This document shows, piece after piece, positions 1 to 64,000 of a stretch of DNA of 64,000 nt; positions within the stretch are counted from its first letter, which is position 1; each line of letters opens with the position of its first letter. Made by a program: the position numbers and the translations under genes. This DNA comes from a virus (taxonomy: Duplodnaviria > Heunggongvirae > Uroviricota > Caudoviricetes): the IMG/VR virus record IMGVR_UViG_3300032050_000049, positions 30,621 to 94,620 of that record; one strand, given 5' to 3'. The notes below the pieces were generated by a model, which saw only the letters and a list, made by a program, of their open reading frames with translations, made no database searches and had not been told where the DNA came from.

Positions 1-809
1 CCAGCAGTTATGCTACAAATGCTTTGACTGCTAGTTATTCTTTAAAAAGTGGTAATGCTCTAAGAACGGGTAGTTTGTATCCAATTACTGCTAGTAGAGC
101 TGTTAGCAGCAGTTATTTACTTGGTGGAAGTCAAATATTAACTGAGGATAAAACAGTATCATTTAGTAGTTCATTTACTACTGCACAAATTCAAGCATTG
201 ATTGATGTGCAACCAAGAAATTTAGGTAACAAAACTTTAACATTTAAATTTGCTGATGGCAATTACAATTTATCCACAGGTTTGAGATTTTTTAATTTTT
301 CTAATGGATCGATTTATATAAGTGGAAATTCTTCAAATAACACAGTAGCGTTTGCTAAAAATGTAACACTAAGTGGATCGGTTCCTATTTATATTTCTAA
401 TAATTCTACATATACAGAAGTAAATTATTTAAGATTAGCAGTTAATACAAGTACGTATCAAACTGGATTGGTGATAGAAAATGGTAATGCAAATGTATAT
501 TATTGTTCGTTTACAAACCACCCAAGATCAGTTACAGTCGGCTCTGGAAATGGTGTAATGACTCAAGCTGGAGGAACTGCTTGGGTAAGATACTGTTATT
601 TTACTTCGATGGATAGATATATAGTTTCTTTATTCAACGGGATCATTACGGCTGATACAAATTCTCAAGGAACAAATTCAAATATTGCATATTTAGCATA
701 TGGGGGAATTATACAAGTACAAAATACAGGATTAACAGCGGTAACAACTTATTCAACTAGTGTAGGTGGTTTAATTGTAAGACCTAGTGGAACAACAATA
801 GGAACATAA
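1..809 (+). CDS. Fibre/adhesin protein, 5'-truncated by window edge; TASY and YPITAS motifs, then N/S/T-rich beta-helix-like region
   Basis: Open frame runs to position 1. Shares the 'TGSLYPITASRA..SSY' motif with the 4308 and 14242 proteins. Confidence 0.6.
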   Translation, partial: SSYATNALTASYSLKSGNALRTGSLYPITASRAVSSSYLLGGSQILTEDKTVSFSSSFTTAQIQALIDVQPRNLGNKTLTFKFADGNYNLSTGLRFFNFSNGSIYISGNSSNNTVAFAKNVTLSGSVPIYISNNSTYTEVNYLRLAVNTSTYQTGLVIENGNANVYYCSFTNHPRSVTVGSGNGVMTQAGGTAWVRYCYFTSMDRYIVSLFNGIITADTNSQGTNSNIAYLAYGGIIQVQNTGLTAVTTYSTSVGGLIVRPSGTTIGT

Positions 810-813
810 TTTT

Positions 814-1107
814 ATGATAGTACTATATAATGATATTACAGGTGATATTACACTCAAAGTGGTAGAAGGAACAGGTGATGCAGAACCAGGACCAGGACAT
901 TCTCGTATCATATTAAGTGATTGTGTGGGCAATGAAACAAATGTTAATCAAATTCCTAGTTTTGCATTAAGATTTTGTCAAGAAAATAGAAAAAAAGAAT
1001 ATCCTACTGTTAGTGAACAATTGGATTATATTTATCATAATGGAATTGACGCGTGGAAAACTAACATAATTGACCCAATAAAACAAAAGTATCCAAAGCC
1101 AAGTTAA
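814..1107 (+). CDS. Hypothetical small protein (97 aa) between fibre genes
   Basis: ORF tightly packed between fibre genes; no recognisable motifs. Confidence 0.4.
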   Translation: MIVLYNDITGDITLKVVEGTGDAEPGPGHSRIILSDCVGNETNVNQIPSFALRFCQENRKKEYPTVSEQLDYIYHNGIDAWKTNIIDPIKQKYPKPS

Positions 1108-1110
1108 TTT

Positions 1111-3909
1111 ATGCCATTACTAAAAATATTACCATCTTTAATATCTCAAGGATCTTTTACAGGATCTTTCAGTGGTACAGGCAGTTATGCTCGTAGAGCA
1201 TTAACTGCGAGTTATGTATTAGGCGGAGCAGCTGGTTCATCAGGCACAAGTGGCGCAAATGGTACAAGTGGTAGTAGCGGAAGTAGTGGTGCAAATGGTA
1301 CTAGTGGATCGTCTGGTACTAGTGCCACTGCTGGTAGTAGCGGCACAAGTGGTGTAGGTTCTCCAGGCACTAGTGGAACAGCAGGATCAAGTGGTACATC
1401 TGGTTCAAGTGGATCCAGTGGAAATAGTGGTACAAGCGGAAGCAGTGGTGCTACAGGCAGCAGTGGTACAAGTGGTGCTGGATCGCCAGGTAGTAGTGGT
1501 AGTAGTGGAACCAGTACCACTCCAGCTTTATCGTTGGGTCAAACTTATATAGGAAATGGTAGTACTACCACTTATGCTTTATCACAAAGTGTAGCTAATC
1601 GTGATCAAATATTGGTAAATGTAGATGGTGTGTTGCAAGGTAGAAGTGGTAATTATTATACTGTAAGTGGTACCACATTAACTTTAAGTTCCCCACCACA
1701 AAATGGTAGCATCATTGATATACGTTATATTAACGGCGGAAGTGGTATTGTCACAACAGGTAGCTTAGCTAAGCAAACCATATTATACAATGTAGTCTCA
1801 GGCAGTCAAAACACTATAACCGGCTTAAATTTGAACGGTAACAAGTGGGGTGTAGATATAAAAGAAGAGTGGGACGCTGTAATTATAGCTGGTGATCAAT
1901 ATTATAATAGTTGTAGTTTATTATTGCATTGTGATGGTACAAATGGAAGCACCACATTCACTGATAATAGCAAAAATGTTTTAATTGTTACATCGGTTAA
2001 TGGTACTGCAATTAGTACGGCGCAAAGTAAATTTGGTGGTGCTAGTGGATTATTTGATGGCACAAATGATTATCTTTCTATACCAGATAATGAATCCTTA
2101 GAACCAGGTACAAATAATTTGACTTGGGAGATGTGGATAAAAACTACAAGTAGTGTTCAATACGCTACTCTTTATTCTAGGACACCTTCTTCATTTGGCA
2201 GTGGTATGTGGTCGGTGATGATAAATCAGGCATCAAGCACTGCAGGTGATATTGCATTATATGTGGCTGATTATTCAGGTGTTGCACCTCTGTTATTAAC
2301 AACGGGTGTAAGTATTAGAGACAATGCATGGCATCATATTGCTATAGTAAGAAATGGTAGTGCGTGGGTGTGCTATGTTGATGGAACATCTCGTGCGACA
2401 GGCACTTTTAGTGGTAACATCGGTAATCTTAGTTCTGGTCCCAGAATAGGGGCGGACGAATTTTATGGTAGATATTTCAATGGTTATATAGATGAATTGA
2501 GAGTTACTAAAGGTATAGCTAGATATACTAGTAATTTTACACCACAAACATCGGAATTTCCAAATAATGCTAGTATAACGCAATATGCAACCAAATATGT
2601 AGGTTTGATTGGTGGTTTGAATGATAAAAGTGTAGATTATGGTGTGCAGAAGTTGAGTGATAGTTCGCTTAAAGTGGTAAAGATGAGTCAAACTACATCG
2701 CCATTTCCAAGTGGATCATTGAGTTCATCTGTGGACAGAGTGTATGTGAACGTATTGGATTATAGCAAAGTATATGTAACCAGCAGTTATTCGTTAAATT
2801 CAATTAATTCATTAGATATACCCAAAATAAAGTCAATTATATATACAAACAGTAGTTATACCCCAACCACAGCATCAGCTATAGATTTATTCAAACCCAA
2901 TACCAGTTACATTACTATATCAGGTAGTAATTTTAAGCCCAGTGCATCTATATTTATAGATAATACGTCTGGATCAGTGGTTACATATGTGAATAGCAAC
3001 AAACTTAATGTGAATGTAATTTCAAAAAATGAAGGTACTTATCCAATATATTTGATGAATACTGATGGTGCATCTGCATTTAAAATAAACGCTATAACAT
3101 ATATTACCAGCCAAGACCAATTTCAATATTTGGTTTTAGCAGGTGGAGGCGGCGGTGGACTTGCACACGCTGGTGGCGGAGGTGCGGGTGGTTTTCGTAC
3201 TGGATCTTTAGGTTTGAATCGATCTGTACCATACACTGTTTCAGTTGGATCAGGAGGATCTAGCTCACCATCTAGATCCGTAAATGGAACCAATGGAGGC
3301 AACAGTGTATTTGCATCAATTACATCGATAGGTGGTGGCGGAGGAGGATCTGAATACAAACCGGCTAACCCAGGCGGTTCAGGTGGAGGTGGTGCAACCC
3401 AGGGTGCAGGTGGATCTGGAACTGTGTCACAAGGTAATAATGGTGGAGCTGGTAGTCCTACTAGTCCGCCATATGCTGGTGGTGGTGGTGGTGGTGCTGG
3501 TGCTATTGGCGGAAGTTATACTCCTGGTTCAGGAGGTAATGGTGGAAATGGACTTATATCTAATATTTCAAGCACTCCAATATATTATGCTGGCGGCGGA
3601 GGCGGCGGTGTATATGGTGGACAAGGTGGTGTCACCAATCGCGGAACAGGTGGTCTAGGCGGAGGTGGAAATGGTAACTATGGAAATGGAAACGGATCTG
3701 CGGGCGAGGCGGCGCGTGGAGGAGGTGGCGGAGGTGGTGGATATCCAAATGAAAGTGCATATAATGGTGGATCAGGTATTGTAATTGTAAAATATTTATC
3801 TAGTAGAACTTTAACAATTGGGGTGGGTTTGACCTCATCGACTGTTATTACTGGGAGTTATAAAATTACTACGTTTACAGCTGGTTCAGACACAATAACA
3901 ATTTCTTAA
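1111..3909 (+). CDS. Modular fibre protein (932 aa): conserved N-terminal module, collagen-like Gly-X-Y run, LamG domain, C-terminal Gly-rich solenoid-like domain
   Basis: Gly-X-Y run of about 90 aa. 'FDGTNDYLS...YIDELRVTKGIARYTSNFTP' matches the LamG_3 signature. The C-terminus has GGGGGG blocks ending 'GGSGIVIVKY'. Confidence 0.75.
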   Translation: MPLLKILPSLISQGSFTGSFSGTGSYARRALTASYVLGGAAGSSGTSGANGTSGSSGSSGANGTSGSSGTSATAGSSGTSGVGSPGTSGTAGSSGTSGSSGSSGNSGTSGSSGATGSSGTSGAGSPGSSGSSGTSTTPALSLGQTYIGNGSTTTYALSQSVANRDQILVNVDGVLQGRSGNYYTVSGTTLTLSSPPQNGSIIDIRYINGGSGIVTTGSLAKQTILYNVVSGSQNTITGLNLNGNKWGVDIKEEWDAVIIAGDQYYNSCSLLLHCDGTNGSTTFTDNSKNVLIVTSVNGTAISTAQSKFGGASGLFDGTNDYLSIPDNESLEPGTNNLTWEMWIKTTSSVQYATLYSRTPSSFGSGMWSVMINQASSTAGDIALYVADYSGVAPLLLTTGVSIRDNAWHHIAIVRNGSAWVCYVDGTSRATGTFSGNIGNLSSGPRIGADEFYGRYFNGYIDELRVTKGIARYTSNFTPQTSEFPNNASITQYATKYVGLIGGLNDKSVDYGVQKLSDSSLKVVKMSQTTSPFPSGSLSSSVDRVYVNVLDYSKVYVTSSYSLNSINSLDIPKIKSIIYTNSSYTPTTASAIDLFKPNTSYITISGSNFKPSASIFIDNTSGSVVTYVNSNKLNVNVISKNEGTYPIYLMNTDGASAFKINAITYITSQDQFQYLVLAGGGGGGLAHAGGGGAGGFRTGSLGLNRSVPYTVSVGSGGSSSPSRSVNGTNGGNSVFASITSIGGGGGGSEYKPANPGGSGGGGATQGAGGSGTVSQGNNGGAGSPTSPPYAGGGGGGAGAIGGSYTPGSGGNGGNGLISNISSTPIYYAGGGGGGVYGGQGGVTNRGTGGLGGGGNGNYGNGNGSAGEAARGGGGGGGGYPNESAYNGGSGIVIVKYLSSRTLTIGVGLTSSTVITGSYKITTFTAGSDTITIS
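1249..1519 (+). repeat. Collagen-like Gly-X-Y coding repeat (GSSGTSGANG...)
   Basis: Glycine at every third residue across about 90 aa; 9-nt periodic ggnagyggn DNA. Confidence 0.8.
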
Positions 3910-3913
3910 AAAT

Positions 3914-4306
3914 ATGGCACATTACGCATTTTTAAATGAAGATTATGTAGTTACCGAAGTGATTGTCGGTAAAGACGAAAGACTTTTTGATTGGGAACAT
4001 TATTATACAATTAAAAAGGGACAGATATGTAAACGAACTAGTTATAATACTAAAGGGGGTATATATTATAATTCAATAACAAATTTACCAGATATCGATC
4101 AATCTAAATCATTTAGAAAAAATTTTGCTGGAATTGGATTTAAATATGATATGAACTTAGATGCATTCATACCACCACAACCATATCCAAGTTGGATATT
4201 AAATGAACAAATCTGTAACTGGGAGTCACCAATACCATATCCAACTGACGGACAATTTTATAATTGGGATGAAACAACACAATCTTGGATTTTAATTTCG
4301 GAATAA
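3914..4306 (+). CDS. Hypothetical protein (130 aa), possible fibre-assembly accessory
   Basis: Sits between two paralogous fibre genes. Confidence 0.4.
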   Translation: MAHYAFLNEDYVVTEVIVGKDERLFDWEHYYTIKKGQICKRTSYNTKGGIYYNSITNLPDIDQSKSFRKNFAGIGFKYDMNLDAFIPPQPYPSWILNEQICNWESPIPYPTDGQFYNWDETTQSWILISE

Positions 4307-4307
4307 T

Positions 4308-7300
4308 ATGTCATTACTTAAAATACGACCATATCTAATTAATTCAGGTTCATTCACAGGATCTTTCAGTGGTACAGGCAGTTATGCTCGTAGAGCACTA
4401 ACAGCTAGTTATGTATTGGGAGGCGCAGCTGGATCCAGTGGCACAAGTGGCGCAAATGGTAGTAGCGGTACATCAGGCAATAGTGGCACAAGTGGAACAA
4501 GTGCTACTGCTGGTAGTAGTGGTACAAGCGGAGTTGGTTCGCCAGGCACAAGTGGCACGGCAGGATCCAGTGGTACAAGCAGTACCGCAACGGTGCAAAC
4601 AGGCAGTATCGCGAAACAAACACTTTGGACCAATGTAACCTCAGGTAGCACAAACACCATAACTGGACTAAGCTTAAGTAGCAACAAGTGGGATGTAAGT
4701 GTGGTGGAAGAATGGGATGCTGCGACATTGGATCAATATTATAACAGTTCTAGCTTATTGTGCCACTTTGATAGTTTGAATCCTGCGGGAAGATTTATTG
4801 ATAGTAGCAGAAACAATTTTACGATTACTTCTAACGGTGATTCTAGATTAAGCACTTCACAATATAAATTTGGAGGAGCAAGTGCATATTTTGATGGCAC
4901 GGCTGATAATCTTTTAATTAACTATAATAACGCATTTAATTTATCGGGTGATTTTACAATTGAAGTTTGGTTTTATCCGATTACTTTAAATGGTGGAATG
5001 ATTTTAAATTTTGCAGGTGGATTGAATATAGCTTGGGCAAGTTACGAACTGGTTAATAACACAGATGGTATTAATTTCGCCGGTAGTTCTGCGAATAATG
5101 GATATGATATTGGTTCTGAAACAGGTGCTACTGGAAGAATAGGAACGGTTAGTGTAAATACTTGGAATCATATAGCAGTTACTAGACAAGGAAATGTATA
5201 TAGAGGATATATTAACGGTGTTCAAGGTTACACACAAACTTTGGCACTTACTCCATATAATCCAAACGCGAGAGGATTAGCAATAGGTAGTAATTATGCT
5301 ACTACTTGGGGTGTTACACCAGCAACTGTTTTAAATGGTTATTTAGACGAATTAAGAATTACCAAAGGTGTAGCTAGATATACTGCTAATTTTACCCCAT
5401 CTAATGCACCATTTCCAAATTCAAGAAATCAAGTGCTTACAAAGTATGTAGGTTTGGTTGGTGGTATTGATGACAAGTATGTGGATTATGGAGTGCAAAA
5501 GTTGAGTGATAGTTCGCTTAAATTGACACGATTAACTTATCCAAATCAACCTATAGTTGGTAGTGGGTCTTTAAGTGGTAGTGTGAATAGGGTATATGTA
5601 AATGTGCTTGATTATACAAAGGTTAGTGTAACGAGCAGTTATTCATTATTATCTAAGACTGCTAGTTATGCTTTAAATGCTTCTGGTGGGGGTGGTAGTA
5701 CATTAAGAACAGGTAGTTTGTATCCTATAACTGCTAGTTGGTCACGTAGAGCTATTACGGCTAGTTATGCGTTGAATGGTGGTACTGCTCTTGTAAATCA
5801 AACATTGAATTATGTGAGTGGTAGTAATTTATATACTTTAAGCAGAAGCGTAGTTTCCCCCAGTGATGTGTTGTTGAGTGTAAATGGTATTATACAAACA
5901 CCCATAACAGATTATACTGTAAGTGCTAGTAAAGTTACATTTACAGAAAGTTATCCTTCGGGTAGTAAAATTAATGCTAGATATTTGGTAACTGCTACAA
6001 ATAGTAGTGATGTTAATTTAGCCAATATAGTATTGACAGGCACAACAACAGGTGATGCTTATTATCCACAAGTTGCTGCATTGTTACACTTTGATGGTGT
6101 AAATGGTAGTACCACTATAACAGACAATAGCAAAAATAACTTAACTGTTACTTCAGTTAATGGCACTGCCATAAGCACTGCGCAAAGTAAATTTGGTGGT
6201 GCAAGTGTATTGTTTGACGGTACGAACGATTATCTTTCTATAGCAAGCAATTCAGTATTTGACTTACTTGGAGATTATACGATTGAATTTTGGGCATATA
6301 GTTCAAATTTTGCAGCCGGTAATATGGGATATTTACACAGAGGATTTTATACTACGGGTACAGCCACTTGGTCAGGACTATCATTTTCAATTAGAGGACT
6401 TAGCACATTAATAAGATTTTATTTTTATGCAACTACATCTGCGAATGAACAAAAAATAGATGTATCTCTTCCATCTAATAATGCATGGCATCATTTTGCA
6501 ATGGTAAAATCAGGTACAACTGGTACAGTTTATGTAGATGGAACATTAGCAGGAACAATTACTTCATTAAATACACCTGCGGCTAGTTCACAAACTTTGA
6601 GAATAGGAGTATGGGATTATAGTGCTGCATCAGAATATTTTAACGGTTATATAGATGAATTGCGAATAACGAATGGGTATGCAAGATATACCGGTAATTT
6701 TACGCCATCTACCACTGCATTTTCTAATACTGGTGGTGATGTAGGTAAATCGTTGGTAGTAAATAGTACTGCTACAGGTGTTAGTATTGGTACCGCTGGT
6801 TTTAATTTAAATTCTAGCAATATTAATCGTATTATTAATGGTGCTATGGCAGTTGACCAAAGAAATGCTGGTGCAGCACAAACAATTACTGCTGCGGCTG
6901 CATTAGCTTATACAGTGGATAGATGGTATGCATATTGTACTGGGGCTAATGTTACTGGACAAAGAATCACTGGTTCGGCTAATAATCAATTTGCTTATAG
7001 ATTTACAGGTGCGGCTAGTGTTACTGCTATTGGATTTGGACAAAGAATAGAAGCGGCTAATAGTATTGATTTGGCAGGATCTACTGCAACACTTGGTGTA
7101 GATTTGGCTAATAGTGTATTGACTAGTGTAACTTGGACGGCTTATTATGCTAATACTTCGGATACATTTGGTACATTGGCAAGTCCAACTAGAACACAAA
7201 TATCGACGGGTACATTTACTGTAACTAGTACATTGACTAGATATAGCGCACAAATATTTATTCCATCAGCGGCTATTACAGGTCTTGAAATTGTATTTAG

Positions 7301-7724
7301 TGTTGGTGCTCAAACATCTGGTACTTGGACTATAGACAATGTTCAATTAGAAGCAGGTCCATTAGCAACACCATTTGAAAGACGCATGATTGGACAAGAA
7401 TTAATATTGTGTCAAAGATATTTTGCATCTATTAATGGAGCTATAGGTGCAGGTAGCGAATTAAATACATCAGCTGCATATATAAAACTACCATTGTCTG
7501 TTACGATGCGAGCAGATAATCAAACCGTCACATTATCAACAGGAAATTCTATATCAGTTGATTTATTTGGTACCGGTACATCAACTACTTCTACCAGCAA
7601 TGTAACTATCACTGCGAATCGAGCCGGTATACTTTTTAATATTAACAGTTTATCACCATCACAAGGAGCAACTGGTGTACCCGCAACAATTTTAGGAACT
7701 GTTTCGGTTTCATCCGAATTATAA
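4308..7724 (+). CDS. Modular fibre protein (1138 aa) with collagen-like run and two LamG domains
   Basis: N-terminus is near-identical to the 1111 gene. Two 'FDGT.D.L...Y[IL]DELRITKG.ARYT.NFTP' LamG signatures. Carries one YPITAS/TASYALN motif. Confidence 0.75.
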   Translation: MSLLKIRPYLINSGSFTGSFSGTGSYARRALTASYVLGGAAGSSGTSGANGSSGTSGNSGTSGTSATAGSSGTSGVGSPGTSGTAGSSGTSSTATVQTGSIAKQTLWTNVTSGSTNTITGLSLSSNKWDVSVVEEWDAATLDQYYNSSSLLCHFDSLNPAGRFIDSSRNNFTITSNGDSRLSTSQYKFGGASAYFDGTADNLLINYNNAFNLSGDFTIEVWFYPITLNGGMILNFAGGLNIAWASYELVNNTDGINFAGSSANNGYDIGSETGATGRIGTVSVNTWNHIAVTRQGNVYRGYINGVQGYTQTLALTPYNPNARGLAIGSNYATTWGVTPATVLNGYLDELRITKGVARYTANFTPSNAPFPNSRNQVLTKYVGLVGGIDDKYVDYGVQKLSDSSLKLTRLTYPNQPIVGSGSLSGSVNRVYVNVLDYTKVSVTSSYSLLSKTASYALNASGGGGSTLRTGSLYPITASWSRRAITASYALNGGTALVNQTLNYVSGSNLYTLSRSVVSPSDVLLSVNGIIQTPITDYTVSASKVTFTESYPSGSKINARYLVTATNSSDVNLANIVLTGTTTGDAYYPQVAALLHFDGVNGSTTITDNSKNNLTVTSVNGTAISTAQSKFGGASVLFDGTNDYLSIASNSVFDLLGDYTIEFWAYSSNFAAGNMGYLHRGFYTTGTATWSGLSFSIRGLSTLIRFYFYATTSANEQKIDVSLPSNNAWHHFAMVKSGTTGTVYVDGTLAGTITSLNTPAASSQTLRIGVWDYSAASEYFNGYIDELRITNGYARYTGNFTPSTTAFSNTGGDVGKSLVVNSTATGVSIGTAGFNLNSSNINRIINGAMAVDQRNAGAAQTITAAAALAYTVDRWYAYCTGANVTGQRITGSANNQFAYRFTGAASVTAIGFGQRIEAANSIDLAGSTATLGVDLANSVLTSVTWTAYYANTSDTFGTLASPTRTQISTGTFTVTSTLTRYSAQIFIPSAAITGLEIVFSVGAQTSGTWTIDNVQLEAGPLATPFERRMIGQELILCQRYFASINGAIGAGSELNTSAAYIKLPLSVTMRADNQTVTLSTGNSISVDLFGTGTSTTSTSNVTITANRAGILFNINSLSPSQGATGVPATILGTVSVSSEL
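4437..4593 (+). repeat. Collagen-like Gly-X-Y coding repeat
   Basis: Same GSSGTSG periodicity. Confidence 0.8.
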
Positions 7725-7730
7725 AATTTT

Positions 7731-8828
7731 ATGGCAACCAAACCTTTTTTATCACAAATCGCAGTACCTGTTGGAACAACAACAGGTGATGTTTATTATC
7801 CACAAACCAGCTTATTGATGCATTTTAATGGTACAAATGGTAGTACCACTATGACAGATAATAGCAAAAATAACTTAACTGTTACTTCAGTTAATGGCGC
7901 TGCCATAAGTACTGCACAAAGCAAATTCGGCGGCAGTAGCGTATTATTTGACGGTACAAATGATTATTTAACTACTAATACAAATGCTAATTTAGCACTA
8001 GAAAGTGCAAATTTTACAATTGAGGGTTGGTTTTATTTTATTGACGGCACGGCTAATTCACTTCGTCCTGTTTTAGGTAATTATTCGTTATTTTCGTCTA
8101 ATAGTATTTATTTTGGAAAACACACATCTTATGGTGGTAAAATGGCACTTTGGATTGGTAACTATTCTGCCAACAATGCATTGTTGGCAGATCCAACTGA
8201 TCTTACAAATAATCAATGGATACATTTTGCTATAGTGAGAAATGGTTCAAATTGGACAATGTATAGAGATGGGGTAAGTGTTACAACTGTTACGTATAGT
8301 GGTGTAACAAGTACAACAAATTTCTTTTATATAGGAGCTAGTGGTGATGGATATTATTTTAATGGTTATATAGATGAATTAAGAATTACCAAAGGTATTG
8401 CAAGATATACCAGTAATTTTACGCCATCTACCACGCAATTTTTAGATAGTGCGGGTGATGCAAATAGTAGTGTAGTGGTTAATAGTACTGCAACAGGATT
8501 TGCAATAGGAACAGGTGGTATAAATGGCGCACAATTAGCAAAAGCTTGGGTCAACTTTAATGGAACAGGTACTGTAGCTATAAGAGATAGTTATAATGTA
8601 AGTAGCATAACAGATTTAGGGGTGGGTGAATATACAGTTAATTTTAGTACCGCATTAAATAATACAAATTATTGTGCTGTGGGGTCTTCTAGAATTGTTG
8701 TTGGGTCTAGAACTAGTGTAATCGGATTTACAAATTATACAACTACAAGTGTAAGAATCGGTGTAATTAATTTAACAAATAGTGTTCAAGATGAAGATAC
8801 TAACTGTGTATCTATATTTAGCAATTGA
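7731..8828 (+). CDS. LamG-domain structural protein (365 aa)
   Basis: LamG signature 'LFDGTNDYLT...YIDELRITKGIARYTSNFTP'. The 'VVNSTATG' C-terminal module is shared with the 4308 protein. Confidence 0.7.
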   Translation: MATKPFLSQIAVPVGTTTGDVYYPQTSLLMHFNGTNGSTTMTDNSKNNLTVTSVNGAAISTAQSKFGGSSVLFDGTNDYLTTNTNANLALESANFTIEGWFYFIDGTANSLRPVLGNYSLFSSNSIYFGKHTSYGGKMALWIGNYSANNALLADPTDLTNNQWIHFAIVRNGSNWTMYRDGVSVTTVTYSGVTSTTNFFYIGASGDGYYFNGYIDELRITKGIARYTSNFTPSTTQFLDSAGDANSSVVVNSTATGFAIGTGGINGAQLAKAWVNFNGTGTVAIRDSYNVSSITDLGVGEYTVNFSTALNNTNYCAVGSSRIVVGSRTSVIGFTNYTTTSVRIGVINLTNSVQDEDTNCVSIFSN

Positions 8829-9073
8829 AATTAACTATATATAAGAGTATGAGTGAAAAACGAATAATATACCCAACGGAAAATGGTGGAGTTGCTATAA
8901 TAATTCCATCCATAAGTGCAAAAAATTCCAATGAAACTTATGATGAATTTATTGAACGAATTGCTGCAAAAGATGTACCCGCAGCAACATCATATAAAAT
9001 TGTGCCGGTAGAAGATATACCAACAGATAGAACATTCAGAAACGCCTGGGAATATCCAACAGATACACTATAA
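8825..9073 (+). CDS. Hypothetical protein (82 aa; ATG at 8849 is a likely alternative start)
   Basis: ORF; no motif. Confidence 0.4.
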   Translation: MKLTIYKSMSEKRIIYPTENGGVAIIIPSISAKNSNETYDEFIERIAAKDVPAATSYKIVPVEDIPTDRTFRNAWEYPTDTL

Positions 9074-9077
9074 TTTT

Positions 9078-9326
9078 ATGATAACCATAAACCTTGATAA
9101 AGCCAAAGAAATACAAAAAAATAGATGGAGAACCGCAAGAAAACCTATCTTAGAAAAATTAGATACACAATTTATGCGTGCTGTTGAAACCGGAGACACA
9201 GCCAAACAACAACAAATCGCAACACAAAAACAAGCACTAAGAGATGTTACAACCACCGATTTATCATCCGTAACTACCCCAGACCAATTAAAAACAATTT
9301 GGCCAAGTATATTAAACGAATCATAA
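9078..9326 (+). CDS. Hypothetical protein (82 aa)
   Basis: ORF; charged, Q-rich. Confidence 0.4.
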   Translation: MITINLDKAKEIQKNRWRTARKPILEKLDTQFMRAVETGDTAKQQQIATQKQALRDVTTTDLSSVTTPDQLKTIWPSILNES

Positions 9327-9329
9327 TTT

Positions 9330-10013
9330 ATGTACTATAGCCCACGAATAGTCACAAGCGGTTTGGTATTGGCACTAGATGCAGCTGAACGTCTTAGCTA
9401 TCCTCGCACAGGCACAACGTGGCGTGATTTAAGCGGTAATAGTAACAATGGCACATTAACCAATGGTCCTACTTTTAGCGCGGGTAATATGGGTAGTATA
9501 GTTTTCGATGGTGTGGATGATTATGTTAATATGGGCACAAGCACTTATTGTAATCTTATTAATATAAGTGTTTCTGTTTGGGTAAGAGTCACTAGTGCAA
9601 GTGGATATTTTTTGGGTAGATATAATAACATTACTGCTTTTAATGGGTTTATTATGTATTATGATGTAGCATCAACTAAATTTGGTGTTGGTGGTAGAGA
9701 ATCGAGCGCCACATATTTAAATAGTGCAACGATAAATACATATCCGTTAAATAACTGGTATAATTTTACCTGGACAAAATCCGCAAATGTTTGGTCGCTT
9801 TATGTTAATGGTTCTTTAGATGTATCATCTGCACTTGGAAATGGAACCACACCATATTCAAATAATACTATGTGGCTTGGCGCAAATAATGAAGGCGGTA
9901 CCCAATATTATTCCGGTGGAAATTTATCTAATGTTTTTATATACAACAGAACAATAACTGCCGTTGAAGTATTGCAAAATTATAACGCAACTAAAAGTAG
10001 ATTTGGTAGATAA
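9330..10013 (+). CDS. LamG/concanavalin A-like lectin-domain protein, tandem paralog 1
   Basis: 'LDAAE..SYP..GT.WRDLSGN.NNGTLTNGPTFS..N.GSIVFDG.DDY' and the C-terminal 'IYNR.ITA.E.LQNYNATK.RFG' signature. Confidence 0.7.
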   Translation: MYYSPRIVTSGLVLALDAAERLSYPRTGTTWRDLSGNSNNGTLTNGPTFSAGNMGSIVFDGVDDYVNMGTSTYCNLINISVSVWVRVTSASGYFLGRYNNITAFNGFIMYYDVASTKFGVGGRESSATYLNSATINTYPLNNWYNFTWTKSANVWSLYVNGSLDVSSALGNGTTPYSNNTMWLGANNEGGTQYYSGGNLSNVFIYNRTITAVEVLQNYNATKSRFGR

Positions 10014-10024
10014 TTATAGTATAT

Positions 10025-10729
10025 ATGTCTGGTATATCAGGACCCAAAATAATTACAAGTGGATGTGTTTTATCACTAGATGCAGCTGATAAAAACAGTT
10101 ATCCTGGTAGCGGCACAGCTTGGCGAGATTTGAGTGGTAATGGAAAAAATCTCACATTAACAAACGGTCCTACATTTAGTGCTGGTAATCAAGGTAGTAT
10201 AGTTTTTGATGGTACAAATGATTATGCGGTTTTGAATCCAGTATCTGCATTTAATATATACTGTATTAGTATGTGGTTTAAACCAACAACAATAATTAAT
10301 TCTACATCGGCTTATAAACCTTTAATTCATTTCAAAAGTAGTACTGCTAAATATATAAGTTTTGGCGATACAACAAACCGTGTTGCGAATGAATATATTA
10401 CTATTGTACAAGAACCAGGTGACAGAAGAACGGCTGTTAACGATGGAGGGTCTTTATCTGCTGGTGTCTGGTATAATGTTGTTTTTAACTACGAAAGTTC
10501 TAAATACAATATTTATATAAATAATACATTAAAAAGTACAACTATTGGTTCTTCTTTAGGTGATGTCCCATTAATAACAGATCCAGATTTTATATATTTA
10601 AATTCTTATGAAGGAGTTTCTGGATATTTAGATAGTTCATTATCTATATGTACGATTTATAACAGAACATTAACCGCATCTGAATTATTACAAAATTATA
10701 ACGCAGTTAAAAATAGATTTGGATTATAA
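10025..10729 (+). CDS. LamG lectin-domain protein, tandem paralog 2
   Basis: Same conserved N- and C-terminal framework; divergent middle. Confidence 0.7.
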   Translation: MSGISGPKIITSGCVLSLDAADKNSYPGSGTAWRDLSGNGKNLTLTNGPTFSAGNQGSIVFDGTNDYAVLNPVSAFNIYCISMWFKPTTIINSTSAYKPLIHFKSSTAKYISFGDTTNRVANEYITIVQEPGDRRTAVNDGGSLSAGVWYNVVFNYESSKYNIYINNTLKSTTIGSSLGDVPLITDPDFIYLNSYEGVSGYLDSSLSICTIYNRTLTASELLQNYNAVKNRFGL

Positions 10730-10738
10730 TTATAGTAT

Positions 10739-11449
10739 ATGGGAATAGCCAGAGGTCCAAAAATTGTAACAAGCGGTTTATTATTAGCACTAGATGCGGC
10801 CGATAAAAACAGTTACGCTGGTAGCGGCACAGCTTGGCGAGATTTGAGTGGTAATAGTAATAATGGCACATTGACAAATGGACCTACATTTAGTGCGGGT
10901 AATCAAGGAAGTATCGTTTTTGATGGCACAAATGATTACGTTGATACAGTTAATACCGGAACAACTTTTCAATTTGCAAATGTCACATTTACTGTGAGTT
11001 TATGGATAAAAACAAGCGCTACAAGTGGTGTTATTATTTCTAAAGGTGCAACTGCTTCTACGGCAGGTTGGCTGTTTCAATTTAACTCCGAAGGAACAGT
11101 TTCTGGTACTACAAAAGGTTCTGATGGTACTAATACTTATAACAGAGCAAGCACAGCAACAGTCAATAATAATACTTGGAGAAATATAGTATCAGTATAT
11201 ACAACTAATACAACAACTCTTGCGAGTAATACAACATCAATATATATAGATGGTGTTTTAAGTAATGGTACAGGTACATTAGGCGGATTAGTATATGCGA
11301 CAACTACAGATACTGTTCAAATAGGTAGAAGACCTTCCGGTGCTTATTGGTCCGGCTCTGTATCTAATTTATTGATATACAACAGAGCATTAACCGCAAC
11401 AGAAATCTTACAAAACTATAACGCAACAAAAGGTAGATACGGACTATAA
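10739..11449 (+). CDS. LamG lectin-domain protein, tandem paralog 3
   Basis: Same framework; divergent middle. Confidence 0.7.
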   Translation: MGIARGPKIVTSGLLLALDAADKNSYAGSGTAWRDLSGNSNNGTLTNGPTFSAGNQGSIVFDGTNDYVDTVNTGTTFQFANVTFTVSLWIKTSATSGVIISKGATASTAGWLFQFNSEGTVSGTTKGSDGTNTYNRASTATVNNNTWRNIVSVYTTNTTTLASNTTSIYIDGVLSNGTGTLGGLVYATTTDTVQIGRRPSGAYWSGSVSNLLIYNRALTATEILQNYNATKGRYGL

Positions 11450-11454
11450 AATTT

Positions 11455-11727
11455 ATGAGTGAAACAAACGTAACAATATACGAGGATAGAGAATTTATGA
11501 TATTCAATGTAAGTGAATTGAATCTTGTAGATTTCACTAAAGTGGAAGAAACTTCAATCGATACTGTAAGAAAAAGTGTTGACCAAACCAAAACATTTTG
11601 TAAATGGGATGGCGCAACACCTGAATTCTTCAGTCAAATGACCACCAAAGAAGGTCCATACACTTACCCCGAAATATTAGATATACTAGCTACACCCGAA
11701 TGGACAGATCCTAATCCTCCATTCTGA
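11455..11727 (+). CDS. Hypothetical protein (90 aa)
   Basis: ORF; acidic. Confidence 0.4.
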   Translation: MSETNVTIYEDREFMIFNVSELNLVDFTKVEETSIDTVRKSVDQTKTFCKWDGATPEFFSQMTTKEGPYTYPEILDILATPEWTDPNPPF

Positions 11728-11766
11728 TCTATTTATAGTTTTGGTTTATAATATGTATATAAACCA

Positions 11767-14217
11767 ATGATATTTAGAGCTACAAATTCATCGTCGTTTC
11801 TATTTAATCCTATCTACCCAATCTTTCTTACCAGAAAGTATTTGGGTACGCCTCTTTCATTAAATAGACGCAATCTCATTTTCAGAGTAAAAGTAGTAGA
11901 AAGCGCAAGTTTAAATCTTACTCTTAATTCAGCGCTTACCGAATTAAACACAGAATCATCTACCAATAATATAACATTACGATCTGCTAATGTTATACCA
12001 TTATATACCCCAGCTACATTATACAGTTCTCTTAATAGTGTTTCTATACCATCGTCAATTGGAGATAAAATTGATTATGCACAATCACTAAACAGTGTAA
12101 CTTATACAAACGCAAATGTAGAATCTGTAACAATATCACCAGGCTTAAATAACATAAGTTTAAAACTTGACGGTGATAAATCAGTAAATTCAATTAATCT
12201 TTCAAATGTTCAATTAATTGACCCAAGAATAAATATTGGTAATCAAAATATAGCACTAAATAGTACCATATATGATACTCCAATATTAAACTCAAGTGCT
12301 ATATACAATACATTAAATAATGTTGATCATTATAAAAATATAACTGATCAAACAATAACTAATATAGCATTAAACGGTTCAAATTATTACACTGATATAT
12401 TAGATAGTGGTAATACAAACATATCACTTAATAGTATTATCACTTATAAGCCTGATATAGATAATTCAATAAACAGTATCAACTTACATAGCACATTACA
12501 TTTGCCTGTTCAAGTTGATATGGGAAGTAATGTTGTGCAGTTGTTGGGATCATCTTATTATACAAACATATATGATACATCTCAAACCGCAGTATCTGTA
12601 TTGGGATCACAATATTATGTAAACTACACAGATACGTCGCAAACCGCTGTATCTACATTGGGATCACAGTATTATGTGGATTTCTACGATACGTCACAAA
12701 CTGCAGTATCCACACTTGGATCACAATATTATGTTGACTTTTATGATGTATCGCAAATTGCAGAAACAGTACTGGGTTCACAATATTATGTAGATTTTTA
12801 TGACTCATCACAAACCGCAGTATCCACACTTGGATCTCAATATTATGTAAATTTTTATGATGCGTCGCAAAATGCGGAAACTGTACTGGGTTCACAATAT
12901 TATGTAAATTTTTACAATGCATCACAAACCGCTGTATCAACGGTGGGATCTCAATATTATGTAAACTATACTGACGCATCCGATACTTCATTAGCACTAA
13001 ATTCTTCTGGGTATTATGTAAATTATACGGATACATCAATTAATACAAGTAATATAGTTGGTTTAAACAATTATGTAGATTTTTCTGATATATCCAATAA
13101 TTCTATAGCTTTAAATAAATTAAGCAACTATGTTAATTTTGATGATGTATCTATTTCAAATAATGTTTTGGGTAGTCTAAATCATAATCCTGTACAACTT
13201 GAAATTGTAAATGAAAATCTAACTATTTCTAGTCTCAATTATAAATCAATTAATTTAGAAATTGTAAATGAAAATCTTACCATCAATAGTTTAAATTACA
13301 ATTATTATGCTACTGATTTAATTGCTCAAAATAATGGTTTAAATAGTTTAATATTAAAATCTGCTGATTATGATGACAGTGTTTCATTTGCAACATCTTT
13401 AAATTCTGTAACATTTGTACCAAACGAATACATAAAATCGGTTATCCAAAATAGTAGTGTATTGACCAATTTGAGTATGTTTCAAGGACCATATTCAAAT
13501 AATATGACATACAATGTAGCATTAACTAATTTGAATTATTCGTTGAGTGAATATAATAAATTGGTTAATACCACAGATAATTTGCGTAAATTGGTATATG
13601 AAGATGAATCCAACAATAAGTTGGTAAATCAATCATCTAACTTAAGATCGTTAAGATATGATGATACTAGATTTGAAGTAAATGTTAGTGAAAACAATAG
13701 ATTATCATCGTTAAGAAATTTACTTGACTCAAATAATAGCACAAAAATATCTGGGTCATTTAAAAATATATCATATAATGCAGCATTAATTGATACTGTA
13801 TTGGGTTCAAATACTACATTTAGACCATACAGTACCGCTTCAGCTGTTACATTTAATAGTGATTCACCCACAAATTATGTAAAACAAATCAATATTATTT
13901 ACTATATGAACGGGGGTAATTTAACTCAAAGTATAGTAAATTTTGGTGAAGATTTAGCATTTCAAGTAATAGGTAATTCTAATCCTGGCACATATGTAAC
14001 CAACTTTGATTATAATACACCCTACAGAGCCAGTTTTATTACAAAAAATTGGCCAGTATATCAATATGATACAGGTTCCAACGCAAACCTACCTGTTATA
14101 CTCAATTGTTCCAATGTTGAACGTAAAATAAGCGCAACATCAGGTATATGGGTAGAAGCATCATTGGAAGACGGTGGAACATTGGTGGATGAATACGGAT
14201 TTAGTATAGATATATAA
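11767..14217 (+). CDS. Repeat-rich structural or fibre protein (816 aa) with 9 x 17-aa tandem repeats
   Basis: 'LGSQYYV[ND][FY][YT]D.SQTAVST' is repeated. N/S/T-rich composition. Confidence 0.65.
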   Translation: MIFRATNSSSFLFNPIYPIFLTRKYLGTPLSLNRRNLIFRVKVVESASLNLTLNSALTELNTESSTNNITLRSANVIPLYTPATLYSSLNSVSIPSSIGDKIDYAQSLNSVTYTNANVESVTISPGLNNISLKLDGDKSVNSINLSNVQLIDPRINIGNQNIALNSTIYDTPILNSSAIYNTLNNVDHYKNITDQTITNIALNGSNYYTDILDSGNTNISLNSIITYKPDIDNSINSINLHSTLHLPVQVDMGSNVVQLLGSSYYTNIYDTSQTAVSVLGSQYYVNYTDTSQTAVSTLGSQYYVDFYDTSQTAVSTLGSQYYVDFYDVSQIAETVLGSQYYVDFYDSSQTAVSTLGSQYYVNFYDASQNAETVLGSQYYVNFYNASQTAVSTVGSQYYVNYTDASDTSLALNSSGYYVNYTDTSINTSNIVGLNNYVDFSDISNNSIALNKLSNYVNFDDVSISNNVLGSLNHNPVQLEIVNENLTISSLNYKSINLEIVNENLTINSLNYNYYATDLIAQNNGLNSLILKSADYDDSVSFATSLNSVTFVPNEYIKSVIQNSSVLTNLSMFQGPYSNNMTYNVALTNLNYSLSEYNKLVNTTDNLRKLVYEDESNNKLVNQSSNLRSLRYDDTRFEVNVSENNRLSSLRNLLDSNNSTKISGSFKNISYNAALIDTVLGSNTTFRPYSTASAVTFNSDSPTNYVKQINIIYYMNGGNLTQSIVNFGEDLAFQVIGNSNPGTYVTNFDYNTPYRASFITKNWPVYQYDTGSNANLPVILNCSNVERKISATSGIWVEASLEDGGTLVDEYGFSIDI
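12541..13000 (+). repeat. 9 x 51-bp in-frame tandem repeat
   Basis: 'ttgggatcacaatattatgtaaa.t..a..gat.cgtc.caaaccgc.gtatc' recurs. Confidence 0.8.
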
Positions 14218-14241
14218 CAGTGTTTTAATATTTATTAAAGA

Positions 14242-17200
14242 ATGAGAATAACAGATCTACCACAATTATTTACAGCGTCTATCAATGATTTGCTGTACGT
14301 AATTGATGTAAACGATACAAGTAGCTTTTTTTCTGGGTCAAGCAAAAGAATAGACATTAGTACTCTTTTTTCTTCACCTAGCATAACCGCTAGTTTTGCT
14401 AAAAAAGCATTAAGTGCTAGTTATGCTAAAACAGCCAGTTACGCACTAGTATCAAGATCATCCAGTTACGCATTTAATGCTACAACCGCAAGTTATGCAT
14501 TAAATGCTGGTACCAAAATATACACAGGCAGTGTATATCCAATAACCGCAAGTTGGGCTATCAATGGTGGCACCAAATTGTATACCGGCAGTACATACCC
14601 AATAACTTCCAGTTGGGCACTCAATGGTGGCACAAAGTTATATACTTCCAGTACATATCCAATAACCGCAAGTTGGGCCATAACCGCGAGTTACGCTTTA
14701 AATCAAACCACCAGCGGTACATCAGGCACTTCTGGCACCGCAGGTAGTAGCGGAACAAGTGGTACCAGTGGCACAAGTGGTACCAGTGGCACCAGTGGAA
14801 CAAATGGCACCAGTGGATCAAGTGGGTCAAGTGGATCAAGTGGTACATCTGCAACCGCTGGTACTAGTGGTTTAACAGGATCAAGTGGTACGAGTGGTAC
14901 AAGCGGCAGTGATGGTACCAGTGGGTCAAGCGGTAGCAGTGGCAGCAGTGGTACCAGCGGTATAGAAGGTGGTAGATTGTTTACCGTAACAAGTTCTGGA
15001 TTTAATTATAATATCGCTGGTTACACTGGATCATTTCCTACCATTACGGTGGTAAGGGGACAATTATATTACTTTGATGTAAGCGGTGTATCTGCGTCAC
15101 ATCCATTTGCCTTGAGATTGTCAAGTGGCAATACTAGTGCTGTACCTGGCACCACAAATAATGATCCTGTAAATGGATTGGCAAATACAAACACTTTAAT
15201 AATTTACAGAGTACCTGAAGACGCTCCTTCTAGTATAGTTTACCAATGTGTTGTACATTCAGGTATGATTGGAACTATAAATATAGTAAACCAATATGGT
15301 ACATCTGGTACATCTGGTACTGCGGGAACAGCCGGTAGTAGCGGAAGTAGTGGCACAAGTGGTAGTGATGGTACCAGTGGGTCTAGCGGTAGTAGTGGAG
15401 AATCTGGTACAAGTGGTAGCAGTGGAAGTAGTGGAAGTAGTGGTAGTAGCGGATCTAGCGGTAGTAGCGGTAGTAGTGGAAGTAGTGGTACAAGCGGCAG
15501 TGATGGTACCAGTGGATCCAGCGGTAGCAGTGGCAGTAGTGGAACAAGTGGTATAGAAGGTGGTGGTTTATTTACAGTAACTAGTTCTGGTTTTAATTAT
15601 AACATTGCTGGTTATTCTGGTACTTTTCCTACTATTACGGTAGTGAGAGGTCAGTTGTATTATTTTAATGTAAGCGGCGTATCTGCATCACATCCATTTG
15701 CATTGAGATTATCAAGTGGTAATACTGCAACAGTACCAGGAACAACAAACAATGATCCTGTAAATGGATTGGCAAATACAAACACTTTAATAATTTACAG
15801 AGTACCCAATGATGCGCCTAATAGTATAGTTTATCAGTGCGTTATACATTCAGGTATGATTGGAACTATAAACATAGTTGATCAATATGGTACATCCGGT
15901 ACATCTGGTACTACGGGAACAGCTGGATCAAGTGGTAGCAGTGGTAGCAGTGGTAGCAGTGGTGAAAATGGTACAAGTGGTACTAGCGGTAGTACTGGTA
16001 CAAGTGGTAGCAGTGGATCCAGTGGAAGTAGTGGAACAAGTGGTACGTCCGCAACTGCTGGTACAAGTGGTGAAACTTTTGGTACCAGTGGTACTAGCGG
16101 CAGTACAGGAACAAGTGGTACTAGTGGAGAATCTGGTACAAGTGGTAGCAGTGGATCCAGTGGAAGTAGTGGAACAAGCGGCACCAATGGTACATCTGCA
16201 ACTGCTGGTACAAGCGGTGAAACTTTTGGTACCAGTGGTACCAGTGGATTGACGGGAACTAGCGGTACATCTGGTAGTACCGGAACAAGTGGTAGCAGTG
16301 GTAGCAGTGGAGAATCAGGTACCAGTGGAAGTAGTGGACAATCTGGTACTAGTGGCAGTAGTGGTAATACTGGTAGCAGCGGTAGTAGTGGTGTGAGTGG
16401 TACTACGTTGTATACTGGTAGCACATATCCTATAACGGCTAGTAGAGCTGTTACTGCAAGTTATGCGTTGAATGCTACTGGTGGTGGAAGTTCTTTGTAC
16501 ACTGGTAGTACTTATCCGATAACTGCAAGTTGGGCACTGTATGTAGTGAATGGAACTAGTGGTACTGCTTCATTGAATTTAACTAACATTACACGTAGTG
16601 GCAATGGAAGTGGTTCTGTTTATAATTTAAATAACAATACATTTACCGGCACAAATTCTTTGGTATTTCTGGGTGGTATTACTTTAAATAATAATATTGA
16701 TTATACACTGAGTTCTGGAATATTAACATTTACTTCCCCACCACTATTAAATGAAGAAATACACGTTGTTAAATTTACAGGTGGTGGTGCAAATGGTACT
16801 AGTGGTACAAGTGGCATAGTTGGTATTGCCAATGCGCAAACATTCACAAGCAATGGTATTGCTACACAATACGCTCTTACACAAAGTGTAGTACGTAGTT
16901 ATGACATTATAGTTGCTATAAATGGTGTGGTTCAAAATTACAGTTCCAGTTATACTGTAACTGGATCTACACTTACATTAGCTTCTGCACCACCATTAAA
17001 TTCTAAAGTGGATGTCAGATTTTTAGGTAGCGCAGCTGGCGGTGGAGGAGGCGGTAGCGGCACAAACGGTACAAGTGGATCAAGTGGATCAAGTGGTACT
17101 AGCGGCACAAGTGGGTCAAGTGGAGAATCAGGTACAAGTGGATCAAGTGGAGAATCAGGTACAAGTGGGTCAAGTGGGTCAAGTGGAGAATCAGGTACAA

Positions 17201-17865
17201 GTGGGTCAAGTGGTACTAGCGGCACAAGTGGATCAAGTGGAGAATCAGGTACAAGTGGGTCAAGTGGTACTAGCGGCACAAGTGGGTCAAGTGGAGAATC
17301 AGGTACAAGTGGATCAAGTGGGTCAAGTATATCTTTGCAAACTGGCAGTTTATATCCCATAACGGCAAGTAGAGCTATTACTGCAAGTTACGCATTGAAC
17401 GCAACTGGTGGTGGAAGTTCTTTGTATACTGGTAGTACTTATCCCATAACAGCGAGTAGAGCTATTACTGCAAGTTACGCATTGAATGCTTCTGGTGGAG
17501 GTGGTAGTACATTACAAACTGGTAGCACTTATCCCATTACTAGTAGTTATGCTAATTTTGCAATAAATATTGCTGGTAGTGTTACTACATTGGTGGGTAC
17601 TGATATAAATTGGAACAATCCAACTTATGAAAAGAATATTTCAGTTGCAGAGACATATACATTTTCAAATGTTACAACTGGCAGTTCAATTGTGGTTATA
17701 TTGAATAATACAGGCAGCAACAGTATATTATCTACATTTCCAAATAGTGTAAAATGGGCCAATTCATTGCCACCCACAAATATACTATCAAATGCAACTT
17801 CAATTTATACATTTGTAAGAACCAAATTATATGTTCTGGGTAGTTCTACTGAAAACTATCAATAA
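14242..17865 (+). CDS. Giant fibre protein (1207 aa): N-terminal ITDLP module, YPITAS repeats, four collagen-like runs, two cupredoxin-like domains
   Basis: Gly-X-Y runs. Duplicated roughly 110-aa domain with 'SASHPFAL...YQCV[VI]HSGMIG' (H...C-x2-H-x2-M). Confidence 0.75.
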   Translation: MRITDLPQLFTASINDLLYVIDVNDTSSFFSGSSKRIDISTLFSSPSITASFAKKALSASYAKTASYALVSRSSSYAFNATTASYALNAGTKIYTGSVYPITASWAINGGTKLYTGSTYPITSSWALNGGTKLYTSSTYPITASWAITASYALNQTTSGTSGTSGTAGSSGTSGTSGTSGTSGTSGTNGTSGSSGSSGSSGTSATAGTSGLTGSSGTSGTSGSDGTSGSSGSSGSSGTSGIEGGRLFTVTSSGFNYNIAGYTGSFPTITVVRGQLYYFDVSGVSASHPFALRLSSGNTSAVPGTTNNDPVNGLANTNTLIIYRVPEDAPSSIVYQCVVHSGMIGTINIVNQYGTSGTSGTAGTAGSSGSSGTSGSDGTSGSSGSSGESGTSGSSGSSGSSGSSGSSGSSGSSGSSGTSGSDGTSGSSGSSGSSGTSGIEGGGLFTVTSSGFNYNIAGYSGTFPTITVVRGQLYYFNVSGVSASHPFALRLSSGNTATVPGTTNNDPVNGLANTNTLIIYRVPNDAPNSIVYQCVIHSGMIGTINIVDQYGTSGTSGTTGTAGSSGSSGSSGSSGENGTSGTSGSTGTSGSSGSSGSSGTSGTSATAGTSGETFGTSGTSGSTGTSGTSGESGTSGSSGSSGSSGTSGTNGTSATAGTSGETFGTSGTSGLTGTSGTSGSTGTSGSSGSSGESGTSGSSGQSGTSGSSGNTGSSGSSGVSGTTLYTGSTYPITASRAVTASYALNATGGGSSLYTGSTYPITASWALYVVNGTSGTASLNLTNITRSGNGSGSVYNLNNNTFTGTNSLVFLGGITLNNNIDYTLSSGILTFTSPPLLNEEIHVVKFTGGGANGTSGTSGIVGIANAQTFTSNGIATQYALTQSVVRSYDIIVAINGVVQNYSSSYTVTGSTLTLASAPPLNSKVDVRFLGSAAGGGGGGSGTNGTSGSSGSSGTSGTSGSSGESGTSGSSGESGTSGSSGSSGESGTSGSSGTSGTSGSSGESGTSGSSGTSGTSGSSGESGTSGSSGSSISLQTGSLYPITASRAITASYALNATGGGSSLYTGSTYPITASRAITASYALNASGGGGSTLQTGSTYPITSSYANFAINIAGSVTTLVGTDINWNNPTYEKNISVAETYTFSNVTTGSSIVVILNNTGSNSILSTFPNSVKWANSLPPTNILSNATSIYTFVRTKLYVLGSSTENYQ
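14509..14690 (+). repeat. 3 x 60-bp tandem repeat encoding 'GGTKLYTGSTYPITASWALN'
   Basis: Direct repeats visible in DNA and protein. Confidence 0.75.
14710..14950 (+). repeat. Collagen-like Gly-X-Y run 1 of the 14242 protein
   Basis: GTSGTSGTAGSSG... periodicity. Confidence 0.8.
14958..15300 (+). other. Cupredoxin-like domain copy 1 (amicyanin-like ligand spacing)
   Basis: 'SASHPFAL' His, 49 residues, then 'YQCVVHSGMIG' (C-x2-H-x2-M), then 'TINIV' beta-strand. Confidence 0.55.
15298..15548 (+). repeat. Collagen-like run 2
   Basis: GTSGSSG periodicity. Confidence 0.8.
15550..15890 (+). other. Cupredoxin-like domain copy 2
   Basis: Same ligand set 'SASHPFAL...YQCVIHSGMIG'. Confidence 0.55.
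15893..16400 (+). repeat. Collagen-like run 3 (longest, about 170 aa) with two 'SATAGTSGETFGTSGTSG' sub-duplications
   Basis: Gly-X-Y periodicity; internal duplicate blocks. Confidence 0.8.
17040..17330 (+). repeat. Collagen-like run 4 (GTSGSSGESG units)
   Basis: Near-perfect 27-nt sub-repeats 'ggtacaagtgggtcaagtggagaatca'. Confidence 0.8.
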
Positions 17866-17873
17866 TATGTTGT

Positions 17874-19241
17874 ATGCCTATATCAAGAATAACCAGAAAT
17901 AGTCTAGTATACGCCAATAACAAAACTCAAAACATTGAGTCTAGACTATTTGGCTTACCAACACAATCAGGCTCACTTTATTTGCAAAATAGTCAATCAC
18001 TATATTTGCAAGATTTAAGCGGTACATACGTACTAGAATATCCTTCCGCAATCGCATTATCCTATAACAGTTACTACAATAAATTCATAGCCGATAGGTC
18101 CACCCAAAACTCATTACTAACAACACGTTATTATACCAGTGAAAGTAAAGCTACTGGCGATTTTGGCTATATACTGTACCAAAATAGTAGATCAATGTAT
18201 ACTCAAGCTACCCCAGACATTTATTTGCTTGAATATAGCGCTACAAGCAGTTTGTTAACTGATACAGGATCAAGTGCTTTATCGCTCAAAACACGTTACT
18301 TTGTTAGTGAAAGTAAAGCTACTGGCGATTTTGGCTATATATTGTATCAAAATAGCAGATCAATGTATACTCAAGCTACTCCAGACATTTATTTGCTTGA
18401 ATATAACGCTACAAGCAGTTTGTTAACTGATACAGGATCAAGTGCTTTATCGCTCAAAACACGTTACTTTGTTAGTGAAAGTAAAGGAAGTGGTAACTTT
18501 GGTTATATACTGTATCAAAATAGCAGATCCGTATATCTACAAGATCCAAATAGTATACTTTTATTATATGATCCAGATATTATACCAGTTGGCACCAGTG
18601 CAAGTTTACAAGAAACTGGATCAAATGTTTTATCTTTTAGAACTCGTTATTATATCAGTGAAAGTAAAGCGTCAAGTATATATCTAGGTTATCAAAATGA
18701 TAGAAGCATCTATTTAGAAAATACTGCAAATCCATTTGTCATAGAATATAACGGTACAAGCAGTTTGTTAACTGATACCGGATCAAATGCTTTATCTTTT
18801 AGAACTCGTTATTATATCAGTGAAAGTAAAGCGTCAAGTATCTTCTTGGGTTATCAAAATGATAGAAGCATCTATTTAGAAAATACCGCAAATCCATTTG
18901 TCATAGAATATAGTGGTACAAGTAGTTTGTTAACTGATACCGGATCAAGTGCTTTATCGTTCAGAACCAAATACTATATCAGTGAAAGTAAAGCGTCAAG
19001 TATCTTCTTGGGTTATCAAAATGATAGAGCTGTATATTTGGAGAATACTGATAATCCATTTGTTATAGAATATAGTACTACGAGCAGTTTGTTAACTGAT
19101 AGCGGGTCAATTAATCAGTTATTATTAACAAAGTATTATCTCAGTGAAAGTATAGCGTCAGGTAGTTTATATATTGGATATCAAAATGATAGAAGTATCT
19201 ATTTAGAGAATTTAACCGATGTATTTGTTTTGGAGCCATAA
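17874..19241 (+). CDS. Repeat protein (455 aa), about 8 x 56-aa tandem repeats
   Basis: 'TRY[FY][IV]SESKA.G.FGY[IQ]...RS.Y...' recurs with a 168-171 nt period. Confidence 0.65.
   Translation: MPISRITRNSLVYANNKTQNIESRLFGLPTQSGSLYLQNSQSLYLQDLSGTYVLEYPSAIALSYNSYYNKFIADRSTQNSLLTTRYYTSESKATGDFGYILYQNSRSMYTQATPDIYLLEYSATSSLLTDTGSSALSLKTRYFVSESKATGDFGYILYQNSRSMYTQATPDIYLLEYNATSSLLTDTGSSALSLKTRYFVSESKGSGNFGYILYQNSRSVYLQDPNSILLLYDPDIIPVGTSASLQETGSNVLSFRTRYYISESKASSIYLGYQNDRSIYLENTANPFVIEYNGTSSLLTDTGSNALSFRTRYYISESKASSIFLGYQNDRSIYLENTANPFVIEYSGTSSLLTDTGSSALSFRTKYYISESKASSIFLGYQNDRAVYLENTDNPFVIEYSTTSSLLTDSGSINQLLLTKYYLSESIASGSLYIGYQNDRSIYLENLTDVFVLEP
18100..19210 (+). repeat. About 8 x 168-171-bp in-frame tandem repeat
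   Basis: Near-identical blocks, for example 18290-18460 and 18120-18290. Confidence 0.8.
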
Positions 19242-19302
19242 AAAATAAAGTTTATATCATAACATTCTTTATATTTATAAACAGAAATCGTAATTTTATA
19301 AA

Positions 19303-20670
19303 ATGTCAACAGGAATAAACAACAATATTGATTGTAAATTGCAAGGCAAAGTTCGTGTTGTGGTTATGGAAAAAGACAAAATCATACACGACACTGGTGA
19401 AATAAAAAATATGATCACCAATCAAGGTATGGATGAAGTTGCAAATAGACCATTTGCTGAATTATTCGCTTGTTGTGCAATTGGAACTGGAACTGCTGAT
19501 ACTAAAAAAACCAATGTTCCCATAACTGGTTCCATAACATCAGGCAATGGTTTTGATATTAATTTAAGAGGCAGTGTTTCTCGTAGATCTGGATCATTGG
19601 TAACGTTTCCCAGAACAAGTGTAGCATTTCCTATATCAGGCAGTGTTATTAGAGCAAGTGATGTGGGTAATATCATTAAAATAAACAACGATAATACTTT
19701 TAGAATAAGAGCACAAACTGGTATTAATACAGCCAGAAGTTGTAGTGTATTAAATATGGATGGTACTGTACCAACAGGATCCTCAAGTGATAATAATTAT
19801 ACCATTTGGTTTACCAATCAAATTAGTATGTCAAATGAAACACAAAGATGTGGTAGAACATCAGATGGCAATAACTTTCCTGCTGCATCAGGTAGTTATG
19901 GTACAAATTGTAATAGTCAAATTTATAGCAGCGGTATAATTCACAGTCGTCAATTTAATTTTGCAACCGCATTGGTTGATGATACAAATACAATCACTGA
20001 AGTTGGATTGAGTTGGTTACCATTTTATAGAAGTCCAGCATTGTTTAGTAGAATTCGTTTGACCCAAGGCAGTGCTGGTAATGCGATACCTGCTGTATTG
20101 GCTGGACAAAACGTGGTGGTATTTTATTCACTAAACGTTGGTATGTCGCCTACCACAGCTACAACCGGTTCTGTTAATATAACTGGTAGCAATAAAGGTG
20201 GTAATTCACAAATGAATTTGTATGGATTAAGCAAAGTAAGTAGCAGTGGAGTAACAACTTATTTTGATGGTGGGTTACACGGCAATGAACCATATTATTT
20301 TAACCAAAGAAGTAAATACGGACTACCAGATACAGTTTTTAGACCACTGTATATATTTACATCCGCAACTGATACTGCAAGTCCTACGTGGGGTACAAAT
20401 ATAACTAGAAATAGTAGTTTTATTACCAAATCAATTGATAAAACACCTGTATATAGTAGAGTATATCCCACCAGCAGTTATGGTTATACATTAACCAAAG
20501 TGGCTACATTCAATGATACTGAATCTATCAATGCAACTTGGAACAGTTTTGGTGTGGGTGTACATACAGCCAGTAACTTGATGTCATTTGTATTTGGTGC
20601 TACTCAAAATAAACAAAATGGATATTTGTTAGCAATATCTCAATCGTTTACTTGGAATAGAATATTTTAA
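19303..20670 (+). CDS. Hypothetical structural protein (455 aa)
   Basis: Long ORF after a 61-bp AT-rich gap; S/T/N-rich. Confidence 0.55.
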   Translation: MSTGINNNIDCKLQGKVRVVVMEKDKIIHDTGEIKNMITNQGMDEVANRPFAELFACCAIGTGTADTKKTNVPITGSITSGNGFDINLRGSVSRRSGSLVTFPRTSVAFPISGSVIRASDVGNIIKINNDNTFRIRAQTGINTARSCSVLNMDGTVPTGSSSDNNYTIWFTNQISMSNETQRCGRTSDGNNFPAASGSYGTNCNSQIYSSGIIHSRQFNFATALVDDTNTITEVGLSWLPFYRSPALFSRIRLTQGSAGNAIPAVLAGQNVVVFYSLNVGMSPTTATTGSVNITGSNKGGNSQMNLYGLSKVSSSGVTTYFDGGLHGNEPYYFNQRSKYGLPDTVFRPLYIFTSATDTASPTWGTNITRNSSFITKSIDKTPVYSRVYPTSSYGYTLTKVATFNDTESINATWNSFGVGVHTASNLMSFVFGATQNKQNGYLLAISQSFTWNRIF

Positions 20671-20690
20671 TATTAATAGTTATAAGTTAT

Positions 20691-21869
20691 ATGCCACAAC
20701 CAATATCACAATTAGCAGACTATACAACAATAACAGGATCCGCATTTGTTCCTATTGTTGATGTTAATGAAACAGTATCATCAAAAAACAAAAAGATCAG
20801 TGTAGATGATTTGAGAAAAACTTTCTTTAAAAGTGGAGTTCTTCTTTCATCTTCTTTCACAGAACATACGCCGGGTTTTTATTACTTTGGTGACAATCGT
20901 GATGGTCGTCTCAATTTAACAGGTTCAATTGCCACTGTTAGAACTTTTGTAAGCAGATCGTTCGCAAGTACACAAGATGGCGCACCTGTCGTTAAAAACT
21001 TTAGTTCGTTGTTCATTTCCAGAAGTGTGGTGGTGAGTCCAACCAATAGATGTAGAGGATTGTTGATATTTGTGGATGGTGATGCAACCATCAGTGGTAG
21101 CATAAGTATGACTGCTAGAGGAGCGAGGTTTACAGGAAGCGACGCTTCCTTCACAACAATAAATCCGCCATATTTGGGTGATTACTGGAGCACGCAGTTG
21201 TTTCCGTCTGCGAGTTATTTGAGCAGAGTATTTGCGGTTGGAGCGGCTGGTGGTACGGCTGGCCCCGCTCCATCTAGCGTTGGTGGCGTTGGTGTCACTG
21301 GTATACTGGGAAGAAGTGGAGGTGGAGGAGGCGGCGGTGGACAAGCAGCCGCGGGTGGAGCGGGATCAACAGGCACATCTTTTAGTGGTGGATCTGGTGG
21401 TGGAGGAGGTGGGCCATCTCCAGGAGCAAATGGCTTTGCATTTGGTGGTCAAGGTGGTCCAACGCTTGGTAGCGGCGGCGCCGGATCAGGCAATCCAGGT
21501 GGAATAACGCCAGCTCAGCCGCCCAGTAGTCCACTCCCAGTCTCAGCACCAAGTGGTACTGGTGGATTGTTAATATTAATAGTGAAAGGTAATTTAAGAA
21601 TTGGACCAAATGGATCAATTACGGCTAATGGAATCAGTGGTGGTAATGGACTTGCTGGTTTTGGAACTGCTGGTGGCGGTGGAAGTGGAGGTGGAGTGTT
21701 ATATATTTATTATGGTGGGTCTTTAACAAATAATGGCACTGTAACTGCTAATGGTGGGTCAGGTGGTTTAACTGGTACACCCTCGCCAGCTCTTAATCAA
21801 GGCGGAGCAGGAGGAGCTGGAACTGCGATAATATCAAAATTAAACGTTGCATTTCCAGTAGCAAACTAA
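20691..21869 (+). CDS. Gly-rich solenoid-like paralog 1 with N-terminal ITDL module
   Basis: 'NRCRGLLIFVDGDATISG', 'GTGGLLILIVKGNLRIGPNG', 'GGGGSGGGVLYIYYGG..TNNGTVTANGGSGG'. Confidence 0.7.
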   Translation: MPQPISQLADYTTITGSAFVPIVDVNETVSSKNKKISVDDLRKTFFKSGVLLSSSFTEHTPGFYYFGDNRDGRLNLTGSIATVRTFVSRSFASTQDGAPVVKNFSSLFISRSVVVSPTNRCRGLLIFVDGDATISGSISMTARGARFTGSDASFTTINPPYLGDYWSTQLFPSASYLSRVFAVGAAGGTAGPAPSSVGGVGVTGILGRSGGGGGGGGQAAAGGAGSTGTSFSGGSGGGGGGPSPGANGFAFGGQGGPTLGSGGAGSGNPGGITPAQPPSSPLPVSAPSGTGGLLILIVKGNLRIGPNGSITANGISGGNGLAGFGTAGGGGSGGGVLYIYYGGSLTNNGTVTANGGSGGLTGTPSPALNQGGAGGAGTAIISKLNVAFPVAN

Positions 21870-21881
21870 ATAATTATTTAT

Positions 21882-23006
21882 ATGCCTACAAGAATATCAG
21901 ATTTACCCGAATATACAACAATAACATCATCAGCATTTGTGCCTATTGTTGATGTTAATGAATTGGTAGCTTCAAAAAATAAAAAAATAAGAATTGACGA
22001 TTTAAGAAAATATTTTTTCACAGGCACAACCACCAGCAGTTCTTTCACAGAACATACCCCAGGCCTTTATTACTTTGGCGATAACAGCGACGGACCTCTT
22101 AACTTAACAGGCTCTATCGCCACCGTTAGAACTTTTGTAAGCAGATCCTTCGCAAGCACTCAAGATGGCGCGCCTGTCGTTAAGAACTTCAGTTCATTGT
22201 TCATTTCCAGAAGCGTAGTAGTGAGTCCAACAAATAGATGTAGAGGAATGTTGATATTTGTGGATGGTGATGCAACTATTAGTGGTAGTCTACGAATGAA
22301 CGGCAGAGGTGCTTCCGCGGTTGGAGCTGATGCGTCTTTTACAACAATAAATCCGCCATATTTGGGTGATTACTGGAGCACGCAATTGTTTCCTTCGTCG
22401 AGTTATTTGAGCAGAGTATTTGCTGTAGGCGCAGCAGGTTCAGGCTATGGAACTGATGGGGTAACTGGTGTAAATGGAAGATCTGGTGGCGGAGGAGGTG
22501 GGTCTAGTTATGGTGCACCGACAGCAGGTTCAGGCGCAACCGGCACATCGTTTAGTGGTGGTTCTGGTGGAGGTGGATCCCAGGTTAACGTCATCGCCGG
22601 AGGAAGTGCGAGTGGAAATGGTGGCGCAGGGGGAAATGGCGCAACCGGCCCCGGCGGTACCGGCGGCGGTGGAGCTGGAAATCCAGGCGGCACTCCAAAT
22701 GGAGGTGTAGGAACAGGTGGATTATTAATATTAATTGTACGAGGTAATTTAAGAATTGGGCCAAATGGCAGTATAACATCAAATGGTAGCAATGGCGGAA
22801 ATGCAAGTAGTCCAACGCAGGGCGGAGGAGGAGGTGGAAGTGGCGGTGGGGTGTTATATGTATATTATGGCGGTACACTAACAAACAATGGCACTGTAAC
22901 CGCATCTGGAGGCACCCGTGGCACGGGTGGAAACGTTGCTGGAAACGGTGGAGCTGGAACTGCTATATTATCAAAATTAAACGTTGCATTTCCAGCAGCA
23001 AACTAA
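21882..23006 (+). CDS. Gly-rich solenoid-like paralog 2
   Basis: About 75% identical N-terminal half to paralog 1. Confidence 0.7.
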   Translation: MPTRISDLPEYTTITSSAFVPIVDVNELVASKNKKIRIDDLRKYFFTGTTTSSSFTEHTPGLYYFGDNSDGPLNLTGSIATVRTFVSRSFASTQDGAPVVKNFSSLFISRSVVVSPTNRCRGMLIFVDGDATISGSLRMNGRGASAVGADASFTTINPPYLGDYWSTQLFPSSSYLSRVFAVGAAGSGYGTDGVTGVNGRSGGGGGGSSYGAPTAGSGATGTSFSGGSGGGGSQVNVIAGGSASGNGGAGGNGATGPGGTGGGGAGNPGGTPNGGVGTGGLLILIVRGNLRIGPNGSITSNGSNGGNASSPTQGGGGGGSGGGVLYVYYGGTLTNNGTVTASGGTRGTGGNVAGNGGAGTAILSKLNVAFPAAN

Positions 23007-23019
23007 TATTTAATAATAT

Positions 23020-24054
23020 ATGGCAAATAAACGTATAACAGATTTAACCGAAGCAACTTTTGTAAGTGCGAGTAATTTTTATGTTGTGTATGATCCTACA
23101 GCTACACAAGATCAAAATGCTGATGGTTATACTGATTTTAATAAAAAAGTAAAACTAAAAAATATTTGTACCCAAGTAAGTCAATCAGCCATCACTTGGT
23201 TTGGTACAGGCGCAAATGGTGCTTTAAATACAACAGGTAGTGTTACTTTTACCACTACAAATGATCAAGAAGTATTTGTGAGAAATTATACATCTCTCAC
23301 AGTAAATGCTGGTCATACAATGACTGTAAGCAACAGATGTAGAGGATTGTTGATATATGTTGGGGGAGATTGTACTATAAATGGTACAGTAACAATGTCA
23401 GGCAAAGGAGCCAACTCGGTTGGAACAGCTGCTCATTATGTATATCAATCTAAAAATTACTATGGCAACTTTATTCCCCAATATCAATTTAACAGCGTAA
23501 AATTATATGGATCTGGTAGTGCCGGTGGACCCGCAAATACTGCTGGTAGATCCGCAGGCGAAGGTTATACAGGTGGTGGAGGCGGTGGAGGTGGAACTGG
23601 TGGTGCTGGTGCAGCAGGCACCAGTTGGAGTGGTGGATCAGGTGGAGGTGGTGGACCATCTGCAACTGCAGGCACTATAAATGGTGGTGCTGGTGGTAAT
23701 GGTACAGCTGCGAATACTGGTGGTGGTGCTGGTAATGGTGGTGGCAGTGCTGGTCCAGGTGGTATAGCTGGTGGTACTGGTACAGGTGGTTTGATTATTT
23801 TTGTGGTAAAAGGTACATTTACATTGGGAAATACAGGTGCAATAACTGCAAATGGTGTTGCGGGTGGAAATGGTAGTGCAGGAGGAGGAGGAGGTAGTGG
23901 AGGTGGAAGAATAGTTGTATTATACAATCAAAATTATATAAATAATGGTGGTACTATTACTGCAAATGGTGGAGCTGGTGGAGGAACTGCTCCAACTGCT
24001 GGTGGCAGTGGGGGAGCCGGTAGCATAACAATAAGAGAAATAGGAATTTGGTAA
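23020..24054 (+). CDS. Gly-rich solenoid-like paralog 3
   Basis: Same motif set (NRCRGLLIYVGGDCTING; GGGGSGGGRIVVLY). Confidence 0.7.
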   Translation: MANKRITDLTEATFVSASNFYVVYDPTATQDQNADGYTDFNKKVKLKNICTQVSQSAITWFGTGANGALNTTGSVTFTTTNDQEVFVRNYTSLTVNAGHTMTVSNRCRGLLIYVGGDCTINGTVTMSGKGANSVGTAAHYVYQSKNYYGNFIPQYQFNSVKLYGSGSAGGPANTAGRSAGEGYTGGGGGGGGTGGAGAAGTSWSGGSGGGGGPSATAGTINGGAGGNGTAANTGGGAGNGGGSAGPGGIAGGTGTGGLIIFVVKGTFTLGNTGAITANGVAGGNGSAGGGGGSGGGRIVVLYNQNYINNGGTITANGGAGGGTAPTAGGSGGAGSITIREIGIW

Positions 24055-24071
24055 AATATTTATAAAGTTAT

Positions 24072-25313
24072 ATGGCAATACCATCACAAGCAATATCTCA
24101 AATGACTACCTTGGTAGGTAGTAATCGTAACGACAATTGTTTATTTACATTGTATAATGCATTAATATCGTCCAGTGTCAATCAAAATTTAAAAGCAAGA
24201 ATAAGTACCCACGAACAATTTTATAGCAACAACAATACCGTCATAAATCAAGGTACTTATAATAATTACTTTGGAACAGGCAAAGATGGTAGTGTAACCA
24301 TAAGTAGCAGTGCGCAAATAAGTTCATCCACATCTCCAGCTGGATTAAATAATATTAGTCGTGAATTTGGCGACCCAGTTATAAAAAACTTTCAAAATTT
24401 AACCATCAACAGTGGTGTATTGTTCAGCCCATTAAGAGCTTGTAGAGGAATGATAATATATTGTACTGGCAATTTAACAGTAAACGGCACTTTGAGTATG
24501 ACTGGTAAAGGTGGAGGCGTTGGTTCTAAAGTCGCGTCTCCTATTGGATTTGCTACAAGCACCGATTCAAGATATGATTTGGTGGATGCTACATTATATT
24601 TTAACAATTTTTCATCAAGCACTGCAGGTGGAAGAGGAATACCTACACATTGGAATTGGGCGCCTAGTGGTAGTATTTGGTTTAATAATTATAAGATTAG
24701 AGTGCCATTGAGTGGGAGTGCTGCTGGAGGAGGACCAAATAATGGTGGTAGTGCGGGAATATTTTGTTGTGGAGGTGGAGGTGGGGGTGGTCAATCAAAC
24801 CCTGGCGCGGTAAGGGCAGGAGGATCCGGTGGTAGCGGAACTATATTTCTAGGAGGAGGGGGAGGAGGAGGAGGATCATACGGCGGCGGCGCCGGCACCA
24901 ACGGCATATTTGAAGCTGGTGGAATTGGCGGATTTGGGCCTAATCCAGGATTAGGCCCAAATGGTTCTGGCGGAGGTGGAGCTGGAACACCTGCTGGACC
25001 TGGCTCCGGAGGCGCTGGTAATACAGGCGTTGGTGGATTAATTATATTAATAGTACGTGGTAATATTACAATAAACGGCACAGTTTCTAGTGGTGGCGCA
25101 AATGGAGGTAATGGAACTACTGGAGGTGCTGGAGCTGCTGGCGGTGGCGGTGGAAGTGGCGGTGGTAGGATAATAATTATTTACGGCGGTACATATAGTA
25201 ATGTTGGTACCATTGTGGTTAATGGTGGCTCCGGCGGCGCCGGTGGCCCCGGCGCACTCACTGGTGGTGCTGGTGGTGCGGGTTCTATAACTATAAGAAG
25301 GGTAAATGTTTAA
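24072..25313 (+). CDS. Gly-rich solenoid-like paralog 4
   Basis: RACRGMIIYCTGNLTVNG; GGGGSGGGRIIIIYGG. Confidence 0.7.
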   Translation: MAIPSQAISQMTTLVGSNRNDNCLFTLYNALISSSVNQNLKARISTHEQFYSNNNTVINQGTYNNYFGTGKDGSVTISSSAQISSSTSPAGLNNISREFGDPVIKNFQNLTINSGVLFSPLRACRGMIIYCTGNLTVNGTLSMTGKGGGVGSKVASPIGFATSTDSRYDLVDATLYFNNFSSSTAGGRGIPTHWNWAPSGSIWFNNYKIRVPLSGSAAGGGPNNGGSAGIFCCGGGGGGGQSNPGAVRAGGSGGSGTIFLGGGGGGGGSYGGGAGTNGIFEAGGIGGFGPNPGLGPNGSGGGGAGTPAGPGSGGAGNTGVGGLIILIVRGNITINGTVSSGGANGGNGTTGGAGAAGGGGGSGGGRIIIIYGGTYSNVGTIVVNGGSGGAGGPGALTGGAGGAGSITIRRVNV

Positions 25314-25319
25314 AATTTT

Positions 25320-26543
25320 ATGGCTACACAAATATCAAGTTTAACAACACTAGTTAATGGCGTAAACAGTTATGATTGTTTTTTGCCATTGGTTGATCCA
25401 ACATTAGCATTAGATTCTCGTAATGTTAAAATTAGAATAAGTACCCACAATGAAATGTTCAGCAACAACTTTGCTGTAGCTAGTTTGAGCAGTTATGCAA
25501 ACTATTTTGGAACAGGCAAAGATGGTAGCTTAACCATAAGCAGCAGTGCTCAAGTAAGCGCTTCATTGAATAATATTAGTCGTGAATTTGGCGACCCAGT
25601 TATAAAAAACTTTCAAAATTTAACCATCGGCAGTGGTATATTATTTAGTCCACTAAGAGCTTGTAGAGGTATGATAATATATTGCACAGGCGATTTAACG
25701 GTGAATGGTACCATAAGTATGACTGGTAAAGGTGGAGGCGTTGGTTCTAAAGTCGCGTCTCCTATTGGATTTGCTACAAGCACCGATTCAAGATATGATT
25801 TGGTGGATGGCACATTATATTTCAATAATTTTTCATCAAGTACAGCGGGTGGTTATGGAATACCTACGCATTGGAATTGGGCGCCTAGTGGAAGTGTTTG
25901 GTTTAGGAATTATAAGATACGAGTGCCATTGAGCGGAAGTGTTGACGGTGGCAATGGTGCATCGACCGCTGCGGCTTCGGGTAATGCGGGATCAGCTGGT
26001 ATATTTAGTTGTGGTGGCGGCGGTGGTGGTGGTTCCGGAGAATCGCAGTATGGTACTTTTGGATCAGGAGCTTCTGGAGGCAGAGGAACTATATTTTCTG
26101 GTGGTGGCGGTGGAGGAGGCGGCGGCGGTGGATGTTGTGGTGGCAATGTACCTGGTACATCTGGTATTCTTGAAAGAGGAGGAGCAGGGGGAGCTTCTCC
26201 TAACGGCCCAGCGGGTGGAGGAGCGGGAACTACAACTACTGGTGGAAACGGTACATTAGGTGTTGGGGGATTATTAATATTAATTGTACGTGGAAATATA
26301 ATAATTAATGGAACTATTAGTTCAAATGGAGCTAGTGGTGGAAACGGAGTACGTATTAGTAAAGGATCTGGTGGAGGAGGTGGAAGTGGCGGTGGTCGAA
26401 TAATTATAACTTATGGCGGTACATACACTAATGCGGGTTCCGTTGTTGCAAATGGTGGATCAGGTGGTTCTGCCAGCTCTGGCGGTGGTCCAGGTGCGTC
26501 TGGTGGTGCTGGATCTATAACTACAAGAAAGATACATATATGA
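25320..26543 (+). CDS. Gly-rich solenoid-like paralog 5
   Basis: Close paralog of 24072..25313. Confidence 0.7.
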   Translation: MATQISSLTTLVNGVNSYDCFLPLVDPTLALDSRNVKIRISTHNEMFSNNFAVASLSSYANYFGTGKDGSLTISSSAQVSASLNNISREFGDPVIKNFQNLTIGSGILFSPLRACRGMIIYCTGDLTVNGTISMTGKGGGVGSKVASPIGFATSTDSRYDLVDGTLYFNNFSSSTAGGYGIPTHWNWAPSGSVWFRNYKIRVPLSGSVDGGNGASTAAASGNAGSAGIFSCGGGGGGGSGESQYGTFGSGASGGRGTIFSGGGGGGGGGGGCCGGNVPGTSGILERGGAGGASPNGPAGGGAGTTTTGGNGTLGVGGLLILIVRGNIIINGTISSNGASGGNGVRISKGSGGGGGSGGGRIIITYGGTYTNAGSVVANGGSGGSASSGGGPGASGGAGSITTRKIHI

Positions 26544-26908
26544 GAGATAAAATTATAATATATAGCGTTCATGACAAAACGAGCAGAGAATTTGTTGCTG
26601 CATATGGTAACAGAAACGACGTTACTGTGTTGGAAGATGACGGATATAGTGTTCGAATAAAATATCCATACATTAGTGCTTTTCCAACTGTAATAATAAA
26701 TACACCTTCATATACGGAGTCTTTTATTGTAGATGAAGGTGGAGGCGGTGCATTTGTAAATTTAGATTCTATTGGAAATGAAACAATAGTGCCAGAAGAT
26801 GTAGAATATATTAGATCTCCTAAAGATTGGAATGAAGTACAACAACGTATTGATTATTGGGAAAACAAAGTGCCCAATTGGAAACAAACTGATACTAGAT
26901 ATTTATGA
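26540..26908 (+). CDS. Hypothetical protein; paralog of 28174..28503
   Basis: 'IHDK.SREFVAAYGNRNDVTVLEDDG...RIDYWENKVPNWKQTD' is shared with the 28174 protein. Confidence 0.55.
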   Translation: MRDKIIIYSVHDKTSREFVAAYGNRNDVTVLEDDGYSVRIKYPYISAFPTVIINTPSYTESFIVDEGGGGAFVNLDSIGNETIVPEDVEYIRSPKDWNEVQQRIDYWENKVPNWKQTDTRYL

Positions 26909-27579
26909 CAAGATATACCATTTTAGGCGAACGTAGATCAGGTACTAATTTTTTGCAACATTGTATAACTGACAACTTCAATTTACAATTAGATTGGTTA
27001 AAAGGATGGAAACATTTTTTTGGATGTAATGGTTATGAAGATAAATTGAAGAATAACCAAGACGTAATATACTTGTGTATTGTTAGAAATCCAATTGATT
27101 ATTTTGTATCATTTTATAATTCTAAATTGATGCAAAGTGAAGAACGTACAAAAGATATTGAAACGTTTTTATTATCAGAATTTTATTCAGTTTATAACTA
27201 TAAAAACGGATTAATTGACGTATCAGACGACTATAATTTTAAAAATAACAATAAGCGTTACAAAAACATATTTGAAATGCGATCCGTTAAATGTAAATAT
27301 TTGTTAGATGATATGCCTAATTTAGTGAGTAAATATCATTTTATAAGATATGAAGATTTAAAACATAATACTAATACTGTATTGAATACAATTAGTGATA
27401 AATTTAATCTTATAAAAAAGAATGACAATTATTTAATAAATACAAATTATGTCGGTGTAAAAATTAATGGAGGTGTTATAACAGAAAATTATCAAGTTGA
27501 AGATAAAATAAAACAGATAATATATAACAATATAGATTTATCGACAGAACATAGAATGGGTTATTTGACCGATATATGA
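26905..27579 (+). CDS. Putative PAPS-dependent sulfotransferase
   Basis: 5'-PSB-like 'ILGERRSGTNFL' and 3'-PB-like 'VRNPIDYFVSFY'. Confidence 0.6.
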   Translation: MTRYTILGERRSGTNFLQHCITDNFNLQLDWLKGWKHFFGCNGYEDKLKNNQDVIYLCIVRNPIDYFVSFYNSKLMQSEERTKDIETFLLSEFYSVYNYKNGLIDVSDDYNFKNNNKRYKNIFEMRSVKCKYLLDDMPNLVSKYHFIRYEDLKHNTNTVLNTISDKFNLIKKNDNYLINTNYVGVKINGGVITENYQVEDKIKQIIYNNIDLSTEHRMGYLTDI

Positions 27580-28139
27580 AATTATACTCATATGATATAA
27601 CTGAATTTAATTTTAAAGAGCAATTACAAACTGTTTTGAACGTGTCTAATTTAGATGATTTGGGGGAAAACAAAGATAAAGAGAAACTGTATTCTGAGTA
27701 TATTTTGGGTAAACAGTTTTTAGATATGTATGTACAGTTTATAAAAAAATATGTTAGAAATTTGTACGATGACGTTATAGCATATCAAACTAAACCAGTA
27801 TGTAGATTGGTATATAAAAATAAATTAAATATGCATAAACTTCATAAAGACAAGTGGTATAGAAGAAATACTATTTATAGTGATATGCAGATAGATAATA
27901 TTTTTTTACCATTTACAAATGCTTTTGATACAAACACAATTTGGACTGAATCAGTTGAAGACAGTCACGATTTTTTTCCGATAAATTGTGATTACGGACA
28001 ATTTGTACACTGGGATGGTTGCAATTTACTTCACGGTAATAAATTTAATAATACTAACAAAACAAGACTGAGTATAGATTTTAGAGTTTATAAATACAAA
28101 AATTTATTACACCCAGAGTATTCTTTATTGAATTTTTAG
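27576..28139 (+). CDS. Hypothetical protein with a weak HxD...H...RxS (Fe/2OG dioxygenase-like) pattern
   Basis: 'SHDFF', 'LLHG', 'RLSIDFR'. Functional call is speculative. Confidence 0.5.
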   Translation: MKLYSYDITEFNFKEQLQTVLNVSNLDDLGENKDKEKLYSEYILGKQFLDMYVQFIKKYVRNLYDDVIAYQTKPVCRLVYKNKLNMHKLHKDKWYRRNTIYSDMQIDNIFLPFTNAFDTNTIWTESVEDSHDFFPINCDYGQFVHWDGCNLLHGNKFNNTNKTRLSIDFRVYKYKNLLHPEYSLLNF

Positions 28140-28173
28140 AAGAAAAACTATTTATTAGTTACACAAAGAGATT

Positions 28174-28503
28174 ATGAGAGATACAATTATAATACATAAT
28201 ATTCATGACAAAGCGAGTAGAGAATTTGTTGCTGCATATGGTAACAGAAATGATGTTACTGTATTGGAAGACGACGGACTAAATGTACGTTTAGCGTTTC
28301 CTTATATCAGCGCTTTTCCTACTGTTGTAATACCCACACCATCTTATGAAAATACAGATGAAAATGGAACAGTAACCCAAATCGAAGGATCTATAGAATA
28401 TCTAAGAGCACCTGAAGATTGGAATACAGTACAAACACGAATTGATTATTGGGAAAACAAAGTACCCAATTGGAAACAAACTGATAGTAGATACAAACAA
28501 TAA
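28174..28503 (+). CDS. Hypothetical protein; paralog of 26540..26908
   Basis: About 60% identity with the 26540 protein. Confidence 0.55.
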   Translation: MRDTIIIHNIHDKASREFVAAYGNRNDVTVLEDDGLNVRLAFPYISAFPTVVIPTPSYENTDENGTVTQIEGSIEYLRAPEDWNTVQTRIDYWENKVPNWKQTDSRYKQ

Positions 28504-28508
28504 TTAAA

Positions 28509-28883
28509 ATGAATAATCAACCAACCGTAACTTGGAAAGTAACAAATTTAGATTGTTATCCTACATATCAACAAAACACCGATGTTGTATTTACAGTACA
28601 TTGGGATTGTTTGGGGCAAATTGTTGTATCCACTGGCAGTTTGAGTGGATCTACATACAACAGTAGATTATATGGTACCACTGGTGTACAATACCACAGT
28701 GGATCTTCATTTATACCATACAATCAATTAACTCAAGATGATGTGCTTGGATGGACATTTGATAGTATGGGAACTGGCAGCAAGTATAATATTGAAAAAG
28801 GAGCTGTATCAAGTTTATACACTCAGATAAATCCACCTGTAGTACAACCACCTTTGCCTTGGGTAACAACTGGTTCTATTTGA
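28509..28883 (+). CDS. Hypothetical protein (124 aa)
   Basis: ORF. Confidence 0.5.
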   Translation: MNNQPTVTWKVTNLDCYPTYQQNTDVVFTVHWDCLGQIVVSTGSLSGSTYNSRLYGTTGVQYHSGSSFIPYNQLTQDDVLGWTFDSMGTGSKYNIEKGAVSSLYTQINPPVVQPPLPWVTTGSI

Positions 28884-28931
28884 TTTATAATAAGTACTGT
28901 TGTGTAAATAAAAACTATATATTAAAAAGTT

Positions 28932-29111
28932 ATGGAAGAAAACAAACAAATAAATTTAGCTGATTTGACGCTCGTAGAATTAAAAGCAATATCTTATGAT
29001 GAAATTGTCAAATTGAATTTGGCACAAAACAACTTAAGAGTTTTAAATCAAGAATTATATAACCGTCAACAAAAAGGCGTAGAAGGTGCTTCGCCAGTAA
29101 ATCAAAATTAA
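28932..29111 (+). CDS. Small protein (59 aa), paralog of 29121..29315; below the ORF-track length cutoff
   Basis: Own translation: MEENKQINLADLTLVELKAISYDEIVKLNLAQNNLRVLNQELYNRQQ... Confidence 0.45.
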   Translation: MEENKQINLADLTLVELKAISYDEIVKLNLAQNNLRVLNQELYNRQQKGVEGASPVNQN

Positions 29112-29120
29112 AATAGTTTT

Positions 29121-29315
29121 ATGGAAAAAAAGATATCTGACTTAACCGTGATTGAATTAAAAAGTTTAGCATATGATGAATTGGCTAAAATTGAATTGTG
29201 CCAAAATAATCTTCGTGCATTGAATCAAGAAATTACAAATAGATTGCAACCACAGTCAAATCAATTGAGTGGGAATTTTGATAGCCCCCCCACCGCTACA
29301 ACCGAAACCGTTTAA
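29121..29315 (+). CDS. Small protein (64 aa), paralog of 28932..29111
   Basis: Shared 'DLTVIELKSLAYDELAKIELCQNNLRALNQEI'. Confidence 0.45.
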   Translation: MEKKISDLTVIELKSLAYDELAKIELCQNNLRALNQEITNRLQPQSNQLSGNFDSPPTATTETV

Positions 29316-29575
29316 ACGGGATCACCATAGATATTGAAGCCTTTGGGTGGTTGTGGTACCACTTCTTCTTCAATTGTCTTAATAGCATACAATTTGCTAT
29401 CTAGTGGGGCTAGTCTATATTCACACTTGATCTTGGTTTCTTTGAAATAAGATTCAAGCGCTTCAGTGATACTTGGATGAATGATTTTACGGTTATCATT
29501 CACAAGAGTCCATCTATCGCCAGGTGGTACTCTAGTAGCAATCAATTCATTGTGTTCTGTAATTTTTGTAGCCAT
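29312..29575 (-). CDS. Hypothetical protein (87 aa); first gene of the minus-strand block
   Basis: ORF; stop codon overlaps that of the convergent plus-strand gene. Confidence 0.45.
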   Translation of the reverse strand: MATKITEHNELIATRVPPGDRWTLVNDNRKIIHPSITEALESYFKETKIKCEYRLAPLDSKLYAIKTIEEEVVPQPPKGFNIYGDPV

Positions 29576-29581
29576 AATATA

Positions 29582-29875
29582 TTATCGGGGTTTGACAAAG
29601 AATATTTTGTGCATTCCTGTCATATAAAAAGTATTCAAATCCATATTCAACGCTTTACATTCCAATTCTCCCGGCCAAAATCCTTTCCAAGAAGCAAATT
29701 GTTTATCGTGGTTAGTACATTCACAACTTATTTTTTGACCACCACATTCACTACATCTTTCAATGTCACACTTTTTCTTGTGTATTTTACCCGCAACAAC
29801 TTTGCAACTAAAACAATTGTCTAGTTCCACTTTCTGACACACTGGAGTTTGTTTCTTTTTCATAATTAACAACAA
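29582..29875 (-). CDS. Cys-rich zinc-finger-like protein (97 aa)
   Basis: Multiple CxxC pairs. Confidence 0.5.
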   Translation of the reverse strand: MLLIMKKKQTPVCQKVELDNCFSCKVVAGKIHKKKCDIERCSECGGQKISCECTNHDKQFASWKGFWPGELECKALNMDLNTFYMTGMHKIFFVKPR

Positions 29876-30078
29876 TGTCCTTTCTTGTCATCTGCAGTAA
29901 AATTATTTAGATTATAGTTACTTGAACGTATATCCCGCAATCCATACAATTCTCTGTACATATCATATACGATATGATCCAAATCTTTTACTGTCATTGG
30001 AATGCTTTTGGTTTTATCTACTTCTTGCATTTTCAAACAATGTTTTTTGATGATAGAATCAATTTGTTCTTTCATCAA
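29866..30078 (-). CDS. Hypothetical protein (70 aa)
   Basis: ORF in tight overlap series. Confidence 0.4.
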   Translation of the reverse strand: MMKEQIDSIIKKHCLKMQEVDKTKSIPMTVKDLDHIVYDMYRELYGLRDIRSSNYNLNNFTADDKKGHCC

Positions 30079-30320
30079 TTTTTAGTAGTGTTAATAATTT
30101 TACCGTCACAATTATAATAGGCTCTATAATAATTGGTATGCACAGTATATACACTGTTTGTTGAATTTTCAATCATACTATAAGTAATATAGTCGTTGTT
30201 AATTGCATGTACTCTACTACAGGGTGGTAGATTTTCTAATGCTCTATTATAACTATATCTTAGATACATTCCACTAGTACAACCAGTAGACAACAATGCA
30301 ATAATCAATAAATTCTTCAT
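30075..30320 (-). CDS. Putative lipoprotein (81 aa)
   Basis: Signal peptide plus lipobox 'LLSTGC'. Confidence 0.5.
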   Translation of the reverse strand: MKNLLIIALLSTGCTSGMYLRYSYNRALENLPPCSRVHAINNDYITYSMIENSTNSVYTVHTNYYRAYYNCDGKIINTTKN

Positions 30321-30541
30321 TCTGTTAGCTCACGTTCTTCTACTGAATAATTATGACTTTCTTTGTACATATCACAATATTTCTGAGCATTTTCTTTTTT
30401 GAGATATACCTTCTCAATTGCCAGATCGTTTCCTCTATATGACATAATGAGGTATACCTTAAGTTTTGGTGGTTCTACTGTCATAGCAGTCAATAGAATT
30501 GCTGTTAGCCCCCCCACTATAATTTTATTAAAACGATTCAT
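30317..30541 (-). CDS. Hypothetical membrane-anchored protein (74 aa)
   Basis: N-terminal hydrophobic segment. Confidence 0.4.
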   Translation of the reverse strand: MNRFNKIIVGGLTAILLTAMTVEPPKLKVYLIMSYRGNDLAIEKVYLKKENAQKYCDMYKESHNYSVEERELTE

Positions 30542-30746
30542 ACTTACTTAGTTTGTTTTTATAACGTTGAATTGTAATGTGATCTTCATCCATATGATTG
30601 TTAGCTTTAACGATTTCTTTACTGAATCGTTCCACTTCATCACACAGATAACGAATGTCTTCACACAGTTTTGCATCAAGCAAATTATTGCAGTTGTAAC
30701 TTGTGAACTGTCGTAGTCTACTAATTACTTCTTGGTTAGTCTTCAT
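30528..30746 (-). CDS. Hypothetical protein (72 aa)
   Basis: ORF. Confidence 0.4.
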   Translation of the reverse strand: MKTNQEVISRLRQFTSYNCNNLLDAKLCEDIRYLCDEVERFSKEIVKANNHMDEDHITIQRYKNKLSKYESF

Positions 30747-30927
30747 TGGTTCTGTAAATTACTTTATCAATGGTAATACCCTTCTTGGAAGATTTGGGTC
30801 CATATAAAGCACCCCATTGATTTCTGCTATTGATATAAGTCATTAAATCTTTTTTAATAACTTCCGCATCCAAATCATTGAAATTTGGTGGTAGATTAAT
30901 TTTTAAATAATATTTTGGATCACTCAT
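30736..30927 (-). CDS. Hypothetical protein (63 aa)
   Basis: ORF. Confidence 0.4.
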   Translation of the reverse strand: MSDPKYYLKINLPPNFNDLDAEVIKKDLMTYINSRNQWGALYGPKSSKKGITIDKVIYRTNED

Positions 30928-30931
30928 AATT

Positions 30932-31129
30932 TTACCAGTGATGAATAATGTTTGCGATAATGAAAGCGCATGTAATAAAGTTTACCAGAACAATGATAAA
31001 TCTCAAGAAAAAACTAGCAAGAGCATAACTTACAGGCAATACAGGCACATCAGGCTTGCATTCATCTGTATGACCTACACGATGGTCAATAGTACGTGCT
31101 AGAGTTAAAAAAAACTTATTGGTTGTCAT
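30932..31129 (-). CDS. Hypothetical membrane protein (65 aa)
   Basis: C-terminal hydrophobic segment. Confidence 0.35.
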   Translation of the reverse strand: MTTNKFFLTLARTIDHRVGHTDECKPDVPVLPVSYALASFFLRFIIVLVNFITCAFIIANIIHHW

Positions 31130-31207
31130 CTTTTGTTAAAATAAAAAATCCACTGATTATTAAAATTAATCCAATAAAACACAATACATAATATAGTGTA
31201 TCAACAT

Positions 31208-31417
31208 TCATATAATGAGAAACCTTACAATTTGCAGATCACCATCAGCGTTCTTGGTTTCAAGAATTACATCAGGATTTGGACGATCACAGCTAAGATA
31301 AACCTTAGCATTAGGTATATTTAGTTCCTTAATCATCTTCTTTTCCACTGCGTTTTTAACCCATTCAATAATTTCTGATGTTTTTACAATAGTCATATAA
31401 TTTAATTTCCCATCCAA
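31208..31417 (-). CDS. Hypothetical protein (69 aa)
   Basis: ORF. Confidence 0.4.
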   Translation of the reverse strand: MDGKLNYMTIVKTSEIIEWVKNAVEKKMIKELNIPNAKVYLSCDRPNPDVILETKNADGDLQIVRFLII

Positions 31418-31605
31418 TTACTTACATTCTCTGGTCCATTTGATGTATGAATACCCAAATACTTTACCTTGGTCAAATCCATAGGCATCTTGATGCGTTT
31501 CCAATCCCATAGGGCTGGTAGATCACTATCATCAACAGCTTCCCATTCAATTTCCAATACAATTTTAGCAGATTTAGTTTTATTATTCATAACTTTCACG
31601 GTCAA
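31402..31605 (-). CDS. Hypothetical protein (67 aa)
   Basis: ORF. Confidence 0.4.
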   Translation of the reverse strand: MTVKVMNNKTKSAKIVLEIEWEAVDDSDLPALWDWKRIKMPMDLTKVKYLGIHTSNGPENVSNWMGN

Positions 31606-32680
31606 TGTTTGTCACATACGGAAATCTGGGCAGTTCATCACCAGGTGTAAGATTAAAATATTTCACCGTAGCACTCTTTCCAATAAGTTTATTTTTATTC
31701 TTCAAGAGTTCTTTTAGATATTCCCGAGTGCCTTTGATATTACTATGGAACTCAATTCCCTTATGATTCTTGAATACCATATATCCAGCCATACCACTCT
31801 TGTTGCCTATTCCTTCAACAATATCAAGAATTTTGAATTCACTATCTTGAAATTCTTTACGCTTGAGTAGGTATTTACTGCGCTTGTTTTCATATGGCCC
31901 ATCGGTACGAACCATCTGACCTTCGTAACCTTCGTCAATGTACTTTTCATACAACTCATTCAAATGTGTAATCGTGTCCACAAGGTGAGTCGGAACACGA
32001 CGAACCACATTGTTATTAACAAGATAAGTAGTAATGTCAGCATTACGATCACTAAAAGTCTTCTGTACAATCCAGTCATATACCCAATATTGAATATTCT
32101 TTGCACTCTCAGTCAAATCTTCTGGTGTAGGTTTGGTCTTCTTTACCAAACTACAAATAGCATTAAAATCATTGGCAAACTTATCCGCATACAACTCACC
32201 ATCAAGAATTGCATTTGGGAATTTAACAAAGAAATCCTTCAATGCTACCAATACGTGAGGAGCTGAAACAATAGGTTTACCATTACGACTCCACATACCA
32301 TCTTTCTTTACAACACAACGAATGCCATCCAACTTGGGTTGACTATAAACAGGATACTTCAAATCATCCTTATAATCGTCATAGTTCTTTGCCAACATTG
32401 GCTCAGTAAAACTAACTCCATCAATATCCGTGATTTTTTCAAAGTAACCACTTTCTTTCTTTTTCTTCCAAGTGGCTTTGGCTTCTTTTACAGCTTGATC
32501 TTCATTGGAAGTAGCATTCTTTTTGCCGGTATTTTTACCAACACAAAGAGTCCATTCTGTAATTTGAATAGCCCCATCAAGCTGACCATAATGGGTACGA
32601 TACTTGTTGCCATCAACTTCGATGGTCCAAGTTTGAATAGCACCCGTATTTGTACGGGCGAATAACATAGGTAGTTTCAT
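31583..32680 (-). CDS. ATP-dependent DNA ligase (small, T7- or Chlorella-virus-sized)
   Basis: Motif I 'KLDGIRCV' (KxDG). 365 aa with adenylation and OB-fold layout. Confidence 0.75.
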   Translation of the reverse strand: MKLPMLFARTNTGAIQTWTIEVDGNKYRTHYGQLDGAIQITEWTLCVGKNTGKKNATSNEDQAVKEAKATWKKKKESGYFEKITDIDGVSFTEPMLAKNYDDYKDDLKYPVYSQPKLDGIRCVVKKDGMWSRNGKPIVSAPHVLVALKDFFVKFPNAILDGELYADKFANDFNAICSLVKKTKPTPEDLTESAKNIQYWVYDWIVQKTFSDRNADITTYLVNNNVVRRVPTHLVDTITHLNELYEKYIDEGYEGQMVRTDGPYENKRSKYLLKRKEFQDSEFKILDIVEGIGNKSGMAGYMVFKNHKGIEFHSNIKGTREYLKELLKNKNKLIGKSATVKYFNLTPGDELPRFPYVTNIDRESYE

Positions 32681-32720
32681 ATCTTATATAATATTACCAC
32701 GGTGCAATAAAAAAGTCAAG
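32678..32720 (-). promoter_or_regulatory. Sigma70-like promoter TTGACT-17-TAATAT, 10 nt before the DNA-ligase ATG
   Basis: Minus strand: CTTGACTT TTTTATTGCACCGTGG TAATAT TATATAAGAT ATG. Confidence 0.6.
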
Positions 32721-32742
32721 GAGATTTTCATCGTCCTTGACT
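32708..32742 (-). terminator. Intrinsic terminator downstream of the DUF262 gene, overlapping the DNA-ligase promoter
   Basis: Stem GTCAAGGA/TCCTTGAC with an 11-nt loop; T-tract on the minus strand. Confidence 0.6.
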
Positions 32743-32752
32743 TTGGTGTGGT

Positions 32753-33934
32753 TTAAGCAGAAACCGTGTTGATTTTTGTTTTATACTTATAAACTGCGGT
32801 TACGTTTTCGTCTGTCATTACCTTTGACTTGACCAAACCATTGGAAAGCAATTCATATCGCTTTTGACACTTTGGTGTTTCTCGTCCACGAAGCAATGCT
32901 GCATATGTCATTTTTTTGTCACCAACCTTATGATCAGCTTCTGGATTCTTCTTTAGAAGAGCGTTGATTTCCACAAACTTATACATAAACGTCTTTACAT
33001 CCTTGATCTGATTGCGATGACGGTGATAAAACACGAACAAATCAAATACAGTTTGCTTACTTAGCTTCATACCGTCCTTGAATACATCTTCATTTGGAGC
33101 GACCCACGTATTGAAGAAGTTGTCTACATCATTTTTAAAAAGAGATGACTTGCTGTTTAGCTCAGATCCATCTTCGTATTCACTGCGAAGAATGCCATCA
33201 CTAATATTCTTCTTGAATCCAAAACTATGAAAGAATGCCATACCAGCAAATTGCGAGTCAATCTTACGACGGTTATAATCTTGTTCTGAAAAGATCGAAA
33301 GAATCCAACTACGTGTAGTGAAATCCCGATAATATCTTTCGCCAAATTCACGACAAATCTTTGAAATTGGACTAATAATAGCATTACGCTTTTCAGCCGC
33401 GTTCAATTCACATCCACTATTTACAGCGATGAAAATATCACTCAATTGTGAACGAGTTGCATTGGTATATACTTGAACTGTGATGGTACGAGTTAGAATG
33501 AAATCTTTAACTGATTCACTCAGATCCGCCCATCGTTGGTCACGCTTGATGGTAAACTTATTGTCCAGTTCATCTGAATATGTTCCAGCACGCAATTCAA
33601 GTTGATTTGTAAACAACAAACGCAACGTAGTAAAACGGTTGTTACTATCCAAATTGAGATAGTTAGCTCCCTTGGAAAGCCAACCAGAGTAATAGTTGAT
33701 ATCTTCTGCCAACATTGCACTCTTTCTACATTCAGGAACGTCAGCAAAAATAAACTTGCTTGGAGCAATTCCCTTAAGCAAATTGTGGAGATAACTGCGT
33801 GACTTTGTTGCATCCCAACGAGCGGGACTCTGAAAACTATCGTCGATAAACACACTATCGAGAAACTTCTTTGCATTAGAAAGTTCCCAGTTTTCGGTTG
33901 TGGACTTAACCATCTTTTGATTGTTATTAATCAT
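32753..33934 (-). CDS. DUF262/ParB-like nuclease-NTPase-domain protein
   Basis: 'NLDSNNRFTTL' resembles the DGQQR(L)TT motif of DUF262 and GmrSD N-domains. No HNH C-domain seen. Confidence 0.5.
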   Translation of the reverse strand: MINNNQKMVKSTTENWELSNAKKFLDSVFIDDSFQSPARWDATKSRSYLHNLLKGIAPSKFIFADVPECRKSAMLAEDINYYSGWLSKGANYLNLDSNNRFTTLRLLFTNQLELRAGTYSDELDNKFTIKRDQRWADLSESVKDFILTRTITVQVYTNATRSQLSDIFIAVNSGCELNAAEKRNAIISPISKICREFGERYYRDFTTRSWILSIFSEQDYNRRKIDSQFAGMAFFHSFGFKKNISDGILRSEYEDGSELNSKSSLFKNDVDNFFNTWVAPNEDVFKDGMKLSKQTVFDLFVFYHRHRNQIKDVKTFMYKFVEINALLKKNPEADHKVGDKKMTYAALLRGRETPKCQKRYELLSNGLVKSKVMTDENVTAVYKYKTKINTVSA

Positions 33935-34085
33935 ATTACTTTTTATTTTTTATACTGGAATTTTTGGTTATGACATAATTGTCTAATTAATAATTTTTAT
34001 CTCAGACAGCGTAATTGCTTTTTGGATTCAAATTATCAGTCGTGAACCAGTTACTCACAACAAAATCATCTTATCAGTTGTTTCT

Positions 34086-34607
34086 TTAAAAGTCAAGCGG
34101 AACATTGAGCGTTTTCCAAAACTTTTCGTTGAGAATTTTTATAGGTACTTCGTTTTTTAGCTCAAAATTAGGATGTTCATACACATAATCGAGCAAAGTT
34201 TTTGCTGAAATGTAAAACAACACAATTTTATCACTACACAATTTGGTGCAAAAATACCCACCATTGTTAAGAACTTCAGCTTTATCTTCCCAAATCAATT
34301 TTTTCAAATTGCCCGATGTATGTCCCAGATAAATTGTGTTTGTTGGAGATACACGACGAATGTCTACACGAACAGTGGGGTCATTTGTCAATTCAAAATC
34401 CCACTTACTATTTGCTGGACTCTTTTTGATATTGGTATATTCGCTTTTGGTGGTCAAATAATCCAATATCATTCGTTCAATTAGTTCACCACATCCGCCT
34501 ATTTTAACTTGATTGTAAACATAATCGTTGATCATCTTATAGCGTTTTAATTCTTTAAGATAAATTTCACCCATATTATATACTTCAGATTTGAATTCAA
34601 TATTCAT
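34086..34607 (-). CDS. Hypothetical protein (173 aa)
   Basis: ORF. Confidence 0.5.
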   Translation of the reverse strand: MNIEFKSEVYNMGEIYLKELKRYKMINDYVYNQVKIGGCGELIERMILDYLTTKSEYTNIKKSPANSKWDFELTNDPTVRVDIRRVSPTNTIYLGHTSGNLKKLIWEDKAEVLNNGGYFCTKLCSDKIVLFYISAKTLLDYVYEHPNFELKNEVPIKILNEKFWKTLNVPLDF

Positions 34608-34609
34608 TT

Positions 34610-35035
34610 TTAATTTTTTACAATTTCACCCTTAGCATCACTATACCACACTTCACCCACATTAAATTGCTTGACCACACTTTGACAACCACAACACGGC
34701 TTGCTGTTGTTCAACTTACCCGTTCGATCCACTCTAAGTACAACCATTTTAAAATCACTCAGATTCTCACGACCACTCTTCATACACACACTCAACTCAG
34801 CGTGAAGTCCAACAAGCTGATGGTTTTTATAATCATATTCCAAAGTCTTGGGATGACTCTTACAGCTGTTTGTACCAATATGTACAATTTTACCACATCG
34901 AATCAAAAAAGCTATATGACTACACCTATGCTCAATGTTGAGCGGACACATAGCCTTAGCAATGTCAATGGTACGCTTCAGAATCTTGCTGTTCATTACT
35001 AAACTCATACTACCATCGACTTTATAAAAAATCAA
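34610..35035 (-). CDS. CDA-fold zinc deaminase (cytidine, dCMP or tRNA deaminase-like)
   Basis: 'HAELSV' ... 'PCCGCQ' (H-A-E / PCxxC). Confidence 0.6.
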   Translation of the reverse strand: MIFYKVDGSMSLVMNSKILKRTIDIAKAMCPLNIEHRCSHIAFLIRCGKIVHIGTNSCKSHPKTLEYDYKNHQLVGLHAELSVCMKSGRENLSDFKMVVLRVDRTGKLNNSKPCCGCQSVVKQFNVGEVWYSDAKGEIVKN

Positions 35036-35086
35036 CTACATTTTTTATATTTTGAAATTTTGAGGTAGTTGTGATATGATATATTT

Positions 35087-35794
35087 ATGGAAAACCTTTA
35101 TGTTGAAAAAATACACAATTCGATTGCCAAAGAATTGATTGTTAAACATCATTATACACACAAGTGGACCATAGCCGAGTTGTGTATCGGAATTTACGAC
35201 AAAAGCAAACGTAGTGTATTTTTTGACGTTCCTACGCTGGTTGGCGCAGTTGTATTTGGACCCACTGCTGGCGCAAATGTGGCTAGAAGTGTGTCTCCAC
35301 TATTAAATCATTCCAATTTATGGGAATTGAAACGATTGTGGGTAGCAGATGAATTGGGTAAAAATACTGAAAGTTGGGTTATTGGTCAATGTTTGAAATA
35401 TATCAAACAACATCACAGTGAAATAAAGTGTTTGATCAGTTATGCTGATCCTGATGCTGGACACATTGGTACCATATATCAAGCTACCAATTGGCTGTAT
35501 CAAGATATTGAAAGACGCAAAGGCACTAGTGGTTATATTGTTAGTTTTGACGGTGGTATTAAATGGCAACACTCACGTACATTATTCAACAAATATGGAA
35601 CATTCAACTATAATAAATTGGTGGAAGTGTTACCCAGACCATTTAAGATCAAAGAATTATCAGTTAAAGAACGATATATTTATCCTTTGGGAAGCAAAGT
35701 GGAAAAGAAAAATCTGATTAAAAGTTTGAATTATCCCATTATAGAATATCCCAAACTCAAATCAGATAAAGAAACTGTAGTGGAATTTAATTAA
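35087..35794 (+). CDS. Hypothetical protein on the opposite strand within the minus block; weak GNAT/Mom-like resemblance (speculative)
   Basis: 'KHHYTHKW', 'WELKRLWVADELGKN'; orientation anomaly. Confidence 0.55.
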   Translation: MENLYVEKIHNSIAKELIVKHHYTHKWTIAELCIGIYDKSKRSVFFDVPTLVGAVVFGPTAGANVARSVSPLLNHSNLWELKRLWVADELGKNTESWVIGQCLKYIKQHHSEIKCLISYADPDAGHIGTIYQATNWLYQDIERRKGTSGYIVSFDGGIKWQHSRTLFNKYGTFNYNKLVEVLPRPFKIKELSVKERYIYPLGSKVEKKNLIKSLNYPIIEYPKLKSDKETVVEFN

Positions 35795-36635
35795 TAATCT
35801 TCAACTGAATGTTGCCAAGTGTAAGATTTTGCACAATAACATTGTTTGCACTCAAAAACTCATACTTGCTTTCAACTCGCTTTACTTTACGATTACCCTT
35901 TTTGCTCTTACGATACACAATAACACCACCACTATAACTGTTGATAATCATCTGCGCAACAGTCTTACGCCATTCATAAGCTGAAAAATTACCAACAGTA
36001 TCAATCAAAATATTACCAGCCACATTGTTCTTAAAATTGTCGTTGGTTTTGATCATAGTCAACAAGGTATCAAACAATTCAAAATCAGAGCTTGAAAATT
36101 CAGTGACCTTTTTACGAAAATATTGATTAAAATATTTGGTAATATCACTATCAACAAAATAGGTATTCAAAATTTTATCACAAAAAGATCGAATTGTAAC
36201 AAGCTCATTGTACTTGTCAGTAACATTGCCACGGGTTTTGATAGCAAAATCAATGATGCCACTTTCTTTCTTCAATTCATAAGACTTATCACCCAACGTA
36301 ACATCTCCAGTCTCACCACGCTTGATGATGCTCTTTCTTGAATTGGCAATCATCAAAAATACAGACAACTCACCACGACCAGTCTGATGCTTGATGTTTT
36401 CAGGTGACGCAAGCACATTGTCAATTTTATGTGCATCACTATTAACATCATTCACCTCTTTGAGAAATGTGTCTACGTTGTCAAATTGCGGAATGCTGTT
36501 GATACCAATATTGGTCAAAGACGCAACCAAAGTGTCAATTTTGGATTGATGTGATTGAGTCTTGAGCTTGTCAAGACCATTTTTGATTTGATCGCTAAAA
36601 AAAGTGGTAGAATTGGTGCTCATTACAAGAACCAA
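35787..36635 (-). CDS. Hypothetical protein (282 aa)
   Basis: ORF. Confidence 0.5.
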   Translation of the reverse strand: MVLVMSTNSTTFFSDQIKNGLDKLKTQSHQSKIDTLVASLTNIGINSIPQFDNVDTFLKEVNDVNSDAHKIDNVLASPENIKHQTGRGELSVFLMIANSRKSIIKRGETGDVTLGDKSYELKKESGIIDFAIKTRGNVTDKYNELVTIRSFCDKILNTYFVDSDITKYFNQYFRKKVTEFSSSDFELFDTLLTMIKTNDNFKNNVAGNILIDTVGNFSAYEWRKTVAQMIINSYSGGVIVYRKSKKGNRKVKRVESKYEFLSANNVIVQNLTLGNIQLKIIN

Positions 36636-36665
36636 TCTACCACACTTTTTTCAAATGTCAACAGC

Positions 36666-37046
36666 TTATTTTAAGACTTTATGGGTAATCATACTAATAA
36701 TAAGCGTATCGGAGAGTGAACCAGTTTGTGTATTTTTCATATGATCGTTAAACTGATTATAAACAGTTCTAAACACAGATATGTTATTTAAATCTTTAAC
36801 AGTTGCCTTTTTTCCATTTTCTAAATAACCAGTAATCAACGTAGAATATCGTTTTTTAACAGCTTCCTTTGTGGAAAATTCATCTACAAAAACTGTTTTT
36901 TTACGTCTAACCTTCAACATCTCTTTATCATTACGGTTAACAATCTCAAATGTAAGACCTTTACATTTATCAATTGGAACAGGCGGAAAAGTTTTTAACA
37001 TTTCCCACCAAATTTCAAATTTTTGATTTAACTGATGTTTATTCAT
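36666..37046 (-). CDS. Hypothetical protein (126 aa)
   Basis: ORF. Confidence 0.45.
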   Translation of the reverse strand: MNKHQLNQKFEIWWEMLKTFPPVPIDKCKGLTFEIVNRNDKEMLKVRRKKTVFVDEFSTKEAVKKRYSTLITGYLENGKKATVKDLNNISVFRTVYNQFNDHMKNTQTGSLSDTLIISMITHKVLK

Positions 37047-37053
37047 AATAATA

Positions 37054-37785
37054 TTATTTTAAAGCCTTATAATTGTTGATGGGTGTATGCTTTTTTGTAA
37101 GTAAATCCTGATCAAGTACATCAATAGCTTTCTTTTTAGACTTATAAAAAGCATTGGTCAATACACGAAGTTCATAGTCTTCAATATTATATCCCATCTT
37201 GATATACTTAACCAATCGTTTCAACGTAACACTTGGATAATTAATGCTCTTTGGATTGAACTTCAAATTGTTATTTTGAATCTGGTTCAATACATTTTCT
37301 TCAATAACTACATTGTTACCATCATAAGCAATACAACATAAATTGATATCAAATGACCTAAATAAATCTTCAATGGTATCAAAATACTTGAAACTCACAC
37401 ACTGAATCTTCCACTCTGTATCCATATAGGATATTACCATTGTATGATGCCACTCAGATACAATATAACTGTTGACACTATACTTACCAGTTGATAAAGC
37501 ATTGCTATTTAATTCAAGCAAATACTTATCCAATTGTTCTTTGTTCTTAAAAAAGACATCCACATCACTATCACTCAGTGGTAGTTTACGATAGGTTCTA
37601 TGTAAAGCACCCCCAGCAATCCAAGGTCCATCTTCATTACACTTGGGTAGAATCTCAATCAAATGTTCAAGTACACTACCAGTTGTCAAATGCTTTAGAA
37701 AAACATTCAACGACAGTTTATTTGTTTTAATTGGTACCACACATTCAGCTTGTGGCAGTTCTACGAATTTAACATCAGTTGACAT
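37054..37785 (-). CDS. Pol-beta-superfamily nucleotidyltransferase, CCA-adding / poly(A)-polymerase head-domain-like
   Basis: 'GGALHRTYRKLPLSDSDVDVFF' against the class II CCA signature 'GGAVRDxxLGLPxxDxD'. Confidence 0.55.
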   Translation of the reverse strand: MSTDVKFVELPQAECVVPIKTNKLSLNVFLKHLTTGSVLEHLIEILPKCNEDGPWIAGGALHRTYRKLPLSDSDVDVFFKNKEQLDKYLLELNSNALSTGKYSVNSYIVSEWHHTMVISYMDTEWKIQCVSFKYFDTIEDLFRSFDINLCCIAYDGNNVVIEENVLNQIQNNNLKFNPKSINYPSVTLKRLVKYIKMGYNIEDYELRVLTNAFYKSKKKAIDVLDQDLLTKKHTPINNYKALK

Positions 37786-38005
37786 AAATCTTCTTTAATA
37801 AATTTGGATAACAATTATCCTGATAAGTTTTGGTATTCTTTCCACTACTATAACTCAAACATACACTTTCGTCAAGTACAGGTTCAAACTTGTGTTTAGT
37901 CTTATAAAACATATTTACACTATTATTGGTACAAGTCTGATAAAAATCACAACGTACACTCATACACATACCCAGATCATTGGTCTTAATACTATACTTT
38001 TTCAT
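37775..38005 (-). CDS. Hypothetical Cys-containing small protein
   Basis: ORF. Confidence 0.35.
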   Translation of the reverse strand: MKKYSIKTNDLGMCMSVRCDFYQTCTNNSVNMFYKTKHKFEPVLDESVCLSYSSGKNTKTYQDNCYPNLLKKIYVN

Positions 38006-38045
38006 AAAAAAATAAGGGAGGTACTGTTATATACCTCCCTTTTGA

Positions 38046-39056
38046 TTATTCCTTACTTCCAAGTAGGTAAGTATTGCTAATAGCCTTGAAACTAAACTCC
38101 CGTTCAAGACCACGAACAACTACACCTTCACGGTCAACACCCATATTCAATACACTCTTACCTTCAGCATACTTCAACATATTATCAACCAAGTTTTCAT
38201 TGGGTAATACATATCCATACTTTTCAAGTACAGGTACCATTGGCACTTCCAACCTAAACAACAACCACTCCAGTTCATCAAAGAACATACGACGACCCTT
38301 ATCAATGTCATAACCAGTAAAGAAAAACAACTTGTGGTCGCTCAATCCATACAAATTACCATTGATATTTGAACCAATCAATTCTCCCTGAAGCGCAATG
38401 TTCTTGCCATACTTAGTCAACTTATCCTTCAACTCAAGCATATTAGCCATACGCCATAGACTATTGTCATTGGTTTCAGTCAACTCCCAATTACGTCCAC
38501 AAACACCAAATACACCATTATTGAAGTAACAAGTGAAACTAGTACCATCCAACTTCTCAGTGATATACACTCGTTCTCCAACAGGCACAAAACCAATGTC
38601 ACTTTCAAAGTTCTGAATACGAGTTTCATCCGTCTTTGGAATAAAACTAGGAAATGTACCCTTGATCTTTCCAGCCAATTGAGCAGGAATAGGAGGTTCA
38701 TACTTGACAATATCAAGAGCCTCTGTCAAATCATCACCTTCCTTTGGATCAATTATACCATCTGGAATTGGAGTCAATAGACCTTGACTCAATTGTCCAC
38801 GCAACTTGATGGTCTTAAGACGAAATCCTTCAGCGGTTCCCATACGCTTGAAACTACTCTTACGCAAGAATTCAAACTGAGGTCGGATAGGTAAGAAGCT
38901 GTCAATTTCATAATAAACAGCCAAGTCACCTACCTTATATTCTCCAACTTTCACGACTACATTCCACCCCTTTACCTTAGCCACAACAATGGCATCAGCA
39001 CCAACAATAGGTTGAATGTCAACAATCTTTACAACACTAGCTAACTTACGTTCCAT
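38046..39056 (-). CDS. ATP-dependent RNA ligase, DraRnl/DRB0094-like with N-terminal OB-like domain
   Basis: Motif I 'EKLDGTS'. N-terminus 'VVKIVDIQPIVGADAIVVAKVKGWNVVVKVGEYKVGDLAVYYEIDSFLP'. The ATG at 39054-39056 follows 'AAAGGA'; the ORF-track start at 39098 is a TTG overlapping the upstream gene. Confidence 0.65.
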   Translation of the reverse strand: MERKLASVVKIVDIQPIVGADAIVVAKVKGWNVVVKVGEYKVGDLAVYYEIDSFLPIRPQFEFLRKSSFKRMGTAEGFRLKTIKLRGQLSQGLLTPIPDGIIDPKEGDDLTEALDIVKYEPPIPAQLAGKIKGTFPSFIPKTDETRIQNFESDIGFVPVGERVYITEKLDGTSFTCYFNNGVFGVCGRNWELTETNDNSLWRMANMLELKDKLTKYGKNIALQGELIGSNINGNLYGLSDHKLFFFTGYDIDKGRRMFFDELEWLLFRLEVPMVPVLEKYGYVLPNENLVDNMLKYAEGKSVLNMGVDREGVVVRGLEREFSFKAISNTYLLGSKE

Positions 39057-39072
39057 ATTTATCCTTTCTAAA

Positions 39073-39390
39073 TTAATAAGAGTCAAACTCAACCTCAAGT
39101 GAATTGAAATTGATAGTAGACGGATCTACATTCAAATCAATACCACCATCAACAACAAAAACCTTCAAATCCTTCTTAATCTCGGTAGAAGGTCCACCAC
39201 TACAGCTACAACCAGAGCTATAACACCAAGTGACGTTACCATCCTTGTCTACACCAACACCCTCATAAGAGTGATGACCATAACCCCAATTCTCATTCTC
39301 AATCTCCTTGAAAATGACAACGATATCATCATCAAACTTGCTCTTAGGAAGAGCGTCCCAATTCTGTACAATGTAATCTACGATATTCAT
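39073..39390 (-). CDS. Hypothetical protein (105 aa)
   Basis: ORF with upstream promoter motif. Confidence 0.45.
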   Translation of the reverse strand: MNIVDYIVQNWDALPKSKFDDDIVVIFKEIENENWGYGHHSYEGVGVDKDGNVTWCYSSGCSCSGGPSTEIKKDLKVFVVDGGIDLNVDPSTINFNSLEVEFDSY

Positions 39391-39429
39391 TACTCATCTA
39401 AGTTACCACGGAGTTTATACAAAGTCAAC
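39388..39429 (-). promoter_or_regulatory. Promoter motif GTTGACTT-N-CCGTGGTAACTT before the 39073..39390 gene
   Basis: GTTGACTTTGTATAAACTCCGTGGTAACTTAGATGAGTA ATG. Confidence 0.5.
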
Positions 39430-39480
39430 AAAAAACCCGCAGAATTTCTTCAACGGGTCACCAATGTTACTTGTTATTTT

Positions 39481-40386
39481 TTACTTGTTGGTACTTCCAA
39501 TATTAATGAATGGAACAACACCTCCACCATTATACACCGGCAACTTACCATCCCACCTCTGAAGTGCTTCATACTGAACCAGTGACGGAGTTAGTGACTG
39601 TGCCAACACAAGGTTAGCTTTTGCTTGAGCCTCTGCCTTTAGAGCAATACTCCTTGCTTCACCTTCCGCCTTAGCAATATTACTTTCCTTCTCACCACGA
39701 GCCTTTTCAATCACTTGATCTGCCTCTGCCTTTGACTGCTTGACCTTAGTCTCAGCCTCAATAGCACGTTGTGATGCTTCAAGTACTGCATTGATACGTG
39801 CCTGAACACTTTGATCTACACGAAGACCACCGTGGAAGCTAATCAACTCAAACTTGAATCCCTTGGGGCCAAGATGGGCATTGAGATTGCTCTTTACATT
39901 GTCAAGAAGGTACTGCTTACGTTCACCAAAGATATCACTAGCTTTCATTGTACTAGCAACTCGGTTGAATGCATTATTGATTTCATTCCGCATAAATCCG
40001 TGGGTAATAACGTCTGGATCTTGTCGGAACTCAACAAAGATTTGTGGAACCTTATCTGCCACAAATGTATAAGCAAGTGCAATATCTGCATTAACTACTG
40101 CACCCTCAATACTATTGAATGTAACACTATCATCACCGGGACTTTCCTTTGAACCAGCTGCCCTATCCCACACAGCATTTTGCATAAATGTGGGGAACTT
40201 ATAGATATCTTCTGTAAGAGGATTATAGAAGACACCACCAGTCACAAGAGGAAAGTCATTGACTCCCTTCTGACTACCCCACTGATTTACCTTGATGCCA
40301 ACATAACCAGGTTCAACCCTGTCACAACCAGTAAAGGTTGAAATGGCGACGATACCAGCAATAATACTAACAATGTTCTTATTCAT
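39481..40386 (-). CDS. SPFH/band-7 (HflK/C-, prohibitin-like) domain lipoprotein
   Basis: Signal peptide plus lipobox 'STFTGC'. SPFH core and C-terminal 'AEGEARSIALKAEAQAKA' coiled-coil. Confidence 0.55.
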   Translation of the reverse strand: MNKNIVSIIAGIVAISTFTGCDRVEPGYVGIKVNQWGSQKGVNDFPLVTGGVFYNPLTEDIYKFPTFMQNAVWDRAAGSKESPGDDSVTFNSIEGAVVNADIALAYTFVADKVPQIFVEFRQDPDVITHGFMRNEINNAFNRVASTMKASDIFGERKQYLLDNVKSNLNAHLGPKGFKFELISFHGGLRVDQSVQARINAVLEASQRAIEAETKVKQSKAEADQVIEKARGEKESNIAKAEGEARSIALKAEAQAKANLVLAQSLTPSLVQYEALQRWDGKLPVYNGGGVVPFINIGSTNK

Positions 40387-40627
40387 TTTCTTTATTTTCT
40401 GACTTGATGTTCTTGACCAACTTGGTCACATCACTTTTTAAGATTATCAGCGACCCGATAAAAAGTCCAGCGAAAAGTGCGGTTCCAACAAGATTTGCAA
40501 CGTCACTCTTTTGATTAATTAAATTAGTGGATTGATTAAACAAACAAGCGCCCACTGTAAGTACAACAAAATACTTTGCACAATACTTTACAATATTTTT
40601 ATTACTAAACATAAATTTTTCATTCAT
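40379..40627 (-). CDS. Small membrane protein partner of the SPFH gene
   Basis: Two hydrophobic segments; 8-nt overlap with the SPFH start. Confidence 0.4.
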   Translation of the reverse strand: MNEKFMFSNKNIVKYCAKYFVVLTVGACLFNQSTNLINQKSDVANLVGTALFAGLFIGSLIILKSDVTKLVKNIKSENKENE

Positions 40628-40644
40628 ATCAAATAGACTATACT

Positions 40645-40680
40645 ACAAAAAAGAGGAACTGTCAAGTCCCTCTTAAATGT
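40645..40680 (-). terminator. Intrinsic terminator after the 40683..41327 gene
   Basis: Stem AAGAGG/CCTCTT; minus-strand T-tract 'TTTTTGTAGTATAG' then ATG of the next gene. Confidence 0.5.
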
Positions 40681-40682
40681 TT

Positions 40683-41327
40683 TTAATGATGTTTATCTTG
40701 CTTAACGTGATTCTTGTTCATCATAATCTTCTGAATCTCTGGAAAAGACAACGGCTTGCCGTGACCATCCCAACCCACATCCAGAATTTTATTGTCTGGG
40801 TTATCAAGTTGAGTAGTTGGATTGGTATAGTGGCTGTGACCACTCAACTGCCAAGCACCCTTTTGCATCTGATTAAAAATCTGATGTGGGTAATGATGAA
40901 TAACAATCATATGACCATTTACAATTAGTTCCTTGTAATAACCCAGATAAGTTATCTTACCAACTGCATATGGATACACTTCAATATCTTTACCATATTC
41001 AGTTGCAATAGCTTCTTCATACAATCTACGAATACAACTGTTATGATTACCCCAAATATAAGCAATATTTTGACAATTGATTCGTGCTAGAATTTCATTG
41101 AACTCTGGAGGGGTAATGTTTAGACAAAAATCACCCAGATGAATTAGTGTATCTTCTGGACGCACTACTTCATTAATCTTTGCAATCAAAGCATCATCGT
41201 GTTCATAACGATCTTTATAACCTCTAGCTTCAAATATGAAACTTTGGTTATGCCGGAAATGAGTATCACTGGTAAAGAATACCTTGTGACTATCATTATG
41301 TGTTAGTTTTAGAGGTCTTTCAAACAT
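40683..41327 (-). CDS. Calcineurin-like metallophosphoesterase (phosphatase partner of the Pnk-type kinase)
   Basis: 'SDTHF', 'GDFCLN', 'GNHN' metallophosphatase motifs. Confidence 0.7.
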   Translation of the reverse strand: MFERPLKLTHNDSHKVFFTSDTHFRHNQSFIFEARGYKDRYEHDDALIAKINEVVRPEDTLIHLGDFCLNITPPEFNEILARINCQNIAYIWGNHNSCIRRLYEEAIATEYGKDIEVYPYAVGKITYLGYYKELIVNGHMIVIHHYPHQIFNQMQKGAWQLSGHSHYTNPTTQLDNPDNKILDVGWDGHGKPLSFPEIQKIMMNKNHVKQDKHH

Positions 41328-41778
41328 AAATCATTACATCAATTCCTTCATTAAAGGATGGATCTTCATATTTTGATAGCATCCTATCAATAATATTTGT
41401 AGGCACAACTCTACCACCTTGTTCTCCTCGTTTCTTGTTTCTTTCAATTAATCCTTGACGATCCATCTTGAAAACAATAGCAACTACTTTTGCACCATAT
41501 TTCTTTGCAGTCTTAATATAGTCACTACGTTCCTTACGGTTTACACTGGTTGCGTCAACCAATACATTTTTACCATCTTTTAGAAATTCGTCAACCTTTC
41601 TTTTGATGTGACCGAAAACAAGTGGGGTAACAGTTTGATCTTCTTCACTTTTACCATATACAGCACGTAGTGAATCACTACTTAGATATTCAATATCTTT
41701 GTCTTTAATAAAGTTTTTTGCATATGTGGATTTACCACTTCCAGGCAATCCAACCGCAATATAAAGTGTATTATTCAT
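41320..41778 (-). CDS. Polynucleotide 5'-kinase (T4 Pnk kinase-domain-like)
   Basis: 'GLPGSGKST' Walker A, 'SSDSLR', 'NRKERS', 'ERNKKRG...VP'; collinear with the T4 Pnk N-domain. Confidence 0.75.
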   Translation of the reverse strand: MNNTLYIAVGLPGSGKSTYAKNFIKDKDIEYLSSDSLRAVYGKSEEDQTVTPLVFGHIKRKVDEFLKDGKNVLVDATSVNRKERSDYIKTAKKYGAKVVAIVFKMDRQGLIERNKKRGEQGGRVVPTNIIDRMLSKYEDPSFNEGIDVMIYV

Positions 41779-41813
41779 ATGTACATCTTAACTCAACTTG
41801 TTATAAAGTCAAG
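41776..41813 (-). promoter_or_regulatory. Promoter motif CTTGACTT-16-TAAGAT before the Pnk-kinase gene
   Basis: CTTGACTTTATAACAAGTTGAGTTAAGATGTACAT ATG. Confidence 0.5.
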
Positions 41814-41882
41814 AAAATTGTTAAGGGTAGGTAAAAGATGTTTATTTGGGGTACAATCTATGGTATATATGTAGTGTAATCA

Positions 41883-42254
41883 ATGGTTGGTTACAGAGTA
41901 ACAAAAGGTAAATATATGTTAAAGTATCTATTAGTATTGACCGCAGCATTGTCTTTAAATGCTCAACAAGGTCCAAAACAACCAAAAACAGGTGGACCAG
42001 ATCCAGTACCACCACATTTGCGTCCTGAACGTCCCAAGTTGACTGAAGAACAAAAGAAGCAACGTAGTGAACTTGTTGCTAAATATGATGCAAATAAAGA
42101 TGGTAAGTTGGACAAAGAAGAACGTATCAAGGTTAGTGACGCTGATCGTAAGTTAATGAGAAGTTTTGGTCCACCTCCAAGAGGTCCAAAACACGATGGT
42201 CCTCCTCCAACAAAAGATGGTGAAAGACCAGGTAAACCACACAAGAAGAACTAA
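41883..42254 (+). CDS. Secreted Pro/Lys-rich small protein (likely start ATG 41916 after 'AAGGT')
   Basis: Signal peptide 'MLKYLLVLTAALSLNAQQ'; followed by an intrinsic terminator. Confidence 0.5.
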   Translation: MVGYRVTKGKYMLKYLLVLTAALSLNAQQGPKQPKTGGPDPVPPHLRPERPKLTEEQKKQRSELVAKYDANKDGKLDKEERIKVSDADRKLMRSFGPPPRGPKHDGPPPTKDGERPGKPHKKN

Positions 42255-42263
42255 AACAAATAA

Positions 42264-42291
42264 CCCCACTAAATTAGTAGTGGGGTTTTTG
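42264..42291. terminator. Bidirectional intrinsic terminator between convergent genes
   Basis: CCCCACTA-AATTAG-TAGTGGGG then TTTTT; A-tract on the other side. Confidence 0.75.
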
Positions 42292-42306
42292 ATTTATACT
42301 TAAAAA

Positions 42307-43380
42307 TTACGGTGTTTGTATAGCATTGAGTAATGCTCTTGCTACAACACGATCTTTTTCTTTTTCTTCTTCAGGAAGTGAAGAATAATTTACATTTGAC
42401 AATTTTCTTCTTTGTTCAATTTTAGCGTCCAATTTACCATTATCTCTCAACTTTTGAGTATCACTGAATTGGTCTGGGTTTGCCACAAACTTTTTAGCAG
42501 TTTCATTCCAACCACTATGAATTGCATCCGAAATCTTTTCTATGTCAGTTACACCCGCGTCAATTACTCTTTTGGCAAATTCCGCTGATTTTAAATTGGC
42601 TTGCCATCCAAATGTATTACCCGGAGTGCTTCTACCATAATGATAAGCATTATCCAATGCTTCATCACTAACGGTTGCCAAATCTTCTATTGACATATTT
42701 TCATTCAACTTCTTGTGTAGAAGTTTAAGATGCTTTTGAAATGTTTCGTTTAAAATATTCTGGTTCATATGATTATAAGTATCTTCGGTTATATGTAATT
42801 GTTTTAAAAAAAAGTCAACAATTTCTTTTATTATAGGTGCTAATCCTTTCGTGGAAAACATAATATCAGATTCTTTTTCAACGTCATCAAAATCTAAATC
42901 ATAACTTCCAAGCTTTAAACCATTAGTAATGATATCACGTATACTTTTAAGTGCAGCTCCATCACCACTCAATCCTTTTTTATACAATATCAACTTTGCA
43001 ACTTTCATTAATAAACCAATTGTAATTGTATAATATATCGTAATAGCAATATGTTTTAATTCAGATTCATCTTTTGTTTTTAGTTTTGGTATTTTTTTCA
43101 ATACAAACACCAATCCATTAATATATGATGTAGCCCATTTATCAATATTATCTATTGCAATTTGAATTTTTGGTAACATAGTTTTTGTTACAAAATTTGC
43201 AGTCTTCGATTTGTTAGAATCAGCAAACAAATTTTTAGGCATAATTAATGCAATTAAATTTTTTACTATATTAAGAAATGCAGCAGATATTACTGGTAAG
43301 GTAAGCAGCAATGTCACAATTGATACTACATCTCCAATTCCTTCTACATATAGTTTTTTCTTATTTACATTTTTAGCCAT
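42307..43380 (-). CDS. Membrane-anchored hypothetical protein (357 aa)
   Basis: N-terminal TM segments. Shares the 'NETFQKHLKLLHKKL' module with the 43460 gene. Confidence 0.5.
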   Translation of the reverse strand: MAKNVNKKKLYVEGIGDVVSIVTLLLTLPVISAAFLNIVKNLIALIMPKNLFADSNKSKTANFVTKTMLPKIQIAIDNIDKWATSYINGLVFVLKKIPKLKTKDESELKHIAITIYYTITIGLLMKVAKLILYKKGLSGDGAALKSIRDIITNGLKLGSYDLDFDDVEKESDIMFSTKGLAPIIKEIVDFFLKQLHITEDTYNHMNQNILNETFQKHLKLLHKKLNENMSIEDLATVSDEALDNAYHYGRSTPGNTFGWQANLKSAEFAKRVIDAGVTDIEKISDAIHSGWNETAKKFVANPDQFSDTQKLRDNGKLDAKIEQRRKLSNVNYSSLPEEEKEKDRVVARALLNAIQTP

Positions 43381-43400
43381 ATTGATATAAATATATCTAC

Positions 43401-43439
43401 AAAAAAATAAACCCCACTAAATTAATAGTGGGGTTTTTG
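43401..43439. terminator. Intrinsic terminator, same stem as 42264
   Basis: AAAAAAATAA-CCCCACTA-AATTAA-TAGTGGGG-TTTTT. Confidence 0.75.
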
Positions 43440-43459
43440 CTTATTAAATTGATATAGTT

Positions 43460-44119
43460 TTAAACTAATACAGCGTCATATAACTGGTTTGAATTGGCTG
43501 CTTTTATTCGTAGTTCCACTTTGCCAGCACTTCGAATTACATCAATTACCACGGCACCCATTAAACCATCTGGTTCATTACCTTCATTAGTTACTTCATC
43601 AACTGGTCTTTTTAATCCGCCGGCTGTATAGAGTATATCTAATAATTGTTTAAAGTTTTCGTCACTCCAATTTGGAAAGTTGCTTCTAACATCAGGATCC
43701 CCGCCTCCTTGACTCATACTTACAAAATCTCTAGCGGACATTTGCAAAGATGATGAACCTTTACCAAAATGTTTTATATATTGATTAGCAGTGTTTTTTA
43801 CTTTTTCATCTGAAACACCACTGCCTTTTTTAACAATTTTTACAAACTCATTTCCTTTCAATTCAAAACCACTTTCTTTGAATGCATCCACCAATTCATT
43901 AAATGCATCCGTACCTTTTTCAATATCTAAATCATTCAAAACGGTATCAACTTCAAATGAAGAGGTATAACCACTACTATTTTGATCTAACCAAAAGGCT
44001 AGTTTAGCATCTATAGTGTCGTCGTCAGGCTCAAATAATCCTTCATTCAACTGAAGTTTTTTATTTAGAAGACCCAAATGTTTTTTAAATGTTTCGTTAA
44101 GTAAATTGCTCATATACAA
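43460..44119 (-). CDS. Hypothetical protein (219 aa), partial paralog of 42307..43380
   Basis: Shared 'NETFKKHLGLLNKKL' module. Confidence 0.5.
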   Translation of the reverse strand: MYMSNLLNETFKKHLGLLNKKLQLNEGLFEPDDDTIDAKLAFWLDQNSSGYTSSFEVDTVLNDLDIEKGTDAFNELVDAFKESGFELKGNEFVKIVKKGSGVSDEKVKNTANQYIKHFGKGSSSLQMSARDFVSMSQGGGDPDVRSNFPNWSDENFKQLLDILYTAGGLKRPVDEVTNEGNEPDGLMGAVVIDVIRSAGKVELRIKAANSNQLYDAVLV

Positions 44120-44130
44120 TAAATATATAC

Positions 44131-44164
44131 AAAAAAATAAAACCCATCAAATTAATGATGGGTT
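44131..44164 (-). terminator. Intrinsic terminator after the Rnl1-like gene
   Basis: AACCCATCA-AATTAA-TGATGGGTT; minus-strand T-tract 'TTTATTTTTTTG'. Confidence 0.7.
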
Positions 44165-44170
44165 CTACTA

Positions 44171-45262
44171 TTAGTTCTTTAAGACTTGGAACATCAACTT
44201 CTTATATTCTTCCTTACCTAATGGACGATTATCCAAGAGTTTAAATACAAAAGCAGCTCTGTTTGTTTCACCATAAGATGAAATAACCAGTTGTGCTTGT
44301 TCTTTTCTGGTAGGCAATGAACGAAGTCTGTTATTCACAAAACTATTCATACCATCCACAATCTTGTTTACTTCCTTCTTACCATCCGCAATACGGCTAA
44401 TAGTACCTTTAATTTGTTCTGCTAACTCGAAATCAAAGGTGGTAAAGATATAGTTATAAAAAGTGTTGTAGTCAGGCATACCCTGTTCCAACCACACATC
44501 CATAATTTTTTCCAGTGAACTAAGTTCAGACTTTAGATGATGTAACAGGAGATATTTAGATGCTTTAATCTTATGAATAGTCTGATCATTCTTACTATAT
44601 AAGCATACGCCTTCTTTATCTTGCCACTTATCTACAATCTGTAACATATCAGTTATATCAGTAAAAGTATAGATTTCCGGACGAAGTAAATCATACTTCT
44701 TAGCCATAGCATCCAACATATCTTGTTGTGCAAGTGAATAGTTGATATGATTAATAAAACCAATCAACTTCCACATAGGTTCATCGCCATACGATAACAC
44801 AATTTTATTGATTGGAGACAGCCATTCCCAAATGATAGAATAACCCCAAGTATCATTGTTATCCTGTAACTTACTTAGAATAGTTGACTTGAACAATTCT
44901 AACTCAAAACCATTAGCCATAGTAGAAGCATCAACAGTTCCACGGGTTCGTAGAATATATTGACCCTTATACTTGCTAACAATCAAAGTGCTACCGTCCA
45001 ACTTTTCAACAACAGTGCAATGCTTCAATGAAGCAGGAACAGGAAAGTGTTCAGGATTCTCCCCATAGTTAGTAAACTTCGGAAATGATGCACTAATAAC
45101 TTCACCCTCATAATTCACAACCACACTACGCATGTGCTTGTTGTCTTGCGTCCACTTAGTGCCAATATTTTGGGGTTGAATCAAATGGACAATTTCACCG
45201 AAAGCGTGGAAATGGTGCACCATAAATTGAGTGCGGTCAACCTTATCTATGTCAATTTTCAT
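44171..45262 (-). CDS. RNA ligase, T4 Rnl1-like
   Basis: Motif I 'VVEKLDGSTL'. N-terminal 'NYEGE...PKF.N.GENPE' parallels T4 RnlA 'FEMDGEKP...EKFFNLNENP'. Confidence 0.7.
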   Translation of the reverse strand: MKIDIDKVDRTQFMVHHFHAFGEIVHLIQPQNIGTKWTQDNKHMRSVVVNYEGEVISASFPKFTNYGENPEHFPVPASLKHCTVVEKLDGSTLIVSKYKGQYILRTRGTVDASTMANGFELELFKSTILSKLQDNNDTWGYSIIWEWLSPINKIVLSYGDEPMWKLIGFINHINYSLAQQDMLDAMAKKYDLLRPEIYTFTDITDMLQIVDKWQDKEGVCLYSKNDQTIHKIKASKYLLLHHLKSELSSLEKIMDVWLEQGMPDYNTFYNYIFTTFDFELAEQIKGTISRIADGKKEVNKIVDGMNSFVNNRLRSLPTRKEQAQLVISSYGETNRAAFVFKLLDNRPLGKEEYKKLMFQVLKN

Positions 45263-45298
45263 AGATTTATCTTACAACAGATTTTAAAGAAAGTCAAG
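45260..45298 (-). promoter_or_regulatory. Promoter TTGACT-17-TAAGAT before the Rnl1-like gene
   Basis: CTTGACTT TCTTTAAAATCTGTTG TAAGAT AAATCT ATG. Confidence 0.55.
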
Positions 45299-45626
45299 GT
45301 TCATCTTCAACATTTTCACCACATTCTTTGCAACTATCAAATAGTAGAAACAAAGACAGTTTTTCTTCCATTTTTTCTTTGCTTCCAAAGTGTTCTGTAA
45401 GTATTTCGTCTGCTTTGATATCATCTTTCCAACCAGCCCAATTTCCGTCACCGGGAGTTCCACCCAATTCCAGATAATTACACCAAGGAAATTCCACACC
45501 ATTGACATTTTTTACATCATAGTATGGACACCGATTTACTGTGCCACGATAGTTGTTACTTTCACTAGGAACCTCTTTCCAAGTGTAACAATAATCTCCT
45601 TTGGGTATGACACTAGTGTCTTTCAT
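45294..45626 (-). CDS. Hypothetical protein (110 aa)
   Basis: ORF with promoter motif. Confidence 0.45.
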   Translation of the reverse strand: MKDTSVIPKGDYCYTWKEVPSESNNYRGTVNRCPYYDVKNVNGVEFPWCNYLELGGTPGDGNWAGWKDDIKADEILTEHFGSKEKMEEKLSLFLLFDSCKECGENVEDEP

Positions 45627-45662
45627 ACAACTACATTACTACACAGTTTAGAATAAGTCAAG
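45624..45662 (-). promoter_or_regulatory. Promoter TTGACT-17-TAATGT
   Basis: CTTGACTT ATTCTAAACTGTGTAG TAATGT AGTTGT ATG. Confidence 0.55.
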
Positions 45663-46065
45663 CCAAATATTTCAAAATGAAATAATTGCAAATTAGATGA
45701 TAGGTATTATCACTTATAATGTATAGCCAAGTGCTAATAAACTTGGGTCTAGCATCTGGATCAGTATTTTTCCAATCGTCATAATAACCAGTAACGTTGC
45801 ATTTATCATATGATGGATATGACCAATCTGGTCCAATTCGATTTTTATACCAAACAAAGTATTTGATAATACACCATCTATCTTGAATAAAGTGAGTGGC
45901 AAATATTAGAAATAGTGCTAGTATATTTTGAGTAAGCAACAAAAATGGTACAGTATATAACAAACAGTGAACCAAACAAGGAATAGATCGCTTGTTTTTA
46001 TTCAAAGCCATCCAATCGCTTTGGAAATAATAATCTGCTACTAAATGTACCAATAGTTGTTCCAT
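45658..46065 (-). CDS. Membrane protein (135 aa)
   Basis: Several hydrophobic helices. Confidence 0.45.
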   Translation of the reverse strand: MEQLLVHLVADYYFQSDWMALNKNKRSIPCLVHCLLYTVPFLLLTQNILALFLIFATHFIQDRWCIIKYFVWYKNRIGPDWSYPSYDKCNVTGYYDDWKNTDPDARPKFISTWLYIISDNTYHLICNYFILKYLA

Positions 46066-46066
46066 A

Positions 46067-46588
46067 TCAAAGTAGAGTTATATCTTCGTATCTGATTACC
46101 CAACCACCCTTTTTATTAATATCATCATTCACAGTTACTTCATAAGTTTCTGGTTTAATGCCGGTAATATAGTGATTTTCATACTTCTTATAACCTTGTT
46201 TGGCATTTACCTTTTTGCCAATTACATCACTAGGAATCTCTAGAAAATTCTCTTTGGTCCATTGTCCAATAATTTCTTTGGTCAAACTATCCTTGATAGT
46301 ACTAACACCATCCAGAATATATACCAATTCACTATCTGGTTCAATATACTTATATTCACTCAAATATTGAGCAAGTGTAAATCCATCAGTATCAGATTCA
46401 AACAAACAATCAATAATGTCTTGTTCATAGGTTTCCTGTGTTTCTTCATAACCGCCACCAGAGGTACACCAATTTATATATTGATCAACAACACGATTAA
46501 AGTGTTTGTTTTCACGGTTAATATTTTCCCTTGAAAATTTAGGACGCTTAACCTTGTCTTGTAGCTTCATATAGGTTTGTTCACTCAT
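46067..46588 (-). CDS. Hypothetical protein (173 aa)
   Basis: ORF with promoter motif. Confidence 0.5.
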   Translation of the reverse strand: MSEQTYMKLQDKVKRPKFSRENINRENKHFNRVVDQYINWCTSGGGYEETQETYEQDIIDCLFESDTDGFTLAQYLSEYKYIEPDSELVYILDGVSTIKDSLTKEIIGQWTKENFLEIPSDVIGKKVNAKQGYKKYENHYITGIKPETYEVTVNDDINKKGGWVIRYEDITLL

Positions 46589-46627
46589 AACTTTATAAGA
46601 TTACCACACAGTTTATAACAAGTCAAG
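46586..46627 (-). promoter_or_regulatory. Promoter TTGACT-17-TAATCT
   Basis: CTTGACTT GTTATAAACTGTGTGG TAATCT TATAAAGTT ATG. Confidence 0.55.
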
Positions 46628-46973
46628 AAATTTCTGGACACAAAGTTGCATCATACGCTCTTGGTAAAGAATCATCTCTACCATCTTTAAATGGAAATTT
46701 ATGACAAACTGATGGGTAAAATTTATGAGAATGTATTTTACATCCATTATTCCAAAATATACATCTTCCATTCCAAGTTTGGGTTCTATATTCTTTTTTA
46801 TCATTATCAAAGAAAATAAAATTATCCCCAAACTCATTTAACAGACCCTCACCTTCTTCTTTTGATAAGAAAGTTCCCCACTTACAACATACAGAGTTGT
46901 GAGGACACGGATTACATGGTAATATATTCATATTTTTGGCAGTTTGTAGTCTGGAATTTGACTTGGAAACCAA
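46623..46973 (-). CDS. Cys-rich metal-binding small protein
   Basis: 'NPCPHNSVCC', 'CIFWNNGC'. Confidence 0.45.
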   Translation of the reverse strand: MVSKSNSRLQTAKNMNILPCNPCPHNSVCCKWGTFLSKEEGEGLLNEFGDNFIFFDNDKKEYRTQTWNGRCIFWNNGCKIHSHKFYPSVCHKFPFKDGRDDSLPRAYDATLCPEIS

Positions 46974-47137
46974 AAGAAGTCTTCTTCAAAACTATAAAAA
47001 AAGTTTTGATTAGTAGCATGATTATACGCTTCCATTACAGTTCTGTCATTTAATGTACGTTGTTTACCCCTAAATTCCATGTGGGGATATTTTTTCTTAA
47101 TTTCTTCTGGAACGTGAATATTCATTTGGCAATCCAA
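46928..47137 (-). CDS. Hypothetical protein (69 aa)
   Basis: ORF. Confidence 0.35.
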   Translation of the reverse strand: MDCQMNIHVPEEIKKKYPHMEFRGKQRTLNDRTVMEAYNHATNQNFFYSFEEDFFWFPSQIPDYKLPKI

Positions 47138-47448
47138 TCGTGAAATCGTTGCGGTAAAAACATATAAATTGTTATTGTTGCAAGTGAAATTGTAACGGGT
47201 GATACATCTACCTTAAATAGATGATACAACAATATACTTGTACCCAATGACAATATCAAATTAACAATAAACGCTAAAAATAATTTCATAGAAATATTGA
47301 TTGAATGCTCTTTAACTTACGATTAAGTTCTTTATTTTCTTCTTTCAGTTGTTCAACTTCTTGCATTAATCTAGAGTTTTCTTCGTGTAAATTTCTAATG
47401 TTATCCATTAAATCTCGTAAGATATCTTCATTACTTTCAAAGTCCATA

Positions 47449-47661
47449 TTATTCTACCTTTCCATATACAGTTTCAACATCAATATAATAATTAGGCAAT
47501 CCAAATGGACGAATAGTGAACTTCCAAGTCTTTTCCCTATCCTTGAAGTTATAACCACTAATAAATCCAATACCACGGTTAGTGTTTACCTTGTCACCAA
47601 AATGATAAGGAAGAGGATTTTCAGCAAGAACTTTGGCGAACAACTCATTATTATTGATCAT
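47449..47661 (-). CDS. Hypothetical protein (70 aa)
   Basis: Preceded by TTGACA-17-TAAAGT. Confidence 0.4.
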   Translation of the reverse strand: MINNNELFAKVLAENPLPYHFGDKVNTNRGIGFISGYNFKDREKTWKFTIRPFGLPNYYIDVETVYGKVE

Positions 47662-47698
47662 ATAACAACTTTACCCCAACTTTTTTTAAATGTCAAAC
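47659..47698 (-). promoter_or_regulatory. Promoter TTGACA-17-TAAAGT
   Basis: TTTGACA TTTAAAAAAAGTTGGGG TAAAGT TGTTAT ATG. Confidence 0.55.
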
Positions 47699-48213
47699 AC
47701 TTTTCCGTCAAAATATGCTTTACATCCCAAAACTCGGTCAATCGCAAAGATTTTCACATCAGCTTCACTAAACATAGTAAATGTAGCATTATCGTGTCCC
47801 TTCCATTGTTCACGTTGTGCCTCATTACACAAATCATTAAATTGCCGGTGTATATAAACATCTTTGATGCCACTTTGGATGATTCCCCTAGCACAGTCTG
47901 CACAAGGCAAAGCATTGGTATAAAGAATTGCGCCATCGGTGTTTATACCGTACCTAGCAGCTGCGTAAATCGCATTGCGTTCACCGTGTTCGTACCATTT
48001 GTACTTTTCTGGTCGTTCGTTACGAATTTCATTTTTGTCTGCTACCCCAATAGGAATGCCATTGAAGCCAGTAGATATGATTCGTTTGTCTTTTACAATG
48101 AGAGCACCAATCTTTGTCTTGGGATCTTTGGATTTACTTGCAACCCAATAGACTCCTTGTAAAAACCATTCGTTCCAATCTGGTGGTGTATAATTTAATC
48201 CCATAAGTGACAA
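47686..48213 (-). CDS. dCMP deaminase
   Basis: 'HGERNAI', 'LPCADCARGIIQSGIKDVY'. Confidence 0.8.
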   Translation of the reverse strand: MSLMGLNYTPPDWNEWFLQGVYWVASKSKDPKTKIGALIVKDKRIISTGFNGIPIGVADKNEIRNERPEKYKWYEHGERNAIYAAARYGINTDGAILYTNALPCADCARGIIQSGIKDVYIHRQFNDLCNEAQREQWKGHDNATFTMFSEADVKIFAIDRVLGCKAYFDGKVFDI

Positions 48214-48740
48214 TAGTATTTTGCAAATAGTTCTAGACCTTTTTGTTTGCGTTCTTGTAATTCATTGTGTTTTTTCATCCACTCATCAAAAGATTGTTTT
48301 TGTTCTGGAGTTTTTCCTTTATTTAGAAGCCATTCTGTATCTCCAAGATAATGTGGAAATGGATTGAATCGTTCGTCATCATTTAGATATTCAAATGTCC
48401 AAATAAGTTCATCAAGTACATTTTCCCATTCTTCTGGTGTGAAATCTGGATGATAACCATACCGTTTCATTTTCTTGAAGTGTTTTAGTCTGGGTAGAAT
48501 AAACTTACTGAATGTACCATCCAAACTCCAACATTCTTCATTACTTACACCATAACGCATACGTTGATATGTACTAATAAACCATCGTTTAATGTCATGA
48601 CATTTGTAATATACACGCCAACCATATGGTACTGTATCAAACAACCAGTCACCAAATTTATTGGTTCTATACCATTTTTCTTCTGAAAGAGGTGTGTTTT
48701 CAGAATCTTCTAATCGTTCGTTGATTTTTTTGAGATCCAT
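48195..48740 (-). CDS. Hypothetical protein (181 aa)
   Basis: ORF with terminator-promoter unit upstream. Confidence 0.5.
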   Translation of the reverse strand: MDLKKINERLEDSENTPLSEEKWYRTNKFGDWLFDTVPYGWRVYYKCHDIKRWFISTYQRMRYGVSNEECWSLDGTFSKFILPRLKHFKKMKRYGYHPDFTPEEWENVLDELIWTFEYLNDDERFNPFPHYLGDTEWLLNKGKTPEQKQSFDEWMKKHNELQERKQKGLELFAKYYCHLWD

Positions 48741-48775
48741 ATTACAACTATATCACAGAGTGTATATGTGTCAAA
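48738..48775 (-). promoter_or_regulatory. Promoter TTTGACA-17-ATAGTT immediately after a terminator
   Basis: TTTGACA CATATACACTCTGTGAT ATAGTT GTAAT ATG. Confidence 0.45.
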
Positions 48776-48803
48776 CAAAAAACCCCACATTTTACTGTGG
48801 GGT
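48771..48803 (-). terminator. Intrinsic terminator after 48829..49050, fused to the TTTGACA promoter of 48195..48740
   Basis: CCCCACA-TTTTAC-TGTGGGG with a minus-strand T-tract. Confidence 0.7.
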
Positions 48804-48828
48804 ATGATGAATAAACAAACAAATGAAA

Positions 48829-49050
48829 TTATTTAACGTTTTTCAAACCAGGATGTGCTTTGTGCCAAGGCATTTCGTGTACAACTGTTGGTGCTTGGTT
48901 AGACCATCTAGCTTGTTGTGGTTGTTGGGCTTGTTGTTGAGCTTGATCCATTTGTTGAGCAGCTAACATAGCATTTGCGGTACCTGGATTGTTGCTGGTA
49001 AGACCTACAACTGGATTTTGTGTTTTGATTCCTAAATAAAGACCTGACAT
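48829..49050 (-). CDS. Hypothetical Q-rich protein (73 aa)
   Basis: ORF ending at a terminator. Confidence 0.4.
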   Translation of the reverse strand: MSGLYLGIKTQNPVVGLTSNNPGTANAMLAAQQMDQAQQQAQQPQQARWSNQAPTVVHEMPWHKAHPGLKNVK

Positions 49051-49079
49051 AGTGTTATACCTTTTGTTAAATATAACTA

Positions 49080-49277
49080 TTAAGCTTTATCATCATTATA
49101 CACAAAATTATCACTAAACATAGAATATAAATAATCGTGATGTTTATCTTCTAAAAGATATTCACGTATATCAATAATGCGACGGTCATCACAACAATGA
49201 CACTGCATATAAATCTTATCCCGCTTTAATTTAGCTGGCATATCACAATAATTGCAAGTAATTTGAAGGTTGTCCAT
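49080..49277 (-). CDS. Zinc-ribbon small protein
   Basis: CNYC...CHCC. Confidence 0.4.
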   Translation of the reverse strand: MDNLQITCNYCDMPAKLKRDKIYMQCHCCDDRRIIDIREYLLEDKHHDYLYSMFSDNFVYNDDKA

Positions 49278-49360
49278 ATACTATAAAAATATCATACATT
49301 TTAAATAAAACAAGGGATGTCACTGTTACGTAACATCCCCCATTATATTGTAACATTAGG

Positions 49361-50140
49361 TTACAGATCGCTATAGTTCTTCAGTTCAATCTTACCATTT
49401 AGTATGGTAATATACTGACTAAGATTACAATCAATACAAATGTTGTTTGCATCAACGATATTAGCAAATCCTTCTCTATGATATTGTGCGGCTTTACCAG
49501 TTCGCCATTGATTTGTATGACCCACAATTTGTCTCAACTCTTCAATGGGTTGAAACTCTTCGTTAAAATCACACCAAACAATACCACCACATTTGTTTCT
49601 ACCACCCCTTGCATATCCAGCGCCATAAAACCAATGTGGTTCATTGATCTTTAGTTTGGTTCTAGCATCATTATCACTTTGATCCAGATACTTGAAGATA
49701 ACTTCATTTGTGGCACAAATTGGAGGTAACAAACGTTTATCCAATCCAGCGTGGGTTAATAGAATATCATCTACAACAATCGACCAGTGAAACTTATCTT
49801 GTATATCACCTCTGACCTTGCCAATAACGTTATCAATTGCATCATACTTCCATTGTTCATAACCACTACACCAAGATGTAGAAGCATTAAACAGATAGTG
49901 TATATCGTGATTACCAAATAGAGTATAGTTCTTTGGGTTAGGAAGAAATACATCTCTTAGATATTTGGCTGTAGCAACATAGTCAGTAACATCATCCAAA
50001 TTGAAACTATCAAACCAATCACCCAAACAAATGTTGATATCGCCATCTTCTTTGGTAAAGATGGTATCCAACTTTGTGTAATGATTATGTGGATCAGCAG
50101 CAATTACAATCTTTTGTTTATTGGAACTAAACTTTAGCAT
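49361..50140 (-). CDS. Calcineurin-like metallophosphoesterase (Ser/Thr-phosphatase-like)
   Basis: 'AADPHNHY', 'GDWFDSF', 'GNHD'. Confidence 0.65.
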   Translation of the reverse strand: MLKFSSNKQKIVIAADPHNHYTKLDTIFTKEDGDINICLGDWFDSFNLDDVTDYVATAKYLRDVFLPNPKNYTLFGNHDIHYLFNASTSWCSGYEQWKYDAIDNVIGKVRGDIQDKFHWSIVVDDILLTHAGLDKRLLPPICATNEVIFKYLDQSDNDARTKLKINEPHWFYGAGYARGGRNKCGGIVWCDFNEEFQPIEELRQIVGHTNQWRTGKAAQYHREGFANIVDANNICIDCNLSQYITILNGKIELKNYSDL

Positions 50141-50176
50141 ACTGAGAGTATAACACGATTATTTTTAAAAGTCAAG
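50138..50176 (-). promoter_or_regulatory. Promoter TTGACT-17-TATACT
   Basis: CTTGACTT TTAAAAATAATCGTGT TATACT CTCAGT ATG. Confidence 0.6.
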
Positions 50177-50410
50177 TGATTTGGTCTTAACTTTTGTTAG
50201 TAGCCATTTGACCATTTGATATTTGGTAGATGGATCACCATACTTTTTTATATTAAAGTGATCCAGTTCCAATTCATAGAGTCTACGAGTAGTGTCCATT
50301 TTTTCAAACCATTTTGAATCTACTGGAGAGTCATCTGTGTGTTTCTCTAGTTTTTCTAAACATTCGATTAGAAATTCGTATTCAATTTTGGTAAGAATTA
50401 CTTTTTTCAC
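50165..50410 (-). CDS. Hypothetical protein (81 aa)
   Basis: ORF. Confidence 0.4.
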   Translation of the reverse strand: MKKVILTKIEYEFLIECLEKLEKHTDDSPVDSKWFEKMDTTRRLYELELDHFNIKKYGDPSTKYQMVKWLLTKVKTKSLDF

Positions 50411-50467
50411 TTCTCGGTAGATTTAGACTTCTTTTTATCTCCCCAGTTAATTTTATCGTAATTAGAA

Positions 50468-50899
50468 TTATAGGTTTTCTTGTTCACTGGTCTGGGAGAC
50501 GATCCCTTCCCGTTCTGATGTGATTGATTGCTCATAAAAATGTTGATATCCTTTCTCTATTGTACTAAAAAATGAATTGTTCGCATACATATCTGAAGCA
50601 ATTGCTTTATCACTTTTGATATATTGTGCATTTACGTTTTTCAAAGTAAATTTTCCGTTTGTGTCGTCGGTTTTTTCGTATCCTACAAATAAAACACTGA
50701 AATATTTTTCATGAAGCACATCATCAAATGCTCCATCGTAATCTTGGATGTAAACAATGTCTGCTTCGCTCCACTTATTATTAATACGTGGACACACACA
50801 TAGTTTGTATTCGTTATCAATGAATGCTTTGAATACAAAAGCATTGGGTTTGGTTAATTCACTCATATTTTTCAGCACATTTACTGCAAAGTTGACCAA
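50468..50899 (-). CDS. Hypothetical protein (143 aa)
   Basis: ORF. Confidence 0.45.
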   Translation of the reverse strand: MVNFAVNVLKNMSELTKPNAFVFKAFIDNEYKLCVCPRINNKWSEADIVYIQDYDGAFDDVLHEKYFSVLFVGYEKTDDTNGKFTLKNVNAQYIKSDKAIASDMYANNSFFSTIEKGYQHFYEQSITSEREGIVSQTSEQENL

Positions 50900-51041
50900 C
50901 TCCTTCTACATAGTTGTAACGATAGTCGATATGTTTGTCTTTGGGTTCATTTGTTTCGACTCCACAAACAATACATTCTTCCATTTCAGACATTACTTTA
51001 AAGTCACCATTGGGTAATTTTTCAATTTTATTATTCATAAT

Positions 51042-51383
51042 TTATTTCCACAAAACTTGTAATATAACTATTAATGCACTCAATGCAATTAGTGTTAATG
51101 TTTTAACACTTATCTTTTCATTGAAATAAATATGTGTCAATATTGTAAACATAACTATACCAATGCTAAATGTAAAAATTCTATTTGGCCACATTTTTCC
51201 ATTAAAATATTCTGCTAGTAATTTCGTAGCATATATTGATAACAACGTACTAGGTACACTTAACCATATCAACCACATTTCATATTTTTTATAAAATACA
51301 TTAATAAATTGTCCATAAATTTGATGCCAACCAATAATATAAACAAATACTAGTATTGACAATGCAAATAATAACTTAATCAT
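51042..51383 (-). CDS. Multi-pass membrane protein (113 aa)
   Basis: Three to four hydrophobic helices. Confidence 0.45.
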   Translation of the reverse strand: MIKLLFALSILVFVYIIGWHQIYGQFINVFYKKYEMWLIWLSVPSTLLSIYATKLLAEYFNGKMWPNRIFTFSIGIVMFTILTHIYFNEKISVKTLTLIALSALIVILQVLWK

Positions 51384-51574
51384 TTTTTTCTCAATATCGT
51401 ACTATGTTTATTAACAACTTCTTTGCAAACAATACTACCTTTACTTAGTTTAGCATAAAAGTTATCATATATATGAACTAAATCAGCAACTTCAATCTTG
51501 ATACCCTCTTTTAACTTGGTATACTTTTTGATATCTGATTCAGTTAATTCAACTACATTATCAGCGCTCTTCAT
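51380..51574 (-). CDS. Hypothetical protein (64 aa)
   Basis: ORF. Confidence 0.35.
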   Translation of the reverse strand: MKSADNVVELTESDIKKYTKLKEGIKIEVADLVHIYDNFYAKLSKGSIVCKEVVNKHSTILRKK

Positions 51575-51951
51575 ACAGATTTATTATAGGACTCTATATA
51601 AGATTCTATGTTGAGTTTTCCTACGGGATTCATAGAGTGTACCATATAAGGCGGATGTTTAACACCCTTGTTCATACAATATTCCACAAGCCATTTTGCA
51701 CAATCATATCCAGTCTTTTCATTGTATGAATCATATGGAATATCATCACCACTCAACCCATGACCATAGTGGCAGTCTGATAAATCGTGATCATAAGTTA
51801 CAAACTTAGGAAGACCACGCAGTGTAATTATATTAACAAACTCTTGATAATTTCTTACCACAGAGTAATGTTGATCTTTTGGAATATTAACCCAAGTGAC
51901 ATTCGTTGGAATGCGGTTGTCATCGAGAAATAAATTATAGTTGGTTATCAT
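51571..51951 (-). CDS. Hypothetical protein (126 aa)
   Basis: ORF. Confidence 0.45.
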   Translation of the reverse strand: MITNYNLFLDDNRIPTNVTWVNIPKDQHYSVVRNYQEFVNIITLRGLPKFVTYDHDLSDCHYGHGLSGDDIPYDSYNEKTGYDCAKWLVEYCMNKGVKHPPYMVHSMNPVGKLNIESYIESYNKSV

Positions 51952-52141
51952 ATTTTTTAAGTGATTCTTTTAGTGTTTTTAATGCACTTTCTGTACAAGT
52001 CCAAATTACATCTGCTTTATGTTTCTTACGATACTTATTTGCTTCAGCTAATGATGCGTCTTCACTGAGACATTCGCCTAATGAATCAACACATAGATTG
52101 TTGTTTTGATCTAAAATAATAACGTAGTAATTTGTTTTCAT
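51935..52141 (-). CDS. Hypothetical protein (68 aa)
   Basis: ORF. Confidence 0.35.
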   Translation of the reverse strand: MKTNYYVIILDQNNNLCVDSLGECLSEDASLAEANKYRKKHKADVIWTCTESALKTLKESLKKYDNQL

Positions 52142-52323
52142 TTATTAATCTTCTTTTCCAAGTATACCACGAACTTTTTCATCGGTCTACCACTTTCAAA
52201 CAAATCACCAATAAATTCTGCTTTGACTACACGATATCCGTTTGAACCATAATCATTCATTACATTCTCAAGTTCTGAATAATCAATTACATTATGTATT
52301 TTTATTGAATATTTGTATTTCAT
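52138..52323 (-). CDS. Hypothetical protein (61 aa)
   Basis: ORF. Confidence 0.35.
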   Translation of the reverse strand: MKYKYSIKIHNVIDYSELENVMNDYGSNGYRVVKAEFIGDLFESGRPMKKFVVYLEKKINK

Positions 52324-52563
52324 TGTTTGTGCATCATCAAACCACTTAAGTTTGGCATTGTATAACCTTGTTTAATTAGCTCACGGGTATCTTTGACAAT
52401 TTTATCAAAGTAAGCCAACTTCATCTTGATTTCTTCACGTTCTTTTTTTGTAAGCTTCTTCATATAGTAATAATACTATCGTTAGTGATAAAACACAAGA
52501 TTTATTTTTCACACCGTGTCACATTTTATTTCATTTTTTAAAAATGATTAATATTTATTATAT

Positions 52564-53244
52564 ATGAAAATAATATCTGGAATTTATAAACTCACATCAC
52601 CGTCCGGAAAATGTTATATTGGTCAAAGTAAAAATATATATCAAAGATTTCGTGATCACAAAAGAGCTAATAAACATAAACATTGCAAGTTATATGTTGC
52701 AATTAAAAAATACGGATACGAAAATTTTAAAAAAGAAATAATAGAAGAATGTAACAAAGAAATTTTAGATAAAAAAGAACAATATTGGATTAAATATCAC
52801 AACTCCGTTGATAACGGATATAATTGTGATTATGGTGGACAAATTCATAAAGAATTTGGAAAAGAACATAGAGAAAAATTACGTGCAGCATTTTTAGGAA
52901 AGTATAATGGCAACCAAAATATTGAATTTTACATAGATAACATTTTGTATAAATCAATTGGTGATGCTAGTAAAAAATTAAATATACCCCCTAAAACGAT
53001 ATATAATAGGTTAAATTCTAAAAACATAGAATTTGATAATTATAAATATAAAGATGTAAATTTAATACCAACCAGAAGTATTAGAAAATACGCATCACAA
53101 CCTTTTATTATTGATGGTATAAAATATACCACTATAAAAGAAGCGTCTGAAGTATTAAATATACCATCATCAATATTGAGAAGAAAATTAAAATCTGGTA
53201 AATTGTCAAATTCATCATATATTACACCGCAACATCCGCTTTAA
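52564..53244 (+). CDS. GIY-YIG homing endonuclease (I-TevI-like, free-standing)
   Basis: 'GIYKLTSPSGKCYIGQSKNIYQRFRDHK' GIY-YIG core plus NUMOD-like basic C-terminal repeats. Orientation opposite to neighbours. 3' end overlaps the thyA 3' end. Confidence 0.8.
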   Translation: MKIISGIYKLTSPSGKCYIGQSKNIYQRFRDHKRANKHKHCKLYVAIKKYGYENFKKEIIEECNKEILDKKEQYWIKYHNSVDNGYNCDYGGQIHKEFGKEHREKLRAAFLGKYNGNQNIEFYIDNILYKSIGDASKKLNIPPKTIYNRLNSKNIEFDNYKYKDVNLIPTRSIRKYASQPFIIDGIKYTTIKEASEVLNIPSSILRRKLKSGKLSNSSYITPQHPL

Positions 53245-54373
53245 TTGTTGGGTGTGATTGATAATCTATTAACTTAATATCATCATATTTAAAATCAAAT
53301 AATGATTTTATTTCAGGATTCAACCACAATTTTGGTAACTTCATTGGTTCTCTTGACATTTGTAGTTTAATTTGATCCAAATGGTTCGTATACAAATGTG
53401 CGTCACCGATTGAGTATGTCAATGTACCAGTAGCCATATTGCTTACATGCGACATCATTGCTACCATCAGTGCATATGATGCTATATTAAATGGCTTCCC
53501 AAGAAAAATATCATTTGATCTGATTGTCATCATTAAATTCAAACGACGGGTTGGAATATTAGCGTCATTTAATACTTTTTCATTCATTTCAGGCACAGAT
53601 ACCCATCCTTTATTTCCTCCTGATTTTCTGTATAAATCAAATCGTTCTTCCAGTGTCAATTCTTCTGTATTAAAAATTAGAAAACAATGACAGGGCGGTA
53701 AGGCGCAATGATCTACCCAATGTGGATGCCATGCTGATACGATCATACGACGATCATCTGGATTGGTTTTTAGCTTGTCAATTACTTTTTGTAGTTGATC
53801 TATTCTACCAAAAAACCACGATTCGGCATAATCACCTTTTGTTCCACTCACAGTACCTTTGGGACAAGTGCTTGCATCATTATCATTCACGGTGGTATAA
53901 AACGGAAAATTTCTCCACATTCCGCCATACGTTCCTTCACCTAATTCACCCCATAAAAGTGCAAAATTTGGGTCATCTTTAATTTCTTGAATGAAACGCT
54001 CTTGAGTCCAAGAAGACCGCCACCGATTCCCACCCAAATCGCCATACGGATTTGCTTCATAGGTTTCTTCAGGATGAGATTTGCAAAAATCAATATAGCG
54101 TTTATATGCCCACTCATTCCAGATTCTAACGTTATTGTCAACCAGATACTTGATATTTGTATCACCACTAATGAACCACAGCAATTCGTGAACAATAGCT
54201 GGCCAATGAACTTTCTTTGTGGTTAATAGAGGAAATGCATTTAGATCCACATTGTATTTGGCTTGAGCACCAAAAATGCCAATGGTATCTACCCCAGTTC
54301 TGTTCTTTTTAAGTTTTCCGTTTGTCAAAATATCATTGACAATTCTGAAATATTCTGTGTCTACTTTGTTCAT
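53222..54373 (-). CDS. thyA: Thymidylate synthase (ThyA, long form with two insertions)
   Basis: 'RTGVDTIGIFG', 'DDRRMIVSAWHP', catalytic 'PPCHCFLIFN', 'FNIASYALMVAMMSHV', 'GDAHLYTNH'. Confidence 0.85.
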   Translation of the reverse strand: MNKVDTEYFRIVNDILTNGKLKKNRTGVDTIGIFGAQAKYNVDLNAFPLLTTKKVHWPAIVHELLWFISGDTNIKYLVDNNVRIWNEWAYKRYIDFCKSHPEETYEANPYGDLGGNRWRSSWTQERFIQEIKDDPNFALLWGELGEGTYGGMWRNFPFYTTVNDNDASTCPKGTVSGTKGDYAESWFFGRIDQLQKVIDKLKTNPDDRRMIVSAWHPHWVDHCALPPCHCFLIFNTEELTLEERFDLYRKSGGNKGWVSVPEMNEKVLNDANIPTRRLNLMMTIRSNDIFLGKPFNIASYALMVAMMSHVSNMATGTLTYSIGDAHLYTNHLDQIKLQMSREPMKLPKLWLNPEIKSLFDFKYDDIKLIDYQSHPTIKADVAV

Positions 54374-54411
54374 ATTATTTAGTATACATTATAACTTTGT
54401 GTAGGTCAAAT
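54371..54411 (-). promoter_or_regulatory. Internal promoter TTGACC-17-TATACT for thyA, inside the DHFR 3' end
   Basis: ATTTGACC TACACAAAGTTATAATG TATACT AAATAAT ATG. Confidence 0.5.
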
Positions 54412-54866
54412 TCTTTTACAACTTCTTTATGTGTAAACGTATGTTCAAACTCAGGCATAAATGTATCACCATCATAATTACCATTTATATGCGTAACATA
54501 GAACTCCTTAATGTATGGTAACAACTTAATATAAGTTTTAGCACCACCAGCAACAATCAAATAGTCTTTTCTAAATTGACTATATGATTCAAAATCTGTC
54601 ATTGTAATCAGTTGACCAGTCATAGAGTTATTGTTTACCAGATATTGATTTGGATTTGCAGCCATTATTTTGTCTTCTTTGACTAGTACAAGACATTCTC
54701 TATTTTTTAGAAGTGGTAGTGTATCAAATGTATTTTTACCTACCACAATAGTATTACCAACGGTAAATTCTTTAAAGTGCTTAAAATCCTCTTTTATAGA
54801 TGGCCAGGGTAATCCACCATTTTTGCCTATAACCCTATTTTGTGCCATTGCAAGTATTGCTTTCAT
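54375..54866 (-). CDS. folA: Dihydrofolate reductase
   Basis: 'ILAMAQNRVIGKNGGLPWP...DFKHFKE.T.GNTIVVGKNTFDTLP'. Stop directly abuts the thyA start, in frd-td order as in T4. Confidence 0.85.
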   Translation of the reverse strand: MKAILAMAQNRVIGKNGGLPWPSIKEDFKHFKEFTVGNTIVVGKNTFDTLPLLKNRECLVLVKEDKIMAANPNQYLVNNNSMTGQLITMTDFESYSQFRKDYLIVAGGAKTYIKLLPYIKEFYVTHINGNYDGDTFMPEFEHTFTHKEVVKEFDLHKVIMYTK

Positions 54867-55300
54867 TGTATATAATTTAAAATTAGTTTGATTGATTGTT
54901 CAATAGAATTTTTATCGGTGTCAATATCAAGATAGTTATTTAATGGCGGTTCATAATAATCCACCATCTTACCCTCCCTTAATCTGTTACTATGTAGATA
55001 TACTTCTTTTACAATATGTGTAGAATCATTTTTTAATGAGTCTCTTAAATTTCTGAACGGAGATACTAACGACATTATTGTGTAATTATATAATTTGTTG
55101 CTAGTTTTTGCCATTTCTATAGCTAATCTCACATTACTTTTTCTGCCACTAATACTATAGTCTTTATTGTTACTAATACTACGTAACGTATCCCCATCAA
55201 TAGTTACAGCTGTACGATTTGTTTTTGTTAAAAGTGTTTCTAATGTTAACGCCAATGTGGTTTTACCACTATTTGGTTGACCTGTTAATATAATAATCAT
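54863..55300 (-). CDS. cysC: Adenylylsulfate (APS) kinase-like P-loop kinase
   Basis: 'LTGQPNSGKTTLA' and 'IDGDTLR...NKD..S...R..NVR...E.AK...SLVSPFRNLRD' parallel the CysC 'LDGDNVRHGLNKDLGFS..DR.ENIRR..EVAK...SFISPYR.DRD'. Confidence 0.65.
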   Translation of the reverse strand: MIIILTGQPNSGKTTLALTLETLLTKTNRTAVTIDGDTLRSISNNKDYSISGRKSNVRLAIEMAKTSNKLYNYTIMSLVSPFRNLRDSLKNDSTHIVKEVYLHSNRLREGKMVDYYEPPLNNYLDIDTDKNSIEQSIKLILNYIQ

Positions 55301-55944
55301 AACAATATTTTCTTTTCGTGTTTTACCACAACTTCAGGATGTACCCAAACATCAATACCACATTCTTTTACCAAATGACAAAAGCTTACGTCTTCCATTG
55401 TAAACTCCGTAACATTGCCAAATTGTTTCCAAATTGGTCTAAACCATGGATATTTCAATTTTTCAAATACACCCCGTTTTATAAGTATAAAGCCAAATCC
55501 AGTGTAGTCTACTGTAAATGGATCTTTGAATTGTTTTAATTTATCGAAAGTTAAAAATTCAAAACTACCATACTTCTTAAAATGATCTTCGTTCCAATCT
55601 TTTACAGTAGCATAGTGCGTACCATCTTGCATTAGATATAAACCAGATGCAATATCTTTCTTTATATTGAATAGCTTAATGAAGTCATCCACTTTGAACA
55701 TATTGTCACTATCAATCCAAAGTATATAATCATATTCGATTCTACCTTGCCATGGCTTTTGATTTTCTCCAGCATTAGAATCACCACCCAAACACATATT
55801 ACGTACATAATAGATGTTACACGATTCTCTACGAGAAAGTATAGGAGTTATTTTGTTATGAATACACCAATTATAAAATGGTATAAAACTATCTAACCAC
55901 TGACCAGAGAAATTATTGCCGGGTAAACAAATTATTAATCTCAT
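55297..55944 (-). CDS. Glycosyltransferase (DxD type)
   Basis: 'ILWIDSDNMF', 'ASGLY'; paralogous to the next gene. Confidence 0.55.
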   Translation of the reverse strand: MRLIICLPGNNFSGQWLDSFIPFYNWCIHNKITPILSRRESCNIYYVRNMCLGGDSNAGENQKPWQGRIEYDYILWIDSDNMFKVDDFIKLFNIKKDIASGLYLMQDGTHYATVKDWNEDHFKKYGSFEFLTFDKLKQFKDPFTVDYTGFGFILIKRGVFEKLKYPWFRPIWKQFGNVTEFTMEDVSFCHLVKECGIDVWVHPEVVVKHEKKILL

Positions 55945-56690
55945 GATTTAAAAAACAAATTGTTTTGTACAAACAAGTTACCTTTATAACCTTTCCAACC
56001 ATAGTGAGTCAAGTTACAAGTGGTATCTACATATATCTTACCACCGATACTTCTATAAAGATTACAAAAGCCATAATCTTCACTTTCATATTTCTTTGTC
56101 TTTTCATTTATTTTACATGGAAAGAAATCATAGAACTTATCCCCATATCCCATATACCCATCAATGTCATTCTTATATGCTATATTAGGCATTTCTCTAG
56201 AAATTTGATTGAAGACACGTTTCTTGAATAACATGAATCCAGTAGCAGCATAATTTACTTCTTCAATGTTTTTCATTTCGGGATTGAGTTTAATTTCTGT
56301 AGCAAAGTCGGTACATAGTTCTTCGTAATTATCACCGATCATTTCTGGTCCTTGTTTTGCTAACAACTTTACTTTAGACGAATTAATATACTTCTTGGGA
56401 TATAAACCTGAAATAACATCTTTATCAGCCTTTAACAATGAAAAGAAACTCTCGGGTTCAAATGATATATCACTATCAATGAACATCATATAATCACAAT
56501 CCGGTTGATTTAGAAAATTAGCAGCTGCAGCATTTCTAGCTCTAGCAATCAAACTTTCAAAGTATATACAATCCAAACTAAATGATATACCCCTACGTTG
56601 TCCCTCAAATATCAACTTCATCACACTAAACATAAAGTGTGATAGTACAGTATGATTATAACAAATCACAGGCAAATAAACTTTGGTCAT
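55941..56690 (-). CDS. Glycosyltransferase (DxD type)
   Basis: 'MMFIDSDISF', 'ISGLYP'. Confidence 0.55.
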   Translation of the reverse strand: MTKVYLPVICYNHTVLSHFMFSVMKLIFEGQRRGISFSLDCIYFESLIARARNAAAANFLNQPDCDYMMFIDSDISFEPESFFSLLKADKDVISGLYPKKYINSSKVKLLAKQGPEMIGDNYEELCTDFATEIKLNPEMKNIEEVNYAATGFMLFKKRVFNQISREMPNIAYKNDIDGYMGYGDKFYDFFPCKINEKTKKYESEDYGFCNLYRSIGGKIYVDTTCNLTHYGWKGYKGNLFVQNNLFFKS

Positions 56691-56923
56691 AGTATGATCT
56701 TTTCCTTCTCAAAATATTCAGTAACTTCATCATTCCAAGGCTTGTTGATGTCATCTAACTTATTAGCAATAGAACGCATTATATGTGACGGCCAGCAACC
56801 ATCATTACTTGGCCAGAAATAATAATAACCATCAACATCCATAATAAGTTCACCAACTAAATGATTATTCGGAGTCAGTACGTGGAACTTCTGGTTGTTG
56901 ATCTGTTTGTAAATTAGATTCAT
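56687..56923 (-). CDS. Hypothetical protein (78 aa)
   Basis: ORF. Confidence 0.35.
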   Translation of the reverse strand: MNLIYKQINNQKFHVLTPNNHLVGELIMDVDGYYYFWPSNDGCWPSHIMRSIANKLDDINKPWNDEVTEYFEKEKIIL

Positions 56924-57365
56924 TTTTTTCTAAAACAATATTTGTAGTACCCTCGTAATTTACCCCACCAATAACATTAATAATAAATTTGTTGGTGATG
57001 GTTCCCTCCAAGTTACTAGTAACAATATAACTCTCTTGTACGCTTCCGTCAAGAAAAAACACAATTTTGGTAGAACTTGATTCAAGTATCTTCAAGTCAT
57101 TTGTAACAGCATCCATCAAATAAACATCATCAAATGAACTATACATATTATAGTTTTCATCAAACGTAAGTTCAAACTCACGTTGTTGAAATGCTGCTTG
57201 ATGTTTGAGATTAATCAATAGTGTCTTTAAGTTTTCTCTAGCTTCAAAATATCTATTGTTACCAACTAGACTATCATAGTTGATAACAATTGCACCAATA
57301 ATACCAAGCAATATGGTTATGGCTAATACTAACTCTATTAGTGTAAATGCTTTATTGTTTTTCAC
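56865..57365 (-). CDS. Type IV pilin/pseudopilin-like protein
   Basis: N-terminal 'MKNNKA|FTLIELVLAITILLGIIGAIV' (prepilin-like leader, Glu at +5, hydrophobic helix). Position -1 is Ala rather than Gly. Confidence 0.5.
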   Translation of the reverse strand: MKNNKAFTLIELVLAITILLGIIGAIVINYDSLVGNNRYFEARENLKTLLINLKHQAAFQQREFELTFDENYNMYSSFDDVYLMDAVTNDLKILESSSTKIVFFLDGSVQESYIVTSNLEGTITNKFIINVIGGVNYEGTTNIVLEKNESNLQTDQQPEVPRTDSE

Positions 57366-57609
57366 GAATTAGTTTTAATTTTTGTTGACGGGTCAATTGT
57401 TTGATTTGATACTCCCTCTTCATTGCTTCACTTTTACTATTAAAACATTCGGTATATACTAATCTAACTGGTAATCGTGTCTTAGTATATTTAGCACCAC
57501 ACCCTCTAGAATGATCACTAACTCGTTTTTCAACATTATTAGAGTAACCACAATAGAGGGTGTTGTCCCCACAAATAACTATATAGCAACAATGATTCTT
57601 AACTATCAC
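57352..57609 (-). CDS. GIY-YIG nuclease-family small protein (YhbQ/UPF0213-like)
   Basis: 'YIVICGDNTLYCGYSNNVEKRVSDH...EYQIKQLTRQQKLKLI' matches the YhbQ pattern. Confidence 0.7.
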   Translation of the reverse strand: MIVKNHCCYIVICGDNTLYCGYSNNVEKRVSDHSRGCGAKYTKTRLPVRLVYTECFNSKSEAMKREYQIKQLTRQQKLKLIREKQ

Positions 57610-57988
57610 ATCGTATATCTAATTTCGCTGTAGGAGTATAAGTGCCCAATCCAATATTGCCATTTGAAGCAATGGTCAATCGTGATTCTACACCATAATA
57701 TCCAAATGAATTTGTTTCTGCTTTAACTACAGCTGGTTTATTTAGTGGCGAACAAATATTGATTGAAATATTCTCACTATTATTAACTAGGATTTCAAAG
57801 TTATCACTATCTCTGAATTGCATTACACAAGTAGCACCATCACTACGAGTAAATACAAGTTTTTCACAAGTTAATACTTTTTCAGACGAAGAAGCTGGTT
57901 CTGATGCTTTAACAGTTGAACCAGCAACAACACCTGCGATTCCTCCAAATAGGGTGGAGAAAAACCCTTTACGATTTAGTTTTTCCAT
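57599..57988 (-). CDS. Secreted hypothetical protein
   Basis: N-terminal signal peptide. Confidence 0.45.
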   Translation of the reverse strand: MEKLNRKGFFSTLFGGIAGVVAGSTVKASEPASSSEKVLTCEKLVFTRSDGATCVMQFRDSDNFEILVNNSENISINICSPLNKPAVVKAETNSFGYYGVESRLTIASNGNIGLGTYTPTAKLDIRCDS

Positions 57989-58028
57989 ATAATATACTAT
58001 ATCATAGTATGGATACTAAATCAATATT

Positions 58029-58346
58029 TTATTTCTTAAATAGTTCTTTGATACTAACTCCGTGTTTGTTGTCTTTGAAAGACCAAATGGATGGTTTCTT
58101 TTTTAGATATAGATCTTGATTAGCATACAACTCTTTTACACAATTATCTGTTTTAACGATGACCACTTTGTGTTTACCATCTGCGTCTAGTTGGTTTTTG
58201 AATTGAACTAAATGACCGTCTGACCAAGCCATTTGTTGTTTACATACAATACAAGTTCTACCAGACTTTTTCTTGGCAAAGATACTTGCATTTGCATTTG
58301 TTGCGGTTAATACTAATAGTCCAACAATTAATAATACTTTATTCAT
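58029..58346 (-). CDS. Secreted hypothetical protein
   Basis: Signal peptide 'MNKVLLIVGLLVLTATNANA'. Confidence 0.45.
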   Translation of the reverse strand: MNKVLLIVGLLVLTATNANASIFAKKKSGRTCIVCKQQMAWSDGHLVQFKNQLDADGKHKVVIVKTDNCVKELYANQDLYLKKKPSIWSFKDNKHGVSIKELFKK

Positions 58347-58380
58347 AATAACTCAAAGATAACATATATCGAATACAATG

Positions 58381-59406
58381 TCAACGTATATAATAAAGAA
58401 CACGTTGCAAAACATATTGATAGGTATCAAACCATTTTTTATTACCCAACTGATATTTTGGTATCTTACTCAAGTCAATTGATTCACTATAAATTGCATA
58501 TGAACTTAAATAAGCATCATTACAATTGGCGTGTTGTTCATAATGATTAGGCATTGGTATCATCAACAATGGTTTGTTTTGATATATAGCTTCAGCACTT
58601 GTTTCAAATCCACCACTACATACTACTGCCTTACATACCTTCATCTTTTCTTGAAATAGTTTACCATCAAGATTAAATAATTTTAAATTTGGTAGTTCAT
58701 CATATTGTTTGGTTAATTTGGTAAAACAATGAATATTGATATCTGGATATTTTTTTGCTTGATTAATCAATTGCGGTAACATATCTTCATTCATTAGATA
58801 TACCAACACAAAGTCTTCTTGTTTGTGTGATACACTATAACTTTCACTTCTTAATATTGGAGGACTTGCAATCATAACATCATCATTAAATTCATAATAA
58901 CTTAATGCTACGATTTTGGATCTGATACTAGTGATTTTGTTTATGATATTTAAAAATAACTTTTGTACAGGATATCCATTGATTCGTGGATATATAATAG
59001 AATCCATTGCGTATTGATGTCCAAAGCTTACATACTTTATGTTTTTAAAGAATAATGCGGTTAGACCTACCAGTGGTTCATAATAGTTGAATATAGCATC
59101 TGGTTTTTCTTTTTGGATGATGCTACAGATTTTAATGAATGATACAATTAAGCGTGGTAATTCAAATGTGTTGTTCAATATGGTTTTCCAGATAACAACT
59201 CTACCTACACTATCAAATACAAAATCAAATCCATCATAGTCTACTACGTTAAATTCGTCTGTAAAATATTTAGATAACCCCCGTTTCTTTTTAGCTGCAA
59301 AAGCAGTTGTTACCTCAATGCCTTGCGATTGTAGATATTGTTTGGTTGCTATAGCTTGTGTAATGTGTCCATTACCTTCAGTTTGAACTCCGAATAATAT
59401 CTTCAT
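58381..59406 (-). CDS. GT28-family glycosyltransferase (UgtP/MGDG-synthase-like diacylglycerol glycosyltransferase)
   Basis: N-terminal 'QTEGNGHITQAIATKQYL' against UgtP 'ANYGNGHVQVAKTLYEQ'. C-terminal GT-B motif 'VCSGGFETSAEAIYQNKPLLMIPMPNHYEQHANCN'. Confidence 0.65.
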   Translation of the reverse strand: MKILFGVQTEGNGHITQAIATKQYLQSQGIEVTTAFAAKKKRGLSKYFTDEFNVVDYDGFDFVFDSVGRVVIWKTILNNTFELPRLIVSFIKICSIIQKEKPDAIFNYYEPLVGLTALFFKNIKYVSFGHQYAMDSIIYPRINGYPVQKLFLNIINKITSIRSKIVALSYYEFNDDVMIASPPILRSESYSVSHKQEDFVLVYLMNEDMLPQLINQAKKYPDINIHCFTKLTKQYDELPNLKLFNLDGKLFQEKMKVCKAVVCSGGFETSAEAIYQNKPLLMIPMPNHYEQHANCNDAYLSSYAIYSESIDLSKIPKYQLGNKKWFDTYQYVLQRVLYYIR

Positions 59407-60113
59407 AATTTGATTAGTTTTATGTCACCTTCTAATGTCTCAATTATATACGATGTATTTTCTCCAACAATAAAACTACCACAATTGTAATAGTTTATAC
59501 CATCAATAATGGTACATTCTGGTTTGTGTATATGACCGCATAAAATACTATCGTGTCCACTATTTTTACAATAGTGTACAACGGTAGCTTCATAATTGCC
59601 TATGTACTTAACTGCTTCTTTTGCTTTTTGTTTGAGAAAGTTACTGAAGCTAAATTTGAATATTCTAAATAGTTTATTTACCGACAAACTATAATCGTAT
59701 ATTACTGAACCAATATGTTGTATCCACTTATTTTTGGTTACTAATCCATCAAATTGATCTCCGTGAATAATTAATATTCTTTCGTTTTTTAATGTGGTAT
59801 GAGTGATTTCTCTTACAACTTGTATATTATCGCCAAAGTATATGTCATTGAATGGTTCGATAAAGTCATCGTGGTTACCCCAAATATAATATACTTTGGT
59901 TCCTTTACGACTCATACGCAATATTTTTTGCAATATTGTGTTATAATTGCTATGCCACTTAAACTTTCTACTCAATAACCAACCATCAATAAAATCACCT
60001 ACAATATACAAATATTCACATTCAACTTCACTTAATAGTTTCAATAATTTTTCGTGGTTACAAAAATCACTACCTATATGACAATCACTTATAAATAATG
60101 TGCGTACTTTCAT
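59403..60113 (-). CDS. LpxH-family metallophosphoesterase (UDP-2,3-diacylglucosamine hydrolase-like)
   Basis: Collinear LpxH motifs 'TLFISDCHIG', 'YIVGDFIDGW', 'YIWGNHDDF', 'LIIHGDQFDG', 'LCGHIHKP'. Confidence 0.7.
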   Translation of the reverse strand: MKVRTLFISDCHIGSDFCNHEKLLKLLSEVECEYLYIVGDFIDGWLLSRKFKWHSNYNTILQKILRMSRKGTKVYYIWGNHDDFIEPFNDIYFGDNIQVVREITHTTLKNERILIIHGDQFDGLVTKNKWIQHIGSVIYDYSLSVNKLFRIFKFSFSNFLKQKAKEAVKYIGNYEATVVHYCKNSGHDSILCGHIHKPECTIIDGINYYNCGSFIVGENTSYIIETLEGDIKLIKL

Positions 60114-60144
60114 TATTTATAAATATTCATACACTTGTTACAGA

Positions 60145-60546
60145 CTAGTTACGATTTTTTCGGAACTGGCAATCGGTCATCCAGCAATCGCAATGGATAC
60201 ATTCTCCATTGTGGTCTGGTTTGCATGGCAATTGAAAGATATTACCAATCACTTCTAAATTTTCTGAAAGTAAATTACAAAATGGAATGCTTTCTTTACC
60301 ATTTTCAGTAATAGCCCATCCAAAGTCTTTTGATACAACTTCAGCAGCATATCTTACATCATACTTATCGTAAGTTGCTTTATTATAAATAATATCCCCT
60401 TGGTAAATTTCTTTACCATTTTTATCTTTTAAGCCGGTAAACCATTGAATAGTTCTACCTTGTTTCTTAAATTCTTCATATGGATAACAAGTAATTGGAG
60501 ATTCATCCCAACAATTGTATTTTTCGTCCCAAGCTCTGTATTTCAT
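60145..60546 (-). CDS. YopX-domain protein
   Basis: 'MKYRAWD...FTGLKDKNGKEIYQGDII...VIGNIFQ'. Confidence 0.65.
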   Translation of the reverse strand: MKYRAWDEKYNCWDESPITCYPYEEFKKQGRTIQWFTGLKDKNGKEIYQGDIIYNKATYDKYDVRYAAEVVSKDFGWAITENGKESIPFCNLLSENLEVIGNIFQLPCKPDHNGECIHCDCWMTDCQFRKNRN

Positions 60547-60547
60547 A

Positions 60548-60883
60548 TTATTTCTTTGTTTTCTTTAATGTTTGATGAATATTACCCACAACAAGTAGAT
60601 CTTCATCAAACATTGCTAGAGGAAATTCATCTAAATACCACCCATAACTATCCCAGATTACATTACTATAATGGTTTTTACGCCCAAACTTTTGTCTGAC
60701 GATATCACCTTCGAAGATTCTAGTGCCTTTGATATCATTTAGTCCAGTATATTCTTCAATGATGGTTTCATTGCGATTAAAGCATTGTGCTAGATGTGCA
60801 GTACCTTCACAACCATAAAGAGAACCAGTCATAGTGTACTTGTTTTCTTTGATGTTAAAGATTCTGTAAATGAATTGTCTCAT
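60548..60883 (-). CDS. YopX-domain protein
   Basis: 'YTGLNDIKGTRIFEGDIV...VVGNIHQ'. Confidence 0.6.
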   Translation of the reverse strand: MRQFIYRIFNIKENKYTMTGSLYGCEGTAHLAQCFNRNETIIEEYTGLNDIKGTRIFEGDIVRQKFGRKNHYSNVIWDSYGWYLDEFPLAMFDEDLLVVGNIHQTLKKTKK

Positions 60884-61254
60884 AGTAGTTTTAGATGTTT
60901 AGTGACTGGATCTATAATGGAACTATAATTAGGTCCAATAGATATACAAGTGATAGTAGGTTCATCAAACAAGTCATTTTCTTGAATATAATAAACTTTT
61001 AGTCCAATAGCAACAGCTTGATGTCCAATATCAAGCAATTCTTTTTCATCCTTTGCTGCTAAACAAACCTTATAGAAGGTTCCGTTAATCCATTGTTCTT
61101 CACACTTATAGAATGGAATAATATCGTCGGGATATGCTCTGACTAGATTGGTTAAGAAAGCAATACTTGCGTGAGCACCTTGAACAACCATTTGTCCTTT
61201 GCTCAATTTTATATCCTTACGAAACACAATAACTTGTTTTACTTTATCGTTCAT
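60880..61254 (-). CDS. Peptidyl-tRNA hydrolase, PTH2 family
   Basis: 'KQVIVFRKDIKLSKGQMVVQGAHAS' against PTH2 '[25 protein letters not shown]'; 'ISIGPN...IDPVTKHLKLL' against 'LGIGPG..DLIDKVTGHLKLY'. Confidence 0.75.
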   Translation of the reverse strand: MNDKVKQVIVFRKDIKLSKGQMVVQGAHASIAFLTNLVRAYPDDIIPFYKCEEQWINGTFYKVCLAAKDEKELLDIGHQAVAIGLKVYYIQENDLFDEPTITCISIGPNYSSIIDPVTKHLKLL

Positions 61255-61453
61255 TTTTTACTTTAATTGGATATAACCAAAATTCGTTATTACACACTTC
61301 ACATTTGGCTTTTGACATTCTGGTATGATCGTTTGGGTCACTTACAATATTAACCAATTCACCTTCAAGTGCTTCAAATTTGGAACTGCAATTATAACAA
61401 TCACCAACCCACACTCTTTGTTCTGGAGGAGTGCCTCGTTTGATACATTTCAT
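61244..61453 (-). CDS. Zinc-ribbon small protein
   Basis: CYNC...CEVC. Confidence 0.4.
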   Translation of the reverse strand: MKCIKRGTPPEQRVWVGDCYNCSSKFEALEGELVNIVSDPNDHTRMSKAKCEVCNNEFWLYPIKVKNER

Positions 61454-61456
61454 ATA

Positions 61457-61897
61457 TTAGTGTCCTTTACTATTATCAATTTTGACGGGAGCAGTTAGTA
61501 TTTCTTTATTTTTGTTATAATTGCCTAGATACTTGTATTCACGTTGAACAAATTGTAGAACACCACCGGTTCGTTCATATACCATAAAGCCAAAGTGTTC
61601 ATATACGACTCTACCAATGGTAGTTTTGATACCTAGAGGTAGTTCAACGATATCACCCTCATATAGATATTCACCGTTTGTGGCTTTAAAGCCGGTACAC
61701 AGTTCAATTTTATAAGCTTCTTGGTCTACATCACATTTTGATGCATCGTCTTGATTAGTACCAATAGATGTTACAAAGTCAACAAGATTACCATTAGGGT
61801 CTAGGTAATAGTTTGATGTGCAATGTAGTGATGAACCGGGATATTCAGGTTCGTGAGTATAACATTCAGCATTTTTGCTCCAGATACGATATTTCAT
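61457..61897 (-). CDS. YopX-domain protein
   Basis: 'MKYRIW...CTGFKATNGEYLYEGDIV'. Confidence 0.6.
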   Translation of the reverse strand: MKYRIWSKNAECYTHEPEYPGSSLHCTSNYYLDPNGNLVDFVTSIGTNQDDASKCDVDQEAYKIELCTGFKATNGEYLYEGDIVELPLGIKTTIGRVVYEHFGFMVYERTGGVLQFVQREYKYLGNYNKNKEILTAPVKIDNSKGH

Positions 61898-61900
61898 AAA

Positions 61901-62158
61901 TTAATAACCAGTTTGTCTAGTGACACTAAACCCAAATCCAAACAATGTCAACTCAAAATAAGTCCAAACATCATCTTTTCGATAACTTAGTGTGGTATTG
62001 AAGTTTACATCAATAAATTTTGTTGCATAGTTGTTTATCCAAGCGTCACCGGGTTTAGTTCCAAATTTGATTATGGGTAGATGAAGATGAATTTCAAAGA
62101 TATCAAATAGGTCTTCTTTATTTTTTTTAGAGTATAAGCGCATATATTTTATCTCCAA
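61901..62158 (-). CDS. Hypothetical protein (85 aa)
   Basis: ORF. Confidence 0.4.
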   Translation of the reverse strand: MEIKYMRLYSKKNKEDLFDIFEIHLHLPIIKFGTKPGDAWINNYATKFIDVNFNTTLSYRKDDVWTYFELTLFGFGFSVTRQTGY

Positions 62159-62496
62159 GTTCTATGTTCTTCCGCAATATATTCTCCCCCACCTTGTTCA
62201 CGGTTGTCAATATACCATTTGATACCATCTGGTATTTCGACTACTTTAAGTTTGCAACGTTTTCCGTGACTTGATTTTTCACCCAGAGTTTCTACAACTT
62301 TTACAAGATCTGGGTCACTTCTGTCGAATGTCCATTCATCAATTATATTTTCTTCACTTTCTTCATTTTTATAGAAATCCCTATAAACATCATTTCCATC
62401 TTTAATTAGATTATAACCTTTAAATTTAGCGTATAAAGCATGAGCTTCATCACTTAATCTAAAAGCTCCATAGCTTGAGTTGATAACCACTTTCAT
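62149..62496 (-). CDS. Hypothetical protein (115 aa)
   Basis: ORF with promoter motif. Confidence 0.45.
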   Translation of the reverse strand: MKVVINSSYGAFRLSDEAHALYAKFKGYNLIKDGNDVYRDFYKNEESEENIIDEWTFDRSDPDLVKVVETLGEKSSHGKRCKLKVVEIPDGIKWYIDNREQGGGEYIAEEHRTWR

Positions 62497-62532
62497 AGTC
62501 TTACTTTACCACGGGTTTTTATGAAAGTCAAG
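62494..62532 (-). promoter_or_regulatory. Promoter TTGACT-17-TAAAGT
   Basis: CTTGACTT TCATAAAAACCCGTGG TAAAGT AAGACT ATG. Confidence 0.55.
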
Positions 62533-62737
62533 TGTTAGTTTTTTTACCACCGCCTTGATTTATCCATTTGTGTAGGTCATCTAGTTTAGCTTTTAGCTCT
62601 ACATTTTCTGCTTGTAGAGTAGTGGCTTTCAGCATTAGAGCTTGGTAGTCTAATTGTAGTTGATAGTGTGTTTCTCTGATTGACTTGGTTAGGTCAATTA
62701 CATCTGGTTGTTTAGTTGGTAGATTCATATAGGTCAT
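62528..62737 (-). CDS. Coiled-coil small protein
   Basis: Heptad-like 'LQLDYQALMLKATTLQAENVELKAKLDDL'. Confidence 0.4.
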   Translation of the reverse strand: MTYMNLPTKQPDVIDLTKSIRETHYQLQLDYQALMLKATTLQAENVELKAKLDDLHKWINQGGGKKTNT

Positions 62738-63086
62738 TATCTTTGATTATAATTTTTGCATTAACAAAGTCAGACTTTTTGAAAAGAAATACTTTTTGCA
62801 CCATAATATATTCACTTGAATTGTCTTTTAGTTGTTCATTAATATTTGAAATTACCTCTTGATATACTTTAATTGATTTATTTTTTTGTTCAAGAAAAAC
62901 TACATTATCGTCACTTTCAATATTTTCATATTGTCTGTATTCGTGATAACCATCAGTATCTAGTTGATTGTAGGTAATATGTAAAGATACATTGGCTCTA
63001 TATTTAGCTAAATAATAGTTATTTTTCGGTTGTTCTACCGGCGTTGTTTCTGGTTTCTTGAATAGATTCTTTAGATAGTTTATCAT
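62712..63086 (-). CDS. Hypothetical protein (124 aa)
   Basis: ORF. Confidence 0.4.
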   Translation of the reverse strand: MINYLKNLFKKPETTPVEQPKNNYYLAKYRANVSLHITYNQLDTDGYHEYRQYENIESDDNVVFLEQKNKSIKVYQEVISNINEQLKDNSSEYIMVQKVFLFKKSDFVNAKIIIKDNDLYESTN

Positions 63087-63216
63087 ATAACTCTTGTGCT
63101 TGTTTGGACAATGGTAACACTTGTTTTAGTTGTTGTAAAGCAGTAAGTTCATCTTTTAATGGATTATTTAGTCTATCTTGTAGTGTTGGCCATTGAGGTT
63201 TATTCATAATGATATT

Positions 63217-63405
63217 TCACTCAATAATTGGAGCGCCGATTAGTATACCAAATCCAAAAAATAAATTAATTATTGATATTACCAAACAGGCAAAAGATGT
63301 CCAATATAGATTTGTAGTGTCTGCTACTATACCGGCTGTCAATAAAAACAGAAATCCTAGTATAATCATTAAGTAGCTTTTTGGTTTATTATTCATATTC
63401 TTCAT
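63217..63405 (-). CDS. Small membrane protein
   Basis: Two hydrophobic helices. Confidence 0.35.
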   Translation of the reverse strand: MKNMNNKPKSYLMIILGFLFLLTAGIVADTTNLYWTSFACLVISIINLFFGFGILIGAPIIE

Positions 63406-63769
63406 GCATTCCTATTTCAATTGCAATGAATTGGTTTTTGTGGATGACAAGTACATCTGCAAAATTGAATATATCTGTATCTGATATTGTATCAAGTTTT
63501 TGGTATGTTTGCGTACCTATTGTTTGTAGTTTTTTATATGATACTTTGGCTTCTTCTTCAGTATAGTTTTTATAGTAGAGTCTTTTTTTGTTCATCAGGT
63601 CTGTTCCTACGCCGCAGTATGTTAATACTAGAGTGCTGACATAGACTTTCTTTTTGGTTGCGTTTTCTTTAGCTTGGTTGCGTTGGTATAGTGCGGCACC
63701 AACAAAATATAGTGGTATTGCTGCAATTACAAGTAGTAGAAAACCGCCTAATATATATAATTCTAACAT
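63389..63769 (-). CDS. Membrane-anchored hypothetical protein
   Basis: N-terminal TM segment. Confidence 0.4.
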   Translation of the reverse strand: MLELYILGGFLLLVIAAIPLYFVGAALYQRNQAKENATKKKVYVSTLVLTYCGVGTDLMNKKRLYYKNYTEEEAKVSYKKLQTIGTQTYQKLDTISDTDIFNFADVLVIHKNQFIAIEIGMHEEYE

Positions 63770-63780
63770 ATTATGATTTT

Positions 63781-63969
63781 TTAATGGGCTTTACCATTAG
63801 GATTGCATTTACCACACGGATTATAATATCCGTCATAAGTGACATAATATTTATTTCCTTCACAAATGTTGCATTCTTCAGATTTGTTTTCTGCTTTAGC
63901 GTCTTCCAAATCTTTTAAATATTTTTCTGATAATTCTGTGATATACTTGAGTTCATCTATATCGAACAC
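63781..63969 (-). CDS. Zinc-ribbon small protein
   Basis: 'CNICEGN...CGKCNPNG'. Confidence 0.4.
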   Translation of the reverse strand: MFDIDELKYITELSEKYLKDLEDAKAENKSEECNICEGNKYYVTYDGYYNPCGKCNPNGKAH

Positions 63970-64000
63970 TCCGTTTAATTCTATGCATTTATTATTAATA

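Follow-up and report, generated by a model that had tools for sequence, protein, structure and literature searches.

An optional fibre-linked module with a predicted sulfotransferase and oxygenase in a lineage of large freshwater phages

In the DNA analysed here (the window: 64,000 nucleotides of IMG/VR record IMGVR_UViG_3300032050_000049, positions 30,621 to 94,620), we read one region, from its sequence, as a real but optional accessory module of three genes: a small paralog (A), a putative sulfotransferase (ST), and a putative 2OG/Fe(II) oxygenase. Glycine-rich fibre paralogs form a tandem array in this lineage of uncultured large freshwater phages, and the module is found at the distal end of that array. 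As a whole, the locus is best explained as a shuffled, fibre-linked module whose enzyme pair tailors a sugar late in infection, a reading to which we would give an even chance. Hydroxylation and sulfation of a sugar is its most likely predicted chemistry, one that has never been demonstrated experimentally for a phage.

A preliminary description had proposed an ST with a partner gene between two paralogs, and all of them are present on the + strand at the positions that it gave. Its enzymes, the paralog bracket, the presence or absence of the genes in relatives and a distant kinase homolog stand, whereas its insertion model, its boundaries for the variable unit and its view of a rarely described function do not. 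The features concerned are as follows.

24072-25313, + strand: 413 aa, putative fibre paralog rich in glycine; chimeric when compared with L014, a phage with an empty site
25320-26543, + strand: 407 aa, putative fibre paralog rich in glycine, immediately preceding the module; ATGA overlap with A
26540-26908, + strand: paralog A, 122 aa, cysteine-less thioredoxin-fold protein, part of the variable module
26905-27579, + strand: putative PAPS-type sulfotransferase (ST), 224 aa, from Pfam, motifs and family alignment; ATGA overlaps on both sides
27576-28139, + strand: putative 2OG/Fe(II) oxygenase, 187 aa, PhyH-like or "sporadic carbohydrate cluster" type, from an invariant motif and TIGR04324
28174-28503, + strand: paralog B, 109 aa, resident thioredoxin-fold fibre-partner gene; 34-bp gap upstream

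The sulfotransferase and the oxygenase

The ST exceeds the Pfam gathering cut-offs of both Sulfotransfer_1 (27.1 bits against 22) and Sulfotransfer_2 (22.9 against 22), the profile search suggested earlier. The two stretches first taken as its PAPS-binding motifs, ILGERRSGTNFL (residues 6-17) and RNPIDYFVSFY (residues 61-71), hold the PSB loop, G8-E-R10-R-S12-G13-T14, and the 3'PB, R61...S69. In a 43-sequence alignment G8, R10, G13 and R61 are invariant, and S12, T14, P63 and S69 are at least 90% conserved; in the family of 226 relatives the PSB and 3'PB residues are invariant or nearly so. The family profile aligns both motifs and a C-terminal YE segment to SULT7A1-PAP (5x2b), placing the PSB loop with KSGTHW and ivRnPidwlnS with IVRNPKDTAVS of that structure. 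Thus, the residues do map to a PAPS site, as had been claimed, and the identity of the enzyme is borne out by the cut-offs, the conserved motifs and the profile alignment together. Two proteins, the ST and a small paralog, were given structure prediction, and the ST has the sulfotransferase α/β fold. We conclude that the sulfotransferase fold is real and that the PAPS-binding motifs are conserved; PAPS-dependent transfer itself is predicted. The invariant K36-H37, 24 residues ahead of R61, are candidate catalytic residues; the spacing of His108 and Arg130 in SULT1A1 is similar.

Sulfotransferases of solved structure (such as SULT1B1 2z5f, TPST1 5wri, StaL 2ov8 and Stf0 1tex) share 9 to 19% sequence identity with the ST of the window. 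Cytosolic SULTs have substrate-capping loops and a C-terminal extension, both of which are missing here because the protein is only 224 aa long. The residue preceding SGT is K in known sulfotransferases, but R or C in this family. Furthermore, in contrast to the characterised Sulfotransfer_1/2 enzymes of Pfam, the family is almost wholly viral or metagenomic and unannotated, with at least 180 relatives in IMG/VR. The same family is common in giant-virus genome bins.

For the partner gene, a weak HxD...H...RxS pattern had been proposed, and it is real: H90-K91-D92, H153 and R164-x-S166 are invariant in a 36-member family alignment. The RxS motif, which binds the C5 carboxylate of 2OG, is expected about 10 residues past the distal His, and R164 stands 11 residues past H153. 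The HWD at 145-147 was considered as a metal site and ruled out because most relatives have Q in place of H145. NCBIfam TIGR04324 ("sporadic carbohydrate cluster 2OG-Fe(II) oxygenase") matches the protein with an E value of 7.7e-8, at 32.2 bits against a curated cut-off of 150 and over residues 132-181 alone. The window protein has no Pfam match; PhyH is matched by 4 of the 36 relatives (E 0.0033 at best), and JGI names some relatives PhyH-family dioxygenases. A search of its profile against PDB sequences gave chance matches only. The motif therefore supports a putative 2OG/Fe(II) oxygenase, though not a curated member of TIGR04324. With TIGR04324/PhyH oxygenases it has the HxD...H triad and RxS in common, and its own relatives occur in sugar-biosynthesis clusters; its length is 187 aa, as against about 211 aa in relatives outside the lineage and 248 profile positions in TIGR04324.

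Paralogs, fibre genes and the history of the module

The bracketing paralogs, put earlier at roughly 60% identity, are 64% identical across 121 aligned positions (E 5e-56), far beyond chance. The small paralog has a thioredoxin fold. Thioredoxin and glutaredoxin proteins carry CxxC; instead, A and B have (H/E)DKxSRxF at that position (HDKxSREF) and a hypervariable β-hairpin insert, which in A is central and accompanied by an AFPTV cis-Pro-type loop. There is no cysteine anywhere in A or B, and therefore they are not redox-active thioredoxins. Unlike the named families, the A/B gene always lies beside fibre-type genes and belongs to no Pfam family. B is present in every architecture, empty sites included, and is 94-98% conserved. 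In a Mu-like tail module, a remote homolog of the small protein overlaps the fibre-position gene; in the Mu-like phage L155 this gene has a 63-aa segment in common with the window fibres and is homologous to the N-terminal region of the 25320-26543 product. From these associations, A and B are best described as partners of fibre genes and not insertion scars, and the family evidently pairs with tail-fibre genes in other, unrelated phages too. This previously unnamed, cysteine-less thioredoxin-fold family accompanying tail-fibre genes is a result that stands alone.

The "fibre" label of the glycine-rich genes comes from genomic context and the one short homology to the Mu-like gene; no direct fibre-family match was found for them. 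Both are mosaic. The N-half of the 24072-25313 product is 89% identical to fibre 1 of L014, and its C-half is 88% identical to fibre 2, the gene that precedes B in that phage. The N-half of the 25320-26543 product is 93% identical to fibre 2 of L014, whereas its C-half reaches at most 69% to any relative, and the divergence of this C-half goes together with that of A and the ST. Successive ATGA overlaps join this fibre gene, A, the ST and the oxygenase.

Related metagenomic phages show three layouts of the region.

Empty site: L014, L100/L143, L102/L135, L104
Module after both terminal fibres: the window, L009-L012, L019
Module between the terminal fibres: L001-L006, L015, L020, L021, L105

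The module is thus optional and shuffled, and the comparison of related genomes proposed earlier yields clean empty sites in L014, L100, L102 and L104. The fibre-A-ST-oxygenase block is 94% identical between L012 and L015, at different positions. The variable unit is not the ST and its partner placed between duplicated flanks, as had been suggested; it consists of A, the ST and the oxygenase, travelling with the upstream fibre. Furthermore, comparison with L015 locates a break within the module.

27400-27460, no strand: homologous-recombination breakpoint in the 3' end of the ST gene, seen as a shift in identity to L015

Identity to L015 is about 75% to the left of this point and 96-99% to the right (the oxygenase, B and beyond). 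Taken gene by gene, the oxygenase is 95% but the ST 75% identical between the two phages. A breakpoint within the ST gene means that each of the recombining genomes must already have carried the cassette. Homologous recombination explains the movement of the module, as seen in the shared block, the breakpoint and the mosaic fibres.

The preliminary description had instead pictured a cassette inserted by duplication. A two-gene ST cassette, recently inserted by the same event that made its flanking paralogs, would fit the 64%-identical direct gene repeats that flank the pair in the window, the single-copy empty site of L014, and the near-identical A/B stretches (80% over the first 174 nt; 45 of 46 nt near the 3' end), which could mediate excision. 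However, across phages A orthologs share 70% and B orthologs 94% identity, more than the 63% between A and B, so the duplication is older than the split of the window phage from the compared relatives. Where the module lies between the fibres, a whole fibre gene separates the oxygenase from B, and the small protein belongs to a conserved fibre-partner family. The GC content of the ST and oxygenase, 0.249, is the second lowest of 628 windows, owing to amino-acid composition; their GC3 (0.19-0.23) is native to its neighbourhood (0.15-0.29). No foreign composition, transposase or integrase was found at the cassette, nor any terminal repeats besides the old A/B paralogs. Native GC3, the old duplication and the breakpoint within an ST that both parents carried argue that the module is not a recent foreign insertion; nothing in the sequence points to recent foreign acquisition, and the insertion model, already weakened, now seems most improbable.

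Glycan ancestry and the APS-kinase homolog

ST relatives at 43-49% identity lie among GT1, GT2, GT6, GT11, GLF and methyltransferase genes. Similarly, oxygenase relatives at 45% identity lie among GT1, GT2 and GT11 genes together with a DegT aminotransferase, an NDP-sugar epimerase and an RmlC-like isomerase. Viral glycosyltransferase clusters thus house the nearest relatives that either enzyme has outside the lineage, which makes a sugar or glycan the best-supported acceptor. The earlier suggestion of a sulfated glycan or other acceptor on the fibres or the host is thereby narrowed towards a glycan. More distant ST relatives (32-41% identity) are stand-alone genes: those of small phages adjoin a DNA ligase, those of giant viruses are close to ribonucleotide reductase, and glycan genes are absent around both. 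The two enzymes occur together in this lineage only and have partly separate histories, so their functional coupling stays a proposal.

The following genes elsewhere in the window may also be relevant.

54863-55300, - strand: APS-kinase homolog, 145 aa, from Pfam APS_kinase and motifs; possible PAPS supplier
55297-56690, - strand: overlapping pair of genes, 215 and 249 aa, whose weak matches are glycosyltransferase-like (GT2, Anp1)

The APS kinase homolog reported about 27 kb away is present, 27.3 kb from the ST. It scores 59.8 bits against a Pfam APS_kinase cut-off of 21.1, and its best PDB match is the APS kinase 8a8h (E 7.5e-13). Its P-loop (GQPNSGKTT), DGDTLR, YSISGRKSNVR and VSPFR align to solved APS kinases, and the set that it shares with CysC (PF01583, TIGR00455; 8a8h, 2yvu, 1m7g) comprises the P-loop, DGDxxR, (F/Y)SxxxRxxNxR (here YSxxxRxxNxR), (I/V)SP (here VSP) and YEPP. 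Residues 3-105 align to 25-127 of 8a8h, and 115-142 to 157-184. CysC proteins are about 175-210 aa long, whereas the window protein has 9 residues in place of about 29 between the core and the C-terminal YEPP and so lacks the mobile lid. It reaches about half of the TIGR00455 cut-off (68.3 against 138.7 bits) and stays below those of all other apsK models of NCBIfam. Thus, the homolog is real, but calling it an APS kinase is qualified by the missing lid, the NCBIfam cut-offs and its place in a separate conserved block.

This operon-like block, GT-GT-kinase-DHFR-ThyA, is conserved in a wider set of phages than the ST lineage, including phages on contigs that end early and in which no lineage-type ST was found. 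The two glycosyltransferase-like genes, weakly assigned, may build the glycan, and the kinase is a possible supplier of PAPS for the ST. A tblastn search of 50,697 phage records revealed no homology of this kinase to those of ViI, M6, SP10 and ΦW-14 (one unrelated weak match); their sole likeness to it is a ThyA-superfamily neighbourhood (PMC5889632).

The acceptor and its biological meaning

In the reading that we prefer, the ATGA overlaps couple the module translationally to the upstream fibre gene, and homologous recombination among fibre paralogs and between A and B shuffles module and fibre together; some relatives are without the module. The enzymes descend from families in viral glycosyltransferase clusters, and for this reason tailoring of a sugar, late in infection, is the most likely task of the pair. 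In the order that we infer, the oxygenase would hydroxylate or oxidise the sugar, and the ST would move sulfate from PAPS onto a sugar hydroxyl. The most plausible carrier would be a fibre or virion glycan, or else a product of glycosyltransferases that the phage itself encodes. The host would provide the PAPS, and the lid-less APS-kinase homolog might add more.

The glycan-cluster ancestry fits equally well with sulfation (and hydroxylation) of host LPS, capsule or EPS during infection, the virion being left unmodified, which would block superinfection or keep progeny off lysed cells. Serotype-converting glycan modification by phages is established, and this phage has glycosyltransferase-like genes and an LpxH-like phosphoesterase. 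However, exclusion tends to be an early or lysogenic function, and these genes are tied by translational coupling to structural genes of the late phase. Membrane anchors and export signals were not noted in the sequences, and no integrase or lysogeny genes were seen within the window. We consider such remodelling of the host surface unlikely.

The coding strand also switches at the module, and since such boundaries typically collect cargo, its position alone may mean nothing. The ST and oxygenase could then be AMG or moron genes whose target is a soluble metabolite or something else in the cell, placed here only through a recombination hot spot at the end of the fibre array. The stand-alone setting of the most distant ST relatives, the separable histories of the two enzymes and the listing of phage sulfotransferases as AMGs of unknown role (PMC10580990, PMC8290583) agree with this. 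The closest outside relatives embedded in glycan clusters, the tight coupling to the fibre and A, and the joint divergence of fibre C-half, A and ST speak against cargo without a tie to the fibres, which we regard as rather unlikely. Very unlikely, in our view, is direct modification of the fibre protein, with the oxygenase hydroxylating fibre residues and the ST sulfating tyrosine or the new hydroxyls, although the phage has collagen-repeat and glycine-rich proteins and tyrosine sulfation is what tyrosylprotein sulfotransferases do.

Returning to the sugar-tailoring module, an extended version appears quite unlikely to us: a sulfated, hydroxylated glycan on the fibres or elsewhere on the virion, made wholly by phage proteins (glycosyltransferases, the lid-less kinase as source of PAPS, oxygenase and ST), with the thioredoxin-fold protein as adaptor or carrier on the fibre. 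If true, presence or absence of the module would switch virion surface charge, and hence host range or defence evasion; it would also be without precedent, both as a sulfated virion glycan and as a demonstrated use of PAPS by a phage in biosynthesis. The literature searched describes no sulfated virion glycan of a phage. Virus-encoded virion glycosylation itself is known from chlorovirus and mimivirus glycans. The capsid and tail glycans of mycobacteriophages are a further case (Freeman et al. 2023, as cited in PMC12619734). As in virion-glycosylating phages, predicted sugar-modifying enzymes lie near structural genes in the window phage and could decorate virion proteins; the module itself has no glycosyltransferase, and the fibres are putative glycan carriers.

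Phage sulfotransferases and cysC are listed AMGs, none of them validated (PMC10580990, PMC8290583, PMC12713726). With these listings and the IMG/VR relatives counted above, "rarely described" was an overstatement at the level of annotation. Surveys treat such genes as part of the sulfur cycle, whereas the present ST lies in a polymorphic module with an oxygenase and a fibre partner, within a structural operon. Its ancestry in glycan clusters, traced here, instead suggests a role in biosynthetic sulfation. The locus thus provides a testable alternative to the sulfur-cycle reading, with a defined enzyme pair, a traced glycan-cluster ancestry and natural relatives with and without the cassette. 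If confirmed, sulfation would join the known phage chemistries for decorating virions or host surfaces, and viral cysC-like genes would need to be reread as suppliers of PAPS for biosynthesis.

Enzymes encoded at the end of the glycine-rich array

The preliminary description had recognized four ORFs at the distal end of the glycine-rich putative fibre array, the outer two being about 60% identical. Our coordinates match for all four, each lies on the + strand, and the outer paralogs share 64% identity (E 5e-56). The observation is confirmed, and its interpretation is partly supported. The genes concerned, with a remote kinase gene, are as follows.

24072-25313, + strand: fibre 1, glycine-rich putative fibre
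25320-26543, + strand: fibre 2, glycine-rich putative fibre directly upstream of A
26540-26908, + strand: A, cysteine-less thioredoxin-fold paralog, 122 aa
26905-27579, + strand: ST, sulfotransferase, 224 aa
27576-28139, + strand: OX, 2OG/Fe(II) oxygenase, 187 aa
28174-28503, + strand: B, paralog of A, 109 aa
54863-55300, - strand: APS-kinase homolog

ATGA stop/start overlaps link fibre 2, A, ST, and OX, and a 34-bp gap lies upstream of B. A promoter/terminator scan of the module gave no informative signal. Further downstream, two adjacent ORFs (28932-29111, 59 aa; 29121-29315, 64 aa) are mutual paralogs (59% identity over 39 aa), are 89 to 95% conserved across all relatives, and directly precede the strand switch.

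ST had been proposed to be a PAPS-type sulfotransferase. It exceeds the Pfam gathering cut-offs of both Sulfotransfer_1 and Sulfotransfer_2. In this superfamily, the PSB and 3′PB motifs bind the 5′- and 3′-phosphates of PAPS. A 43-sequence alignment shows no variation at G8, R10, G13, K36, H37, or R61 and at least 90% conservation at S12, T14, P63, and S69. Furthermore, the family profile aligns with mouse SULT7A1-PAP (5x2b) at the PSB loop, the R...S 3′PB, and the C-terminal YE segment, and the AlphaFold model has high confidence scores (pLDDT 92.2, pTM 0.89). Together, the Pfam scores, motifs, alignment, and model thus point to a sulfotransferase fold whose PSB and 3′PB residues would map to a PAPS-binding site. 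A single-sequence search of the PDB with ST returned no match, and the 226 relatives in a large protein database are nearly all without annotation.

The ST family is also common in giant-virus genome bins (GVMAG contigs; L022-L098, IMG/VR), and a set of smaller phage contigs always has it flanked by a DNA ligase and a conserved 233-aa protein; neither setting has any relation to fibres. In L021 (IMGVR_UViG_3300042908_000899, 10001-11209), a 23-bp deletion near the ST 3′ end causes a frameshift, by which a truncated ST (residues 1-205, without the invariant E215) runs into OX as a single 402-aa ORF. It may be read as a natural fusion, as an inactivating mutation, or as a misassembly; being a possible artefact or mutant on a single contig, with E215 lost, it was dropped as evidence.

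The HxD...H...RxS pattern noticed earlier in the partner of ST proved invariant in 36 relatives (H90-K-D92, H153, R164-x-S166, with canonical spacing), which suggests a 2OG/Fe(II) oxygenase. An 'HWD' at 145-147 was rejected as the metal site, since most relatives have Q in place of H145. A local NCBIfam match names TIGR04324, "sporadic carbohydrate cluster 2OG-Fe(II) oxygenase" (E 7.7e-8, far under the cut-off); four relatives match PhyH weakly, and several carry the JGI name PhyH-family dioxygenase. A single-sequence PDB search with OX found no match, and its family profile gave only chance Fis matches. We regard both enzyme identities as highly probable.

History of the module and its fibre partners

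Relatives from freshwater metagenomes and IMG/VR were compared for the presence or absence of the cassette (A, ST, and OX); an empty layout and two occupied ones were found.

Table. Layouts of the array end (L numbers denote the compared loci; L014 is the empty-site reference)
(a) Empty: fibre-fibre-B. L014, L100/L143, L102/L135, L104, and the divergent L106
(b) After both fibres: fibre-fibre-A-ST-OX-B. Window, L009-L012, L019
(c) Between fibres: fibre-A-ST-OX-fibre-B. L001-L006, L015, L020, L021, L105

The fibre-A-ST-OX block is 94% identical in DNA between L012 (layout b) and L015 (layout c), and the remaining fibre (89.5% identical) sits to one side of it in L012 and to the other in L015. 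We are strongly confident that the module is optional.

The preliminary description had read ST and its partner as a cassette inserted between duplicated flanks; several observations argue otherwise. Across phages, A-type orthologs are 70% and B-type orthologs 94% identical, and A and B share 63%. As both ortholog values exceed the A-B identity, the duplication predates the split of the window phage from these relatives. Identity between the window and L015 rises from about 75% to 96-99% near 27,450, inside ST, and stays high through OX, B, and beyond, which indicates that the cassette was already in both recombining parents. ST and OX have a GC content of 0.249; since their GC3 equals that of their neighbours, this is an effect of amino-acid composition, and a foreign origin argued from low GC was rejected. 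Window fibre 1 is a mosaic of the N-half of L014 fibre 1 (89%) and the C-half of L014 fibre 2 (88%), and fibre 2 joins the N-half of L014 fibre 2 (93%) to a divergent C-half, which diverges jointly with A and most of ST. The overall picture shows an old accessory module that homologous recombination has reshuffled within a hot spot of the host-range type, unlike a recent foreign insertion.

The A/B family is narrow (47 clusters, each at least 55% identical), with conserved ends and a hypervariable middle. Its members lack any cysteine and conserve (H/E)DKxSRxF at the CxxC position. The motif recurs in the remote homologs that a profile search across 1.8 billion representatives brought up. One of these belongs to a Mu-like tail module, where it overlaps the stop codon of the gene occupying the tail-fibre position; a Collar-domain protein and a tail-fibre-assembly protein come next. 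A 63-aa segment of that tail-fibre-position gene matches the glycine-rich paralogs of the window (46% identity, E 4e-15), and this match is the sole homology support for the putative fibre label. Direct comparisons of the window's glycine-rich genes gave no fibre-family support, and these paralogs showed no similarity to the T7-tail/Gly_rich_2 protein (1111-3909) or to the PDB. The Mu-like pairing and the common segment make glycine-rich fibre and thioredoxin-like protein a conserved pair. A and B are fibre-partner proteins, not insertion scars.

A and B belong to a wider cysteine-less thioredoxin-fold family, unnamed and without a Pfam family, that accompanies tail-fibre genes in unrelated phages. 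The profile search gave 58 representatives, and members occur on the Mu-like myophage contigs L155 (6001-6309) and L156; a C-terminal DUF4376 domain is present in one of them. The array itself (20691-26543) comprises five tandem paralogs of 392, 374, 344, 413, and 407 aa in which long poly-Gly runs occur; relatives differ in the number and order of copies, and single genes are chimeric, with N- and C-halves from different paralogs. Within the structural region 1111-17865 (+), Laminin_G_3 (ConA-like lectin) domains occur in six proteins, and a protein of 1207 aa has nine collagen-repeat stretches; these may be carbohydrate-binding fibres and hydroxylation targets.

At near-identity, the DNA of 24000-31000 had no match among 50,697 phage records, and tblastn of ST, OX, or B against the same records likewise gave none. 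The nearest ligase relatives are 44-48% identical. This lineage is absent from cultured and GenBank phages; it occurs in lakes, for example in JGI 3300042448, 3300005805, and 3300035670.

The APS-kinase homolog and other window genes

The APS kinase homolog mentioned in the preliminary description was located at 54863-55300 (-), and every one of its best PDB matches is an APS kinase (E 7.5e-13). It has the P-loop, DGDxxR, YSxxxRxxNxR, VSP, and YEPP motifs, about 29 residues of the mobile lid are replaced by 9, and the TIGR00455 score is 68 bits against a cut-off of 138.7. The gene lies in a GT-like/GT-like/kinase/DHFR/ThyA block that 20 IMG/VR contigs conserve at 41-94% identity. Kinase contigs stop short of the fibre-array end, all empty-site contigs end before the kinase region, and kinase and cassette are both present on only one other contig, 3300042908_000899. 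The ThyA neighbourhood resembles that of 5-hmdU DNA kinases (PMC5889632); such a role was rejected, as the protein has no homology to known 5-hmdU DNA kinases. Its GT-like neighbours had no PDB sequence matches, and no other sulfur-pathway genes were found within the window.

The thymidylate synthase ThyA (53222-54373, -) is, at 383 aa, a long form that contains insertions and keeps an intact LPPCH active site; its sequence led us to reject an intein. The end of its gene is overlapped by that of a GIY-YIG homing endonuclease (52564-53244, +) whose DNA-binding domain is I-TevI-like, reminiscent of T4 td/I-TevI. A prepilin-type N-terminal methylation motif (PF07963) marks a protein of 166 aa (56865-57365, -) that sits between the GT/kinase block and another glycosyltransferase (58381-59406, MJ1255/VC2487 family) with an LpxH-like phosphoesterase (59403-60113).

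Elsewhere, a strong Mom-family protein (35087-35794, +; PF25680, E 5.8e-44) suggests adenine DNA modification; its gene is the only + strand gene within a - strand block, and a Mom homolog also borders the ST-containing glycan cluster of L164. Two RNA ligases (Rnl2-like/PHA02142 and T4 Rnl1-like) and an AAA_33 P-loop kinase (38046-39098, 41320-41778, 44171-45262; -) suggest an RNA-repair set, and an SPFH/Band-7 protein lies at 39481-40386.

Acceptor, function, and novelty

ST and OX occur together within ±10 kb in this lineage only. Among the nearest outside relatives, those of ST (43-49% identity) occupy glycosyltransferase-rich clusters on contigs >100 kb, and those of OX (45%) have comparable neighbours.

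Table. Neighbours of ST and OX relatives
L007 (ST): GT1/radical-SAM/methyltransferase
L164 (ST): GT1, Gly_transf_sug, GT6, GT11, UDP-galactopyranose mutase
L166 (ST): GT1, GT2, methyltransferases
L161 (OX, 45%): GT2, NDP-sugar epimerase/dehydratase, RmlC-like isomerase, methyltransferases
L162/L163 (OX, 45%): GT1, GT2, DegT aminotransferase, GT11, hexapeptide acyltransferase

These glycan-cluster kin, in agreement with the TIGR04324 match, make a sugar the best-supported acceptor. Against it, the more distant ST relatives (32-41%), many of them in giant-virus bins, are stand-alone genes that adjoin a DNA ligase or lie close to ribonucleotide reductase, and among 81 viral ST loci no glycan or fibre partner recurs in the distant members. 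On balance, a sugar acceptor is slightly more likely than not. The glycan may be carried by the virion, the host envelope, or another structure; late-operon coupling to the fibre gene favours the virion, a location to which we give a rather low probability. The most likely function, held with evenly divided confidence, would be late glycan tailoring, in which OX would hydroxylate and ST would O-sulfate the glycan.

Phage sulfotransferases and cysC have been recorded as unvalidated auxiliary metabolic genes (PMC10580990, PMC8290583, PMC8066274, PMC12713726), and the phrases viral, virus-encoded, and phage-encoded sulfotransferase were absent from the literature searched. Virion glycosylation is established in mycobacteriophages and DNA glycan hypermodification in other phages (cited in PMC12619734; bioRxiv 10.1101/2023.12.21.572611); the preprint mentions neither sulfate nor sulfotransferase. 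ST and OX are new members of known superfamilies. The novelty lies in how the parts are combined, with an optional ST-oxygenase module linked both to a fibre gene and to a thioredoxin-fold protein and with a PAPS-kinase-like gene inside a GT block; the biosynthetic use that this combination implies is new as well. If true, glycan hydroxylation with O-sulfation would be a first, in a lineage that is uncultured.

Follow-up and report, generated by a model that had tools for sequence, protein, structure and literature searches.

The window, by which we mean the whole 64,000-nucleotide stretch of DNA that was analysed, comes from an uncultured freshwater tailed phage with a large genome (related contigs extend up to 173-296 kb), and all of the protein relatives found for it belong to bacterial phages. 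Where its minus strand carries a block of genes for nucleotide metabolism and RNA repair together with ORFans, a compact promoter-like unit of 35-40 bp recurs immediately ahead of the genes (Table 1). Using the strict pattern TTGACN{17,18}TANNNTN{6,10}ATG, we counted 14 matches, against 1.19 ± 1.19 expected from 100 dinucleotide-preserving shuffles, none of which (0/100) reached that number. These 14 are confined to the minus strand and to positions 32678-62531, inside the 32678-62532 span for which the earlier note had described a recurrent module at 11 or more minus-strand genes, and the module is indeed real and far more frequent than chance would give. The start codon is always ATG, and each opens an ORF of 70-383 aa. 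About five weaker copies with one -35 mismatch are also present in the window. When the ATG was not demanded, the bipartite motif gave 22 matches (10.4 ± 3.7 expected), the eight copies away from start codons being at or below chance level, so the concern that the motif might be equally common in coding sequence does not overturn the reading. Moreover, the strict copies all precede non-structural minus-strand genes and none of the 29 structural plus-strand genes in the window, in agreement with the dedicated promoter class that had been proposed.

Table 1. Strict, weak, and exceptional copies of the promoter module in the window (gap, nucleotides between the -10 box and the start codon)
Class	Position	Strand	Gene downstream	-35	Spacer (nt)	-10	Gap (nt)	ATG	Remarks
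Strict	32678..32719	-	DNA ligase (31583-32680)	TTGACT	17	TAATAT	10	32680	Also kept before ligase orthologs in relatives
Strict	36621..36661	-	278-aa ORF	TTGACA	16	TAGATT	10	36623	TTG start of the ORF list (36635) falls within this module
Strict	39388..39428	-		TTGACT	17	TAACTT	9	39390	Module lies directly 3' of a hairpin and T-run upstream of 39428
Strict	40625..40674	-		TTGACA		TATAGT	9	40627	Terminator hairpin 40674-40651, its loop being the -35 box
Strict	41776..41812	-	Polynucleotide kinase domain gene	TTGACT	16	TAAGAT	6	41778	P-loop starts at about residue 10
Strict	45260..45297	-	RNA ligase 1 (44171-45262)	TTGACT	17	TAAGAT	6	45262	Upstream ORF stop is the TGA within the -35 box
Strict	45624..45661	-	110-aa cassette	TTGACT	17	TAATGT	6	45626	-35 TGA is the stop of ORF 45658-46065
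Strict	46586..46626	-		TTGACT	17	TAATCT	9	46588	-35 TGA is the upstream ORF stop
Strict	47659..47696	-		TTGACA	17	TAAAGT	6	47661	
Strict	48738..48803	-		TTGACA	16	TATAGT	6	48740	Intrinsic terminator 48803-48782 runs into the -35 box at 48774
Strict	50138..50175	-		TTGACT	17	TATACT	6	50140	TAA inside the spacer is the upstream ORF stop
Strict	54371..54409	-	Thymidylate synthase	TTGACC	17	TATACT	7	54373	Within the 3' end of the upstream gene
Strict	58344..58384	-		TTGACA	17	TATCTT	9	58346	-35 TGA is the stop of glycosyltransferase gene 58381-59406
Strict	62494..62531	-		TTGACT	17	TAAAGT	6	62496	-35 TGA is the stop of ORF 62528-62737
Weak	within 34994..35089	-		TTGATT	17	TAGTAT	10	34996	Minus member of a divergent pair
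Weak	35052-35089	+	Mom-like gene	TTGAAA	17	TATGAT	6	35087	Plus member of the divergent pair
Weak	44111..44169	-		TTGATG	17	TATATT	8	44113	Preceded by terminator 44169-44136; sister copy at 43436-43380
Weak	57986..58024	-		TTGATT	17	TATAGT	7	57988	
Weak	62735..62773	-		CTGACT	16	TATAAT	8	62737	
Same class, no adjoining ATG	34068..34096	-					~127	33934	Single leadered exception (leader ~127 nt), or before an 18-codon GTG ORF

The anatomy is that of a sigma70-type promoter, as the note had it, with a -35 box (TTGAC(T/A)), a 16/17-bp spacer, an extended -10, and a -10 box (TAnnnT) all present. Within the spacer there is an A-tract at -23 to -20 followed by TRTG, the extended -10 (T-15, G-14), and in the frequency matrix of modules from relatives (IMG/VR and JGI metagenomes) this appears as T-17 R-16 T-15 G-14 G-13. 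The spacer conservation noted earlier thus holds for this general form and the A-tract, but the exact string AAACTGTGTRGTAAT is identical in two promoters only (45661 and 46626), and the [C/G] said to precede TTGAC is not a conserved position. The thymidylate synthase module is promoter-like and is the least certain case among the 14. The spacer could alternatively be read as part of an archaeal-virus promoter, in which TTGACT would be a BRE, the spacer TTTnTAAA a TATA box, and TAnnnT a proximal element. Its T-rich and then A-rich stretch has its midpoint some 24-25 nt ahead of the ATG, and leaderless mRNAs and missing Shine-Dalgarno (SD) sequences are common in archaea. However, the TATA-like stretch holds only 0.4-0.8 bits, the extended -10 TG, invariant TA...T, and 16/17-bp spacing are sigma70 signatures, and the protein relatives come, as noted above, without exception from bacterial phages. 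Bacterial-type intrinsic terminators (GC-rich hairpin plus T-run) are also enriched (16 versus 7.3 expected), and some of them are fused to modules, as had been noticed before (Table 1). We therefore find an archaeal origin scarcely credible.

Conspicuous, too, is the distance at which the ATG follows the -10 box. This is 6 nt in seven of the strict modules, 7 nt in one, 9 nt in four, and 10 nt in two, while among 136 distinct modules in the relatives it is 6 nt in 64, 7 nt in 11, 8 nt in 14, 9 nt in 21, and 10 nt in 18. Taking 1284 distinct ORF starts from the window and relatives together, we observed that TANNNT ended 6 nt short of the ATG in 130 of them, as opposed to about 40 at adjacent distances, and that TTGAC began 34-40 nt upstream of the ATG in 154, with only 2-3 per position elsewhere. 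Across relatives the distance is kept although the bases in between vary; in fact, the RNA ligase 1 orthologs have a gap of exactly 6 nt in 43 of 48 distinct upstream regions, filled by 13 different hexamers and preceded by 41 different flanks. Several of the starts are anchored by homology, namely those of the ligase (alignment begins at residues 1-6), the Pnk P-loop protein (residues 1-4), and ThyA (whose residue 7 matches position 2 of the profile).

A -10 box adjoining an ORF has been taken elsewhere as a sign of leaderless mRNA (PMC3160421, PMC12340547). Here, the ATG stands 6-7 nt (8/14) or 9-10 nt (6/14) behind the -10 box, and judging by this distance the first transcribed base would be the A of the start codon or one lying 2-4 nt upstream of it. 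Accordingly worded, the earlier claim of leaderless transcripts fits the spacing and its retention in relatives, though the six modules with the wider gap would more probably give a 2-4 nt leader than a true 5'-AUG. The favoured reading of the modules as a whole is that they probably yield leaderless mRNAs or ones whose leader does not exceed 4 nt. More broadly, we consider it likely that these are per-gene sigma70-family promoters giving leaderless or near-leaderless mRNAs, that they double as patches for cassette exchange, and that translation is SD-independent. At least 14 genes, and about five further ones, would then probably each have a compact promoter of their own, read by a sigma70-family holoenzyme of bacterial type. 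Use of the host primary sigma factor, and the "early" timing proposed in the note, are suggested only by motif shape and gene content.

How such transcripts would be translated must be viewed against the rest of the phage genes. SD-like words precede 7% of the window genes against a 6% background, and this background level is found in every gene class. While the note was correct that module genes lack an SD, the same is true genome-wide; the absence carries no weight at module genes because it extends to all gene classes, and the few genes with AAGGA/AAGGT do occur, albeit at merely the background rate. A T at position -1 is found in 73% of the window genes, with or without a preceding promoter. 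Translation of the module-borne mRNAs may depend on an AUG being recognized at the 5' end and not on SD pairing, and since downstream cistrons and all other phage genes are also without an SD, host or phage translation would be SD-independent in general.

These same observations lend themselves to a plainer account, in which compaction has pressed ordinary promoters onto their genes, and mRNAs with 2-6 nt leaders use the general SD-independent 30S pathway, with no 5'-AUG/70S mechanism. The 9-10 nt gap in six modules is in line with this, as are the universal lack of an SD and the frequent T at -1 regardless of promoter. Furthermore, some relatives carry the same gene without the module, as an internal cistron that is evidently still expressed, and thus a 5'-AUG is not needed for its translation. 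Folding of the initial 40 nt gave no sign of weaker structure in promoter-abutted genes than in the others (-3.1 versus -2.0 kcal/mol, p = 0.16). The ends of 104 metagenome contigs showed no pile-up at the ATG, although these are DNA assemblies and so uninformative on RNA ends. Against compaction alone, the modal gap is exactly 6 nt in the relatives (64/136), and overwhelmingly so before RNA ligase 1, so that the canonical +1 falls on the A of the start codon. Moreover, a 0-4 nt leader is too short to fill the mRNA channel of the ribosome upstream of the P site, and therefore initiation must differ from that on internal cistrons. On balance, we think the compaction account rather improbable.

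Another possibility concerns the polymerase, with a phage-encoded or phage-modified sigma70-family factor reading the modules as middle promoters in an SD-blind host, such as one of the Bacteroidota, whose own promoters are different. Among 11 comparator phages, background-level SD usage comparable to the window is seen only in the three from Bacteroidota (phi38:1, 9%; 11b, 5%; pT24, 8%), the other eight having 22% to 64%. Frequent T at -1 is likewise common to the window and two of these three (phi38:1, 61%; 11b, 58%), and the window also shares background SD usage and A/T-rich upstream regions with the Bacteroidota, whose translation, like that of their phages, is SD-independent (PMC6847099, PMC7797042). 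TTGACA/TATAAT promoters are, moreover, not used by Bacteroidota RNA polymerase (PMC6847099). Nevertheless, searching the window and 2.3 Mb of related loci, which cover the genomes only in part, turned up no sigma70-family ORF. Whereas Bacteroidota promoters are of the TAnnTTTG type with leaders averaging 33 nt (PMC6847099, PMC7797042), and the plain TAnnTTTG promoters of pT24 leave leaders of about 20 nt, the promoters of the window are of the canonical sigma70 type, and it has no excess of TANNTTTG (113 versus 99.6). In addition, the window has only a weak form of the A-rich -13 box that characterizes start sites in Bacteroidota, T at -1 reaches only about 35-48% in pT24, and other SD-poor lineages with canonical sigma70 are possible hosts. 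Taken together, a dedicated phage sigma factor seems unlikely, though worth keeping in mind. The translation signals resemble those of SD-blind, Bacteroidota-type hosts, and the promoters are of canonical sigma70 form.

The modules also bear on how the gene block is put together. In five of the 14 window modules, and in 40 of 140 in relatives, the upstream gene stops at the TGA of the -35 box (TTGACT/TTGACA), and for this reason the module frequently constitutes the whole intergenic region. Breakpoints of gene gain, loss, and replacement between relatives fall within the module; for instance, the 110-aa cassette behind module 45624..45661 is missing in two relatives (L035 and L038). The module probably also serves as a homology patch where cassettes are gained, lost, or replaced. 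One could go further and regard the modules mainly as recombination or cassette-boundary repeats, their promoter shape being secondary or vestigial, in view of these breakpoints, the at least 41 upstream flanks joined to the same RNA ligase 1 module, and the near-identity of neighbouring modules (e.g., 45661 and 46626). However, what is conserved corresponds to sigma70 contacts (TTGAC, T-15/G-14, T-12/A-11/T-7, and 16/17-bp spacing) while the remainder varies, and a pure recombination site would have no need of a fixed distance to the ATG. So strong a form is very improbable in our estimation; the promoter and recombination roles are compatible, and the best explanation holds both.

Among known systems, the classic leaderless phage mRNA, which PMC3160421 also mentions, is that of lambda PRM-cI, made from a sigma70 promoter with its +1 at the A of the AUG. 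It serves one regulatory gene in an SD-using genome, unlike the genome-wide cassette class seen here. Thermus phage phiYS40 (and P23-45), according to primary work cited in PMC3594737, is a lytic phage expressing an entire temporal gene class via leaderless mRNAs. That class is middle/late, in a host phylum rich in leaderless mRNAs, whereas the genes here are non-structural and presumably early/middle; phiYS40 is also reported to alter the IF2/IF3 balance, and no such translation-factor link was found for the present phage. In Deinococcus-Thermus and Actinobacteria, leaderless transcripts start at or beside the AUG and, as here, have TANNNT at a set spacing a few bp from the start codon (PMC12340547, PMC3160421, PMC4007540). 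Their -35 is weak or absent and their leadered genes use an SD, in contrast to the phage modules, which belong to a phage cassette, have -35, extended -10, and -10 elements all near consensus, and accompany no SD-using gene.

The modules also have a parallel in elements of T4-type phages known as promoter-early stem-loops (PeSLs; Arbiol 2010, PMC2839356; Comeau 2014, PMC4122927). In both systems, sigma70-consensus promoters are repeated in front of ORFans and accessory genes where the genome is plastic, some copies include a stem-loop terminator (one type overlapping -35 to -10), and cassettes inserted, deleted, or replaced between close relatives have their breakpoints within the motif. Yet PeSLs end in an SD before the ATG, while the modules have their ATG at the expected +1 or within 4 nt of it, and a stem-loop is found in a minority of modules only. 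PeSLs are carried by T4-type phages, a group of which the present phage, seen through accessory and tail-fibre genes only, is at most a candidate member. The modules therefore resemble T4-type PeSL elements without their Shine-Dalgarno sequence, and beyond what the earlier note had recognized they have two further roles, as a complete intergenic region and as a recombination breakpoint of gene cassettes.

A search of the window for the module in its strict form, TTGACN{17,18}TANNNTN{6,10}ATG, returned 14 matches, compared with 1.19 +/- 1.19 in shuffled sequences, and none of the 100 shuffles reached 14. All 14 lie on the minus strand, from 32678 to 62531, each closing on an ATG that opens an ORF, which bears out the claim of the earlier note that at least 11 minus-strand genes are preceded by the module. 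When the ATG requirement was dropped, the bipartite motif was found 22 times in the window, with 10.4 expected. Equal frequency of the motif inside coding sequence, which the same note had named as counting against its proposal, was not what we found, since the eight copies away from start codons are at or below chance. Around five extra copies, with one -35 mismatch each, also adjoin start codons, and these include a divergent pair at 34994-35089. Before the 29 plus-strand structural genes, no module was found (0 of 29). Here, a generic low-stringency promoter scan of the window was not enriched (85 vs 78.8; 97 vs 104), as is expected in A+T-rich DNA; the informative signal is the strict motif and its position taken together, and not the generic scan alone.

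The anatomy of the module was examined in 136 distinct copies, taken from the window and its relatives (related loci from IMG/VR and JGI metagenome contigs) and chosen by TTGAC and TA...T. The -35 box is exactly TTGAC in the 14 strict window modules, while the spacer in the larger set measures 17 bp (n = 72), 16 bp (n = 63) or 18 bp (n = 1). Within the 136 modules, there is an A-tract at -23 to -20, and the bases from -17 to -13 are T, R, T, G, and G (frequencies of 0.55 for T-17, 0.87 for R-16, 0.72 for T-15, and 0.75 for G-14), an extended -10 or TRTG element. Because this set had been selected on both boxes, we re-analysed the positions at 1284 distinct ORF starts with the TTGAC and TA...T selection removed. 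When the -35 box is left free, a TANNNT ends 6 nt before the ATG at 130 starts, compared with about 40 at adjacent distances; when the -10 box is left free, the first base of TTGAC falls 34-40 nt ahead of the ATG at 154 of the 1284 starts, compared with 2-3 per position elsewhere. The -35 and -10 boxes are thus independently positioned relative to the start codon. With a -35 box near TTGACA, a TAnnnT at 17 +/- 1 bp, and an extended -10/TRTG element, the modules are, by sequence, of the sigma70-family promoter type. Intrinsic terminators, an extended -10 element, and a gene pool of bacterial phages make it unlikely that the motif is an archaeal promoter made up of BRE, TATA box, and proximal element.

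Transcription by a sigma70-type holoenzyme usually begins 7 nt past the last base of the -10 hexamer, as a rule on a purine (+1) that follows a pyrimidine (-1), and AUG is the strongly preferred codon for leaderless initiation. The gap from the -10 box to the ATG in the window is 6 nt in seven modules, 7 nt in one, 9 nt in four, and 10 nt in two, and among the 136 modules it is 6 nt (n = 64), 7 nt (n = 11), 8 nt (n = 14), 9 nt (n = 21) or 10 nt (n = 18). The ATGs of the seven window modules with 6 nt lie at 41778, 45262, 45626, 47661, 48740, 50140, and 62496. A -10 box ending 5-8 nt before the start, which would place +1 on the start codon, is present in 8 of the 14 window modules (all at 6-7 nt) and in 92 of the 136 (75 at 6-7 nt). 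With a 6-nt gap, the A of the ATG would be the expected +1, and it is preceded by a T, fitting the pyrimidine/purine rule. For modules with a gap of 9-10 nt (6 of the 14), a leader of 2-4 nt is more likely than a true 5'-AUG. The 48 distinct regions upstream of RNA ligase 1 orthologs, drawn from 104 metagenome contigs, retain an exact 6-nt gap in 43 cases, and these have 13 different hexamers and 41 different flanks upstream of the module; the length of the gap is under constraint and its sequence is not. In published work on Actinobacteria and Deinococcus-Thermus, a -10 box adjoining an ORF is taken to indicate a leaderless transcript (PMC3160421, PMC12340547), and leaderless mRNA is the best reading of the modules, as a plausible, predicted mechanism. 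The first 40 nt of the promoter-abutted genes are no less structured than the 5' ends of other genes, and contig ends in the 104 metagenome contigs, which are uninformative on transcripts, do not accumulate at the ATG.

All 14 modules end on ATG, as the search pattern itself demanded. The ORF lists at the modules contain no competing GTG or TTG start, except for an artefactual TTG at 36635 inside a promoter. Here, the longest-ORF start of the minus-strand ORF 35787-36635 falls within the spacer/-10 region, so that this TTG is a case of start-codon miscalling in phages free of Shine-Dalgarno (SD) signals, and ATG 36623 is most likely the real start. Moreover, the DNA ligase aligns to its homologs starting at residues 1-6, residue 7 of the thymidylate synthase ThyA pairs with Pfam position 2, and the polynucleotide kinase aligns from residues 1-4, with its P-loop at about residue 10. 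As these homologs align near residue 1, the start codons are not ORF-calling artefacts. The absence of an SD before these genes, which the earlier note had also remarked on, is real, but it is true of every window gene and hence not specific to those with a module: SD-like 4-mers at -18 to -4 occur in 7% of window genes and in 6% of random 15-mers. Gene starts in the window have A/T-rich upstream sequence, with T at -1 in 73%. In some relatives, the RNA ligase gene has no module in front and is an internal cistron, and so the same ATG works in a leadered, SD-free context too.

The modules are tightly packed between genes. The in-frame stop of the upstream ORF is the TGA of the -35 hexamer TTGACT/TTGACA in 5 of the 14 modules of the window and 40 of 140 in the relatives, which packs gene end, promoter, and next gene start into 35-41 bp. 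In the window, a further three modules, with -35 boxes at 54409, 50175, and 47696, contain the end of the upstream ORF. Often, the module is all that lies between two genes. One additional minus-strand module (34096, TTGACT..TAAGAT) has the same TTGACTTTTAA overlap with the upstream stop and no abutting ATG; it either stands about 127 nt of A/T-rich sequence away from ATG 33934 or precedes an 18-codon GTG ORF (VSNWFTTDNLNPKSNYAV). The region 33935-34096 could represent a leadered exception, a gene for a small peptide, or a small RNA.

Terminators made of a GC-rich hairpin and a T-run number 16 in the region, with 7.3 expected, and the fusion of promoters to preceding terminators was recovered in three cases (table). 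A stem-loop occurs at 3-5 of about 19 modules, namely at these three and at 44169-44136, and is absent at most. A repeated, bidirectional-looking terminator hairpin was also observed at 42262-42287, 43409-43436, and 44136-44169, with the form AACCCCACTA...TAGTGGGGTT twice and the variant AACCCATCA...TGATGGGTT. Downstream of every copy on the minus strand stand TTTTTTTGTA(g)ATATATTTAT and, next, an ATG.

Coordinates of gene sets, terminators, and stop codons lying within -35 boxes in the window
Feature	Position	Strand	Remark
Tandem paralog set, three genes	9330-11449		
Tandem paralog set, five genes	20691-26543		Gly-rich C-termini
Nucleotidyltransferase	37054-37785	minus	RNA-repair set
Rnl2-like ligase	38046-39098	minus	RNA-repair set
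Phosphoesterase	40683-41327	minus	RNA-repair set
Polynucleotide kinase domain	41320-41778	minus	RNA-repair set
Rnl1-like ligase	44171-45262	minus	RNA-repair set
Hairpin and T-run	upstream of 39428		fused to module
Terminator hairpin	40674-40651		-35 box forms the loop
Terminator	48803-48782		adjoins -35 box at 48774
Stop within -35 box	45292-45297	minus	in-frame TGA
Stop within -35 box	45656-45661	minus	in-frame TGA
Stop within -35 box	46621-46626	minus	in-frame TGA
Stop within -35 box	58379-58384	minus	in-frame TGA
Stop within -35 box	62526-62531	minus	in-frame TGA

Comparison with the relatives revealed that the modules are joints of cassette exchange. In two of them (L038 and L035), ORF 45294-45626 is absent, and the alignments on either side of the gap share 41 nt on the module. 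At this junction, three others (L027, L056, and L063) have unrelated cassettes about 330 nt long, and L039 is missing two cassettes. Promoter units that serve as cassette recombination joints are known as the promoter-early stem-loops (PeSLs) of T4-type phages (PMC2839356, PMC4122927). Both PeSLs and the modules are repeated sigma70-like promoters in a plastic region before ORFans, and in both the breakpoints of cassette indels and replacements fall inside the element. In contrast, the 3' end of a PeSL is an SD followed by ATG, whereas the modules have neither an SD signal nor room for one, their ATG lying 6-10 nt past the -10 box. As the defining SD is missing, we regard the modules as PeSL-like in the way they work and do not count them among the PeSLs.

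Accessory genes of the kind found in T4-like plastic regions (Rnl1, Rnl2-like, Pnk, td, and ligase) are present, and the tail-fibre domains of the window are shared with Kyanoviridae. No T4 core gene was found in the window or in a 20-kb upstream walk in a 296-kb relative, which gave only more tail-fibre genes, and nothing convincing as a T4-type late promoter motif precedes the plus-strand genes. The window itself is about 35% G+C, with plus-strand genes over roughly 1-29.3 kb, encoding large tail-fibre or baseplate-like proteins, and minus-strand genes over 29.8-64 kb. The latter encode an ATP-dependent DNA ligase, thymidylate synthase, an SPFH protein, glycosyltransferases, Rnl2-like and Rnl1-like RNA ligases, a polynucleotide kinase, a phosphoesterase, and many small ORFans, and a Mom-like gene lies on the plus strand inside this block. 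The complete RNA-repair set (37054-45262, minus strand) suggests a defence against a host anticodon nuclease. Neither tRNA genes nor Rfam families were found in the window. Several side observations may be added. The run of genes resembling tail fibres and baseplate wedges is unusually long, at >45 kb (window 1-29300 together with the upstream parts of relatives L074 and L177); both tandem paralog sets of the table belong to it, and the shared tail domains match mostly structural proteins of cyanomyoviruses, Rhizobium phages, and Caulobacter phages. The thymidylate synthase (53222-54373, minus strand) has 383 aa, with about 100 aa inserted when compared with the 266-position Pfam profile.

An 8-kb DNA search against a phage collection gave no match, tblastn with six window proteins found distant, mixed phages only (27-48% identity), and the exact-protein look-up led to metagenome contigs only. 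Freshwater metagenomes and IMG/VR contain many identical or related contigs, the related ones reaching 173 kb and in one case 296 kb, and the lakes in which the phage is abundant include those of JGI samples 3300032093 and 3300023179. With contigs of this size and frequency and no close sequenced phage, the window belongs to an abundant, uncultured, large tailed phage. The largest contig, L074 (IMGVR_UViG_3300023179_004209), has 295,831 bp and 94% protein identity to the left-end gene of the window. Among the other relatives, with lengths of about 171-173 kb, are 3300034073_003944 (173,066 bp) and 3300007171_000018 (171,680 bp). Jumbo phages may be part of the lineage, or else this largest contig may be a concatemer or chimera.

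For the host, SD usage was compared across 11 phages with one script throughout. An SD-free profile like that of the window was found in the three Bacteroidota phages alone, Cellulophaga phi38:1 (9%), Flavobacterium 11b (5%), and Tenacibaculum pT24 (8%). All the other phages differ from the window in using SD, including pelagiphage HTVC008M (50%; SAR11-type host), Caulobacter phage Cr30 (44%), the OM43 phage Melnitz (64%), the cyanobacterial phages S-CREM1 (22%), Mic1 (25%), and My-WqHQDG (41%), and the 595-kb phage LR756511 (48%). T at -1 reaches 58-61% in two Bacteroidota phages and is not shared by the SAR11, OM43, Caulobacter, and cyanobacterial phages. In lacking SD the Bacteroidota phages resemble the window, but their promoters differ. 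The RNA polymerase of Bacteroidota works from TAnnTTTG promoters and makes mostly leadered mRNAs (PMC6847099), and both traits are plain in pT24, our positive control for the motif. In the window, TAnnTTTG gave 113 matches against 99.6 +/- 10.5 expected, with no TANNTTTG excess, and so promoters of the Bacteroidota type do not stand out there. A tblastn search for a sigma70-family gene, using an approximate query on the window and the fetched parts of relatives, whose genomes are partly covered, found none. The scans of GTDB species representatives gave no host clue, as Rnl1 had no match and ThyA was found only at 34-38% identity across many phyla.

Sigma70-consensus early promoters of phages, leaderless mRNAs with an ORF-adjacent -10 box, and PeSLs are each known separately, as is Thermus phage phiYS40, in which a whole gene class is expressed from leaderless mRNAs (PMC3594737). 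New here would be their combination in a repeated unit of near-consensus -35, extended -10, and -10 elements with the ATG at a predicted +1, together with an upstream stop inside the unit, cassette shuffling, and a completely SD-free phage. The literature searched describes neither leaderless promoter cassettes of T4-like or freshwater phages nor the full combination. The observation itself is well supported, and the mechanism predicted from it is plausible.

In its widest form, the proposal would be that a phage lineage widespread in freshwater drives its entire non-structural programme from self-contained "zero-UTR" cassettes of about 35 bp (the -35 box including a stop, and +1 falling on the start codon), with SD-ignoring translation and canonical sigma70 promoters, and this we regard as rather improbable. 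If true, either the host would be SD-blind and Bacteroidota-like, the phage bringing or encoding its own sigma70-type specificity, or the phage would keep all its mRNAs SD-free and leaderless, and so translatable after disabling SD-dependent initiation of the host. In such phages, SD-dependent gene callers will put starts in the wrong place, as with the TTG at 36635. If the 5' ends were confirmed, the modules would be a natural, abundant phage case of a promoter class built for 5'-AUG mRNAs, in which the intergenic space is the promoter alone, a minimal expression cassette useful for compact synthetic constructs. The PeSL idea, in which promoter units shuffle accessory genes, would then extend to units without a ribosome-binding site. 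The pairing of SD-free translation with canonical sigma70 promoters offers a testable clue to the host or to a translation-monopolising phage strategy.

Follow-up and report, generated by a model that had tools for sequence, protein, structure and literature searches.

Gene content of the locus

The window, i.e., the whole stretch of 64,000 nt that was analysed, is part of the genome of a large tailed phage with low GC content that has not been cultured. HMM searches identified five enzyme types encoded on the minus strand between positions 37054 and 45262: an Rnl1-like and an Rnl5-family RNA ligase, a kinase, a metallophosphoesterase and a pol-beta nucleotidyltransferase (NTase). The features of this interval and two genes further along the window were as follows:

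37054..37785, minus strand: Gad2-family (by sequence) pol-beta NTase, 243 aa, head and neck folded as in class II CCA-adding enzymes
37775..38005, minus strand: Cys-rich protein, 76 aa, co-conserved downstream of Rnl5
38046..39056, minus strand: Rnl5-family (DraRnl/NgrRnl) nick-sealing RNA ligase with N-terminal OB domain, 336 aa (Pfam, PDB, NCBIfam)
39073-40627: SPFH lipoprotein cassette, unrelated cargo
40683..41327, minus strand: binuclear metallophosphoesterase of the aq_1665/phrog_547 type, 214 aa (phrog, PDB)
41320..41778, minus strand: Pnkp-type P-loop polynucleotide 5'-kinase, 152 aa (Pfam, PDB, NCBIfam)
41883-42254, plus strand: ORF, unrelated cargo
42307-44119: variable ORFs, unrelated cargo
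44171..45262, minus strand: Rnl1-like ATP-dependent RNA ligase, 363 aa (Pfam, phrog, T4 Rnl1 structures)
51571..51951, minus strand: cRec (cyclic-phosphate-processing receiver) domain protein, 126 aa (Pfam, phrog)
60880..61254, minus strand: Pth2-type peptidyl-tRNA hydrolase, 124 aa (Pfam, NCBIfam)

All ORFs cited in the first-pass annotation were present, all on the minus strand, and each protein matched its proposed family in individual HMM searches. The enzymes were indeed grouped within 8 kb, but approximately half of the 8.2-kb interval was occupied by unrelated cargo, and the cRec gene had been overlooked. Neither tRNA genes nor Rfam matches were found in the window.

The two RNA ligases

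The Rnl1-like ligase scored above the gathering cut-off of Pfam RNA_lig_T4_1 (8.1e-11; 42.6 bits against 28.3), matched phrog_562 over residues 35–360 (1.4e-32) and was related to the T4 Rnl1 structure 2c5u (1.7e-8), in agreement with its original assignment. In the 2c5u alignment, its residues R45, K62, K87 (the KLDG lysine), G90 and E146 corresponded to T4 R54, K75, K99, G102 and E159, and E217, G218, K231 and K233 to T4 E227, G228, K240 and K242, while T4 K119 and F77 were replaced by R107 and T64, respectively. Thus, nine of the 11 T4 Rnl1 residues which we take to be essential were retained and one further was changed conservatively. The enzyme is predicted to seal single-stranded loop breaks. 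Homologues of T4 Rnl1 are also annotated as 'tail fibre attachment catalyst', and phrog_562 is likewise annotated with tail-fibre attachment.

The second ligase, proposed to be DraRnl/DRB0094-like with an N-terminal OB-like domain, proved to be just that: it matched the PHA02142 OB domain (2.6e-39) and RNA_ligase (2.4e-25), aligned with NgrRnl (PDB 5cot; 2e-70) over residues 3–333, and, with 192 bits, exceeded the NCBIfam TIGR02306 (DRB0094) cut-off of 151. A start at TTG 39098 was rejected in favor of ATG 39056. Homologues were present in 347 phage records, all with less than 45% identity.

Predicted end-healing enzymes

The kinase, previously described as T4 Pnk-like, was confirmed by sequence as a 5'-kinase but was closer to the bacterial than to the T4 enzyme. 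Apart from Pfam AAA_33 (2.8e-27), its best relative in the PDB was the kinase domain of Clostridium thermocellum Pnkp (4gp7; 2.4e-16), followed by Pnkp1 4xrp (3e-12), tRNA(Sec) kinase (3e-11) and T4 Pnk (8e-9), and it matched NCBIfam bacter_Pnkp (6.9e-23) at model positions 9–131. The P-loop GSGKST and the SSDxxR and ERNKKR motifs aligned to the active-site elements of Pnkp.

The kinase gene shares its last 8 nt with the start of the phosphoesterase gene. The protein belonged to phrog_547 (4.4e-39) and had a sole PDB relative, aq_1665 (1xm7; 3.5e-5 when the single sequence was searched, 3.7e-7 for the family profile). It contained every metal-binding motif, with D66, N94, H95, H145, H164 and H166 invariant and D21 and H23 nearly so, and is predicted to heal 2',3'-cyclic-phosphate or 3'-phosphate ends. 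The layout had been equated with that of bacterial Pnkp; a calcineurin-type phosphoesterase does adjoin the kinase, but neither the single sequence nor the family profile revealed a demonstrable link to the Pnkp phosphatase domain. The family was found in 1234 phage records, often with no adjoining ligase (e.g., Staphylococcus phage 812), and its role may be broader than RNA repair.

The cRec protein (Pfam cREC_REC PF20274, 3e-18; phrog_1479, 4.6e-23) is likewise predicted to heal ends that carry 2',3'-cyclic phosphates, and its gene was kept in 15 related loci. In a divergent branch it directly followed the kinase, in the slot held here by the phosphoesterase, and was adjoined by an Rnl5-like ligase; in L025, an Rnl5-like gene preceded the kinase (14588–15040) and cRec (15040–15411). 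Therefore, two predicted 3'-end-healing enzymes alternate beside the same kinase.

Conservation of the gene cluster

The order Rnl1, kinase, phosphoesterase, Rnl5 was kept in at least 22 related IMG/VR contigs at 50–95% protein identity. The Rnl1-like gene was present in all 38 related loci and the kinase in 26, in 22 of which loci it was followed by the phosphoesterase; in divergent relatives the latter was located ca. 12 kb away from the kinase. The closest relative, L001, had a compact cluster lacking the SPFH insert, with Rnl5 directly after the phosphoesterase. A ligase/kinase/phosphoesterase trio was also present in two unrelated phages. In Vibrio phage Ceto the RNA ligase comes first, followed by the kinase homologue and then the phosphoesterase; in E. 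coli phage ESCO37 the phosphoesterase precedes the Rnl1-like ligase, which precedes the kinase homologue. Since the order is conserved and unrelated phages carry the trio as well, a chance co-occurrence is excluded.

It is nevertheless conceivable, albeit very unlikely, that the region is a dumping ground of accessory (moron-like) cassettes encoding independent enzymes, for example a tail-fibre attachment factor (the Rnl1-like protein, in line with the annotation on phrog_562) and a phosphoesterase of nucleotide metabolism. Terminator-like hairpins, numbering 14 where 4.2 would be expected, bracket the Rnl1, kinase-phosphoesterase, Rnl5 and NTase genes as separate transcription units, and therefore co-regulation is not implied. 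Furthermore, unrelated cassettes are interspersed and differ between relatives, including the SPFH lipoprotein, a secreted EF-hand-like ORF, the hairpin-flanked g42307 and, in L001, a GIY-YIG endonuclease. However, the core enzymes remained together while the cargo between them changed, the kinase and phosphoesterase genes overlap, the kinase adjoined cRec and Rnl5 in the divergent branch, and the trio occurred in phages of other families, all of which speaks against independent cassettes.

Another unlikely, though less remote, alternative is that the kinase, phosphoesterase and Rnl5 cooperate with the ATP-dependent DNA ligase encoded nearby and that their substrates are not tRNA but nicks in DNA or RNA-DNA hybrids, such as ribonucleotide patches, primer junctions or restriction/defence nicks in a hypermodified phage genome. 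Kinases of the Pnkp/PNKP family act on DNA 5'-OH ends as well. A DNA ligase directly followed Rnl5 in L014 and L023 and was located 1.7 kb from the trio in ESCO37, and the window also encodes DNA-modification genes (Mom, dCMP deaminase, ThyA-like, DHFR and glycosyltransferase). Ligases of the Rnl5 family close nicks in duplexes in which the 3'-OH strand is RNA; they have no charted physiological role, and loss of DraRnl results in sensitivity to ionising radiation (PMC5397189). A tRNA role for the Rnl5 ligase in this phage is an assumption. On the other hand, the known or predicted substrates of the Rnl1-like ligase and cRec in the cluster, and of Pth2 in the window, are RNA or tRNA, and it is the Rnl1-like ligase, not Rnl5, that partners the kinase and phosphoesterase in Ceto and ESCO37.

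The nucleotidyltransferase and its neighbor

The NTase was correctly recognized as a pol-beta enzyme, but it is not a genuine CCA-adding enzyme. In contrast to class II CCA-adding, A-adding and poly(A) polymerases, the 243-aa protein has no body/tail, carries xFD instead of RRD in motif B, lacks the conserved EDxxR motif D and gave no PolyA_pol Pfam match. By sequence, it belongs to the family of the anti-Gabija protein Gad2 from Bacillus phage SPbetaL7: it shares homology with the NTase domain at the Gad2 N terminus (database E 3e-8, pairwise E 7e-15, 29% identity), with the IAGG, DxD, Q, FDxT/NxC and KY motifs, i.e., all family motifs, in common, and G59, D74, D76, Q128 and D146 were invariant among 83 family members. 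The predicted activity is most likely the transfer of nucleotides to a nucleic-acid 3' end.

It is quite possible, if somewhat short of probable, that this protein is a Gad2-like anti-defence enzyme acting against Gabija or another DNA-targeting or end-sensing system, with no part in the repair of tRNA 3' ends or breaks. Inhibition of Gabija by Gad2 has been validated (bioRxiv 10.1101/2023.05.01.538930). The NTase was missing in L014, L023, L024-L026, L053 and L054, all of which keep the kinase, phosphoesterase and Rnl5; in L053 and L054 it was replaced by a carbamoyltransferase cassette. Most of the 38 NTase clusters in IMG/VR had no RNA-repair neighbor detectable by the seeds used, the largest of them having a DNA ligase within 3 kb in 4 of 27 loci. 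Likewise, no RNA-repair gene was nearby in seven of the eight cultured-phage NTase loci examined (SPbeta-like, Aeromonas, Klebsiella, Vibrio, Stenotrophomonas (DLP_6) and Moorella phages, and Perkons). Within the cluster, the NTase is an accessory gene whose presence varies.

Several observations, however, speak against this reading. The protein lacks the C-terminal ca. 240 residues of the 400-aa Gad2, to which its identity is low and whose genomic context differs, and its nearest solved folds are RNA 3'-end NTases. In this lineage its gene is located 254 nt from Rnl5; it directly followed cRec in L103, was 1.7 kb from the phosphoesterase in L133, and in Yersinia jumbo phage fHe-Yen9-03 had an Rnl1-like ligase at a distance of 1.6 kb and Pnk at 3.5 kb. 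Since the mechanism of Gad2 is still unexplained (PMC12904381), the anti-defence and RNA-repair readings are not mutually exclusive. A role plausibly shared with RlaP (PF10127), which also adjoins RNA ligases, would be to extend damaged RNA 3' ends by 1–2 nucleotides so that they can then be ligated (PMC12776372), although the two represent different pol-beta lineages and PF10127 matched neither the NTase nor any of the 83 family members.

The NTase start overlaps the gene of the Cys-rich protein by 11 nt. This gene occurred in 12 related loci and was kept beside Rnl5 in L053/L054, where the NTase was replaced; its product had no family match.

Proposed function and comparison with known systems

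We infer that the early/accessory region of this phage encodes an RNA end-healing and sealing system; such heal-and-seal repair is the best overall explanation of the cluster and, judged by its sequences, a probable one. The ligases, kinase and phosphoesterase noted earlier have intact catalytic motifs, are syntenic in relatives and represent the activities required at 2',3'-cyclic-phosphate/5'-OH breaks, and the inferred function is well supported by the conserved gene order together with the trios of Ceto and ESCO37. Arguments against it are that the window lacks tRNA genes and Rfam matches, that hairpins split the cluster into several transcription units, that phosphoesterases of this family often occur with no adjoining ligase and in divergent relatives lie far from the kinase, and that DraRnl and T4 Rnl1 homologues have been connected with radiation sensitivity and tail-fibre attachment, respectively. 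As a counter-defence, the system might act as follows. A host ribonuclease (an anticodon nuclease or another metal-independent ribotoxin) would cut tRNA or other RNA, leaving 2',3'-cyclic-phosphate and 5'-OH ends; the metallophosphoesterase, perhaps with the cRec protein, would open and remove the 3' phosphate; the Pnkp-type kinase would phosphorylate the 5'-OH; and the Rnl1-like ligase would seal loop breaks, with Rnl5 sealing nicks held in duplex. The Gad2-family NTase would be an accessory module. Pth2, previously noted at 60880 and recovered here (Pfam PTH2, 2.5e-24; NCBIfam Pth2, 2.1e-24, under the equivalog cut-off), is encoded 15 kb off the cluster; it possibly recycles tRNA or rescues ribosomes, and may release broken peptidyl-tRNAs.

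In T4, Pnkp and Rnl1 repair tRNA cut by the PrrC anticodon nuclease, and the present cluster follows a common logic in which cleaved tRNA is healed by a 5'-kinase together with a 3'-end phosphoesterase and then sealed by an Rnl1-type ligase. In contrast to T4, the kinase belongs to the type found in bacterial Pnkp, a separate binuclear metallophosphoesterase takes the place of the fused HAD (DxDxT) phosphatase domain, the second ligase is Rnl5, and the NTase is of the Gad2 family instead of RlaP. With bacterial Pnkp/Hen1 the cluster shares its closest solved and curated kinase relative and the order kinase, calcineurin-superfamily phosphoesterase, ligase, but the three activities are encoded by separate genes, the phosphoesterase matches aq_1665 only, and a Pfam scan of ca. 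60 ORFs found no Hen1-like methyltransferase. The Rnl5 ligase resembles DraRnl/NgrRnl over its full length, the OB domain included, but is phage-encoded and located beside end-healing enzymes.

The description of the system as more elaborate than that of T4 has limited force, since T4 has NrdC.11, a member of the RlaP family of RNA-ligase-associated NTases (PMC12776372), and jumbo phages have multi-ligase kits. The inventory found here equals that of jumbo phages, which comprises several ATP-dependent RNA ligases, polynucleotide kinase, phosphoesterases (including calcineurin-like), cRec, pol-beta NTase and PTH2 (Iyer et al., 2021; PMC7824862). In that survey, however, the NTases were RlaP and bona fide CCA-adding enzymes and the phosphatases mainly HAD, in contrast to the Gad2-family and aq_1665-type proteins of the present cluster. 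The multi-ligase repair kits of big phages are already catalogued, but the NTase of this cluster is of the Gad2 family and not a genuine CCA-adding enzyme.

Gene Content and Order of the Putative RNA-Repair Region

Profile HMM and structure-database searches confirmed the two RNA ligases claimed in the first-pass annotation, one Rnl1-like and one DraRnl-like with an OB domain (Rnl5), both on the minus strand. The Pth2 peptidyl-tRNA hydrolase placed there at 60880 was also borne out by Pfam, its NCBIfam equivalog scores of 85.8 and 76.4 lying under the respective cut-offs of 126 and 82.

Predicted features of the RNA-repair region and of two distant genes (window coordinates, strand, assignment and main matches)
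37054-37785, minus, pol-beta nucleotidyltransferase (NTase), 243 aa
37775-38005, minus, Cys-rich 76-aa ORF
38046-39056, minus, Rnl5 ligase, 336 aa: OB domain PHA02142 and RNA_ligase domain
39073-40627, minus, SPFH/Band-7 lipoprotein cassette (39481-40386, 40379-40627 and 39073-39390): phrog_200, 8.6e-62
40683-41327, minus, metallophosphoesterase, 214 aa: phrog_547, 4e-39; metal-binding set DxH, GD, GNH, H, GHxH complete
41320-41778, minus, P-loop kinase, 152 aa: closest to the Clostridium thermocellum Pnkp kinase domain (4gp7), 2.4e-16
41883-42254, plus, small Pro/Lys-rich ORF: weak EF-hand match (DANKDGKLD); kept in 25 of 38 related loci
42307-43380 and 43460-44119, minus, two variable ORFs: shared motif LNETF[KQ]KHLxLLxKKL; no family match
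44171-45262, minus, Rnl1-like RNA ligase: Pfam RNA_lig_T4_1, 8e-11; phrog_562, 1.4e-32; T4 Rnl1 structures, 1.7e-8
51571-51951, minus, cRec domain protein: Pfam cREC_REC PF20274, 3e-18, 66.7 bits (cut-off 27)
60880-61254, minus, Pth2: Pfam PF01981, 2.5e-24, 86.1 bits (cut-off 23)

The Rnl1-like protein was encoded in 38 IMG/VR loci (52-91% identity), and tBLASTn with the window proteins recovered a conserved order of Rnl1, variable ORFs, plus-strand ORF, kinase and phosphoesterase, followed by an optional SPFH cassette, Rnl5, the 76-aa ORF and the NTase. Among related loci, 26 had the kinase, 22 each the phosphoesterase and Rnl5, and 13 the NTase. The SPFH cassette, inserted between the phosphoesterase and Rnl5, was absent from several relatives including the closest one (locus L001), in which phosphoesterase, Rnl5, 76-aa ORF and NTase were contiguous and a GIY-YIG endonuclease was inserted between kinase and phosphoesterase (2914-3774, minus strand). 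In a divergent branch (loci L021, L024-L028 and L032), the kinase comes after an Rnl5-like gene (37% identity), and the phosphoesterase lies about 12 kb away.

No match to the 8.2-kb region was returned by megablast from 50,697 phage records, so that neither a close cultured relative nor a host could be named. The phosphoesterase family itself occurred in 1234 phage records with varying company: the order was RNA ligase, small ORF, "ATPase" and phosphoesterase in the T5-like Vibrio phage Ceto, and phosphoesterase, Rnl1-like ligase and "ATPase" in Escherichia coli phage ESCO37, while no ligase was found near the phosphoesterase of Staphylococcus phage 812. Both "ATPases" were homologs of the window kinase (phmmer, 1.1e-5 for Ceto and 5e-4 for ESCO37), and the ESCO37 ligase was homologous to the window Rnl1-like protein (7e-7).

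RNA Ligases

The Rnl1-like protein scored above the Pfam cut-off for RNA_lig_T4_1 (42.6 against 28.3 bits) and below the equivalog cut-off of NCBIfam TIGR02308 (58 against 242 bits). Its alignment with T4 Rnl1 recovered nucleotidyltransferase motifs I (KxDG), III, IV and V, with K87-L-D-G90, E146, E217-G218 and K231/K233 corresponding to T4 K99/G102, E159, E227/G228 and K240/K242. Mutational work on the T4 enzyme points to R54, K75, F77 and K119, upstream of motif I, as residues specific to Rnl1; the equivalents of R54 and K75 were kept (R45 and K62), while K119 was replaced by R107 and F77 by T64. On its sequence, the protein is a divergent member of the Rnl1 ligases. The phrog_562 alignment covered residues 35-360 and the PDB alignment ended at residue 269; the C-terminal helical domain of Rnl1 is responsible for its tRNA specificity.

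Rnl5 starts with an ATG at 39056 served by an AAAGGA ribosome-binding site. Its Pfam domains, PF21189 (residues 5-97) and PF09414 (residues 162-325), were not followed by any C-terminal module, and the protein aligned end to end with Naegleria NgrRnl (residues 5-336, 2e-70), scoring above the equivalog cut-off of NCBIfam TIGR02306 (DRB0094; 192.4 against 151.15 bits). Rnl5 ligases seal duplex nicks having an RNA 3'-OH strand, and because of these properties the main rival to an RNA-repair function is that the core enzymes act on DNA or RNA-DNA nicks (PMC5397189).

Kinase and Its Neighbors

The gene annotated at first pass as a T4-Pnk-like 5'-kinase does encode a P-loop kinase of the polynucleotide-kinase type, which is nearer to bacterial Pnkp than to T4 Pnk (8e-9); Capnocytophaga Pnkp1 and tRNA(Sec) kinase were among its other relatives, and its top NCBIfam model was bacterial Pnkp TIGR04075 (positions 9-131, 6.9e-23). 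Nucleotide-monophosphate kinases gave much poorer scores, which argues for, without proving, a polynucleotide substrate.

The proposed Pnkp-like layout of a kinase followed by a calcineurin-type phosphoesterase held as regards adjacency, the phosphoesterase start codon and the kinase stop overlapping by 8 nt. Queried against the PDB both as a single sequence and as a profile, the phosphoesterase matched only Aquifex aq_1665 and not the lambda-phosphatase-like phosphatase subfamily of Pnkp, and it had no match in Pfam or NCBIfam. The AF2 model, built on a shallow alignment, was poor (pLDDT 58). Two more calcineurin-like phosphoesterases, at 49361-50140 and 59403-60113 (minus strand), the latter LpxH/YfcE-like (NCBIfam, 3e-15), neither resembled the Pnkp phosphatase nor adjoined a ligase.

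The cRec gene, which had not been listed in the first-pass annotation, was kept in 15 related loci. The cRec family has been proposed to process 2',3'-cyclic phosphates and has operon links to RNA ligases (Iyer et al., PMC7824862). In the divergent branch, cRec starts exactly at the end of the kinase gene (in L025, kinase at 14588-15040 and cRec at 15040-15411), so that the slot 3' of the kinase holds the metallophosphoesterase in the window and cRec in the divergent relatives, as expected if both were 3'-end-healing partners of the kinase. This alternation is a modestly new point: it provides contextual support for the predicted cRec activity and also for placing the phrog_547 "phosphoesterases" in RNA end healing.

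The Nucleotidyltransferase and Its Relation to Gad2

The NTase had no match in the local Pfam, NCBIfam or PADLOC libraries, its PHROG matches being phrog_18122 and phrog_1614. At E up to 1e-3 its family numbered 1794 representative clusters; G59, D74, D76, Q128 and D146 were invariant across 83 family members. Comparison of the family with E. coli Cca by hhalign (E 3.4e-5) aligned motifs A, B and C: motif A (IAGGALHR ... SDVDVF) fell on Cca residues 4-25 (GGxVRD ... DxD), and motif B read sFDfTICQ in the family against RRDLTINA in Cca. Motif D of Cca (EDPLR), in contrast, fell on unconserved columns and a deletion of the family profile; in class II CCA-adding enzymes this motif (EDxxR) serves as the amino-acid template for CTP/ATP selection. 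The predicted model of the 243-aa protein shows a head and neck fold like that of class II CCA-adding enzymes (about 400 aa), without the tRNA-binding body and tail. The absence of motif D, body and tail rules out a true CCA-adding enzyme and leaves a CCA-head-like NTase. The resemblance to the CCA-enzyme head noted at first pass was thus upheld, and a CCA-adding function was not.

Other identities were also rejected. A CD-NTase or an antibiotic NTase, which the first-pass annotation had named as identities that would count against its proposal, gave no match in sequence or fold. RlaP was dismissed after no PF10127 match was obtained for the query and two relatives even at E up to 10, nor for 83 family members. 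Database relatives carry the Pfam tag PF26128, a model outside the Pfam copy searched and of which no mention was found in a literature search. The family's fold, nearest to those of class II CCA-adding and poly(A) enzymes, recurs in BFVD across numerous phage and giant-virus proteins; nearly all of these are uncharacterized, and some carry fusions to ankyrin, BTB or VWFA domains.

The same family includes the N-terminal domain of Gad2 (tBLASTn against cultured phages, 3e-8). Gad2 (L041:3956-5158) is a genetically validated Gabija anti-defense protein of SPbetaL7 and a predicted NTase (bioRxiv 10.1101/2023.05.01.538930), with a mechanism listed as unknown as of February 2026 (PMC12904381). Pairwise BLASTP gave 7e-15 and 29% identity over 164 aa, the alignment spanning only Gad2 residues 16-162; in contrast to the 400-aa Gad2 with its C-terminal domain, the window NTase ends at residue 243 and does not have that domain. 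As an alternative to a part in RNA repair, the NTase may be a Gad2-like anti-defense enzyme.

Genomic neighborhoods of the family were examined in cultured phages and in IMG/VR. In the Yersinia jumbo phage fHe-Yen9-03, an Rnl1-like ligase and Pnk lie 1.6 and 3.5 kb from the NTase-family gene, and Stenotrophomonas phage DLP_6 (locus L046), which may carry two tandem NTase paralogs, has a gene annotated as DNA ligase and one for a Ser/Thr phosphatase close by; six other cultured-phage lineages had no RNA-repair gene near the NTase-family gene. A degenerate DNA pattern for GPWIAGG yielded 103 usable IMG/VR loci in 38 sequence clusters; searches with single divergent members retrieved 0, 2, and 0 loci. 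Rnl5 was 254 nt from the NTase in the window's own cluster, and the sister cluster had both kinase and cRec within a distance of 3-5 kb; cRec was directly upstream of the NTase in L103, the phosphoesterase was 1.7 kb away in L133 and 3.7 kb away in L055 and L056, and two further, weaker cases were found among the 38 clusters. The largest cluster showed a DNA ligase nearby in 4 of 27 loci and no other link, and most clusters had no RNA-repair neighbor within the narrow seed set. The seed set contained no Rnl2, RtcB, HAD-Pnk or 2H enzymes, and the low association rate is therefore a lower bound. In L046, L067, L086, L127 and L167 the ligase gene lying 0.5-3 kb from the NTase-family gene was that of an ATP-dependent DNA ligase and not of an RNA ligase. 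Among relatives of the window the NTase was dispensable: L014 and L023 have Rnl5 followed directly by a DNA ligase, and L053 and L054 carry a carbamoyltransferase cassette in its place. The NTase is an accessory cassette, and its link to RNA repair is no more than suggestive.

The combination of a CCA-head-like fold in the Gad2 family with adjacency to RNA-repair genes in some lineages is another modestly new point. A mechanism lead that can be tested comes from the kinship of the Gad2 NTase domain with a family whose fold is nearest to tRNA/RNA 3'-end NTases and which in the window adjoins an RNA ligase. It would be a long shot to extend this to the proposal that Gad2-family NTases are stripped-down, head-and-neck relatives of class II CCA-adding/poly(A) enzymes acting on nucleic-acid 3' ends, recruited in some phages into RNA break-repair modules beside Rnl5, cRec or Rnl1/Pnk. 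If true, Gad2 may overcome Gabija not through binding of the complex but by transferring nucleotides to an end of RNA, tRNA or DNA, and the window would offer a short, non-fused family member for biochemistry. GajA is a nuclease of the OLD family, another member of which, P2 Old, reportedly cuts tRNA anticodon arms.

Putative Repair Pathway and Comparison With Known Systems

In an RNA-repair pathway consistent with the gene set, a host RNase would leave 2',3'-cyclic-phosphate and 5'-OH ends, the 3'-OH would be restored by the metallophosphoesterase and/or cRec, and the kinase would add the 5' phosphate. Loop breaks would then be sealed by the Rnl1-like ligase and duplex-held nicks by Rnl5, while Pth2 would perhaps recycle broken peptidyl-tRNA. 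The NTase might refill nucleotides lost at the 3' end, a replacement demonstrated for RlaP (PMC12776372), which belongs to a family unrelated to the window NTase.

In contrast to bacterial Pnkp, which unites kinase, phosphatase and ligase in one polypeptide, the window encodes them as separate genes with the ligases elsewhere, and no methyltransferase, such as the Hen1 partner of the Pnkp system, was found among the Pfam-scanned ORFs of the 64-kb window. The predicted inventory matches the RNA-repair systems already known from jumbo phages, which share multiple ATP-dependent ligases, Pnk and phosphoesterases, including calcineurin-like ones, and for which cRec, pol-beta NTases and PTH2 have likewise been cataloged (PMC7824862). 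A kit more elaborate than the T4 pair of Pnk and Rnl1 had been suggested: its multi-enzyme nature was confirmed, but such kits are known, and T4 itself has more than that pair since its NrdC.11 is an RlaP-family NTase (PMC12776372). The cluster adds a well-conserved and abundant environmental phage lineage to the carriers of multi-enzyme RNA-repair kits; neither the cRec/phosphoesterase nor the Gad2 point overturns current understanding.

Cassettes and Wider Genomic Context

About half of the DNA at 37054-45262 is cargo unrelated to the repair genes, made up of the SPFH/Band-7 cassette, the plus-strand ORF and the two variable ORFs. Terminator-like hairpins were enriched (14 against 4.2 expected) and located 3' of Rnl1, each variable ORF, the phosphoesterase and Rnl5; the region is thus built of separately terminated cassettes. 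A 26-nt terminator-like hairpin occurs in two copies (42262-42287 and 43410-43435, minus strand; 0 expected by chance), identical except for one unspecified loop position, and flanks ORF 42307-43380, which just 2 of the 38 relatives have and which resembles an exchangeable cassette delimited by hairpin repeats. Of the 219-aa variable protein, nothing but the two termini is retained in an 86-aa ORF at L001:1269-1529. The ORF at 41883-42254, oriented against the repair genes among which it lies, has a hydrophobic N-terminus that by eye resembles a signal peptide.

The window has a tail-fiber and baseplate module (about 1-30000, plus strand) and, on the minus strand, an early/accessory region; tRNA and Rfam scans found no tRNA genes or Rfam families in it. 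Six consecutive ORFs of 344-455 aa in the structural module (17874-25313, plus strand) had no PHROG match at 1e-5, placing the lineage far from cultured phages. A DNA ligase, two further metallophosphoesterases and three YopX proteins are encoded in the accessory region, in addition to many genes of DNA modification or nucleotide metabolism. These lie at 31583-36635 and 47686-59406 and are those for Mom (plus strand, 35087-35794), DHFR, two deaminases (a dCMP deaminase and a deaminase-like ORF), a long ThyA-like protein of 383 aa, an APS-kinase-like P-loop protein and three glycosyltransferase-like ORFs; in relatives, a carbamoyltransferase adjoins the Rnl5 region. Together with this carbamoyltransferase, the modification gene set suggests hypermodified DNA. 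A GIY-YIG homing-endonuclease-like ORF (52564-53244, plus strand), different from that of L001, abuts the ThyA-like gene, and the N-terminus of ORF 56865-57365 (minus strand) of the accessory region carries a methylation motif like that of type IV pilins (PF07963, 2.7e-5).
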